From Lytechinus pictus (lineage: Eukaryota): a stretch of DNA of 64,000 nt. Below, piece by piece: positions 1-64,000 of this stretch. Within the stretch, counting starts at the first letter, position 1. The number at the start of each line of letters is the position of its first letter. The notes under the pieces are model-generated. The model saw only the letters and a program-made list of their open reading frames with translations. It was not told the DNA's origin and did no database searches. Position numbers and translations under genes: made by a program. The stretch is taken from positions 1,614,001 through 1,678,000 of the forward strand of contig NC_087252.1 of the NCBI RefSeq assembly GCF_037042905.1, written 5' to 3'.

Positions 1-3
1 TCT

Positions 4-380
4 GGGGACACTTTTATTGACAAGTGGATACCAGGCGCAACCAAAGGAAACGCGTAAAAAAGATATATTTTTCAAAATTGGGTACGTATATAAGTACACA
101 ACGTAATAAGGGTGTCAAAACTAAAGCCGACGTCAGTAATCGCGTCCGTAACATTACAATTAGAATATCGCTGTAATTGTTTCGGGGTCAATCAGGGAAT
201 AATTGTCAAGGGAACAGTATTTTTTTTCTCCAAATCTTGTTAAGGATTGGGTTTCACACGCCAATACTTGTTAAGGGGTGCATTTTCAGAATATTGAAAA
301 TACGTGTTTACGTTGAGGGTGCTTTTCGAGACCCCATGGTCGCGCATGGTATTCACTCGTCAATGGAAGTGCCCCGCGGG
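4..380. mobile_element. Non-autonomous TIR element (GGGCACTTCCATTGAC-type ends); partial copies at ~560-715 and ~7219-7283
   Basis: Degenerate terminal inverted repeats; internal segment ~160-375 recurs at ~565-715; the right end recurs at 7219-7283. Confidence 0.6.
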
Positions 381-809
381 ATTTACGGTTAAATTTGCGT
401 GGGTATAAATAAGACTAAAATGCTTTATAAAGGATGTACTCTTTGCCCCGACACTACGCGTTAAGGGGCCTACTTGAGCGAGGTGTGGGAGGTGGGGCGG
501 TTATAAACCCAATATAAGTAAAGGTAAAAATGACGTTCGTGATCACGTCTGTGACATACATCAGTTAGAATATCGCTGTACTTGTTTAGGGGGTCAATCA
601 GGGAATACTTGTCAAGGGAACAGTATCTTTTTCCAAATCTTTTTAAGGATAGGGTTTCACACGCCAATACTTGTTAAGGGGTGCATTTTCAGAATATGGA
701 AAATACTTGTTTAGGGTGCTTTCCGAAATCACATGGACGCGCCTGGTATCCATCCGTCAATGGAAGTGCCCCCCAAGCGTCAACACTTAGCAGTACCCAG
801 TTAGTGGCC

Positions 810-958
810 CTGGGGCCCTTTGCAGAAAGAGTTGCGATCAAACACTCAAAAAAATCTTGCGCAACTTGATTTTCAGCCAAAGAGGAACCCGTATTCGGGA
901 CTTGCGCTTGATATTTTGACTTGGGTTTAAACGTAACTCTTTCTGCAACAGGCCCCAG
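810..958. mobile_element. Small palindromic MITE (CTGGGGCC..TTGCAGAAAGAG ends)
   Basis: ~30-bp inverted termini. Confidence 0.6.
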
Positions 959-2693
959 AACCATTAATAAAGATTGCATATTTTTCATGTATTTTGAAAT
1001 TATGTCTACCTCATGTAATTACGTTGTGTGTTTATTTCAAATGCAAGGAAAGCTTTATATTCTATAAGTAGGTTCATGATGTTCGTTCGACACAAATCAA
1101 CTGGGGTTATTAATTCTAACGCTCCTTTTTATTGTGTTTATGTTGAAACGATGCATTTTTAGCACCTGGTGTGTGATTATCTCAGATAGTGTTGAATAAT
1201 ACACTTTCCCCGAGTCACTGGTGTTATCCAAACATACCCTATATGGGTACTCTTCGTCATGTTCATCTGACGTCTGAAAGTGTACTATGTTAATTACTGT
1301 ATATTTTGTAGGCCTCTAATTCTCAAGTGTAATCGTTTTGTTGCCCTCCTTTCTTGTAATGATATGTCTATATGTAATGTACAATTAGTAATGTTTTAAT
1401 GATTTGTGTGAATAAACTGAATTCGAACTTGAATCTGTATTCTGATTGCCATTTATATATTTAAACCTGTGTTAACTTAGACATACTTTTATGAAGTGCC
1501 AGTTGTCAACTTATTCACCAATAATTTTTTTTCTAATCATTTTTGCAAAATCTTGTAAAAATAAGTTTAGTCATGAAATGGGAAGAATAAGAAAATCCAA
1601 ATAAAATATGAATTTTAATTAATTGATTGATACATTATAATTGTCACAGAATTGACATGGAAGATATTTTATGATGCCCAACATTCCAAAGAAGTGTGGT
1701 TTAAAATTCTTGTTTAGACGAAGGTTAAACCTAGGTTTATGTTCAGAATTGTGTTGTGTTTTAACCCCGCTGCATGTTAATAGCTGGTGGTGTGTAATTA
1801 TCTCAGAACTTTGAATGGTGTTAATTTGAACACATTAACATTTAATATGCAAGAACGAAAGCCGTTGGGGGAGGGGGTAGAAAGGGGGTACAAGGTGGTG
1901 GAATATCATTTCTTTTTGTTTATAAAAAGGCAAATCAAGCGATTTTTTTTTTCAATTTTTCATATATCGAACAATCATGGAATAATGGTCACCCATTTCC
2001 CAATTAGCCATGGAAACGTTTTTATGACATAGGTCAAATGTCGTAAACACATCTTTAGTCGAAAACAATTAAAGGAACTTTTGAGATTAACTATCAAATA
2101 ATCGTGCCGTCTAGCAAACTTGTGTCGGAGGAGAGTGCTTTTTATTGAGAATCTAAATCACCTCAGAGAGTTTTTGCTCTCTGTTGATTTCATTTTCAAG
2201 CTTATATTATCAGAAAATCACGAGTGTCTAGAAAGCTTAATAATTTTGGTACTTGAAGTTGATCTTGAAATGCACTTTGAAAGACTAGAATATTTTCACA
2301 TTTTGACTTCAGCGTGATCAGAATCGAGCTATAGCAGACAGCTAGTTCGCGATACCGCAAAGCTCATATTGTTTTTTTAACAGTGGGACAGTCTAGAATC
2401 TTTATTCCTAAAACTAATTCTCCTGCAGTTGTTTTAAAAGATTCATGGATACATCATCCCTTTCGTCATTAAATGGTCTTTGTGCTCGTGTTGGCACACT
2501 AGCATTGACGTTCTTGACATTCATATGCTCATGACTTCGATCGTTATTGTTTGACCAATTTTACTCAATTTTTCGGCGATCTTATCATTTGCTGTATTTG
2601 CTTGCACACAAACTCACTTCTTCCACGAGTTTCATTCTCATTTAAAGTATTAGGGGGAACAACAAGTTCAGAAGTTTGAGGGTTTGAATCCAT

Positions 2694-2760
2694 GGGTCGT
2701 GTGGTTAGAGCATTGGACTCATAACCGTTGAGGTTGTGAGTTCGAATCCCAGCTCTGCCA
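2694..2760 (+). mobile_element. tRNA-derived SINE head / tRNA-like remnant
   Basis: A-box-like TGGTTAGAGC, CTCATAA loop, B box GAGTTCGAATCC; no paired acceptor stem. Confidence 0.55.
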
Positions 2761-4029
2761 TTGTCTCCACTTTGAAAAAAGGCCCAAGAGTAATTTGTCG
2801 TCTAAATGGTCAGCCACTATGACTGATTGACACGTAAAATGTTTCATAGGAATTTAGGTATTTACCAGCTTAGAATTATACCAGCAAATAGCTGTTCTGC
2901 CGATTGTTTTGAGCACATACATGCTCTATTCTACATTTACAATTATTGTTTGCTTTATAGTCTACCGTGTATCTCACTTCTTTGAGGAATTAGGGAGTTT
3001 TCAACGCGCGCGACGTAGTACGAAGGAGTCAAGAACCAATAAATGTATTGAAAATATCCATCAACTGACAAAGAACAGCTGGAAGGACTTTGTCGAAATT
3101 GATGAACCGGAACAGCAGTTTCGTTCTAAGTTTCGGAGTTTACGAATAATTGCGAATATGCGGTTTGTCCAGAGTCTAAATGACTAAACTGCTTTGATTC
3201 GCCAATTTTCGACAGACTTTTTGGTGGTTCTTTGTCATTAAAAACATTCGACAATACATTTTCTATGTTTGTGAATCCTCCGTACGTTACTATGCGAAAA
3301 CTCCCTTGTAGCTCCTTGAATGAATAACATATATGTATATCAAAGGCAGCTGCGAGAGCGCGTTCAGATGACTTTTCTTTAGCGGGATATCCATACTTAT
3401 TATCATAATTAGAAAACAGTCACAGAACTGAGCTTACGCAATGTGGACTTCATTTATCATTACCATACTTTTATTCTCGGTGGCTGAGAGGCAATGTAAG
3501 TACTGAAAATTGTAATTTTGTCACTTATTTTCTGTTTGTTTCTTATCCTCAAAGTTACGCTATTTCATCCCTATGAAAGATTATATCTTTTTATTGTAAA
3601 GTGCGAGAAAAAAAAGGAACCATGCAATATATTTGCTTTATCGAGGGGGGGGGGGGCCTAGCGTACAATGTGTCAGCATACACATGATGCAGCGTGTGCC
3701 TCAGAGAAGACTCCTAACTTGACACTAAAAGTTCAATTTCAATGTTTAACATTTTCCTGCAAGAACAAAACAAATAGAAAGAACGCCATTAAAGCAAACA
3801 TTTTTTTTCTATCGTCACTCGATCTACATGCATGGCTGCTTCGATCCGTAAAGGCTTGTCTTACAACCACTTTTCAAAAGTATACCCTGATTAGAATAAT
3901 AAGTATGATAATGATAATTATCCTTATTACTATTTTCATAATCGTCATCATCATTATCACTATACTAATGTTATTATTGGTAGCAGAGTAATAATATTAA
4001 TACCATTATTATTTATCATTATCACTATT

Positions 4030-4131
4030 GTTGTCATCATCATCATCATCACCATCATCATCATCACCATCATCATCATCAACATCATCATCACCATCAT
4101 CATCACCATCATCGTCATCATCACCATCATC

Positions 4132-4162
<31 letters not shown>

Positions 4163-4168
4163 TCATCA
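4030..4168. repeat. (CAT)n microsatellite
   Basis: Direct inspection. Confidence 0.95.
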
Positions 4169-4716
4169 TTTATAAAAGTTCTATTATCTTCTCCCAAGCA
4201 AGGTGGTGTCGAAGCGCTGAAAACGGTCTGTCCTGGATTTGTCTTAACCCATGTTCAAAACGACAGCTCTATTTCATTCAAACTATGGCTTATGAGACGC
4301 ATGTTTGGGTGCGACCTCCCAACGGCAACTGTATGTCTTCTTGGTATGTAATACTCATCGATATGAAAAAAATGAATAGAGTTCGTCCTTATCTGCCGCA
4401 CACACTACGTTGAAGCTACAGGAAAAGTACCCAATGACACGATTAACAGTATATTGGGGCTATACCAATACGTAATAAACAACACACACATCCTCACGCA
4501 TAACCCACACACATCCACCAACTCGCACATCCCATCCGAGACCTGTATATGGTGTTTGTTTTTGGTGTACTCGTATAATGATCTGTTATACGGCCTAATG
4601 TTGTTTATATTTATATTCTGATACTTGTTATTGGTAAAGATGAAAAATATGGATTTGGAAAATGTACGCTTAAACAATATTTTTTGTTATTTTTAGTATT
4701 TAATTGAGAATTGATT

Positions 4717-5003
4717 AATAATAATAATGATAATAATAATATACAGTTATATAGCGCCATCTATCTAAAAATATTCTATTCCGTGGAGCGATGTTATTAA
4801 TATTATTACCCCGGCTTTAGCTCGAGCTGCCTTTCAGCGCTCATGCATTCAAGGAATTAATCCTGCCGGGTACCCATTCACCTCACCTGGGTTGAGTGCA
4901 GCACAATGTGGCTAAATTTCTTGCTGAAGGAAATTACGCCATGGCTGGGATTCGAACCCACGACCCTCTGTTTCAAAGTCAGAAGATTAACCCACAACGC
5001 TCC
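4717..5003 (-). mobile_element. tRNA-derived SINE (same family as 48431-48735)
   Basis: Reverse-complement similarity to 48431-48735; B box; CORE-like central part; (ATT)n tail. Confidence 0.85.
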
Positions 5004-5744
5004 ATTAAGCTTCAATAAGCATGTTTGTATAAAGTGTATAAGTTCTATAAGGTTCATATACTACACACAGCTTAGTTTAGTTTACTCCAACGATGTTGTA
5101 TAAAAATTTAAACAGCGTTTAGAGGATCAAACTAAAGTAAATCTAAAACCTTTTCCCATCCTTCTTTCCTTTTTATTGCAGAGATGTGCAACTTCATGTT
5201 TTCGTAAAGCAAGTGTCAAACGATCGCATCTTTTGTCCAAATCTGATTTGAGATCGGAACCAAGCGGTTGGTTATGATGTGATTCTTCAAAGAAAATTTC
5301 GAGAAACTCGCTAAACCCATACCTTTGTCAGAAAACTGGCGTCATCATGGCAGTACGCATATTTTTTTTTTCGCTGGGGGCAGGATGCGTAATTTTTACT
5401 TGAAAGCAAGGGACTGAAGCAACCGACCGAGCTTGCCATCGGGGCGCTTTTTTATTTTGTAAAGTGAAATTGAAGGATTTTGTACATACTTTTGGAAATT
5501 TTGTGAAAATGTTCAGTATAAAATGTGAGTTTTCAAAATTTCTGGGGACATCTGCCCCTCCCGCCAAATACGGCCCTGGGCGTCATGCCATAAAGCCCAT
5601 GGCTTCATACGCAACGACCGTAACTGGTCCAAACTGTGGTTTCGTTATTGCAAAATGCAAGTGAATTTCCTGTAACCTTAATAAAAAACTTAGATTGAAA
5701 AATATTAAATCTGGATTATCACCTACAAGAATTTCAATATACTA

Positions 5745-5988
5745 CACTGCAAAAACTCTGGTGTTGATTCAACACCAGCCCGGAATCTATATATGTCCAC
5801 ACCAGAGAAGTGTTAAACAACACCAGTTTCGTTTTGGTCTAACACCAGAAAGTTGTTTATACAAGGCACCAATTAGTATTAAAACAGCATCGGTTTGATT
5901 CCAAACTGGTGTTGTTTCAACACTTCTCTGATGTGGACATATAAAGATTCCGGGCTGGTGTTAAATCAACACCGGAGTTTTTGCAGTG
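5745..5988. mobile_element. Palindromic MITE with CACTG...CAGTG ends, 2-bp TSD TA (CMC/EnSpm-like)
   Basis: Long TIRs; second copy at 22140-22381. Confidence 0.88.
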
Positions 5989-6149
5989 TATCAGTCGTGG
6001 GTAAAGACATTGATTACTAACAGGCAGTTTTAACGACAATCTTCATTATGAAATTGTTTATGTATGTAACTTTTCGTTAATTTGGTATTTCTAGTTTTCA
6101 ATTCATTTATGTCCTTTATATCATGCAAGCACTAACCACAAAAAAATCA

Positions 6150-7200
6150 CGAAAGCTTTACGAATTTGCACGAACAGCCATCACCTTACCCATTCTGCTC
6201 CTCTCTTCGTAAAACTTAAAACTTTGAATATATCTGATTTATATCTGTATCACACAGCAGTGCTAGGCAGGGGCGGATCCAGGATTTTCCAAGGGGGGGG
6301 GGGCAAATATTTCGGATTAAAATTTTGACACGCCAAAATAAAGGTTTTCTTCCACAAATTAAGGAAATAATTTGACAAGCAAAAAAAAAAAAAGGCCTTC
6401 AATTTCAAAAGAGGAGGCACACCTCTGTTTTAATGGCATTTTTACATTACAAATTCTAATTTTGCTTATCGAAGGGGGGGGGGCAAGTGCCCCCTGTGCC
6501 CCCCTGGATCCGCGCCTGGTGCTAGGGTACGTGTATTTTCATAATCTCCTTCCGTACAACTCTTGAGCTTTATTCTCTACAAATCTTCTAATCTCAATAT
6601 TCACAAATACGATTCGAGAAATCAATCTAATTTTCATCGTATTGGAAAATTTTATTTACGTATGAAGAAAAATCTCCACGATGTAGTCTACCAATAATTT
6701 GTAATTAATTACCAAATAGTTTTATTCTTTTTAAATAACATTAATCAAAATCATTTAAGAAGCATGTAAATACATTCTTTTTGTCACAATACTGACTCGC
6801 ATGTATTTCACATTTATAGTAGTATTACCAGATCTCTCCCCCTTCCATTTTCAATGTTCCTCTGACTTATATTTCTTTATAGCTTGTTATGATTTCTTTA
6901 TTTTTTCTATGTTTTCTAAGTTTTTCACTACTGGTAATTACCTATAATATAATACTTTGTACTGCGTATAAGGGAACTTATTTTACAGGGCTACATGGCC
7001 TTATTCTAGTTTCCTTTTTTTTTTTTCAACTGCTAAATTTTTCTATGTTTTACCCTAAAAAGAGGCATTGCAATGACACTGTAATTTCTTAAGATGTATT
7101 TTATTTGTATCAATTTGTATATAATTGCATTCATTATATTGTAATGGCCTGTTATTATGTAAATATAAAATAAATGATCAAACAAACAAACAAACAAACG
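6150..7200 (+). mobile_element. 5'-truncated LINE (CR1/L2-group) 3' remnant, interrupted by a MITE
   Basis: Translates KALRICTNSHHLTHSAPLFVKLKTLNISDLY..AVL|GYVYFHNLLP across the insertion, typical of the LINE ORF2 C-terminus; AATAAA + (CAAA)n tail at ~7170-7200. Confidence 0.7.
6268..6518. mobile_element. hAT-like MITE (CAGG(G/C)GCGGATCCAGG ends), 8-bp TSD GTGCTAGG
   Basis: TIRs; TSD at 6260-6267 and 6519-6526. Confidence 0.88.
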
Positions 7201-7498
7201 ATTTGGAATTAAAAAAAATACTTGTTTAGTGTGCTTTTCGAATGAAACCCCATGGTCGCGCATGGTATCCATTCGTCAATGGAAGTGCCCCCCCCCCCCC
7301 CGGATGTGGATGCAAACCATGAACTCTGAGAAAGGACTGATAGAGATTTGAAGCATTCGAGATGTTGATATGGCGACGCATGCTTAAAATTAAGTGGCCA
7401 GAGAGACCGTCAAAATGAGGATAGGTGCTAGTTATAGCAGGAGGAGCGCAATGTACGTCACCTGATCACAATTAAGATTTGTATGATTGAAAGATTAA

Positions 7499-8099
7499 AG
7501 GTCAAGTCCACCGAAGAAAAATGTTGATTTCAATAAATAGAGAAAATCCAACCAGCATAATGCTGAAAATTTCCATCAAAAACGGATGTAAAATAAGAAA
7601 GTTATGACAATTTAAATTTTCGCTTATTTTTCACAAAACAGTGATATGCACAACTAAGTGACAAGTCATGGAAATGAGACAATCGATGATGTCACTCATC
7701 ACTCACTTTTTGTTTTTTATTGTTTGAATTCTACAATATTTCATTTTTTACAGATTTGACAATAATGACCAACTTGACTGAACCATATAGTATTAAACAA
7801 TGCTAATTCCACATGTTCAGGGAGGAATTAATCGTTGTATCACTTGACACTGAGGAGAAAATTAGAATATTTCATATAATAAAATACAAAAGAAATAGTG
7901 AGTGGATGACGTCATCAGTCTCCTCATTTGCATACTGACCAGGATGTGCATATAAATGTTTTTGTGAAATTAAGCGAGACTTTAAAATGTCATAACTTTC
8001 TTTTTTTTACATCCGATTTTGATGAAATTTTCAGTGTTATGCTTGTTGGATTTTTCTCTTTTTATTCAAATATCTTTTTTGTTGGGATGGACTTGTCCT
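7499..8099. mobile_element. TTAA-target MITE family A (AGGTCAAGTCCACC...GGACTTGTCCT; T2/Kolobok-like)
   Basis: TTAA|AGG...CCT|TTAA; copies at 34698, 37138, 42136. Confidence 0.88.
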
Positions 8100-8149
8100 T
8101 TAAAGACAGACAAATAAAATGGATTGGTCACATGCTAATTAAGATATGA

Positions 8150-8527
8150 CAACATGACGTGTGACAATCACAGTCGTAGTCGACTATTAACGACGTCATA
8201 ATCATGTCAATATACGACGTCAATCTGACGTCTAATACTGGTCATGCATACGTCATAAAGACGTCGTAGTCGACTATTAATGACGTGATAATCACGTTAT
8301 TCTTACGTCTAATACTGGTCAGGAATACGGCGTAAAGACGTCATTAAGACGTCGTAGTCGACTTTTTAAGACGTCATAATCACGTCATTTTACGACGTCA
8401 ATATGACGACGTACATCGGTGCAAATACTCGTCTTTAAGACTTCTTTTTACGACGTCAATATGACGTGATACACATCGTAAAATGACGCCAATAAGACGT
8501 CTTTTACCCAGTTTTTGCTATCAGGGA
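8150..8527. repeat. GACGTC-rich subterminal repeat array, probably one end of a DNA transposon
   Basis: Many GACGTC/GTCGTAGTCGAC units ending in TTTTGCTATCAGGG. Confidence 0.6.
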
Positions 8528-9052
8528 GTAAGGGTAGGAAGCGTGGACGTCCAAAGAACATGGCCCTGGGAAGCGGGGGTGCTGAAGAACCCCCTAGATT
8601 TTCCTTGGGGGTGCTGCGTGTATTATTCTCCATAGGCAGCACCCCATGCAGGTATTCTGGAAGATGTGAAAAAATGGGAAAATGTAACGAAAATACCGTC
8701 ATTTTGTACTGAACCCCCCCCCTCCCCTTTTTTTGGCTTTTCGAATTTCTTTGGAGCCACATGATCCCGATGTTGTAGCGATAACCTTTTTTTTTTTTGC
8801 TTTTCAAATTTACATCAGAGCATCTGCAGTTAAAAATTGTTCCCAGTGCCCTGCCAAAGAACAAAGAGGTTGGACATGCATGGTCATAAAAAAGGCCGGG
8901 AAATTAAAACATAAGCTCAAGACAGGAAAGAATGGAAATGACTTTTTCTATCATGGACATGTCTCACTGATATAACACAAATATTGTCATTATGCTCTTT
9001 GCAAATGAAAATGAATTCTCCTTATAAGTTTGCAAAAGTCGAGGGGGAGTAA

Positions 9053-13590
<4,538 letters not shown>

Positions 13591-14427
13591 TCCAATTTCC
13601 CATAACCATGATAATAACTTTGTTTTTCTTACGACGAATGGATGGGATTCATGGCAGAAAAGTTGGCACGAATTCGGTCTCACTTATTTGCATACAAAGA
13701 AAAATGATTCCAAAGATCACCAAATGTAGCATTATAAAAATGAGTGAATCATAAAAGTCAGCTTTGTCAAGCGACATCGAATAACAAGCTCCCCTTGTAA
13801 GAAGTGATGAAGGACTAATTTGAAACAAAATTGAACAGAAAAGAAGACAATAGGGAGACAAAGAAACACTACTTTAAAAGGGGGGAGAAAAGGGGCGTAT
13901 CATATCATTGTTTTAAGTAAGGTATGTCCACACTTCACAGTAGTAATAAATTGCAATGAATTTTCGATGTACCATGGAACTGGAGTAGTAGGTCCACGTA
14001 CTACACACGGCCTGAAAAGAGAACATTTTGAGAGTTGCTTGTATGAATTTATGAAGAGGATACCTATGTCAAGCAAACTGAAATTTTGTATTAAGTGACC
14101 CGAAACATTTCAAAAGCTGTTTACATAGGATTTCACGAACAGGACACGTATCTCACTAAATGAAAAATGCAGGCGTGAAGTGCGAATTTAATGTATTAAT
14201 CTTCAGACTTGAAAATTTGATGTTCTATGCACTTTAATAGGGTACTTATCCCACTAAACAAATAATGCAAGCGCGAAGCGCAACCGACTTTTTGTTTTAC
14301 ATTCAGACCTGATAACGTGACGGGGTCATTCCCCCTTTTTGTTTCTTTCCTGATATGATGTCCCAATGCACCCCCAAACTTCTTGGAAAAGGGGGACCAG
14401 TCCTTCTCTCCTCCAACGATAGAGACC

Positions 14428-14458
<31 letters not shown>

Positions 14459-14746
14459 GGAGAAAGGCAGAGGGGAGTGAAAGGAATAGAACTTCTTTTG
14501 GAATAAATGATACAAAACTTATGCAGATTTTCGGAAGTGATAATAATTAATGTTATTTAAAAAAAATGATATTTCTTGTTAAGAAAAGTTTCAGTCAAAT
14601 ACCTAGTGCATCCCGTGGGACTCATCAGCACATTTTTTTTTAAACTCTGATACTGGTCTGGCGTAATCCCATTTGATTCTTCTTCGGTCTATTACTTCAA
14701 TTTTGAGATCTCTGTAGTGTTACAACTGGAATTGATTCCTGTATAT

Positions 14747-15563
14747 GAAGAGCTCACTTGCAAAAGGGGTTAGGTCCATTTTTCATCAAATATGCTTTTT
14801 TGGTCTCAATGTATAGATTTTTAGTAGCTCTATAGGATGATACCAAAGAAAAGTTGAAATTCCTATTTAAAAGTGATCAAAAATGGCAAAGAAAAATCAC
14901 TTATTTTTCAAAAGGGGTTAGGTCCATTTCAGTTTAGTTGCAAAAGGGATTAGGTCCACACCGAATTTTTTTGGAAAAGAATATTTAAAAAAATATAAAT
15001 AATGGTAGATTTCTTTTATACCCAATTTTATGTTGTCATGGTAGGGAATCTTGAAAATTTAGTTTCGCATAAGAATATGCAATATAGGAGAATTAGAAAA
15101 AAACGATTTTCTTGGAGTGGACCTAACCCCTTTTGCAAACAAACTCTTCTGAAGAGCTCATTTGTCAAAAGGGGTTAGGTCCATTGTTCATAAATTTTAT
15201 TGTTTTCTGTCTCAAAACCTCTAAATTTTTAGTCGCTTTGATGAAAACAAAGAAAAATTGAAATTTACATGAAAACATGAAAAAAGTGGCAAATAAAAAT
15301 CACTTTTTTAATCAAAATAGATTGGATTCATTTCAGTTTACTTGCAAAAGGGCTTAGGTCCACAATGATAATTTTAAAAAGAATATATAGAAAAAAATTG
15401 AAGACAGGTAGATTTCTTGTATACCCAATTTTATGTTCACATGATATGGTAGTACATCATGACAATTTAGTTTCTCATAATAATATTGCAGTGAGAATAA
15501 AAAACATGGTTTTTCTCAGAATGGTCCAAAGTGGACCTAAGCCCTTTTGCAACTTAACTCTTC
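14747..15563. mobile_element. Tandem pair of ~405-bp MITEs (GAAGAG...CTCTTC; 14747-15149 and 15151-15563)
   Basis: Each copy has TIRs containing GCAAAAGGGGTTAGGTCCA; outer flanks ATAT. Confidence 0.8.
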
Positions 15564-15831
15564 ATATATATGTTAACAGCTAGGACATCGATGAAAAACA
15601 GCTTTGCTGATCCGATTGTTTCATTTTTTATCACGTTTATCAGCCCAGCGTATATTTATGATAAATGAATAAATTGATTAGATAAGCAAATAAATAAATA
15701 ATATTGGTCTTACTTTCAGTCTCTCATTTTTGTTGAACATAATATAGTCATATCTTTTGTGAAGATGTTCACTTGCCAGCTAGTATTCACGTTTGGAGAA
15801 ACTTTTGATGGAAATGATGCATTGATCAGAG

Positions 15832-16278
15832 GGTTTGTCCAATGCAAATTCGTCTACTATAATTTGGTCTACCATCAGATTCGTCCAATATCCACATGGT
15901 CTAATTGCCTTTTCATCCACTTGCCATTTTGTCTAATAACCAGTTGGTCCAATAACCATTTAGTCCATCAGTTCGTCCAATATCCACATGGTCTAATTGC
16001 CATTTCATCTACTCACCATTTCGTCCAATTAAGTCCATATACCATTTGGTCGAATTAGACTAAGTGTTAATTGGGCAAAATTAATGAAAATACAATGAAC
16101 ATTAGACCAACTGGTTATGAGATGAAATGGTCATAGACGAACTGGTGATTAGACGAAGTCATGATTGGACCAAATGGTTGTTAGACGAAATGTTGATGAA
16201 CGGAATGGCATTAGACTAAATGAAGGTAGACTATGTGATGAGTGGACGAGTTGGCAGTAGAGGAATTGGCAATTTGCC
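15832..16278. mobile_element. Foldback element with ~15-bp internal tandem units, flanked by GATCAGAG direct repeats (MULE-like)
   Basis: TCGTCCAA-type units on the left arm, TTAGACGAA/TTGGAC on the right arm; direct repeat at 15824 and 16279. Confidence 0.7.
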
Positions 16279-17519
16279 GATCAGAGGGCCCTTGGTATGG
16301 CAGAAGGCATTCACTGTACACTTTATAGCTGTGTTGCAAAGTGTTGACGCCCTCTACGTTCCTCGATATCACATATGAGAGGTATACAATGAGGAATTGA
16401 TATTACCCACTTACCATTGTTTTTTTTTTAAATCAACATATAGAAATATATATTTTTTCTAAACTATGATGCGAAAGAAGGTTTGTTTTATTCCCAAACA
16501 TGTGTAATTGCCCAAATGCTTTCTTTAACAGAGGCGGAAAATTGTTGGAAAATTCTAAATTTCATATAATAAAGAAAAACAAGCTAACGCTGGAGTAATA
16601 ATACTGCCAGTGTTACGAACATTTCATATCACAGCATTGTAGAAATGTTGTATATGGGTAATTCCATTAGGTTGGGTCCAAAAATGACAAGATGTCCATG
16701 TAGCATAGGTATATATTTTTTCACAGTGAAGTTCAATTCAGATGTGGCTAAGTTTTGATGTGTCTATGTGCGGAAGGTCCCCAACCATAGAAATTCATCT
16801 TTTCTTGATTTTTTTGTTTGCAGTTAAAATCAACTATTTTACCAACGTTACATGGACATCACATTAACATATCACTGGCAATAGACTCTCAGATCTGAAA
16901 TTGCATAACAGATTAGAAAACCTTAGTAGAAACCCATTTTTTGCTGAAGTGATCATTGGAAGCCTACTAAAAGAATGAGACATGGTTTTTATTTTTGGTA
17001 TGTCACAAAAAAAGGACAAAACCTGATGGGATATCTTTCAAAGAATAATGAAAAAATAATAATGAAAAATAATTGAGCCAAAAATATTACGATGTTTTTG
17101 AATAGGTATCAAACCTTTAATTACATTTATCCAATTATAAAACACCATTATTTGTGTTTACCTTCTTGGTATATAAAAAAGAAGGGAACAATAATCTGTC
17201 TTAAAAATGAAGGAGAAAAAAAAATGGTTTCACAAAATGCTCAGTAATAAGTTTGAGAATACCCCTAGTCTTCGCATGCAGACCCTAACAGTCTCCAAGT
17301 AGGGTCTTGATAAAAAGTAGTAGACTTTTGTTACAAATATAACTAACAATATGATACCAACAGTTGCAGAAACATACTGAGCAAAAAATTGGTGCCAAAA
17401 ATGAAAAAGGTCAATGTTAAAACATATACCTTTTAAAGTACATAATGTATTCAAAACTTCCAATATTGCCTTTCTGACATTTTTTACTAAGATTATTTAC
17501 AAGTATAGTTTATAATTAA

Positions 17520-18110
17520 AGGAGAATGAAACCCTTGAAACCAGCTGAATCCATATCAAAGAGAAAAATCAAAGAAACATATTGTTGAAAGTTTGAGGAA
17601 GATTGAATGAATAATAAGAAAGTTATGAGCATTTGAATATTGAGATCACTAATGCCATGTAGATCCTCCATTGGCAATGCGACCAAGATCTGTGATGTCA
17701 CACACGTACAACTCCCTCATTACCATGATTACTTTAGTACTTATTTCACTTATATTCTCACTTTTATAGAGTCTATCACAAGGTGAGGTGTTCTCTTTAT
17801 GAGAGGACAAGTACAGAGGTTTCACAACATTATATCATTGATGAATTGTTTGTCATATGATTAGAATGAGCAAAAAGAGATGTTTTGGGGTATATTTTCA
17901 GTGTCCAAAAGGGAGAGTTGTTCATCTGTGACATCATAGATCTTGGTCGCATTGCCAATGGGAGGATCTACATAGCATTAGTGATCTCGACATTCAAATG
18001 CTCATAACTCTTCTATTGCTAGTCCTATTTTACTCAAACTTTTGTTGGTCTTATTGTTTGATTTTTCTGCTTTCACAAAAGCTAACTTGCTCCAAGAGTT
18101 TCATTCTCCT
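17520..18110. mobile_element. TTAA-target MITE family B copy
   Basis: Near-identical to 11186-11767, TTAA TSD. Confidence 0.92.
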
Positions 18111-20589
18111 TTAATGTAAATAACATTTGTTAAGCCTGTGTATAAGAAATAAGTTACATAACAGATTAATTATCCCTGAATGTCTTGTAAGCCAATGCAA
18201 GTTAAACACAAAGCAGTTACAAATTTACAAATGATCTGAATCATTTCTTCTCAAAACAAATTTATTTTAAGAATCTGCATACTTTTCTTGCCTCCCACTA
18301 GCTGTTTGAATATTACCTAAATAAGTTCCTGTTTAAATCAACTCATCTATGAGGTGTATAAAACAACTTACTCTTTTCTCCTAGAATTATAACAATCCAA
18401 TGAACATTAAACATTGTTTCTCTAGATTTTAGTTTGTCCATACTACTAGTATATGAAACAACTGTATGAAATATTCATAATAAAGAGTCTTGCCTTTCTT
18501 TTTACAAACCACAAAACTACGCATGCAATCAGGTTAACAGCAAAACACATCAACATTTTTCATATCTACAAGTTTATTTCTCGGTTTATGAAAGTTAGAA
18601 CTGATTCATCACTGGTCCAGCAGTGAAATATTTTTTCTAGTATTAAATAGATCAAAATGACAGACTTTTCAAAGGATAAAGGAAAAAAAGCAAATATATT
18701 GAATGTATAAATGGTGACTACTGTATGGTATCTATAAAGGTAAAATCAAATTTGAAATCATGTGGGATGCAAAGAGGTGAGGTAAATCTAATATTGTGAA
18801 TATACATGTTCAAGTGCCCTGCCCAGAAATCCAACTTTATATCTAATTTGATATGGATATGACCAGAATAAAAGAAGCAAATATGAGTAGGCGATACTTC
18901 AATCCACAAATTTAGGAAGCAATTTGGACTAAGCTCAGTTTAAGCAATGGCAATAGAAAAACTGGCACAAAAGTTAGTAAAAATTTCATTTGTATAATCC
19001 CACTTTCCTGAAAAGATCAATGTATGAGATTATCAGATATTCTGCTAAGTTTTTATACAAAATTTTAGTAAAATACCGTAGTAATATTTTTATGATTAGG
19101 ACATTAGGGTTCTATGGTATAACAATTAGAATGAAATATGGGCAATTAAAGACGGGCAAAGTCAATACTTCTGGTCTGGTTTATAACTTGCCTTGGGTTT
19201 TACCAATTCACTGCTCAGAAAATATGTCTGTTCTTTCAACTGACATATGAACTCTTTCATTCTACCAAGTTTCTTTCTAAATTTATGACATTGCTGTATT
19301 TGACCACGGAAACAGAATTACCAGATAATTTAGACATTTTCAGAGAACAAATATTGTCCACAGACTTGAGTGTGAGGATTGACTGAGAATTGATTCTAAG
19401 TAACTTTATGCTACTGTACCCAGATGCAAGGCGCAAATCACTGACAGATGTCATTGCTGTTTGATGATATGAAAACTAAAATTCGTGGTGCTAGAAATTA
19501 TAGTCAATGCTGATAGACATGTGTCCATGGCCCTGTCTCAATAAAGGCCACCGCACACCTTACAACTGTTCGCGATCCGATTTTGGAACAAATCGCATTT
19601 TGCTCATTTTCTGAAAATGTGACTGGAACATATAACTTTATTTGAGGTTAAAATTAATTGAATATTAATATAACCATTTTGAAAGATTGCATGCCTTTAT
19701 TTTGGAGTAAATGCAAAATTAGTTTCAAATCGTAGCCAATCGTACGACTGCTATGGCGTCATTACGACTAGATATTAAATTTGCTTTTATTCTAAGAAGG
19801 ATGATAGCATAGTCACAGATTTGAACATAGGTATTTGTACGATGATTTAGAACATTACACAGTAAGATATTCTGTGTTTCAATATTAGCATCAAATTCTA
19901 CTAGGTTCTTTTCCAAATCGGGTCGCAGACCAATCGTAAGGTCGCCTTAAAACTTAGCAATTAATCATAGGTTGACTTTACGATTGATCATAGATAATAA
20001 CCAATGCAATCAATGGTAGAAATCAACCCAACGATCAGTCGCTAAGCTTCATGTAACAGGGCCTACACTGTAGCTGAAGCTTTGATAAAGCAACCAATTG
20101 TTTTTCCAGCACAAACTCATAGGCGCCAGGGAAGAAGCCTACTCTACCACTACGAATACAAAAATAACCAAATTGGCTGAGTCTGAAAGTGTCTCCAATA
20201 TACAAACATGTCCTGACTTGGAAAAATATTCTCAAGAATGGAGAGAGAAAAATGAAAACTTGAAGTCTACGGGGCATCAGCTTTCATGGATATAAATCAC
20301 ACAGGGTTGAACAATGGTAGATTGAGATTTATGACTAGCAATCGTAATGCAATTCTACTTGAAAATGCCTTATTTTTTCACTATCCCCTGGCCTGACAGT
20401 TGCTTGAGGCTAATCAGGCTTAGCTGCAGAAGTTCTCAGTGGTACACTCATGTTTGCTGTCCCCCAAAGATATCACTGTTACAGGTATTTCCAATGCTTT
20501 TGCACAAAGTCGGGGGTCAGCAAATACTTATCAACTCCCTATGAAAGCTGACGCCCCTACTGACTTCCAAAAAACAAAAAAAATGTCTC

Positions 20590-20802
20590 TCAATTTGAAC
20601 TTCCCGTCGGATCGATTCCCGCCTGTTGTAACTGTGCTCTCAAGAGGGCGTTCTCTCCTTTGACTTCCTCAAGCTGCTGTCTCATGAGTTCAATGTCGAC
20701 GGAGAGTCTCTCTGCGTCCTTCAGGCTCTCGGCCATGCGTGTATTAGACTGCCTGAGATCCTGGATGTAATCGCATGTCTTTGAGAGGATACCTCCTTTA
20801 CT
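20590..20802 (-). CDS. USF: USF exon 8, helix 2 and leucine zipper to the stop codon
   Basis: SKGGILSKTCDYIQDLRQSN...ENALLRAQLQQAGI; 213 nt. Confidence 0.97.
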   Translation of the reverse strand, partial: SKGGILSKTCDYIQDLRQSNTRMAESLKDAERLSVDIELMRQQLEEVKGENALLRAQLQQAGIDPTGSSN

Positions 20803-23800
20803 CTGTAGTGAAAGGAAGAAAAATTCAACCAGTAAAATGGCACCCAAGAGCGTTTGGAAGGTACACGTATATCATCATTTCGGTTAATGTATAGTTACAG
20901 AGGGATGATGGAGGGGGCATTTTGAAATCATAACCATATGAATTTCTCAAAAAATGCTGACAAAATTAGAAACAAATAGATCATAGACAATTCGTATAAA
21001 GAAGACGTGAAAATGTCCCATGCACCCCCTGTGTCTCCTTCCTCAGCTCCTCTATCATTTCACCCATATGCTTTTATAAACAACCAATATGCCAAAGATT
21101 ACCTACCTAATGCTTTTGGGTGCCCTTTCCCAGGTAGGAAATTTGGTGTTTATAAAAAAATAAAAATAAATGGCGTATCTAGTCCTTCCCCCCCCCCCCC
21201 CCCCCCCCCGAAGTGTGATTGTTATCAGGGTTGGGGGAATGGGAAATATTGGAGGTGAATTCTCCATACCACCTCAATAATTTTTATTTTCTTTAATATT
21301 TTCAGGCATTACCAGAGTATTCCTAAAGCATATTCTAGCATTTTCCAGTACCTCCCTGCGCGAGAAATGCTTGAATTTCCCTGAATTGCCAACTATCAGA
21401 AACCCCAATGCATACTAACCTGGCCTTGTTTGGAATGATCTATGTTGCAATCTGGGATGATTTTGGATAGTTTGACGATCCAATTGTTGATTTTATCTCT
21501 TCTTCTTCTTTCTACCTCATTGTGCGTGGCTCTCCTCCTCTCATCCCGCACTGTTCTTGCACTGTCCACCTTCCTAAGATGGTAAATATTAGGTAACACA
21601 TAATCAAGATTGGTGATCCCATATCATTAACACTATAAGTACTTACTTATTATCATTATCCTCATCCCTATCATCATCATCATCATCATCATCATCTTCA
21701 TCATCATCATCATCAACATCCTCATCATCATCATCATCATCATCACCACCACCACCGTCATCATCACCACCACCAGCATCAACATCCCCATCATCATCAT
21801 CATCATCATTATTCTAGGAACCAAGGTCAAACAAATCTCGTTCATCAGCAATAACCAAAAGTTCCCGGACGTAGCTCACGCCGTTAACTTGTGCGTCCCA
21901 GTAACTTCCAGTAGCTTGAAGTTATGAATAGTATACAGCAAGAGGGATAACACGAGTAGCAAGTATTATGTTGATTCCTCCTCGAAATGAAAGAAGAGAT
22001 TAAGGACATGGTGTGAAAGCAGATGCGACTAGACTAGCGCTATCCTCAGTACGAGTAGACCGAATGTTGTTAGGTCAAACATCATTGAACTAAAAGTAGA
22101 GTTTCTAGTTCAGCGCAAAAAGTGAATGGTGAATTCACACACTGCAAAAACTCTGGTGTTGATTTAACACCAGCCCAGAATCTATATATGTCCACACCAA
22201 GAAGGTGTTAAACAACACCAGGTTCGTTTTGGTCTAACACCAGATAGGTGTTTATACAACACCAATTAGTATCCAAACAGCATCGGTTTGATTCCAAACT
22301 GGTGTTGTTTCAATACTTCTCTGGTGTGGAGAGATATAGATTCCGGGCTGGTGTTAAGTCAACACCGGAGTTTTAGCAGTGCACCATGAGCTACATCCGA
22401 CAACTTTGGGCTATTGTCGATAGCTATCTTGATGGTAGTGGTAGAGAGCTTACGTATTGAACTGGTGTGTCCTTGGTGCTATGGTTCTCTGTGATGCTCC
22501 CTGTAGGACATCTTGAGGTGACATCATCACGTAAAACTGACCTGCAAATTGGCAACACACGACGGCGATTAGTCAGAGTCTAATGGGGCGTTGCAAGAAA
22601 GTTACGTTGCAATTGATCGGAGGACTTACGCTCGATTTGCGTTCAATTGCAAGTTTCTTGCAACGCCCCATAAGACAAAGAAATTCATTCATCTTTAAGC
22701 AATGCAGAAAAACAAATTAAAGTTAACATTGGAGGCTATGTGACTACAGTTCCTTTGGCATTATGTACAGCATACAGAAAATGTCCCAAATCAAGAAATA
22801 GAGTCAATTTTAAAAAGAAAATCAGTGTTGCTTCCTTTTTGCCAAGGGACTGTGTCCGCATCACTGACTTTCTGTAAGGCGTCCTTCATGTTATACTTAC
22901 CACCTGACGAACCTGTTGGCTGTGCAGCGATCCCAGGTTGTTCCCCACCGCTAGCCGTCCCTCCACCATCGCCACCCATCGTTGATGCCGCAGGAAAGTA
23001 GGTGAATCTTGTCTCTCCTCCCTGGCTTTCACTCGTCGGACTCTCTCCATTGAACGACCCCTGGATGACCTGTGTCAAAGGTCAAAGTTGAAAGGGTAAC
23101 AGATAGACAAAAGATAATTCTGTGTCAATAGTTCATGTATTAAATAGGTAGAAAATAATTACTGGAATGTTTTGGGTATTTTTTTATCACATTTATTGCA
23201 GTTGAGAATGATACATTGCTGTACATACACTGTATTGCAAAAATATCTTAATTCCTAAAATGTTGAAAATAAAATGCTAGTGGTTTAGATAAACACTGTA
23301 CATGATGAACTTTCGAGATGACTCTGCATATATACATGTACATGTATAATTCAAAGCATTATTCCAGACAGAAATATGCTAATCATATCTTATTTACATC
23401 TTTTACTTCAAATTTAACTTTAATTTAATTAGTAGAGTTGAATTAGGCCGAGTCAAATGCATTACAGTCAAATACATATAGAGGTAGTGATAAGGAGTGT
23501 ACAATGGTCATATATACATGTTTGGTTTATGATTAAAATTTTGATCACTATCACATTTAATACAAGAGTCAAACACCTATGAGAGTTAATATTATTGAGA
23601 ACTACATGTATATTTAAAGTAAATTATTTACACAATTTCATAACAAAACTCTTTTTTAATTTCAATAATTTTTTTTCTCAAAATATGGAGGTTCATAAAG
23701 CAAGCGATAGATCTGTCCAAATTGTGAAAAGATTACAGTTTAACTGCCTTCTTTCAAATCTTGCACACCTTTTGAAAGCATATTCGGCTATTTGCTACAC

Positions 23801-25505
23801 AGAATTGCATTTGTAAGTGCATGCTACACCAGAAATTGATCAAAAACATATTTTTATGTTCAATTCCAAAGCAAATTTTGTACTAATTAGAATTCTTAAA
23901 GTAGCATTATTAGTGATAAAAACATTTTTGGTGTGGCCTGGAAAAATTTAGTTTGGTTGGAACTCCCTTTGAAACTGGTTTATCTCACCATAATTCCTCT
24001 TTAAAAAGCATAACTGTATAAATATCAATTGTATTCACACCAAAGCATACATGTAGCAACATATGCATGTGCACTTTAATAGACTCTACCAGGGGTGTGA
24101 GTGGTCACAAATAAAAAGATCAGAAAAAGTGTTGAAAAAGTCTGAAATAGAAAGAGCTCCCATACTTTTTGTACAGAGGAAGGCCAAAAATAAGCTGAAA
24201 TTAAGCTGAAAATCAAAACAAAAAAATCTGAAATCAGATAAAAATCAGAACTCTCACACCCCTGGACTCTACTTCAATTACATACAGTATAAGTACAAAG
24301 TATTTCGCACGTGTACTGATTGTAAAACACGATTCCACTGTAAAAGGATAATTCACCCATTATTACTTCAGGAAGGATCCGCCCTAGGCTCATAATGCTC
24401 CATTCACAGACCAGTCTGATGAGAGGTCATGTGATTTGTTGTGTGAGCAGACGACATCGAGTCAGCATATTTACTTTTGAACTTGAATACACATACATGT
24501 AGTAACCTACTTTATTAATGTTATAAATCTAGCAACAAATTGCCATGAAATTCCATGGCATATTATTAGGGCCCCCTCATTTTTGAGGGGTCAATAAACT
24601 ATTATTAAAGGTAAAAGAGAGTAGTTGCAGCAAACAATGATTTCATGAGGAGTCTTTTATTGTCAAAATATTATCATACAGTACATCTAGATCTGGTACA
24701 TTAATGTAAACTTATCTTTGTAAAATCATGAAATCTTAGCTCAAAATCGATAATTCTGATGATCACTAACACAGAAAAACATGTGTGGGACAGTGTATTA
24801 ACATGGCTTCGAAAAATACCTGATATTTGATGGAATTCTGTGCTTAAAAATTTCTCAGCAATTATAAATTTTTTCCCCTTAGCTATTTGGTGCATATTTT
24901 TTATGCATACAAACGCTTTGGTGGGAATTTTATTGGATTCTGTTCAAACTCATTTTGAGATCGTTAGCACAACTGGTAGTTACCTTAAACTTGCTTTTTA
25001 AATGTATTCCACAGATATTGATCATGTATGATGATTGTTTGTTATCTTTAATCATGGCAAAAATAAAACAATTCAAGTTTTTTATGATCAATCAAATGAA
25101 TTGTAAAACTTTTTTCTGTTGAAAATGAAACAAATAAAACTTTGAAAAAGAAAAGGATTGCGTTAATAGTAAATGGTCACAGTTGAACTTACCTTTAATT
25201 TAAAAAAAAAAAATTTCAGTGAACTGTTTATGGATGATTTTCTTTTTTATTTGACAAAGTAAATTGGAAATTGGACAAAATTGATATTATATGTACATAT
25301 CAAATGGGTTTATCCCATTATCCCATGTAGTTTTAGACTAAATGTATCTGATAAGTAGACTGCTTTTAGATCCAAACATTATCATCATCACCATCATCAT
25401 CATCGTCATCATCATCATTATCATCACTATCATCACCATCATCATCATCATCACCATCACCATCATCTTCATCAACATCATCATCATCATCATCCTCATC
25501 AACAA

Positions 25506-25538
<33 letters not shown>

Positions 25539-28500
25539 ATCATCATCACTGACCTGTGTCAAAGCTTGTTGTCCCTGGGGGAATGTCGTCACAACGGCTT
25601 GCGGGTTGGCTTCAGTATCTCCTACCTGAACCACTCGGTATGTTACCTGGCTCTGTCCATTGCTGTCTGTACGGAACTGATACTGTGGGTGAAAAGAGAC
25701 AAATACAAGAGAAAAAATGAGATGAAGATTTATGTAGCACAGTGAAGTAACTCAGAATAGGAAAATCATCTATTCTGTAGGTGGGAAGAGACAAAACTGA
25801 CAAATACAAGAGAAAAACACCGGAGCTAAAGGATTGTGTAGTAAAGGAAAGTCACTTTATAGAAGTGATGAAAGTATATGAAAATCAAATGTTTCTATAG
25901 TCAAATGTTAAAACCTAATTCATTAATTAGGATTTTCCCTTAGCAGTGTAGCCCCTCGAATGTCTATTGTGAACTATGCATGTATTACATGTACATGTAC
26001 CTAACTTTTTTGCTGAAATTCCTTCTCTCTTTCTATTTTTTCTAAAGCGCTTTATAGAGAAACCTTTGTGATAAAGTGCTAAACAAATACTCTTAATCGA
26101 ACTCCCACTGAAATTAATTATAATCCAGTATCGAGACAAAAAATAATATTTCCAGCATACAATTAATAATTTGCAGCATTTCTAAAAACTATTTTAGTTT
26201 AAAAAACTAATGCACATAAAGATATTTGAAGCAAATCTTTTCAACAAATCTACTCAATTTGAAAAAAAAAATGATTGGCATTGTTGTGACATTACGACTG
26301 AGTTATATTAAAATATCTAATATAGTAAAGCATAAATTACCTGGATATTCTCAGCAAATGGCCCCTCTCCACTGGGGTCTGTAACAACCTGATCTCCTGT
26401 AGGTAAAATATAATATAATTAGCAGTGGGCTATACAGTGGTCAAAATAACCTTCTTCATAATTTTTACTAAGGGAATAGTTTTTTTGTGTTTCTTTACTC
26501 AACATGAAATGACATTATTTTTTTCTCAGGTGCCTAATGACTCGAAATTACAATCGTCCATACATGTATGCCGATACCTGATATTTGATAACCACTACCG
26601 GTATTTCATGTATGAAGGCTTTGTGGAAAAGAGGCTTATAGAATATACAGTTTGCATAATTACCTTGAAAATTTAAAATCTCAACCTTATTTAAGTTTTT
26701 GATATAACATGGCCAAAGTTCATTGACCCTAAATGACCTTTGACCATTATCACGTCACCTGCAACTTACACGTTCAGATGGTCAATGCTACCTGATTCCC
26801 CTTAAATCTAAGTTTCATTAAAAAAAAACCTTCTTACTTTTTATGTTATGATGAAACTTCAAAAATTTAACTTAGGTTAGGATTTCAATATTGATACCCA
26901 ATACAGTCTATATTGTAAGTTCATTGACCTTGACAATGTGACCAGAAACCCTTGCAAGATTATCAGTGATCCTTGATTACCCTAACGAATAACTTTTGTG
27001 AAATAGGTCCATATCATAATTACATGTAAATTTCAAAACTTAACCTTGGTTAAAGGTAAATTCCAGTTCTGGTAACGATCTCAAAATGACTGTTTACAGA
27101 ATCTAATATAATGACCACCCAAGTGTCTGTTTGTATGAATAAAAAATATGTGCCAAAGGATTCTGGAAGAAATTGTGTAATTGCTGAGAAATAAGCAAAA
27201 TAAGCGCGGATTCGGTCACTTCCGTCGGGTCTTTATTCCAGCAATAATAATACACTGTCCCACGTGTGCCTATCTGTGTTGGCGATCTTCAGTGTGATCG
27301 TATTTCAGCTTAGATTTTATGATTTCACAAAGTTCAGTTTATGTAACTGTACCAGATCTAGATCCACGATGATATAGTCATACTTAACCTTGGTTTTACA
27401 GACTTTCTCACGAAATTAGTGTTTTACTGCAACTACTGTAATTTAGCTTTAAGAGTTCAATTTTAAAACCGCCGCCATCTGAAAAGTGGCATCTACAGTC
27501 TGTTCTGGTATGCAGGCCAGACCAATTTTAGAGCAAAGAAAAGAGAGGAGAAAAAAGAAAAATGTAAAAAGAGGAAAAAAAAGAGAGGCATGTGCTGAAA
27601 CTGTATAATACCCCTAAAGCTCCCCCAATCATGTTTCTATTAGTAAAAAAGGAGGAAAAGAAAAAAAAAAGAGTAAGAAAATGAACTATATTTCTTACCA
27701 TCTGCTGTTAGATGTACTGTCACTTCTTCGTCTAAATCTTTGTCCTTGTCTTGTGGTCTGCAAAAACAAGAAAAAAAAAGACAAAAAATATATTATCCTC
27801 ATATCAAAATTCAAAATAGACTATCAAATCATTTGATTTCCATTGTGTATACTTTGAGATTCAGTTTCGGTTTTGTTTTGCTTTTTTATTTAAAGAGCTC
27901 AACAAATGTAATACACATGAATAAAATTGACACAATCAACGGAGAGAATACATTAAATGCATGATAGTCAAGAACTCACAGAAACACATACCACATGCAT
28001 GTAAACTGAAATAAAACTTAAAATTCAAGAAATCTCTTCAAAAGCAGAGCGATGTAGATCAGATAAATGACAGTCACTAGTGTACAGATCTATGGGACTA
28101 CAGGGGGGGGGGGCAACTCCATGTACCCCACCCTCAAAAAATAAAATCAATGATGGGGGGGGGGGAGGGGGAATTGAAATGTAGAAATAAGGGAAATAGA
28201 AAGGAAAAGGTATTTAATAACCTGAAAATGATTGTTTAACTCATGTTAAACTCTCACCTTATTTGTGCAATATCCAAAGAAACCACTTTGGCCATTATTC
28301 AAGACATGAAGCAACCAAAAAACAATGATTCATAAAAAGTGGATAGATCCGAAAAGTAATCCAAGAATAATTCCAAATTAAGGTTATTCCAAAGTTACTG
28401 TACTCTACTCTAATACCATAAAGCATATCACATCAAATAGCATCTATTTACTATAAAAATATAGCTTTCAATTTTCTCATCAGTGAATAGAGTCAAGTAC

Positions 28501-31500
28501 TTGAATGCCATGAAGAAAACTGCAACGCTAGGAAAACAGCAAAGAGGAAAAAGTAAGGAGAGAGGAAAGAGGTTCGGAAAGTTAGCCATAGTCATGTGAC
28601 CTAACTCACGCCAGACGGACACGGGGGCATTTTACTACGACTATTTATGAATGAAACCATTTCAGGTACTATCGACCGAGGAGTGAAGTCTTGTGAAATC
28701 ACGTCCCCTTGGAGATCAAAATTGTCCGCCTCTTAGAGTTTGCTCCAAGGTCGACTTGTGAGACAGATCAAAATGCCTGTTGTTTTTAAATAAACAAAGG
28801 CTGTTTGTGTAAACCTGAGAACTTGTCAGAGGCTTGAAAAAAACATAGCAACAGCTAGAAAATTGATTCTTCTACAAGCGGGTAAAGGGAATCTGACCTC
28901 TCTCGTTTAAAGAAAGAAGCATCCTTACATTTGAATAAGCAGGCCTATTCGTTTAACATAAAACCATGGAACACATTAACCCTTTAAACACTTCCCTACA
29001 TATTACTGGGGGGAGGCTAAATCATTTAGCCCCCCTCCAACCTATCCAGTAAAACAATGTCCATTATTTTGTTAGACATGCCGAGCATTCAAGTAGTCTG
29101 GAGCCTGGTTAGAGGGACTGTTTCCCAGATGACAGGGGGTTCACGTTGCACCCAGTCATGGGGGCTGAACGTCACCCCACGAGGCCGAGCCCACATGACT
29201 CGACATGATTGGCTACGAGGGAACAATAATAACAGCATCCTGTTCTTAACTTGGTGTTAAACACGATGGATGTTACTTGGTAATTATTAGGGGACCGGTG
29301 AAGAAGGGATAGAGATATTTTATACTCTCTTTTATTTTAATGAATACATGTACTCTCTGTTATTTCACCCTCAATTTATTTTCCAATCACCTTTTTTCCC
29401 TCTTTTTTTGGCTTCGTTTGATTTTAGTCTTTTCTATTTATATTCCTCTTGTAACGTTTTTTTTCTGGTAACAAGGTGCTTCTTTATTTTATGTAATGAA
29501 CAATTATTCTGTTTCATATTTCATTGCTTAAGGTTTAAACACTTATAATGTTTCTCCAAATGGGAGGCTAATTTTCTACAAGCTCTGCTTTTAATAGGCT
29601 ATGCCACTTTTCTTACAACCTGTGCTGTACCTTACCATGTTAAATACTTCAATTGAATTTGAAATGCAGGGGAAAAAGTCACACGATGGCTGGGGCAATT
29701 TAACCCCGAAATGCGGAGCACTGGCAACTAAAAATGGAAATCCCCATTCATTGCAATGCTAAAGCTTATCCAATGCTAGGCAGTAGGTTGTCAAAAGTAA
29801 ACTCCCCTCCAAAAAAAAATTGTAATAATTTCTGCTTTTTTGAAATGCTATGTATTTGCTATTTGTCAAAGCGGAAGGAAAATATGTGAGGAACAAAAAA
29901 TAAATTCAAGACTCATTATGAAGCTGCATGTTTCACAAGCATTTTACTCACATAGATTCTTAATGTTCTATAGGAGTATGTTTATTATTTCGATCAGATT
30001 TAGAGCACATTCTCGGTAAATTTAATTGTTTATCACTTTTCTACAAATTTATAAAAACATTTTGTGAAACAAATCTTAAAAATTAGTGATACATTCAGTG
30101 TGTATATCAGAAGTGAGATGAAGATTTTATTCTGAACTTTTCACTTACATTTAATTAAGGTCTTATGTTCTTTCCTATCAAAATAACTGTATCATTAAAA
30201 TGAATACTGTACATGATGCACAGAGCTGCCAAGTTGTATTTTGCATTTACAGTATTCTTATCCCCCAAAATCAGTATTTTGACCCAAAAAATCAGTATTT
30301 TTACCGTGTGAGATAAATATTGTGTATTTTTCCCCAAAAAAGTGTATTTCATAATAAAATGCTTGGCGCACTCGCCCGTCACGGCGCTCAAGCTGCATGC
30401 AAGCTAAAATGCGCACTGCTCTCGCAGATGAAAAAAAAAAACCATTGAAACTTGTGTATATCTCACCCTGGTTTTAACAAAATGATTGAAAAAAAAAACA
30501 AGTTACCTGAAATTACATTGATCTAATAACCATATTTGTGTACGTTTTATGAAATAGAGACGTACTAAATACGGCTAAAACGTAGTGGTTGGCAGGTCTG
30601 GATGCAGTTGAACAAACATGCACATGTACATGTAGGTTGAACAATCACTAATGCACAAGCCCTACAGAGCAGTTTAAAAAGTTTCAAAATGAGCACTTGA
30701 GCTGAAAGGGGAAATGGATCAATTACAGACAGAAATGAGTTGTTAATTTAAGTTCATTATCACTAACTCACTGTTTTTCCTTCGTTGCATGTACATTTAC
30801 GTATATTCTCTTCCCCTCTCTGAACTTCATTTCTCTTGCTCTCTCCAATACACTCTGCCCTTCCCTCATTCCCTTCTAATCTTCCTCACCACCTCTCTCT
30901 CTCTTCCCAATTTCCCCCAATGATCCCTCCTAAACATTCCTTCTCATGCAACCTCTCTCTATGCCACCTTCACTTCACTCTCTTTATCCATTCATCTACA
31001 TGTATCTCTCCCTCCCCTCCTTTCTCGATTTGTTCTAAAACTCCCTCCCTCCATCCATCCTTCCTACCTTCATGTTTCACTCGATCCTCCCTCCATCCAA
31101 CCATCCCTCACTCCATCTACCCCTCCTTCACTCCTCCCTCCCTCCCTCTACCCATCCATGACTATCAGACCAGTATCCATCAATCCACAATATTTAGCAA
31201 TCCACCCCTCCCTCCCTTGATTCATATCCAACCATCCCTTCATCCATCTACCCATCAATTTATTCACCCCTCCCTCCCTCCATATTTCATCCATCCATTC
31301 ATCCTTCCATCAATTCATCCATCCACGCACCCATTCATCCCTCCCTCCCTCTGTCCCCCTATTCATTCATCCATCCACCACTCCATCTATTCATCAACCC
31401 ATCCACCCGTCCATCCCTCGATCATCCATTCCTCCATCTATCCATCTATACCGGTATATCTGTCTATATATATCCATCCATCCATCCCTATTTAAACTAC

Positions 31501-34500
31501 AAGTACATGTAATCGGACATGCTGGAAGTTACTTCAGGTTTGGAGTTAAGCTACATCACGTCAATTTATTTCCATCCATCCCTCCCCCCTCTATACAGGT
31601 ATATATATCCATATTACATGATAACTAAGTATCAGTCCAGCATCCATCCCTCTCTCATTTGCTCCTCCCTCACCCCTTCCACATTTGATTTGATTTGATT
31701 TACCAATATAAAAACAATACATATAAAATCACAACATAATATAATACATGATAAAATAACATAGGATGGATCGCCCTACTCAGCTGAGCCATTACAGCAC
31801 AACTGTTCTGCCGAGGGGTCCAGCTACATGTATATTCAATAAACAATATGAATGAAATTCATAATACAAAAATAAACATCAATGACTACATACCAGTCTC
31901 CATCCATTGCTTTGTATTCAAAAGATACAAAAATATATATTTTTTTTCTATTTATTATTAATTTATTTATTTATTTATGTATTTATTCTTTTTTTTTTTT
32001 TTGGGGGGGGGGGTTAGTTCCTATTGGTTAAACCTTTTACTTTCTGTTTTTTTGTTTTGTCATTTTCAAAGGGGAAGTTTACCCTGACAATAAGTTTGTT
32101 TTCATTGAAGCATAAATATTAATACTCTCCATAGAGAAAAATAATTGTGAAGGATTGATTGTATCTGTGTTATAACAATAAGTTTTCATTTGTGTCGCCA
32201 CAGAAAAGTTCCTAAATGTGTCATGTGGCATTTTTTTTTTTAATATGCCATTTTCTCAAAAAACTGAAATTAGTTTGACTTGTGAGGTGGATATACATGT
32301 ATCATCAGACATATACCCCCTACTGTGAAAAAACATTTCTTGTCATCATGTTGTATTATAAATAAAAAATAATTTATGGAAACTATATATCGCATGTTAT
32401 ATTGTATGAGGGAGCTGCTCGCATATTGCTGCCACTAAACTCTCTTATTTATCTGCATTCAGGTATTTTGTGCACTAGGATTTTAGCACAAACAAAATAT
32501 CTGTTCAAAAAGGGTCTGAATGTAGAGACTAAACACATGAAATAATGCACTGCTGTTTGCTCCCATAGAGTTAAAGGAGAAACTCTCTGACAAAAAGTTT
32601 GTTGTAAAAATACCAGAAAAATTAATAAAAATATTGGTGAAGGTTTGAGGAAAATCCATTATAAAAGAATAAGAAAGTTGTTTGAATTTTAAGTTTTTGA
32701 GTTGTGATGGCACACATGTACATGCGAGCAGCTGCCCCATATACATAACATGCATAAATTTCAAATTTCTAATGGTTCAAATAAAATTTCTTCCTTCAGG
32801 AGTGGGTGTGAAAAAAAATTGTCTGTTGATATAATGATTAAAAAAGAAAAGAAACCAATTTCAATTTTTTTGAGAAAAATACCATGATTTTTTTTTCCAC
32901 CATACTTTGAAAGCTGCTCGCACATGACGTCACAAATCCCAACATTAACATTCTAATAATTTTTTATTCTTTGATGGGATATTCCGCAAACCTACATAAA
33001 TATTTTTTATTATTATTTTTGAAATAAAGTTTATGTCAGGGTGAACTTCCCCTAAAAACATTGTCACATGTCCATGAAGTCAAATCACCCAAAATTCTGG
33101 GGCCATATTCTGAAAATTGTCTTTCATTTTGAGAGTTACAATAAAATCAGTATTCTGATCCAAGGCAATTGAAAAGGGGCATTTTCAGTGGAGCACATGC
33201 AATGGATCACCAAGGTAATAGGTAAAAAGGGCACTTATAATCTTTATATTAAGTTATTTTGGCCTTAAAGGGGAAGTCACCCTGACAAAAAGTTTATTGT
33301 AAAAATAGAAGATAAAAATATCTAAGAACATTGACGAAGGTTCGAGAAAAATAAAGCAAAGAATAAAAGAGTGATTTAGAATTTCAATTATTTTATTTGT
33401 GACCTCATATGCGAGCAACTTTCCTACACATTGTATGGTATTAAAAAAAATCAATGTTTTTTACTGTACCTTCAGTATATGTATCAATTACAAATCATTT
33501 CACACTCGTTCATAAAAAAAGAACAAAAATAAGTAATCATGAACCATTTAAAAATTGATATACATGTATGCATTTTATATTACATAACATATGATATGGG
33601 GCAGCTGCTCGTTAATGATGTCACAAACCCAAAACTTGACATTCTTCTTCCAATAACTTTCTTAATTCTAATTTGCCTCAAACCTTCACCAATATTTTTT
33701 ATTATTTTTACTGCTTTTTTAAAACAAACTTTTCTTCAGGGTGAACTTCCCAGGCTTTATTAAGTCAACAATAATGTGGAAGGGCATCAAGGCCATTTCT
33801 TAGGGAATAAGAGGCCAACATGGCCATGGATGGATTTGTTTACATGTACAGTACACTGACATGCCATCTGCTGTGATGTACATTGTCTTGGAATGACCAC
33901 AGTATAATAGGCAACATGTTCACTGCAACCACCCTGCCTGTAGTGAATGTACATGTACAGATCTATGCAACACATATTTTAGAAATTCTTTTTAAATATT
34001 CACTTTTGCAACCAAAGATATTCATTCCCAAACAGATATGATTTTTTTTCCATTATCAACTTAGGAATCATTTTTGTTTATTTACCCGAGGTCCTGAGCA
34101 CCCAAAAAGTATAATTTGGGGTATATTTTTGTGTGGGCCCAGCAAATCACGTCCATGTTACCATGTTCAGTCCATGAACTTAAAATATTAACACCAACGT
34201 GTTAAGCTGCCAAAGGAATTACAACATCAACTATCAAGTAAGCTGGCACATTCGTCTGCATTACAAACATGACGATGAACGATCGAACTTCAAAGTAAGA
34301 ACCTGAACGCGTGTGTCTGTCATAAAAATTCAGTATTTTCCAGCATATATTTCAGAAAGGAGGCCGGAGGTAAGCTGATAAATATATATAGACCCCCTAC
34401 TTATTTTCATTCTTGTGCCCCTTTAATCTGCCCATCTATCAACAAAAGGGGGAATTAAGCAGTAAATGAGGAGGGTGAGGTAGCACAGTCACTCTTTTTA

Positions 34501-36707
34501 ATAGTCTTTTCCTCATGAAAATTATAGGCTGCTACTACATGTAGGCATAGATGCTGTAATGAAGTGTTGTGCCAAGTGCCAACCACCACCATCACCATGA
34601 TCAAGTGCTACGAGTCCTATGGCCGTCATCGGTCTATTGATGGAGGGGATACTGCGGAGCATCCCTGACAGAAATGACAGAAATAGACTTCTATTAAAGG
34701 TCAAGTCCACCCCAGCAAAATGTGTATTTGAATAAATAGAGAAAAATCAAACTAGCATAATACTGAAGATTTCATTAAAATCAGACGTAAAATAAGAAAG
34801 TTATGGCATTTTAAAGTTTCGCTTATTTTTCACAAAACAGTGATATGCACAACTCAGTGACATGCAAATGAGTCAATCGATGATGTCCATCACTCACTAT
34901 TTCTTTTGTTTTTTATTGTTTGAATTATACAATATTTCATTTTTTACAGATATGACCATAGGGACCGACTCAACTGAATCATGTAGTAATAAACAATGCT
35001 AATTCCACATGTTCAGGGAGGAATTAATCACTGTTTCACTTGACAATGAGGAGAAAATTAGAATATTTCATATTTCATATAATAAAATACAAAAGAAATA
35101 GTGAGTGGATGACGTCATCAGTCTCCTCATTTGCATACCAACCAGGATGTGCAAATAACTGTTACAGTATGTGAAATTAGGCGAAATTTGAAAATGTCAT
35201 AACTTTCTTATTTTACATCCGATTTTGATGAAATTTTCAGTGTTATGTTTGTTGGATTTTTCTCTTTTTATTCAAATCAATTTTTTGTTGGGGTGGACTT
35301 GTCCTTTAAGTTATATTATCAGTGATTCATATTAGTCTAACGGCAAACGCGTGTAACAACTTCATGTAAATTGTATCAAGTTAATGTTTGCATAGACCAA
35401 AAGCTTGTTCCCCTGAACTCTGTTGGCTCTAGCCAGGCGGCTTCTAGAGAGTAAAAATCATTTACTAACGTAAGGTTACTCTCATACGAAGCCAGGGCTT
35501 CTATCTCATAGACCCACACAAAGGAAGCCAAAACCTGAAACTTTCACCCCCGAGATTTCTACTTTCCTAGTAAAAGATCTAGACCTAAATCATGTACATG
35601 GGATAAAACTTCATTTCCGACATTTCTACGCTCTCGTTGTTATTTTTAAACAAGAATTCATTTAAAAAAATGAAAAAATATTGTGAAAAGACGGAAGAGA
35701 CTTGCCCGATGTTTACGCCGCCATCTTCTTTCTTATTGTACTTCCCCAACGTTACGGACGCGAGCGGGGGCGAAAGTTTCAGGGTTTTTTGCAGTACACG
35801 CAGATGAATAGGGAGGACTCCCTGGCTTCGTATGAGAGTAACCTTACGTTAGTAAATGATTTTTACTCTCTAGAAGCCGCCTGGCTAGTTGGCTCCACTC
35901 ACCAAATACAGAGACCGAAGTTCTAGCTCGATCTGTACAGGGACTCAATGGCCATATGTTTATGTATTAAGTTCGGATAAAACAGGGAAGTGAAGTTGCG
36001 TGACAGCCGAAGTAAGTCACTGTTTTTTCCCCACTTTACTGTCTTTGGTACATTTCAGGCCAAAACGGAATGATTATCTTGACTTTATTTTGGTTCAGTT
36101 CTTTTTATATATTTTCATGAAATAAAGACAAAAATCGATGAGCCCCGTCGGGGGGATTTTGCATTGTTAACCCCCTAATGGTGGCTGCACGATAGCGAGC
36201 CGTCTGTGTACGAGAAAAATAATAATTTAATGTTAAAATTTAAATAACTCCTCGAAACAGACGGCTGCCAGCTGTCTAATGTTTGCAGTGAATCAAGATT
36301 AAAAAAAAAACAGTGCAGCTCTCTCGCATGCATCATTCAGAGACACATTTACAACAGGGAAATTTGGGAATCTCACATTTTCTCTGATTACAACATGCAG
36401 TGCAGTGTGCACTGCAATGCACCACATGAATACATACCGGTACACGGTTATTGCACAGCTCACACACAGCACTTCGCTCCAGACCCGGCGAAACAACAAA
36501 GGGCCAATCGCACAACAGCAAAACGCCACCCAACGTAAAACGACCTCAAACTACGCTGCACAACAACTACACACAAACTCACACAGGAAATACGCCACGA
36601 CATGAAAACAACCATCGAAAAAGCAGTACAAAATATGGTTAATTAAAGTCGAAAACTTCACATTTCTTTTCTTACCCTTGATCTAGTGTGTGATCGAGAA
36701 CATCCAT
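20590..36707 (-). CDS. USF: Upstream stimulatory factor (USF1/2-type bHLH-ZIP), join(36707..36676, 27757..27699, 26396..26341, 25682..25554, 23069..22901, 22541..22454, 21573..21420, 20802..20590), 299 aa
   Basis: Eight exons total 900 nt, all GT-AG and phase-consistent. Contains QYQFRT..VTYRVVQV, the USF-specific region FYVMMSPQDVLQG..RTIAPRTH, basic region RRATHNEVERRRRDKIN, SKGGILSKTCDYI helix 2 and a leucine zipper. Confidence 0.97.
21420..21573 (-). CDS. USF: USF exon 7, basic region, helix 1 and loop
   Basis: RDERRRATHNEVERRRRDKINNWIVKLSKIIPDC; 154 nt. Confidence 0.98.
21650..21812. repeat. (CAT)n microsatellite in USF intron 6
   Basis: Direct inspection. Confidence 0.95.
21850..22416. 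mobile_element. Older TIR element containing a nested CACTG MITE
   Basis: CAATAACCAAAAGTTCCCGGACGTAGCTCA matches the reverse complement of TGAGCTACATCCGACAACTTTGGGCTATTG. Confidence 0.65.
22140..22381. mobile_element. CACTG...CAGTG MITE copy, 2-bp TSD CA
   Basis: Similar to 5745-5988 along its length. Confidence 0.88.
22454..22541 (-). CDS. USF: USF exon 6, USF-specific region (GQFYVMMSPQDVLQGASQRTIAPRTHQFNT)
   Basis: Diagnostic USR motif; 88 nt; TTGCAG acceptor, GTAAG donor. Confidence 0.97.
22584..22670. mobile_element. Mini palindromic MITE, TAA TSD (PIF/Harbinger-like)
   Basis: TAA|TGGGGCGTTGCAAGAAA...TTTCTTGCAACGCCCCA|TAA. Confidence 0.8.
22901..23069 (-). CDS. USF: USF exon 5 (VIQGSFNGES...ETRFTYFPA...GSSG)
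   Basis: VIQ and ETRFxYFPA USF motifs; 169 nt; G|GTAAGT donor. Confidence 0.95.
24090..24264. mobile_element. hAT-like MITE (CAGGGGTGTGAG ends), 8-bp TSD GACTCTAC
   Basis: TSD at 24082-24089 and 24265-24272. Confidence 0.88.
24609..24985. mobile_element. TTAA-target MITE family D (degraded, inverted relative to 27054-27448)
   Basis: AGGTAAA end; internal reverse-complement similarity to 27054-27448. Confidence 0.65.
25378..25548. repeat. (CAT)n microsatellite abutting the USF exon 4 donor
   Basis: Direct inspection. Confidence 0.95.
25554..25682 (-). CDS. USF: USF exon 4 (YQFRTDSNGQSQVTYRVVQV...ALTQ)
   Basis: Conserved USF YQFRT/VTYRVVQV motif; 129 nt, phase 0-0. Confidence 0.95.
26341..26396 (-). 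CDS. USF: USF exon 3 (GDQVVTDPSGEGPFAENIQ)
   Basis: CCTACAG acceptor, CAG|GTAAT donor, 56 nt. Confidence 0.9.
27054..27448. mobile_element. TTAA-target MITE family D, inserted in an older TTGACC-rich repeat (~26680-27520)
   Basis: TTAA|AGGTAAATT...AATTTAGCT|TTAA. Confidence 0.75.
27699..27757 (-). CDS. USF: USF exon 2 (PQDKDKDLDEEVTVHLTAD)
   Basis: TTTTTGCAG acceptor, G|GTAAG donor, 59 nt. Confidence 0.88.
28258..28295 (-). CDS. USF: Candidate alternative first coding exon of USF (MAKVVSLDIAQIR)
   Basis: ataATGG Kozak context, 12 codons + AG|GTGAG donor; phase 2, compatible with exon 2. Confidence 0.45.
30221..30600. mobile_element. MITE with CAGA(G/C)CTGCCAA ends and an apparent 6-bp TSD GATGCA
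   Basis: TIRs; GATGCA at 30215-30220 and 30601-30606. Confidence 0.75.
30830..31490. repeat. Degenerate (CCAT)n/(CCCT)n pyrimidine-rich low-complexity tract
   Basis: Direct inspection. Confidence 0.9.
32070..33751. mobile_element. Cluster of degraded TTAA-type MITEs, family C (AGGGGAAGTTCACCCTGAC ends; ~32070-32460, 32575-33053, 33269-33751)
   Basis: Repeated terminal motifs and shared internal GAGCAGCTGC/TGTCAC segments. Confidence 0.65.
34698..35305. mobile_element. TTAA-target MITE family A copy
   Basis: TTAA TSD, TIRs, similar to 7499-8099. Confidence 0.9.
35430..35887. mobile_element. Young hAT-like MITE with perfect 68-bp TIRs, 8-bp TSD GTTGGCTC
   Basis: TIRs 35430-35497 and 35820-35887; TSD 35422-35429 and 35888-35895. 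Confidence 0.92.
36676..36707 (-). CDS. USF: USF coding exon 1 (MDVLDHTLDQG)
   Basis: ATG...CAAGG|GTAAG; phase 2 matches exon 2; MDxLD N-terminus resembles vertebrate USF2. Confidence 0.85.
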
Positions 36708-36810
36708 GTGGTTGAAACGTGTGGGAAAGCAAAAACGAATCAGGATTTCTAGCGCTAGTCACGGGGCCAAACAAGTTGGTCATGTGAGAGAAAGATTGAA
36801 CATGTGACAA
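36701..36810 (-). promoter_or_regulatory. CATGTG E-box cluster at the USF 5' end
   Basis: CATGTG at 36705, GGTCATGTGA 36778-36787, CATGTGAC 36801-36808. Confidence 0.4.
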
Positions 36811-37137
36811 TACAGGCCTTCAGCATACATTATGCATACTGTACATGGCATTATGGCGACTTCTCTCTCGGGCCGGCTAGCTAGCTGTATTCATGAGCAA
36901 AGTTCAAAGAGCAGGGCGTTTCGTTTTCCTTCGTACCCCCTCCCCCCCCCCCCACCACCACAAGGAGCGGTGCCTTTTTCAACAACAGTCTGCTAAAAAA
37001 AAAAAGAGAAAACAGTAATATTTTCCTTTATATCTTTCGAATTATCCTTTATTTTCTTTAGATATACCGGTATATGTTGTTTATCTTTCTTTCGTTTTAT
37101 TTTTCCGTGCTTAACTCTCAGTTTCTCTCTGTCTTAA

Positions 37138-37729
37138 AGGACAAATCCACCCCAACAAAAAGCTGATTTGAACAGAAAGAGAAAAATCAAACAAGCATAA
37201 CACTGAAAATTTCATCAAAATCGGATGTAAGATAAGAAAGTTATAACATTTTAAAAAGTTCGCTTCAAAACAGTTATATGCACATCCAGTTTGGTATGCA
37301 AATGAGGGGACCGATGACATCACCCACTCACTATTTTTTTTTTTGGTATTTTATTATATGAAATATTTTGATTTTTTCGTCATTGTCATGTGAAACAAAG
37401 TTTCACTCCTCCCTGAACACGTGGAATTCCATTATTTTAACACTTGTGGTCCAGCAAGGGGTTCCTAATTGTCAAATTCGTAAAAATTAAAATATTGTAT
37501 AATTCAGACAATAACAAACAAAAGAAATAGTGAGTGAGTGACATCATCGACTCTCTCATTTGCATATCACTGATCGAGTTGAGCATAGAACTGTTTTGTG
37601 AAACTTTAAAATGTCATAACTTTCTTATTTTACATCTGATTTTGATGAATTTTCAGACGTTATTCATGTTTGATTTTTCTCTATTTATTCAAATCAACTT
37701 TTTTTTTTTTTCGGGGGTTGACGTGACCT
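37138..37729. mobile_element. TTAA-target MITE family A copy (inverted orientation), ~430 bp upstream of the USF ATG
   Basis: TTAA|AGGACAAATCCACC...GTGACCT|TTAA. Confidence 0.85.
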
Positions 37730-38278
37730 TTAAATTTCCCTTTCTCTTTCTATTTTTCCCTTTTACTCTTTCCTGTTTTGCTTAATCTTTTTCTACATCC
37801 TCTCGATTTCTTCATCTTTTTCTTTAGATCCTCCCCTTTTTTCTTGTATCGATCGACCCCACAATCAATCAACATCACTTTTTATTTTTTTTCTCTCTTA
37901 TCATTTCATACATCTTGTTAATATTTCATTTTGTAATTGCTAAAACGCATTAATATTAATTTCCAGTATCTTTGAAGTTTGATGCATAATTTGTATAATT
38001 ATACTTGTTATGGATTTATTGTATAATTTATAATCATGTTTCAAATAATTTGTACAACTTGCTTATTTTTTTTAATTTTATTTACAACAAGGGTGTCTAT
38101 ATAGCGGCTGAAAAGCCGAATTGCATTACCCTTTACAAGGCATAAAAAATACAATCAATATCAAACAAAGAGCAACTGAATTTACACAAATTCTACATCT
38201 TAAATACACTTATATCACGATATAAATTAAATTAAATAATAAATTGATACTGATAGTACATGCATTTGTTGTAAAATG

Positions 38279-38320
<42 letters not shown>

Positions 38321-38910
38321 GTACAGATTAATTAAAAATTCACATCTGAATGGCAAGACTCGTTTTTTTCTTTCCCGTAATAACCTGATTAAAAATGTTT
38401 TAATGAAATAATATGGTTCATCATCTTAAGTTGTTTACTCAAAGCAAAGGACAGAGAGAATTACAATAGGAATTAGAAAGAGAGGGAAATTGAGCGAAAA
38501 TCAAAGAGAGAGAAATGAAGGGAAAGAGGGAGAGAGGAAGGAGAAAAGCAACGAGGTGAATTGAGATAGTAAAACAAAGGACATATTGTCATAAAGAGAG
38601 ATTGCGAGTGTACAACAGATGGATACGTTATTAATTGATTGCACTTCCTATATAAAATTTGAGAATTTACAAAACAACGTAACTCCAGTCATGTAAATGA
38701 ACCTAATGTAGGGCTACAGAGGCCTGTGAAATGGATCCTGTAACCAAGGGCAAGACAAAAGCACGTAAAACAGTCTTAACATATGAATTCTTAGCAATGC
38801 GTCATATAGAAAAGTTAAAAAGAGGCATAGAAAGTAGAGATAGATAGATAGATATGGAATGTGAATGTGTATTTTTATTTGAAAGAATACAATAAAACAT
38901 ACTTTTAAAA

Positions 38911-38911
<1 letters not shown>

Positions 38912-38993
<82 letters not shown>

Positions 38994-39000
38994 TCAATCA
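38912..39000. repeat. (ATCA)n microsatellite, possibly a retroelement tail
   Basis: Direct inspection. Confidence 0.9.
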
Positions 39001-40680
39001 GTTAATCATTCTTATTTTTCAATTTCTTGTCCTTTTTTGTGTGCCCGTATAGGGGCCGCAGCATGCCCCTGGCTATACAGTCCAAACGGTTTTACCCTCA
39101 AGTCGATCGCCCACAAGGTTTTCATTACAAAATTGAGGTCAAGTTGGTTTTGAGAAACTTGAAAATAAAGGGTTTCTCTACACCTGGTCATTTTGGTAAC
39201 ATTTTTCAATTTTTACACACCTTCGAGAATACATGGGGGTGCTACCTATAAAGAATAGGTGCTACCAATAGTAGGTTCCTCCATTTCCATCTTAATTTAA
39301 TTTCTATTGAAAAATAATATACATATTTAAAACCTACAATGTGTTGCCCAAATTGTCTAAGTGTTTTTTTCACAACATATGTATTATTAATTTTTTTTTT
39401 CAACGGATACAAATATTTATGTTTATATATGGTATACAATTTGTTTTTGTTCGATGGAAGTGAAATAAATACATTTGAATTTGAATTTGAAGAATAATAC
39501 AAGCAGCACCCCCAATGAAAATCTTGGGGGAGGGGCTTCACTCCCTGCACCCCCGCTTCACAGGCCATATACAAAGGCCCAAGTGAAATTATAAACTGGA
39601 CACAAACTTTTACTTAAACAAATCATAATTCTAATTACATAACATGCCTGCATAAAATCATGAACTGAGGCCAGGTTAGGCCGAGGGTGTGTGTGTGTGG
39701 GGGGGGGGGGTATAAACTGTGAGTATAAAACAATTAATTGAAATAAAATGTAATACAAGCTCAGACGGCCCTTCCCATTTAATCCTTAATTCTTTCTTCT
39801 TTATTTTTTATTTTTTTCATTGCCCCCATTAATTTTGTGAGGGATCTAAAAACGAGAGCTAAAAAAATCCAATAAATAAAAAAAATATTGTAAAAGAAGG
39901 GAAAACTTAACCTTGATTTGAATAAATAATCAAAATATGAAACGATCATTATTTGGTTGATGTAACTGTCGTTTATACAATTCTTCGGGGGCATTTGATT
40001 TGCTTATCAAATTTTTTTCCTGACATAAATCTGCAAATCACAATTTATTGAGAATGAATACCTTTTTTGTCTTATTTAATATGTTTCTGTACGAAAATGC
40101 CCCCTTTTGGAAAATCCTGGATCCACCCTTGAACCCCCCTTCTTGCTTCTTCAGTTGCATTTTATCCCAAACCAGCACAAACTCCTTTCCTAAAAAATAT
40201 TGGTTATTCATTAATAACTATCAATAAATTATTAATTTCATTGAAATGGAATTAGCAAATAGGCCTATGTTTACTAACTAATGAAGGATGATGAATTGGC
40301 GTATGGATTCATTCATTGCAGTGATGCCTTACTCATGGCGCAAATCAAAATTTACATCACTGCAAAGAATACCATGATTATCCAAGCGTGAAGACATAGG
40401 CTTATCAATCTTTGTAATGAGAGATACTCTTTCTACAGTGCGCCCCCCCAAAAAAAAAAAAATCTATACACTTTTGAAATGGCTGCTAAATAAAAAATAC
40501 ATATAAATTTTGGAGGAAAACGCCTATATGGAAGCCAATAAAGTCACCTTTCAAATGACACCAAAAAGTTGGAAAACTATTTATGGTTGAGCGAGCACTA
40601 CCCACTTAAACAAAGGGTATGAAAATGATGCTGGGCAGGAATTAGCCTTCCAATTTTTTTTTTTTTTTACTCTCACGGTC

Positions 40681-41961
40681 CCCAGAAGGAAAAACCAGTT
40701 CCACTGGACCAGTTAGACCAGTAGAATTTTAACTGGCAACTCTGGAAATTGGAACATCGGTTTACTGGTCTAACTGGTCATACTGGTCATACTGGTCCAG
40801 TTAAAATTTTACTGGTCCAGTTAAAAATTAAACTGGTCTTGTTTTCTGGTGGTTGTTACTGGTCTCACTGGTATCCAATTTAAGCTGGTCTTTACTGGTA
40901 TTTTCTACTGGTCTGACTGGTCATCGAACTGGTCCTCGTACTGGTCTTACTGGATCAAGCTAGTACATGCATTTGGGTTGTTATATACCATGGTCAGTGA
41001 AATGTGATGGAAAAGATGGTTAGTAAATTAATATTTCTGCTGTTATTTAAAATGTGATATATCATATATGAAATTACATATTTTCATTGTGAATTAGTTC
41101 ACACACTTATTTGGAAAGTTTTTAAACAACAAAGAGTGCCATTGCAAGGATATTCCATTATAAATCCTGATTTTTCTTTTAAAAACAGGAAATATGCAAA
41201 TGAGGCAAACCACGTGATCAGCATCATCAGAATTACTGGTATTACTGGTCTTGACCAGTTCAATTTCAAACAATATATTACTTTAGACCAGTTGACTATA
41301 TCAGAGGAATATATCTTGCTCTTAATTAATCATAATTAAAGGAAATAATTATTTTAATGATAATGTTAATACTTGATAATTATGATATTAATAATAATAA
41401 TTACAATATCAATAACAATGATAACAGTAATAAGAATGCTAACAATGATCATAATAATCCTAAAATTAATAATTATGATAATTATAAGAAGAATGATGAT
41501 AACAATCGATAACGAAAATAACTTTCTCTGAATAGCAAGATTCATTTTCCATAATTTGTCAAATGATCTGACTTGAAATAAAGTCATTATTTATTGGACC
41601 AGTTACACCAGTTTGATGAAAAACAATTTAACTGGTATTACTACTTTGCTTCAACTGGAATGCAATTGTTTGAACTGGTCTCCAGTTGATTTTTATTGGT
41701 CCAGTAAAAAATCAACTGGTCCAGTAAACATATACTGGAAACCAGTAAAAATCTACTGGAAACCATTTATTGGACCAGTAACACCAGTTTGATGAAAAAC
41801 AATTTAACTGGTATTACTAATTGCTTCAACTGGAATGCAATTGTTGGAACTGGTCTCCAGTTAAAAATCAACTGGCCTAGTAAAAATATACTGGAAACCA
41901 GTAAAATTATACTGGAAACCAGTAAAAATTCTTACTGGTCTTACTGGTTTTACCTTCTGGG
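40681..41961. mobile_element. Non-autonomous element with CCCAGAAGG ends, ACTGG/CCAGT subterminal arrays and 2-bp TSD TC (CMC/EnSpm-like)
   Basis: TC|CCCAGAAGGAAAAACCAGT...ACTGGTTTTACCTTCTGGG|TC; dozens of ACTGG units. Confidence 0.8.
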
Positions 41962-42135
41962 TCATATCATGGAGCACCACATGTAGGCGAAATGAGAACG
42001 GCAGATCCACAACACAAAAATGGGTGCAATTCTAATAATAACCTATAGGTTTTAGAATTTTAAACCACACTCTAATGAATGCTAGGCTTCATGATGAATC
42101 TTCCATATTCGTGGCAATTATAACTAATTAATTAA

Positions 42136-42734
42136 AGGTCAAGTCCACCCCAGAATATTTTTGATTTGAATAAATATAGAGAAAAATCAAATTAGCAAAA
42201 CGCTGAAAATTTCATCAAAATCAGATGTAAAATATGAAAATTATGGCATTTGAAAGTTTCGCTTATTTTTCACAAAACAGTGATATATGCACAAAAACAG
42301 TGTCATGCAAAATGAGTCAGTCGATGTCCATCACTCACCATTTCTTTTGTTTTAGTATTGTTTGAATCATACAATATTTTTTTTTTTTTTTACAGATTTG
42401 ACAATTAAGACCAAATTCACTGAACCTAAAATAGTCCATACTATGCTCATTCATGTTCAGGGAGGAAAAAAACTTTATTTCACATGCCAACAAGGAGGAA
42501 ATTGAAATATTTCATATAATAAAATAGAAAAGAAATTAGTGAGTGGATGACATCATCAGTCTTCTCATTTGCATACCTACCAGGATGTGCATATAACTGT
42601 TTTGTGAAATTAAACTTTATAATGTAATAACTTTTTTATTTTACATCCGATTTTGATGGAATTTTCAGTGTTATGCTTGTTGGATTCTAATCTTTTCATT
42701 TATATCAAACTTTTTGTTGGGGTGGATTTGTCCT
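42136..42734. mobile_element. TTAA-target MITE family A copy
   Basis: TTAA TSD, TIRs. Confidence 0.88.
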
Positions 42735-43483
42735 TTAAAATTCGTAATATTTTTATAAATCCCTATTCTTCAAATCTCACAACTCAATTTCTTTTTTTTT
42801 ACAGCAGGATTAGCATAATTTTATACCACAAGTGTTGTCTAAGGTTTATAACTACACATGTGCTATCAGAATACCATATTGAGGCAGTCGACCCACGATG
42901 GCGGGGGGGGGGGGGGGCAAAACCATGTGACGATATCAAATCTTTTTTCAATTGTCAAAAGTATGAGAAAAGTGAAGAATCGCACGCCCGCACGACCCAG
43001 GCCGAGCTCCATCTTGGATTACTCACCTCCTCCTCTTGTTTTCCTCTTCTCCCTCTTCCTTTCCCTATTGAGAAAATTGACATGCGGTACGTCGCCCCTC
43101 CCCCACCCCTCTCTGCTTGATCTACAAGTTGTTGTAAAATATATTTACTTTTCATTGTTTTTTCTTTTACTGTTTTTCTATTGTGTCCATAAAAAGAAGA
43201 TTAGTAGGAAATTAATTGTACGCAATAATGGCGTTTTATCTAAGCTGAGAGCCCCCCCAACCTTCCATAATGTCAAGTTATTGTTTCACCCCGGGGTTTC
43301 ACCCCTTAAAATCATGTCCCCCCTTCAAATGTTATGTGTTTTTGTGATTGCGGCCTCAGTCAAGTACCACTACACTCTACAAAAAAAGTACATACTCAAC
43401 AAAACAAAAGAAAAGAAGCAGAAAAAAAACAATCTCAATATTTTTTATATTGATCAATAAAAAATTAATTGTAAAGGTGGTAG

Positions 43484-43537
43484 CGCCATCTTTCGGGGAT
43501 AAAAGAACATGCATTTCGAGCAATTTTCAAGATGGCG
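43484..43537. promoter_or_regulatory. Divergent pair of YY1-type (AAGATGGCG) motifs, probable USF3-like promoter/TSS region
   Basis: CGCCATCTT 43484-43492 and AAGATGGCG 43529-43537, ~150-200 nt upstream of the ATG. Confidence 0.45.
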
Positions 43538-43690
43538 AGAAAGCGTACGCCACAAGAAACATGTAAATTTTCACTGCCGTGTAACATCATTATTGCTTGG
43601 ATAGCATGACCGTTTCCCACGAATTCATATTTCATAGACTGTGCAACGCCTCAACATTTTTCTTCGTTAAGGTTTTCTAAAGAATAAAAG

Positions 43691-43724
43691 ATGGCAGAGA
43701 ATCTTGTAAACGGAGATGCCGACA
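43691..43724 (+). CDS. USF3: USF3-like coding exon 1 (MAENLVNGDAD)
   Basis: aagATGG Kozak context, A|GTAAGT donor; phase 1 matches the next exon; YY1-like motifs upstream. Confidence 0.65.
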
Positions 43725-46700
43725 GTAAGTTTGATCAGTTGCAAAATTTTTTTGTGTGCGTGAATGAATGGGACTTGCACTCACTTTGTGTGTGACCGCG
43801 CCATTGCGGCAATGCAATCAGTTTCGATGTCAATTGTGAGTTCAGTGTCACTTTCGCATTCATTCATTGTAGACTAACTTTGGATTTACTATGGTGATTA
43901 GCAGAACCTCTTTCATACCGTTACCTGGATGTTCAGCTCTTTTGGACGGACATGTCAGAAGAGTCAGATGGTTGACGTAATTCGTAAATGCCTGGCCCAT
44001 GCCATGCCATGGGATTGACAAAAATGATTAATGAAAATTGACGGTTCAGTCAGTCAGCTCAGTTGACATCTGAGTATGACTGACCGACAAGAGTGACATG
44101 ACCGAGTCTTGAAGTTGAGTGCAGCGTGCATCCAAATCATCATGACATCATGCTCGCCGCTGCAGCCCAACTTTTTTTCAACAAACTCCTTGCCCTTTCT
44201 TCAAAACTTCTAAAAATCTGTGATTTGAAGCCGAATCGCAGTACCCCACACGTATTAAATTCTCTGCTGAATCGAAAACGGCGAAGGCAAATTGCGTATG
44301 AGTGGAGGTCTGCCATTTTCGATTCCGCAGAGAATTTAATATGAGTGACATCACACATCTTTGTCACATTGCCAATATAGGAGGATCTCCATAGCAAAAT
44401 TAGGGATCTCAATATTCAAAATCAAATGCTCATAACTTTCTCATCTGATTTTTCTCTAACTTTCGTTGATATGTTTCTTTGAGTTTTCTGTTTTCACACA
44501 AGCTATCTTGTTCCAAAGGTTTCATCACCCTTTAATGAACTCCACCACAAAATGCACTCCTTCATGCAGGGTGTTGAATGTAAAAAGAAAGTTGTGTCAA
44601 TCTAGAATAAAAAAGTTGAGAAAAGAAATATTGTGATAATTTTTTCTATCCTTTTTTCATCATATTTTGTACTTTGTTTAATTTTTCATGTCCAGAACAT
44701 TGTCAAACTAATGGGGCGATGCAAGAAACTTATGCTCACTTGCAAGACAATTTCTGGTCCCAAAATCAATTACATATCTTGTAATTGGTTATAAATTTGT
44801 GATACACTGTACATGTAAATTAGATTTGCTAATCTGCTTCTTGAACCAAGGTCAAGGAGTGTTATATGATTTGCCATTTAAAATTAATATATCAATGATA
44901 AAACTGCAACAGAAAAAATCTTGGAGCAGGATTTGAATCTCTCTCATCTACTGATTGATCTCATTATTATTAATTACTGTAATTAATGTTATGGTATTTA
45001 TTTATTCATTTATTAATTTGTTTATTTATTTTTTAAATATTTTATTTATTCATTCATTTATTTATTTTTTTATTTATTTTTATTTTTTTTATTTGTTTAT
45101 TTATTTATCTGGCCATGCGTTTTGAGTTGGGCCCATTTTTGTTGTACAACTCAAATTTTCCTCCAAAATCGTACCATTTCATACAATTGCATTTTTTTCC
45201 TTATGTTTGACATCCTAAACCCATAAAAGTATATATATTCTGAAAGGAAATTGAGGAATTCAAAAATGCAATCACAAAAGGCATAGGATAATGTCACAAA
45301 AAGTTAAAGGTCAAAATATGTGGAAAACTGTGAAAAAAATATACTTCCCAATAAATCTTAGAATCAGAAAAACTTGACACCCTATAGAAAAATAACATGC
45401 ATATTTCAAATCTTAAGAGTGAGGCCTTTCCAATGATATATAACTTGTTAGGGATAACTTTGACCAAAATAATTTTGCGCGATCTTTTAAGACAAAATTT
45501 CACATCACAATTTTTTGGTAAATATGTAACAATACTTGAATTACCCTCAAAATATTATGTAGTCTTGCCTTTAGTTGCATAAATACACTTGCAAACACTA
45601 ACCAGTATATTATACAAATAATGCATGCAGCCGAGTGCGTTAGTGGAAATGCAGAGCACGCGAGGTTTCTTTAGATAGGAGTCGCACTGTGCACGAGCCG
45701 CTTGCGGCGAGTGCCCAGTGTGCTCCATCTGAAGAAACCGAGCTTTCTCTGCATTTACTTTTACGCACGACAGAGCAAGTGCATTATTTGTTTTATAAAA
45801 TAGCAACACAGAAACAATTTTTTTAAAAGTTACAGTACAGTTTTGTTGGACTTCTACCGCACTGGTTTGCTCGAGCGTGCAATGTCAATTTCGTTGCACA
45901 CCTTTTGCACTACCGTGCAGTGCACAAAAAAAGTTGGATGTCATGTGACGCGTATTGACCAATCGCGATGCTTGAAATAATACAGCTATTTTATAATATA
46001 ATATATTTTCTGTGGTTATTATGAATAAAAAATTATTTCATTTGACTCAAATCGTGGGATTTGTCTCTTGGCTCAAAGACCGGTGGACCGAAGGTTGACA
46101 GCTGAGAGTCAGATTTAACATTAATATAGGAAAAATATGAATGCACAATGAAACTTCTCGTAACTGCTTTAGCTTAAACTTAGTGTGAACAAAAACAACT
46201 AACATGTTATAAATAAATCCATTTATCTTACACCTGGCAAAAATACTTTGATTCTGTTATTTTATAGTGTTATATTTTAAATATTACATATGTTTATCCT
46301 CTTGCTCGACATTCTGCAGGACATGGTTAATGCCAATACAAAACACATTCTATGAGTACAATTACCTCTGTTTAGTGTAATCTTTTTACCAGTGTTGTTC
46401 TCAAGTAGTTTTTTGATAATTTGGAAAAATATTCTCTGAAAACTTTTGTGCCAGCCGAAGATGTGTCATCTACTGATCCATACATGTAGATGCAATGTGA
46501 TGTAACATTAAGAAAAAAGAGTAAATAGCATCAGATGAGGGCTTTATTGCTACAAACAAGTTTTTAGCAATCAATATTGCATAAAAGGTGTACTGGCTAT
46601 AGATCTGTTATGTTAATCTGAATATAATATGTTAATCAGAATAATCTGAAGATTCGGACACATCAAAGTCATCACTGTCAAAATTGAAACCATGAGGTCA

Positions 46701-49700
46701 TAATTAACAATAGATTGATTTCTCTCTGAAGTCTTTATTTAGTTTGTGCTTTTCCTTTTGAAATTTTTACAGCTTCTAAATTTTATTGAAGGTGTAAACC
46801 CACAACTATATTTTATCTCTCCTCATTTTCTTTACATCAGCCACAATTTCAATTGTGTTAATCTCATGATTGACATCAATTAATTATACTAATTAGCTTA
46901 ATTAGGTATCTTTTAAAATTAAAAGTTCAAATTTGACCCACTTATGACTAAAGAATAAGCCAGTGAGCCCCCAAACTATTACATGTTTAGGTACTGTGAT
47001 GTTACATATTTAGTTTCTTAATGAAATAAAAAATTTATGCTCCCCTCATCATGCTCTCCTCGTCTACCACCATGCCAAAATGGCCAATTGATGTTACATA
47101 ATTGCTAATTACTGGTAAATGAAGTAATCTCAAGTAATTGGTATAAAGATTCCCTTTAATGTGATACCAAATATACCCATGTAGCACATGTATTTCAAGT
47201 TTTATACCATTAATCATTTCTGTGCTTGTCGCGCAAATGTAACGATACCACCTATTTGCGGGCCCAACATAAAACGCATGGCCATTTATTTATTTATGTA
47301 TTTATGCATGCATTCATTCATTTTCATTCATTCATTCATTTATTTTAGTATTAACCTTTTTTTTTGGGGGGGGGGAGCACTCCCGGGGGGGGGGGGGGGG
47401 CCAGTGAAATATATTTTGACAAAATGTGCGAAACTATGAGAAATTTCTGAATTTTTTAAAGTTATAAAAATGTGTAATCGCCGCCTATACCCATGGAGAC
47501 TTCAAATTGGTGGCATTTGTGATGTCATGGTGATGTAAGGCAAGGACTTCTCTCCCATTCACTCCAATACATAAAGTTGTCAATTTTTTTTCCAAAAAGT
47601 TTTGTTTCACACTATATTTTTCTTTCATGAAGTTATACATGTAATTTGTAAAGCATAAATGCTGCATTTGTTATATTTGGATTACTGTCCCAGGGGAATA
47701 GAGAGAAACAACAAATCCTTTACAATTAAGTACATGGCCTATGAGAAAATTGTCCTTCCCACTTGTCAAAAAAACTTTCCCAGTTGCCAATTTGAAATTT
47801 ACATGATTTTAGGGATCTCAATGTTAAAACAATCATAACTTTTTAATTGCTTGTCTGATTTCTGTCATACTTTCACCATTCTGTTTAACTTATTTTTCTC
47901 CTTTCCAACACAACATTTGATGGCCATGTTTGGATAATCCCTTAATGTTCACTAGGTACTCAATTTTGCTTAGAAAGTTTCTAAGCAAAATTCTAATAGA
48001 AACCTTTTAAAAGCTGCTCAGTCCTGACAATCTGAATGAATACCACCTTTAAAAAGTTTGATACCAAACATTCGTATGCAAAGTACGCAAAGAAGCAAGG
48101 AGGCAGTGGTCGCAAGCTCTGGTCTTAGGCTGTAATTCGCATGATCAACATGTCGCTTGTTTGTTATTCGGAGTCCTCCAACAGCAACCGTAGTACTCTG
48201 TGTAGGGACAGTGATTTTCCGTTTAAAAAAATTGCCTTTTCCGTTTCAGAAATTTCCCCATAGACTTTGTGTACAAGCAAAAAAGACAATTCCGTTTTAA
48301 TACCCATTGAATAACAATATCACAACACTCGCGCTGGTCAAAATTTGTATCTGCCACTGTACCAACAACGCAACAGAATCCGTTCGAATCGGATCTATGC
48401 GCTTACACAAAATATTTTGACAAGCGTTGTGGAGCGTTGTGGCCCAGTGGATTAGTCTTCGGACTTTGAAACAGAGGGTCGTGGGTTCGAATCCCAGCCA
48501 TGGCCTAATTTTCTTCGGCAAGAAATTTATCCACATTGTGCTGCACTCGACCCAGGTGAGGTGAATGGGTACCCGGTAGGATTTATTCCTTGAATGCTTT
48601 AGCGCCTATATGGCCGCTCAGCTACAGCCGGGGTAATAATAATAGGCCTATACCAAGTATATTTTAGCGCCTTGAGCACATAATCAATGTGGATTTGGCG
48701 CTTTATAAACACTCTATATTATTATTATTATTATTACAAACACATTTAACATGAATACATCCTCAGTTCCTCACCTTTCACAATATTAGCATTATTTTAT
48801 GGTTTTTTGGACATCGTTTTCAGCAGTCAACAATTTTCGCCTATCCGCCATTTTGGATTTCAAGACCTCGATATCGTGCTGTTATATCTTCGAACGTAGA
48901 GGGCAGCAACACACGACCGTGTCGTTCAAAAGATGTGCATGTGAATGTTGTTTTCGATAAGCCCAACCCGGCGCGCCGGCCGGGTACGGGCGAGGGGTAC
49001 GATCTAGTGTGATGAAGTCGAGTGCAGTCACGATGTGTGAATTGTCATGATTGTAGCGAAGTGAGATTGTGTTTTCTGGCGTTTTGTGGCCATTTAATAT
49101 TCATATTTTGTTGAGAGTTTGGAGTAATTTCTGTTGCTGTTATGTGTATTTTGAGGAAAAATATGATTTCCATGATTTTCCATGAAATGCCGCTTTCCGT
49201 TTCAAAAGTCCCTATCCGTGAATTCTGTCCGTTTTCCGCGATCGCGGAAAATCACTGTCCCTATCTGTGACATGAGATTGACTACTACAGACAAAGACAT
49301 ATAAGAGGGTTCACTAGAAAAATGGAGCACGCACTTGCAGGGCTTGAACCCAAAGCCATGGCCTCTGATGCCCTCAGAATGACCTTGATGCTCTTCAAAA
49401 TATTTGTAGACTTACGGCCCAAATAAGGCCGTGTTTATGCTTCCACTTTTCAGGCCAGAATCAGCGTTTCCAAACGTGATTAGTCCAAAACACGCTTACT
49501 TTCATTTAAACGCTGTTTCAAAACGCCAATCGTAAACTTACAAAAAGGTGCGTTTGTAAACGTCGTTTGAACAGAATCAGGCTTTCTGGGGAAGTATAAA
49601 CAGAACCACGATCGTAAACGTGTTTAAATGACGTCATTTGGTACATGCTTCCGGTGAGATGAAAATCCGCGGGCAAGTACCTCCACGGAATTACCTCTCA

Positions 49701-52700
49701 TCTCCCTTGTTTTGCATGTGTACATTACTAGTATTACTCTTCCAATTTGTCATCACGATGAACGTTGAGGGATTTACACCAAAAAACCCGGAACATGAGT
49801 TATAATGAGGAGACATCGCCAGATGCCCCAGTAGCATAAACAAATTGGTATTTTATTATTTTGTATACTTAATATTCTTTATTTTTTCTTACTATTATCC
49901 TCACCATGGTGGAAATTATATGGCTATATCAAGAAGCTCCATGCAATGACTAAAATATCGGAAATTGTTCGATGTTTATATAACAGTCGACGTACCTTCC
50001 CCATAACAACACTCGGAAAAAAAACTTTCGAAAAAGGGCGCGCCCAATTTGACCTCGCTTTCCTGCTCAACGAAAATTACGATGCGAAGCCAGCTGGAGA
50101 TCGTGATTTCGCCTCTGAAAAGTTAAGCATAAACAGCACTCCCAGAACCACGTTTACGATCGGCGTTTTGAATCGACGTTTGAAAACGCTGATTCTGTCC
50201 TCGCAATGGAAGCATAAACACACCCTACATGTAAGTGCCCCTTTGCCTGTGGCCTTAATGTTGTATGGTGATCTATCAAATTCATGTGCTTCATTGATCA
50301 AGTACATTTTACTATTGATGCTCTTTTTGGCCTTCTATGCCCCCTAAAGTGACCACTGCCTTCCCATCCCATTTATTAAAAAAATGCCCTTTGAAAAAAA
50401 TCTTTGCCTATTTGAATTTTTCATTCGAGCCCTGCTCTTATATCGTGGTACATGTAAAAAGCACATACACATCAATATGGTTGTGTCGATGCAAGAATGC
50501 CCTTACCACTTGGGGAAAACTTGCTGGAGGGCTCGGAGCAATATCACCCCCAAAATGCTCATATGAGGCCTGGAAACTCCAAGGAGCACTGGAAAATCCC
50601 CAATCATTGCAATGTTAAAACTTATCCAATGTTATTATTATTATTTGTTTGGCGTCACCTGTGCCTGGGAGGCGAAAAGCGAACTGAATCACTATGACCC
50701 GTAGGTCTCTCCTCCCTATAGATATGATTGGGGGGAGTGCAGGTGGACCACTACACCGGGGTTTCCCCCTACTCTAAAACGAAGCAGTAAAGTTAAGCAG
50801 TAACTTTTGAAAAGTAGCCCCCAAAAATGAATAATTAATTTTGTGCCTGCTGACTGTACCACCACACCTTCACACATTGCATGCGCGCGAAAACACCCAG
50901 CATGCATAAGTGCATTGCAAAAGGGCATTCTTGCACTGACATGACAATGTGCGGTTCCCTAGACCCTTCTTTTCACACTGCTCGATAGATCATGGTTCCC
51001 AAGCAAGACCCCCTGTTTACACCTTGCACTCGAGGTCCTCCCCCCCTTCATGCCAAAATATACATGTAATTCCAGGGTCCCGTCTTACGAAGAGTTGCGA
51101 TTGATCTGATCAACCACGATTATGAAAAGCCAGCAACATCAACATCTAAAATATACCTGTATGTTTGTTCTAAATATTTTCTTGAAAATTGTCTATGTTC
51201 TCTTTGTCTTCAAAGGACATTGTGCAAATTACCTAAAGAAAAAAATTGATGGATTTTCATATACTTGAGGTTGATGATTGATCTGATTAATTGTAATTCT
51301 TTGTGAGATGGGTCCCAGTTTGAAAGCTTAGGATAGGCCTTATTAACCTTACAATGTATTGCTCAATTTGTTCATTTCAGATACGGTTCAAGCTGCATTA
51401 TTGACCATCAATGCTGCTGGTGCACTAGAAACCACATTTGATACGTGTACTTCAACTGATATTGAAGGGTGAGTAAGAGATATTTCTCATCGATTTTTTT
51501 TAATCAAGTTCAATCAAAGGAATTGTATGATTTTATGTGTTGGGCCAAAGACAGAGCTGTACAGAGGCCACTCAGAGATCACAAGCCCCTGCACTACTGA
51601 TCATGCACTGATCGTATGATGCTTACATTGTTTGATACCCCTGAGCTGATTAAACAAGGACCAAGTGCTGATCATATAATGCCCCTACAATGTGTTAAGG
51701 GCTGTGATCTGTATGATTTTGAAACATTTGTGTAATGCCATGCTAAACATGTGAATAGATTCGTAGACCCTACAATGATCGTTGAATCATCATCTCTCTA
51801 TGATTGTAGACCAAATGTAAAGGGGCTTTCAGGTCTTTTCTGATATCACATCAAGTTGGTTTGGATTCTTAGAGATAATAACAGGCACAACACAAGAGTG
51901 GTCCTCAAAATTGGGAGCATTTCAACAATGTTTGTCACCTGACATGTCAGATCTGACAACTTTCCTAGATCTTGATTGGCTGAGAAGCACAAGTATTGTA
52001 ACTAGGATAAAACTGGGGGTGTTTCATGAAAGTACTTGTTAGACGTTTATCCGATAAGTCCTATTTTATCCGACAGTTACCATAGTAACAATGCCTCTCA
52101 GCCAATCAAGGAAAGATGTCAGATCTGACAACTTCTTGGACAAAAATGTTGCTGAAGCGCTCCCCTGGGGAGTGTTCATGAAAGGACTAGTCGGACGTTT
52201 AATACGACAGTTACCATAGTAACAGTGCCTCTCAGCCAATCAAAATCAAGGAAAGTTGTCAGATCTGACAACTTGTCGGACAAAAAGGTTGAAACTCTCC
52301 CTAAGACTTGTTTATTTGTCATGTTAACATCTAACAAGCTATTTATGAAACACCCCCCTCCCTGATGTAAATTACTCGATAGTTTGTTTGTTCATGTATG
52401 AAATACAAAGATGTTTTTTTTAAATTAACGTTTTAGATTTCTTTTTCTCATACGATTTATCTGTTTTATTTTATTTTTTTTAAACAGGGAGGATGTGGAG
52501 AGGGTGAAGCGTAAATCGCACCATGCGGAGATTGAGAAAAGACGAAAGTCAAAACTCAATGAGGGCATCAACAAACTCATTGACATTCTCCCAAAACAAG
52601 ATGCCAGAAGAGTAAGTTACTGTAAACTTGATTTGATTCTGATAATCCGCACACCAGACATGCGTCATCATTTAAATATATAGAAATATATCAGGCATCG

Positions 52701-55700
52701 TGAAAGTATAGTTGGAATTATTTTTCAGAGGTTGGTCTGGCAATTACTCTTTTTCCCGAGGGGCGAAGCCCCGAGGGAAATATAGTAGTCTTGCCAGTCC
52801 AACCGAGGATTAATAATTCCCACTATTCTTTCAAAGGAAACGGTTGATATATTTGATTTTATCCTACTTTTAATAAATTGAAACAAAAATCTTTGCGCTG
52901 AGCTTTCAGAGTCCGCTTACTTGCACTGAATGAGCAACTTTTCCTGAAGTGCCATGCTCAGTGGAATGCGGATTTGTGCCTGCGCTGATGCATCACGGGA
53001 CTTGCTCAGGAGCGAAAGCTCGCTGACCGACGCGCCCGAGAGATAGGCTTGATATCCAGTTTTTCTTAAATATTGACGTCAGAATATTGGTATAGCAAAA
53101 AATATATCTAGGTCTGACATCACACAACATCATAGTTAGAATATATTTGGTCACATGATGCTATTTGAACCAATCACCATTCAGGATTTAATCTACGATG
53201 TATGTGGGATATTGTTCTACAATGTACATGCGATTTGTACGGTTTATACTGATCTTCATGTGTACATGTAGTTGGTCTTCATGCACTCAAATAAGTCTTT
53301 ATCACATGGGCTAAAAGAGCGATTTGATCTACAGTGTACTATCAATTTTGTCTACTTGCTGATTAGAACACAACACTTGTTCTGTAGCCTACATTTAATT
53401 CTCATTGAGTCTATTTCCCAGTTCAACTAATTTCTACTTCATCTACTCAATACTTTTTTCATTTTGTCAAATGAGAATTGGGTTTAACAGTTCATCTATA
53501 TAGACTATAAAGTTTAGACCAAGTGGATATCAGACAGAACGGCCTGAATTTACAAAGGTTGAATCCATGGTTTAAATGCAGAATTCCTGTATAAATTACG
53601 CTTAATTTAGCGCGTGTAGGGCGCATGTATAAAAAATGTCCAATGCTGATGCGCGCTTTTGTCACAGTGTGCCAAATTGATGCCTGTTGCCGTGGTTATC
53701 CACACTATTTTATTAATGAGTCCATTGTTTTGAATTAATGAGTCCATTGTTTTGAATTAATGAGTCCACTCTTCAAACAGTGGACTCATGAATAAAACAG
53801 TGTATCTAACCATGGTAACATGCCTAAATTTGGCGCACTGTGACAAAAGCGCGCATCAGCATTGGAAATTTTTATACACGCGCCCGATACCCGCTAAATT
53901 AAGCGTGATTTATACAGGAAATCTGCATAAACCATGGATTTAATGGTGGGTTTTCAAAACCACCTTTGTGAATTCGGGCTATAGGATATAGCATATATGT
54001 ACATGTATAAACTGGAAATTAGTCAAAATGAGGTGAAAGAAAGATGCTCTATTCAACGAGGCGTTAGCTGAGTTGAATAGAGCATCTTTTTCTTTCACCG
54101 AATGCGAAATCTTGCACCATTGCACGAATAAGAATATTCGCTATTTGCGTTGTGCAACGCCTCAGAGTTTAGCGAAAATATGAAGAAAAAATAATTTTTC
54201 CCTGAAGTAATCATGAAAAGGGAGCAAAACTATTGAATGCAAAAAGCGAAATTCCACAAGCGCAAATGACCTCTGGCAGTATTGCGCATTCAATCAGCAG
54301 GCTATACGCGTATTTCACCCTCATTTTTTACTGAGCGCAATGAATTGAATCGTATTATGACGTCACCTCCTAAAGCCGTGCAACGGTACATTTTGGATGG
54401 TACGTCTTGTGTGCAACGGTACGAATGTTTGACGTTCAGCCTCCCATTTGCTCGCGTACAACAAGCTAGTGTTGTACAATGTAAAATAACTCTTGATTTG
54501 AATTATTAGAGGTTACAAAGGAATGCAAAGCAAATGTAATTAATTTCCATTTCTTTTTTTTTGGTACATTTTCCTGATTCCAGAGCAAAGTACAGATCCT
54601 TGAAGATACTTACAATCTGGTGGTTGAGCTTCAGAAGAAATGCCAGCAGCTTATGATCCAAAACGCACCAGAATCAGAAGGTAAGCTTTAATATTGATTG
54701 ACACTTGAAAGCCTAGTCAAAACAAAAAGTTCTTTTGAACAAAAAGCAATAAGAATAACACTGACAATTTAATCAAAATGGGATATGAGCAACTAAGTTT
54801 TGACAACTTAGTTTTTCTTTCTTTTCAGGGATGCCTTTTTGCAGACTAAATTCTGAGTTCAGACTTTCTCAATATATTTTCCACCATAGAAAACAACGTT
54901 TTCATGTAGGCAAGGGGTCAGTTATGAAAAAAAGCAATAAGAATAACACTGACAATTTAATCAAAATGGGATATGAGCAACTAAGTTTTGACAATTTAGT
55001 TTTTCTTTCTTTTCAGGGATGCCTTTTTGCAGACTAAATTCTGAGTTCAGACTTTCTCAATATATTTTCCACCATAGAAAACAACATTTTCATGTAGGCA
55101 AGGGGTCAGATATGAAAAAAGCAACAAGAATAACACTGACAATTTAATCAAAATGGGATATGAGCAATTAAGTTTTGACAATTTAGTTTTTCTTTCTTTT
55201 CAGCGGTGCCTTTTTGCAGACTAAATTCTGAATTCAGGCTTTCTCAATATATTTTCCACCATAGAAAACAATGTTTTTATGTAGGCAAGGGGTCATTCTA
55301 GATGATTTTCAGACCTTTTTTTTTAATCAATTCTAATTGGCATCCCTGTATTTTACAAGACAGTTTTACAGTGCAGGTGATAAGAAAATGAGAATTTTAC
55401 TCATAAGCTGTATGATAGTCTGGCTTACCCAATTTGTGAGCGTCTGAGAATTGTCCTTTATTGCCCTGCTCATCGGCCCGATTTCTTTGATGATGACACC
55501 TCTGTACAGTATGTCAACAGACTTCTCATTGTACATGTATGCATTTGCGTAGAAAAGCTTCATTACTTTCTTATTTTTCAGAAAATAAGTCAAATCTTCA
55601 AAAAGGACTGGAAAATAACATTGAAATCATTTCCTGCGCCAATTGATAAAACCTTCTGCTCTAGAAAATATTTCTGACAGATTTGCCATTTGTCTTGTGT

Positions 55701-58700
55701 GCCGGTTTTCCTTTGTATCTTTCATTCAAATGTATTACAAAGTTTGTCTGATATTGCACTTTTGTCTGACATGTCAGTCACGACCAATGTAATGCAAATA
55801 AGAACCAAACAAATTACAAATAGTATGGTCTAGAGCTGTAGGTTTCTATACATTGAAGCACTAAATTTTGATACTGTTTTCCCCAATATTCAAATTTCTA
55901 ATATAGAAAACTAAAAACTCAAATTTTCTACATTTACTAAAACATTCGATTATATAATTGTATACAATCACACAAGATGATGTCATAGAATCCTGGCCGT
56001 TGTATGAAAGTACATGAACTTTCATGTAGCCAATATTGCTTGTCAATTCAATTTGCTTCTAATAAGATCTTTGAGCATTAAATTTCAAGTGGATAAGATT
56101 CCATTGAAGAAGCTTGAATTTATGATTTCATTAGGATACAATTTACATTCAAGAAATACAAATATATGAATTTTTTTTTTCTCCTCTGCAGTTGATGAAA
56201 TCAAACGTCTTATGGAAGAGAATGCCAAGCTGAAGAAGGAAAAGGAAGACTGGTCGGAATTTCTGAAAACCATGAACATCAACACTGACATTAAAACTCA
56301 CATGAAAGCTGTTATGCAGGGTAAAGGAAAGAGAAATTACAAATCGGAACCCCCTCAAGAACAGCTGTTGGGGAGCAGTCAGAACTTAGGAGCCGGTCAG
56401 AACATTATCATCCAATCTCCTACAACTGCAGTCATGGGTTCTCCTAACCTTGTTACAATGCCTACGAATCAGATGACGATACCCATCGCGAGTGGGAACA
56501 GGATGGATGGCAATGTCATGCAGGGCGGAGGTAATCAAGGTGGAATGCTGCTTGTGACTACAAGCAGGTCAGGAACCGATTCCAAGCCATCGTTGACCTT
56601 AGCAAACAATCAAATCAATGTGGTTGGCAATGAAAGACCAGAAGCGGAGGGACAGTCGCCGCTTCCAAAGCCGGTGGTCCAAACTGTAGAAGACAATGTT
56701 GTGTCTGCCACGAGCCAAGGCGGGCAAGGCATCTCGGCAATTACCTGCACGCATGAAGCTTCAAATCAGAGCTCTGTGGGACAGGTTAATACAACAACTG
56801 CAGAATCAAAGAATACCACGGCTGTAACACAGGTCATAAGCACCCCGATCACCACACCAGCATCACAGAACCAAGTCCTCCTGCAGTCTGGGACAGGGGG
56901 TGGTGTGAGGATAGTTCAGCAACCACCAGTCCAGTCGCAAGGTCAGACTGTGCTGATCCAGTTACCTGGTCAACCTGGGCAGTATATCCCTGTTCGAATC
57001 GCACCACAGATGAATCAGCCACAGCAGGTGATCCTTACCTCTCAGCAGGGCGTCAATGTCGTTGGGACTCGAGGTAGTGCAATCCAACCCAAGACTCCAG
57101 TGAAGAAGAAACAACCTGCACAGCCAAAATTAAAGAACCTTTGCCCTCTCCCACCAGACTCCCGTAAGCCAAACTCTCCCATAGCCTCCCAATCCAGCGT
57201 GCAACCAATAGCTCCTAACACTGTCACTGTGAGATTACCGATGAACCCTACTGCCAATCAACAAGGTACGGTTGTGATGACCAGTCAGGGTCAGGTGATC
57301 CTCCAACAGCCTTCAAATACGATCCTTTCAGGTGGTGTGAACATGCAAATGCCCATGCAGGTGGTCCCTAAACCTCCTGTAACTCAGAACATTGTGTACA
57401 TCCAGCAGAATGGACAACTCATACCTGTCATCTTGCAGCAAAACCAGAGTAATGTCCAGCAGGGTGTTCAACAAGGTGTGCAACAGACGAACACCATTAT
57501 TCAACAAGGTCAGCAGCAGCAACATCAACCACAGCAGCAGCTAAAAATGCAGGGGTCTGAAAGTATTGCCTCGCAACCTGTTCAGTCTGCTGCCACAATG
57601 GAAAGTGCTGGCAACCAAGTTTCTGCATCGGTATCTGGAGCTGCCGTTGCCTCCGGCGGCATTGCCATGACCCAACCTGCTCCTATTGCTTCTAGCCAGG
57701 CACATCTATTAGATGGTAGCACCATCCCAGCATCTTCCTCGTCCAAGGTGGTTTCAAATTCCTTTCAGGGTAATGACCTGATGACCTCTCTTGCCATTGA
57801 AACCACATCAACTCATATTGATCAAGGAAGAGGGCAAGGAAATAGTGGCTTTGCTGCAAATGACATCCTGGCCAAAGCAACCGAGAGCATTTTCTCCACT
57901 CATTCTGAGACATCTCCCATGCAACTTGGAGATCTGCATGATTCCCATGGTCATGCAGCCAATCAGTCAGTGATCAAAAACACAAATGGAATATTCGGTC
58001 ATCAAACAACTCAACCAGGAATCGAGATCTATGATCTCCCAGATGAGATGGATACATCCTCCAGCAAGGGCAAACACAAGAAGAAAAAGAAGAAAAAGTC
58101 AAAGTCCAAAGAGAAAGAAAAGAAAAAGAAAGACAAAGACAAGGATAAAGACAAAGATAAGGAGAAGAGTAAGAAAATAAATTTTCCTTTGCCTACTGTT
58201 CCAAGTTCTGATAATAATGCAGATATTGGTGATGATCAAGAGATGGCTACTGAAGCATTATTGGAGAGTCTTATGCAAGAAACCCTGGGAACAGGAGGCA
58301 TTGATGATAGTAGTAATACAGAGACTGTGATGAAACTTTCCTCAAATCCATCATTACATAGTAATATCCCAGTGTCATCGAATGGTAATGTCCAAATTTG
58401 CAATTATTCAGCAGCAGCCTTATTGAACTCAAATACACGGGAAACTTTAGCAGGGAATCAGAATAATACAACACAAGTGTCGTCTGCCACTGTTTCGTCA
58501 TCAGAAACAAATGGGCAAGCAATCTTCAGTTCATTCAACGACATTCTCAGCAATTCAATGAGTGTTAGTGGCCTTCCAACATACATAGATGATGAGGAAG
58601 ACATAGTTCCTGGAAACAACTCTCGTGAAGGCCCACCCTGTACATCAACAGCCAGTGAGGACGTCCCAACCTCATTATCTGTTGTCACATCAAGCGCCTG

Positions 58701-61700
58701 TACTCAGAACCAGCCAAGTAATTCATTGTCTCTGTCATTGCCTCAGAGCACAGATAGGATGATTCCAATCGAACAAAAGACGCCAGATTCATCCAAAGTA
58801 GCAACTACGCCTACTTCTGATGGCTTCCAAAGCTATATGTCACCTACCAGCTTCCCCTCGATCAGTAGCCTTTTAGAGCAAACTACCAGTGCAGAAAGAG
58901 AGGCTTCCATTTCATCACTTCCATCAAGCACACAAAAGGATGATTCTCCTACAAGTGGATTTACACCATCATCAAGTTTACCTTTCCAACATGGCTGGAT
59001 CTCACATCACTCCAAAGCTTCAGAGTTAGCTCGGGGAATACAACCAGCGAAATCACATTCTCCAGTCAGCACACCCTCCCTGATGAGTTCAACAAGCACA
59101 GCGCTGGCTACATCCACAAGCATGGCTGTGAGTACTTGCCCATCTGTAAATATCTCACCTCCAAACACGTCATTGCAGAGTTCAAATATGGGTAACGGAA
59201 GCAAATCTTCACCTCCACTTAACCTCCTCTCACAGCCTTGGTTGAATCCCTCAACGGATAACCTGTCAGATGCTGCAAGCCAGCCAGACTTGGGAAGCAC
59301 CAGCTTGCAACAACAGCAGCAATTAGTAGATATTCTCCAAGGATTCTCTGGCACCAAGGTGTCTTTAGCCTCTCAGGCCAACACAGAGGTCATGTCAAAT
59401 ACACAGGATATTCATAGTTCCCTACCCAAGTCCCAACCCTCACTGGAATCATTGTTTGGTTTGCCTCCCTTTGGTGAAACTCGACAGAGCACTCAGACGG
59501 TGTCAAATGGGGATCCTTTCCAAAGCATTTCAAGTATAATAGATTCAAATAAGACCAGATCCACTCCCGTCACCAGGGACAATTTCCTAGGACTTCCTCC
59601 GTATTCCATTCAAACTACTACTAGTTCTTCCGCCCCGGTTATGGAGCAGACTTCAGTTTTCCAAGAACCTCCTCTAGATCAAAGCAGGCATTCATCTTCT
59701 AGTAGTTCATCAAAGCCAAGTAATGCACCACCAAGTTATTCGCTGATAAATCGGGTGACAGCTGTAGTAGATAAATACAATGAACGGAAAGCCCCTACTG
59801 CTGCCAAGAATGTTCCGAAAGTGCCTGACATAAATCATGTAGAAAGCAATCCAGCAAATGAACAAGTGTTTGAAAATGTAACCCAGGAGAAAAATAGGAC
59901 TGTTTCCGAGATTGGACCAGTTACCAGCAATAGTCAGAGTCGCTACGTTCACCCAAAAAGCAGAGCATTGGCATCTGTTGCCATGCAAGAATCCTCTCCT
60001 GCAGTTCAAACAAATAGCAGTATGTTTGGTGCAGAAAAATTTCCCTCTGTACCTCAAGTGAAGCAAAGGAACACTAATCAGAAAAATGTAAATCCGAAGA
60101 AGTCTCAGTTACCAGTGAAAAACTTTTCAACGGCAACTCTCCATAGAACACTTACTGCTGATATTTCAGAAGAAGGTGGCTCGGAAAAGGACCAGAATGA
60201 GGAATTGGTAGCCCCCTTGCAGCCAGAACCACCACAGGAAGCATCCCAACAATTGCCATTTATTACAGTACCGGAGCAGCCTCAACATCACTCACAACAG
60301 CCTGCTGTCCAGTGTGTACAACCTGAGGCATCAGCTCCACAGCCGTCCACCAAAACAAAGAGCAAAGGTTCAAAGAAACGACAGAAAGAAAAGCCACCAA
60401 TCGAACCTCCAAAGCCAACGGATGAAGATAGTGTTGGGAGGAGAGAACTTGACAAGTCTCTAGTCAATAGGTTCCCTTGGCTTGCTGAAGCTAATGGAAA
60501 GTCGGGTGATAAACTGGCAGGGGGTACGAGCCAACAGACAAGCAATACTAATCCATCAGCATTTAGTGTCCAGAGCATCTCCCAAAGTTCTTCAAAGAGC
60601 TCTCTGCCGAAGTCTAGAGGGAATCCAATTCGTGCAGAAGTTGTCCAGAATCCACCTCCGTATCCTTCAAGATCTCCTGCAGTTTCAGCAGATTCTCACA
60701 ATCAATCTCTTTGGAATCCCTCAAGTTTTGATTCTAATCCTCCAGTATCTTCCGCTTCATCTTCAATGATCTCCCCCAAGCAAACCTCACAGGACAGGAC
60801 TCAAAGGCACCACCCCCTCAGCTCTGCTGATCAAAGCCATCAAAACAATCCAAATTCCATGAACACAACTCTACAAAATAGACAAAGTACTGGAAACAAT
60901 AGACCTCCAATGTATCAAGCATCAAGTTCAAATGATGTCCAGGCAGCTGTCAATGCTGCAGTCAACAAAGCAACACAGCAGGCACTTCTAGCAAGAAGCA
61001 TGGCAGGAAATCCTGCAGTTCCAGAGAAGAGCAGAAATGTTTCTTCGACGAAGAAAAGTTCACAGCGTCCAAAGGCCGGGGGTCCTAGTCAGATCTTGAG
61101 ACAATCAGATATAGATGATGGTCTTGACTTCTTGAACTCTACATCGACCAGTTCTAACTTTCCAACCTCATTGTCCTCTGTCAATATGGATATTTTTGAT
61201 AATTCCTTGGGGAGTTCCTCTATGATATCTAGGCCGTCTGAGCAACCTAGCCAACGATCTGGAGGTCGATCACGACCTGCAGACAAGCAATCCAGAGTTG
61301 ATACCTCTAATCCCAACACTCTGTTACAAAGTGACTTTTCTAGTGTTCCCCAAGATACATTCTCATTCTCACAGTGGAATCTAGAACCTCAACAGACTGA
61401 AGATAGGGAAAATGCGAGAGGTAATTCTCAAAAGATGCAAGAACTTGCTTCTCCCCCTATGCAGCAAATGCATCAACGTGGAGGTAATAACTGTGTGAAT
61501 GTAAACTTTGGAGATTCCTCAAATCTTGGGTCTGGTGATGATCTAGACTTCTCAAGTTTGCCTTCCTTTCCATCTAATCAGCAACAGCAGCAGCAGCACA
61601 CTCCATCTGATAGACAGACTCCTCAAAACCAATCCTATTCAGTACCAAGTGGAAGGTCTAGTGTGGCATCTATGGAACCAAGTCCAATGCAGCCTAGTCC

Positions 61701-62967
61701 TATGAATTATAATGTACAGGAAGGTAGCCATATGTCACAGATAAATGAGATGCCACATTCAAACTCTAGCAGTAGAGGTCCTCCTAGTGTTGAAACTCCT
61801 TCTCAGCAGCAGAGGAGAATGACACAGTCTCCTATGGTTCAGAGTAGCCACCAAGGACAAGGGATCAAGAGAGCAGCTACAGATGGGCATCACTTGAATG
61901 TGGCCAAGAAAGCACATGGTGCGATGCATTCTGGTCGCAGAGCTACCCAACAATCTAATCCTGAGTCAAGGCATCATTCTTCCATGCACAATAACCCACA
62001 GTCCCAAGGCCACAGCAATTTAATGCAGTTTCATTCATCCACTTCCAATACGCCCAACCAGTCATCTGAAAGTGTCTTTGCAGGCGGGGAAGTCCAGCGA
62101 ATCACGTACCCATCACAAGGCGGAGGCGGGAGAGTACAAGAAAGCAGTCGAACCAAGAAGCGAGCCCCAAACCCTTCAGACAGTATTTTTGCTCGGGATC
62201 CGCACGAGATTGATGGAACTCGCAGTACGTCCGTATCTCTGCTGCAAGATAACTGGTTTGGTAGTTCAGCTCGCATAAATACAACTAGTAGCAATGAGAC
62301 TGCACCACCGACATTCCTGCCCAATTTCCCCAGCTCTCAGACTTCCCAGGGCCAATCGGAGAGTGTTACATCATCTTCGTCCACTAGTTCATCTCTCATT
62401 TCAAACATCTCACCTTCTCGACGGTTGAGACAGAACGAGATGCCCACCTACCTCCCGTCCCATCTCCCAGGACCCATTCTTCCAAGTCCTCCACAAACCA
62501 AAGGAAGTCATACGCGGGAGACGGACATCGCTTCCTTCAATCCCATGTTCACACCTTCCCGGACAGCTGGCATTCACAGCATGACTGCCAATTTCCCAGT
62601 GTTTCACGAGCACCAACCTCCAGGCGGCTTCAACATCGCGAAGTCCAACCAACTGCCAGGTAGTGTCGCCCAAACCCCTTTCAACTTCAATAACATTTTT
62701 AATGAATCCTCCCAAGTGGCCTCGAGCACTCATGTCACAGATGCTCAAACGTTAAACCACAGCATTGGCTTGACCCCAACCGTCCACCTCCATGGGAATG
62801 CGTCGCTGCCCTCGGAGGAAAGTGTGCTTCATGGGAACATGAGTCAGAGACATCCTGCTCAGCCGTTTGGTCTGTTGGCTCAGAATCGCCCACCGATGGG
62901 AGTCCCAACGCCGATGGGTAGGCCTCACCATCAGTTTCATAGCTCTTCTTTCATGCACCACTACTGA
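43691..62967 (+). CDS. USF3: USF3/KIAA2018-like large bHLH protein, join(43691..43724, 51381..51468, 52488..52611, 54584..54680, 56192..62967), 2372 aa
   Basis: Exons total 7119 nt and are phase-consistent. N-terminal bHLH (HHAEIEKRRKSKLNEGINKL..SKVQIL), then a coiled coil (DEIKRLMEENAKLKKE..EFLK) and a >2200-aa Q/S/P-rich region in one giant terminal exon. This matches vertebrate USF3 architecture. Confidence 0.85.
48203..49263. mobile_element. TIR element (TAGGGACAGTGATTTTCCG) with an apparent 6-bp TSD TCTGTG, containing a nested SINE
   Basis: 19-bp perfect TIRs; TCTGTG at 48197-48202 and 49264-49269. Confidence 0.82.
48431..48735 (+). mobile_element. tRNA-derived SINE with CORE-like domain and (ATT)n tail
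   Basis: A box TGGCCCAGTGG, B box GGTTCGAATCC, second copy at 4717-5003. Confidence 0.88.
49427..50225. mobile_element. TIR element (GTGTTTATGCTTCC ends; PIF/Harbinger-like)
   Basis: Inverted termini; internal repeats of AGAACCACG(A/T)T. Confidence 0.7.
51381..51468 (+). CDS. USF3: USF3-like exon 2 (NTVQAALLTINAAGALETTFDTCTSTDIEG)
   Basis: TTTCAG acceptor, GG|GTGAGT donor, 88 nt, phase 1->2. Confidence 0.75.
52488..52611 (+). CDS. USF3: USF3-like exon 3, bHLH basic region and helix 1
   Basis: KRKSHHAEIEKRRKSKLNEGINKLIDILP; long T-tract + CAG acceptor; GTAAGT donor. Confidence 0.92.
53541..53980. mobile_element. Long palindromic MITE
   Basis: ~200-bp arms are reverse complements; central 23-bp tandem duplication. 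Confidence 0.8.
54584..54680 (+). CDS. USF3: USF3-like exon 4, helix 2 (SKVQILEDTYNLVVELQKKCQQL)
   Basis: SKxxIL helix-2 motif; TTCCAG acceptor, G|GTAAG donor; 97 nt. Confidence 0.92.
54741..55295. repeat. Tandem repeat, 3 copies of ~187-188 bp, in USF3-like intron 4
   Basis: GCAA(T/C)AAGAATAACACTGAC starts at 54746, 54934 and 55121. Confidence 0.92.
56192..62967 (+). CDS. USF3: USF3-like giant terminal exon (6776 coding nt)
   Basis: CTCTGCAG acceptor; phase 1 joins the 2251-aa ORF 56212..62967; K/D-rich NLS-like tract; Q/S/P-rich. Confidence 0.95.
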
Positions 62968-63643
62968 ATAAAATTCCCAGGGCCCGGTAAATACAAAGGT
63001 TATTGAATAATCGCTAATTTGAAAGATCAATTCTGATTGGTTCTTAGTCAGTCTACTGAGCAAAATGTGCATGGGAGGATGATCTTGATAGGCTATTTCA
63101 TTTAGCAATTAATCGCTAACCTTTTTTTTACGGGGCCATTATTATTGTATGACTGCTATCTTTATTCATCTGAAATATTAACTGCCAATCAGTTGAAACT
63201 GGTGCTTTGAAAGAAATAATCATATTGTAATATTCCCTTACATCCTGTTTTCACAAGATGAGGTAAATGAAGGGGCTTTCGATTTTTCACTCAGTCCCTT
63301 CTGATTTGTCCACAGGGTGCTAAGTATTTATGCATTTTCACTTTCAGGCTTTTTATCCAGGTTAGATACTGTAGCACCGAAAAATTGTTGAACAAAAAGT
63401 GATTTTTTTTTGGCGAGAGAAATTGATTCAATCGATTTCCATAAACAAAATTGTCATAAACTTTTTCCTAATTACAACATGAACCCATTTACCCAAAATG
63501 CACATGGCTAGTTGTTGACACATAAAACTGCCATGTATTTATTTCGCAGTGCGACAGTCTTTAATCTTCATTAAAGAACAGGATTTCTGCTAAATTGGGC
63601 AATAAATAGTTACCAGATTTCTTTTCAAGTAGATGATATCATT

Positions 63644-63735
63644 AGCTTCACATTTTGAACATGTTGTATGGATTCCCCAAGAGACTTCATGAGCTTCACA
63701 TTTTGAACATCTTGTACGGATTCCCCAAGAGGCTT
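63644..63735. repeat. 48-bp tandem duplication downstream of the USF3-like stop codon
   Basis: AGCTTCACATTTTGAACAT..GGATTCCCCAAGAG at 63644 and 63692. Confidence 0.85.
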
Positions 63736-64000
63736 TAGCCAAAGTTGGACTAAATGGGATACATCTGAAAATCTCCTTTATTATTTGAATTATCCATGCA
63801 TTAATTCTTTAAATTTTGAATAAAACAACTTATTGATCCTTTTTATTATACGCATGAAACTGTTTATTTTTCTTCATTGAAAACATTTGATATTGGACTT
63901 GCAGATGTACTGTATGTATCATTGATAACGGTCATTCGAAATTTTAGTCAATGGAAATTAATGTGTGTGATTAAATTTTTCTGTATGTGTATAGAAAATT

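Follow-up and report, generated by a model that had tools for sequence, protein, structure and literature searches.

USF and a USF3 orthologue form a probably ancient head-to-head gene pair in the sea urchin Lytechinus pictus

The window analyzed here, 64,000 nucleotides of Lytechinus pictus contig NC_087252.1, contains two USF-family bHLH genes that are transcribed away from each other. In humans USF3 is unlinked to USF1 and USF2, and the three genes lie on different chromosomes. The locus raises the question of whether the sea urchin pair is a retained product of an old local duplication, as an earlier note on this DNA had proposed. That note placed the start codons about 7 kb apart, and indeed the ATGs at 36707 (minus strand) and 43691 (plus strand) point apart at a distance of 6,984 bp. 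Both products have exact RefSeq matches. The coding features are as follows.

20590..36707, minus strand: USF gene (pro-orthologue of USF1/2) with 8 coding exons; product of 299 aa, C-terminal bHLH-ZIP
36707-36676, 27757-27699, 26396-26341, 25682-25554, 23069-22901, 22541-22454, 21573-21420, 20802-20590, minus strand: USF coding exons
21420..21573, minus strand: USF exon 7, with basic region, helix 1 and loop; phase-0 end before SK
20590..20802, minus strand: USF exon 8, with helix 2, leucine zipper and stop
43691..62967, plus strand: gene assigned as the orthologue of USF3 (KIAA2018), with 5 coding exons; product of 2,372 aa
43691-43724, 51381-51468, 52488-52611, 54584-54680, 56192-62967, plus strand: USF3 coding exons
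52488..52611, plus strand: USF3 exon 3, with basic region including Lys13, helix 1 and loop; phase-0 end before SK
54584..54680, plus strand: USF3 exon 4, 97 nt, with helix 2 and the hinge; starts in phase 0 and ends in phase 1
56192..62967, plus strand: USF3 exon 5, 6,776 nt, with zipper, Q/S/T-rich tail and, near residue 2278, a conserved aromatic motif of the C-terminus

The minus-strand gene has GT-AG boundaries at all seven introns and an open 299-aa frame, whose product is an exact match to the L. pictus RefSeq protein 'upstream stimulatory factor-like'. Its C-terminal bHLH-ZIP carries the His5/Glu9/Arg13 signature of USF, and in an IQ-TREE analysis it clusters with USF1/USF2 (support 95/89, 23-row USF group). 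It matches the sea urchin USF known from cloned cDNA and protein records, with 90% identity to that of S. purpuratus (NP_999818/Q07956) and 96% to that of L. variegatus (AAA66098); the sea urchin USF literature and records that we retrieved make no mention of a USF3 neighbor. A Pfam toxin-family match to the zipper exon (19.7 bits, cut-off 25) was rejected as a coiled-coil chance match.

GT-AG boundaries are also present at all four introns of the plus-strand gene, and its 2,372-aa product is identical to L. pictus XP_063959409.1. RefSeq names this protein 'serine-rich adhesin for platelets-like'. It consists of an N-terminal PF00010 domain (residues 49-99 of 2,372) followed by a long low-complexity tail. 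The two proteins can be aligned over the bHLH-ZIP only, with 27% identity across 97 aa, and a comparison of zipper registers shows that USF3 has a Gly/Pro hinge and a zipper shorter than that of USF by one residue. When the bHLH region was used as the query of a word-based search, just 2 proteins were recovered from 62 candidates. Both genes have a phase-0 intron before the SK of helix 2 (QGQ/SK in USF, ARR/SK in USF3). These junctions are as the earlier note described them, but they are weaker evidence than it supposed. The intron is ancient in USF: of 14 motif-bearing metagenome USF loci, 11 have it. Several other group-B bHLH families have a phase-0 intron within about a codon of the same spot.

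We assign the large gene to USF3 as an orthologue, in agreement with the earlier description of it as USF3-like, on the basis of its tree position, Lys13, an exon end and a C-terminal motif. The top non-echinoderm matches of an echinoderm-only profile are proteins of ~2,200 aa with an N-terminal bHLH, and its vertebrate matches have the same layout as the window protein, an N-terminal bHLH-ZIP and a low-complexity tail of ~2,000 aa. Clade members whose names were looked up are called USF3 (bird, annelid) or USF3-like (hagfish, amphioxus, Ptychodera, spider). In the IQ-TREE alignment (58 rows by 103 columns) with outgroups, the USF3 group of 26 rows has support of 96/85, and the large gene is nested with the Ptychodera USF3-like protein at 100/97. 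The split between USF and USF3 receives 99/95 in the tree without outgroups.

The other three features were derived as USF3 criteria within the present analysis. Basic position 13 is Lys in all 64 USF3-clade rows and Arg in all 69 USF rows and all 11 outgroup rows, a count that is partly circular because the position-13 column is in the tree. The 97-nt exon ends 32 codons past the SK, and among 13 truncated models of the USF3 type, picked by hand from other taxa, 11 break at this exon end. Of the 26 long proteins examined, 16 have the C-terminal motif, FN/S-F/L-x-I/L-F, among them proteins of sea urchins, vertebrates and arthropods. With a C-terminal profile built from echinoderms, amphioxus USF3 reaches 25.7 bits (shuffled maximum 2.4). 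L. pictus USF3 itself was not recovered by the C-terminal profiles of other groups, the vertebrate profile matched no echinoderm, and the echinoderm-vertebrate link at this end of the protein passes via amphioxus and arthropods.

As recognized by sequence, the USF3 family is found in vertebrates, amphioxus, hemichordates, arthropods, molluscs and annelids, and probably also in corals. Two of the 80 USF-related loci kept from a metagenome scan are coral-type USF3 transcripts. No metagenome locus of at least 2.5 kb combines a USF domain with one of the USF3 type, which is uninformative because most contigs are too short. Two further ideas were rejected: that cnidarian USF3 carries a remnant of the USF-specific region (0 of 13 N-termini beat shuffles), and that amphioxus USF and USF3 have a common first exon (their N-termini differ).

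The interval between the two ATGs contains the following features, none of which is assigned a strand.

36708..43690: 6,983 nt between the two divergent genes, repeat-padded, no gene found
36779..36808: pair of E-box-like GTCAYRTG sites that precede the USF ATG by 70-100 bp
37131..37735: MITE-like inverted-repeat element, ~600 bp, intergenic copy 1
42132..42739: MITE-like inverted-repeat element of the same family, intergenic copy 2
43484..43537: pair of AAGATGGCG motifs that precede the USF3 ATG by 150-200 bp

The earlier note found no gene between the ATGs, which agrees with a search of nine longer ORFs against Pfam (0/9 with a match at E<=0.01) and of the window with Rfam and ARAGORN (no match), although small or non-coding exons may lie there. 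An ESM Atlas query with a left-flank ORF returned leads that were all below 0.8. About 1,724 of the 6,983 intergenic nucleotides are duplicated elsewhere in the window. GTCAYRTG, which we take to be a USF-type site, is common in the window, since it has 17 matches against 6.8 expected; the pair upstream of USF could, tentatively, be autoregulatory. The AAGATGGCG sequence, presumably a YY1 motif, has three matches in the window against 0.30 expected, and the two near the USF3 ATG suggest that USF3 has its own TSS-proximal promoter. Together the motifs suggest that USF and USF3 are served by two separate promoters. Pairs with a bidirectional promoter have divergent TSSs within about 1 kb; here the ATGs are 6,984 bp apart, and the promoter-like motifs predicted at each end are separate.

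Linkage in other species was read from accession order and contigs of equal size rather than from coordinates. In the L. pictus control the USF accessions are XP_054760232/235 and that of USF3 is 233. USF and USF3 accessions are consecutive in L. variegatus (XP_041471082 and 080-081) and in the brittle star Amphiura (XP_072049123-125 and 122), and neighboring in two annotations of B. lanceolatum (CAH1261798-805 and 797; XP_066282445-448 and 441). One amphioxus annotation labels both genes as USF2. The two genes share a contig in seven of eight other deuterostomes and one of five protostomes; same-contig cases include Diadema antillarum (both contigs), D. setosum, S. purpuratus, Ptychodera and the bivalve Tegillarca, in which 212 locus tags lie between them on one chromosome. 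They are on separate small scaffolds in Acanthaster (311 and 354 kb), on different chromosomes in Uloborus, and on separate scaffolds in Lingula, Crassostrea and Biomphalaria, provided that 'MHLH1' is USF3. None of the five protostomes has them adjacent. From accession order, USF and USF3 appear to be neighbors in brittle star and amphioxus too. The linkage is therefore probably old rather than lineage-specific or misassembled, and on this point the earlier note is supported by the runs of accessions in L. variegatus, in Amphiura and in both B. lanceolatum annotations. That note had allowed that the large gene might fall in another bHLH family, or that the genes might be unlinked in related genomes; the large gene groups with USF3, and several related genomes show the linkage by contig or accession order. 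We found no report of USF-USF3 linkage in the literature searched.

We consider it likely (probability roughly 75%) that the pair arose by local duplication before the bilaterians, and that its adjacency was kept in deuterostomes and dispersed in vertebrates. A single proto-USF gene would have been copied locally before the protostome-deuterostome split, and probably before cnidarians branched off. Of the two copies, one would have stayed USF, short with a C-terminal bHLH-ZIP and Arg13, while the other became USF3, with an N-terminal bHLH-ZIP, Lys13, a pre-zipper hinge, a low-complexity tail of ~2,200 residues and conserved C-terminal motifs. The copies would have been adjacent in the deuterostome ancestor and, to judge from accession order, would still be so in sea urchins, brittle star and amphioxus. 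In several protostomes they would have drifted apart, and in vertebrates they were most likely separated by whole-genome duplication and reciprocal loss; among the papers listed for a 1q23/19q13/3q13 paralogon, judged by title, none concerned USF. Both proteins are probably dimeric transcription factors of the E-box type, expressed from their own promoters.

It is rather unlikely that regulation in common, in the form of joint enhancers or a bidirectional unit (maybe with unannotated 5' non-coding exons), keeps the pair together and that the proteins cross-regulate or heterodimerise. Such regulation would add to the local-duplication explanation and not replace it. It would fit an adjacency that has apparently lasted since the echinoderm-chordate split, the E-box-like sites upstream of USF, and the broad expression of the oyster gene that we read as USF3 (PMC5381572). 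USF 5' variants may also exist, because two L. pictus USF accessions for the same protein bracket the USF3 accession. However, the 7 kb between the ATGs contains repeat insertions, one set of promoter-like motifs lies near each ATG, and several lineages have no linkage. The shorter, hinged USF3 zipper argues against a heterodimer, as do the papers listed on the subject, none of which, by title and term counts, concerns a USF3 heterodimer. A broader version is speculative and unlikely: shared cis-regulation would have kept a head-to-head module for more than 500 million years, the long-tailed, Lys13-bearing USF3 would cross-regulate or heterodimerise with USF and shift the E-box read-out, USF3 would be an overlooked eumetazoan bHLH family (the real 'MHLH1/LcleavHLH', perhaps 'peridot'), and reciprocal loss after genome duplication would hide the vertebrate link.

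The lack of adjacency in all five protostomes, with the Tegillarca genes on one chromosome but apart, could also mean that the products of an old duplication separated and that rearrangement within a single ancestral chromosome reunited them in the stem of the deuterostomes. We regard this as quite unlikely, as a gene would hardly come to lie beside its closest paralogue by chance and loss of adjacency in protostomes is simpler. It is very unlikely that the large gene is a member of a different family of group-B bHLH-ZIP proteins (MITF/TFE, SREBP, Max, Mlx) and that the neighbors are only distant relatives. In the tree, which includes no animal members of these families and no cnidarian USF, the USF+USF3 sister grouping has support of 94/46. 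However, the large gene clusters with named USF3 proteins, and its closest solved bHLHs in the PDB are USF2 and USF1 (88 and 75 bits against 53 for Max and Cbf1), which lead the next family by 23-35 bits in this ranking and, in the same order, by 8-13 bits in a second; among the best 150 profile matches are USF3-type, USF and Cbf1-like proteins. A recent sea-urchin-specific inverted duplication, kept by an AU test with outgroups (p=0.055), or an assembly artefact is extremely improbable given 27% domain identity between the paralogues against 89-94% to their S. purpuratus orthologues, rejection of an echinoid-only duplication without outgroups (p-AU 2e-6), DNA similarity between the gene regions that is limited to repeats, and the same linkage in independent assemblies of several species.

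These results place USF3, a human transcription factor that is still poorly understood, in an old animal-wide family, whose origin they probably explain and for which they supply a diagnostic residue at the DNA contact. Sea urchins and amphioxus, with one USF and one neighboring USF3, offer a simple system for studying USF3 function and any co-regulation. In the bHLH catalogues examined, most invertebrates have a single USF entry, and no gene with a USF3 label turned up when the supplements of these catalogues were searched for motifs.

Vertebrate USF3/KIAA2018 (PMC5351935; bioRxiv 10.1101/2024.11.11.619598) resembles the window protein in its N-terminal bHLH-ZIP, its length of ~2,200-2,400 aa and its Lys13, and human USF3 binds an unmethylated CpG-containing motif in EMSA; PMC5351935 also links USF3 to thyroid cancer predisposition in humans. 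The exon end after helix 2 and the C-terminal aromatic motif are shared as well. However, the echinoid domain differs in its long branch (0.66) and in an Ala that replaces the usual Asn after His5.

The MHLH1 rows of oyster, snail and Lingula (PMC5381572) closely resemble mollusc USF3-clade proteins by eye. MHLH1/LcleavHLH was described there as mollusc- or lophotrochozoan-specific; from this resemblance MHLH1 is likely a USF3 orthologue. The peridot family of Gyoja 2012, which is reported from cnidarians, amphioxus and hemichordates and described as lost in humans, overlaps USF3 in reported distribution, the one property compared.

Amber-Neurogenin and NeuroD-Ptfa (PMC5381572) are ancient linked bHLH paralogue pairs, as USF-USF3 would be. 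By the standard of such ancient tandem pairs, USF and USF3 are linked in echinoderms, a hemichordate and amphioxus, read from accession order or equal-size contigs, and the closeness and orientation used in PMC5381572 are observed in the L. pictus window, the orientation in that window alone. The pair differs from those of PMC5381572 in belonging to group B, in persisting in deuterostomes and not in lophotrochozoans, and in the very different domain layouts of its members. USF-USF3 linkage is a fresh case of a familiar pattern, and only moderately surprising because old linked paralogue pairs are common in slowly rearranging genomes.

We identified USF as eight minus-strand exons running from 36707 to 20590 with GT-AG introns, which join into an open 299-aa frame that matches the Lytechinus pictus USF-like protein in RefSeq at every residue. 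On the plus strand, the large gene has five exons between 43691 and 62967, and its 2,372-aa product is identical to P0001, the L. pictus USF3 (XP_063959409.1), whose RefSeq name reflects composition only. These open frames and RefSeq-identical proteins bear out the positions proposed in the earlier note, and the phase-0 intron it described immediately 5' of the SK of helix 2 is present in both exon models. This intron is old in USF, occurring at 11 of 14 USF loci. The protein of the large gene contains a single HLH domain (Pfam, residues 49-99). Alignment between the two proteins is restricted to the bHLH-ZIP (27%), and the only DNA likeness between the two gene regions is in repeats.

When 7,998 candidates were scored against the giant exon, four further echinoderm proteins of 2,233-2,765 aa emerged. 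A profile built from their domains was searched against 1.84 billion representatives; proteins of approximately 2,000-2,400 aa with an N-terminal bHLH ranked first, followed by USFs and Cbf1-like proteins. Records looked up carry the name USF3 or USF3-like for proteins of a bird, a hagfish, amphioxus, Ptychodera, Lamellibrachia and a spider, and further matches come from scorpion, sea spider, millipede, abalone, snail, bivalve and Montipora corals. The closest solved structures to the bHLH are USF2 and USF1. Since several RefSeq invertebrate proteins are already called USF3-like, invertebrate USF3 orthology is not new to databases. In RefSeq, echinoderm USF3 (P0001, P0005 and P0156) goes by 'serine-rich adhesin for platelets-like', while the amphioxus USF3 P0034 is 'USF2' in one annotation; such labels therefore mask the family in searches by name.

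In a tree of 58 hand-picked rows, the USF3 group has support of 96/85 and the USF group 95/89, while their sisterhood has just 94/46. Omitting the outgroups led to rejection of a duplication confined to echinoids (p=2e-6); including them did not (p=0.055). Among the 144 rows kept after removal of short or poorly matching ones, residue 13 of the basic region is Lys in all 64 USF3-clade rows and Arg in all USF (69/69) and outgroup (11/11) rows. Eleven of 13 hand-picked truncated USF3-type models end at the column matching the end of the 97-nt exon in the window, which implies a shared intron. The C-terminal profiles connect echinoderms with amphioxus (25.7 bits; shuffled maximum 2.4) and, weakly, vertebrates to arthropods (10.6 versus 3.3), with no direct vertebrate-echinoderm link. 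An origin of USF3 before the cnidarians is likely, but it is less secure because the coral members are shorter (1,033 aa), with neither the hinge nor the C-terminal motif. The basic region of echinoid USF3 (Ala after His5, long branch) evolves faster than that of starfish, brittle star and crinoid USF3. A further basic-region intron just before VER occurs at several USF loci (L037, L064, L069, L070 and L075) and, it seems, in the USF3 model of a vertebrate (P0037); it is absent from both sea urchin genes.

The linkage of USF and USF3 is real and ancient, and joins two known transcription-factor families. Outside the window it was judged by accession order, from which orientation is not readable, and by matching contig size. 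As a positive control, L. pictus USF accessions XP_054760232/235 flank USF3 XP_054760233. Both genes were placed in eight deuterostomes besides L. pictus; about 20 more species yielded one gene of the pair only and were left out of the counts. Three of the eight have consecutive accessions: L. variegatus, Amphiura filiformis and Branchiostoma lanceolatum, for which two independent annotations agree. The genes share a contig in seven, namely these three, Diadema antillarum, D. setosum, S. purpuratus and Ptychodera. The accession gap is 49 in Ptychodera, and in D. antillarum it is 13 on a 1.3-Mb contig and 23 on one of 2.4 Mb. In Acanthaster they are on separate scaffolds of 311 and 354 kb. One of five protostomes, Tegillarca, has both on one chromosome, separated by 212 locus tags. 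They are on different chromosomes in Uloborus and, provided that 'MHLH1' is USF3, on different scaffolds in Lingula, Crassostrea and Biomphalaria; in Lingula more than 139 kb of scaffold upstream of each gene is without its partner. Non-consecutive accessions do not prove separation: in L. variegatus a second USF copy is approximately 945 accessions away from USF3 fragments of the same chromosome. This low-quality second copy (P0293) and two fragments (P0157, P0159) share the chromosome of the intact pair, and probably represent a duplicate haplotype.

The earlier note reported no gene between the ATGs, and we likewise found none: in these 6,983 nt none of nine tested ORFs has a Pfam match, and Rfam and tRNA searches were empty. 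The region contains several tandem arrays and two of four copies of an inverted-repeat element of about 600 bp (77-82% alike), which has long terminal inverted repeats and a TTAA at either end:

7495-8104, copy of the element
34694-35310, copy of the element
37131-37735, copy of the element
42132-42739, copy of the element

The element is MITE-like, possibly of piggyBac type. In USF3 intron 4 (54736-55295), a 188-bp unit is present in three tandem copies, 96% alike. The motif AAGATGGCG has three matches in the window (0.30 expected), two of them directly upstream of the USF3 ATG; the third, at 35719-35727 on the minus strand, is in a CpG-richer patch about 1 kb inside USF intron 1. Two weak E-box-like sites directly precede the USF ATG. 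A common bidirectional promoter seems unlikely, given separate motifs near each ATG and a gap padded by repeats. Left of USF, four ORFs look coding:

9056-9526, minus strand, ORF with a kinase-like stretch at its start
3129-3419, minus strand, ORF
692-1018, minus strand, ORF
13237-13683, minus strand, ORF

None has a Pfam match at cut-off, and ESM Atlas kinase-fragment leads for the first are weak (<0.8).

An early local duplication would have placed USF and USF3 side by side, in an arrangement that survived in deuterostomes, as suggested by the adjacency of the sister paralogues and the occurrence of orthologues of both on either side of the protostome-deuterostome split. The ancestry proposed in the earlier note is well supported for deuterostomes, and co-regulation or heterodimerisation of the pair, also raised there, would be possible. 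The human USF1, USF2 and USF3 regions presumably have nectin, ARHGAP30-33 and ILDR/LSR paralogues in common, and reciprocal loss after genome duplication would therefore fit. Both proteins retain His5 and Glu9 and are expected to act as dimers on E-box-type sites; Lys13 of USF3 may change how the central bases are read. With regard to a heterodimer, the zipper of USF3 has a hinge and falls one residue short of that of USF.

In the literature covered, largely outside subscription journals, we found no report of the linkage, which is apparently unreported. Human USF3 recognises a CpG-containing motif in its unmethylated form (bioRxiv 10.1101/2024.11.11.619598), its function is termed unrecognised (PMC5351935), and the single Ciona Usf is assigned to USF1-3 (PMC7693978). 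PMC1828162 lists one USF for most invertebrates, and USF3-type motif searches of its supplements matched no such gene. The gene 'peridot', to which PMC5064789 and PMC4083563 refer, may represent an older and incomplete account of the USF3 family. PMC5381572 gives the three human USFs as USF1 and two USF2 isoforms, and calls MHLH1/LcleavHLH lineage-specific (mollusc/lophotrochozoan). Compared by eye with mollusc USF3-clade proteins, this gene of oyster, snail and Lingula looks like the USF3 orthologue.
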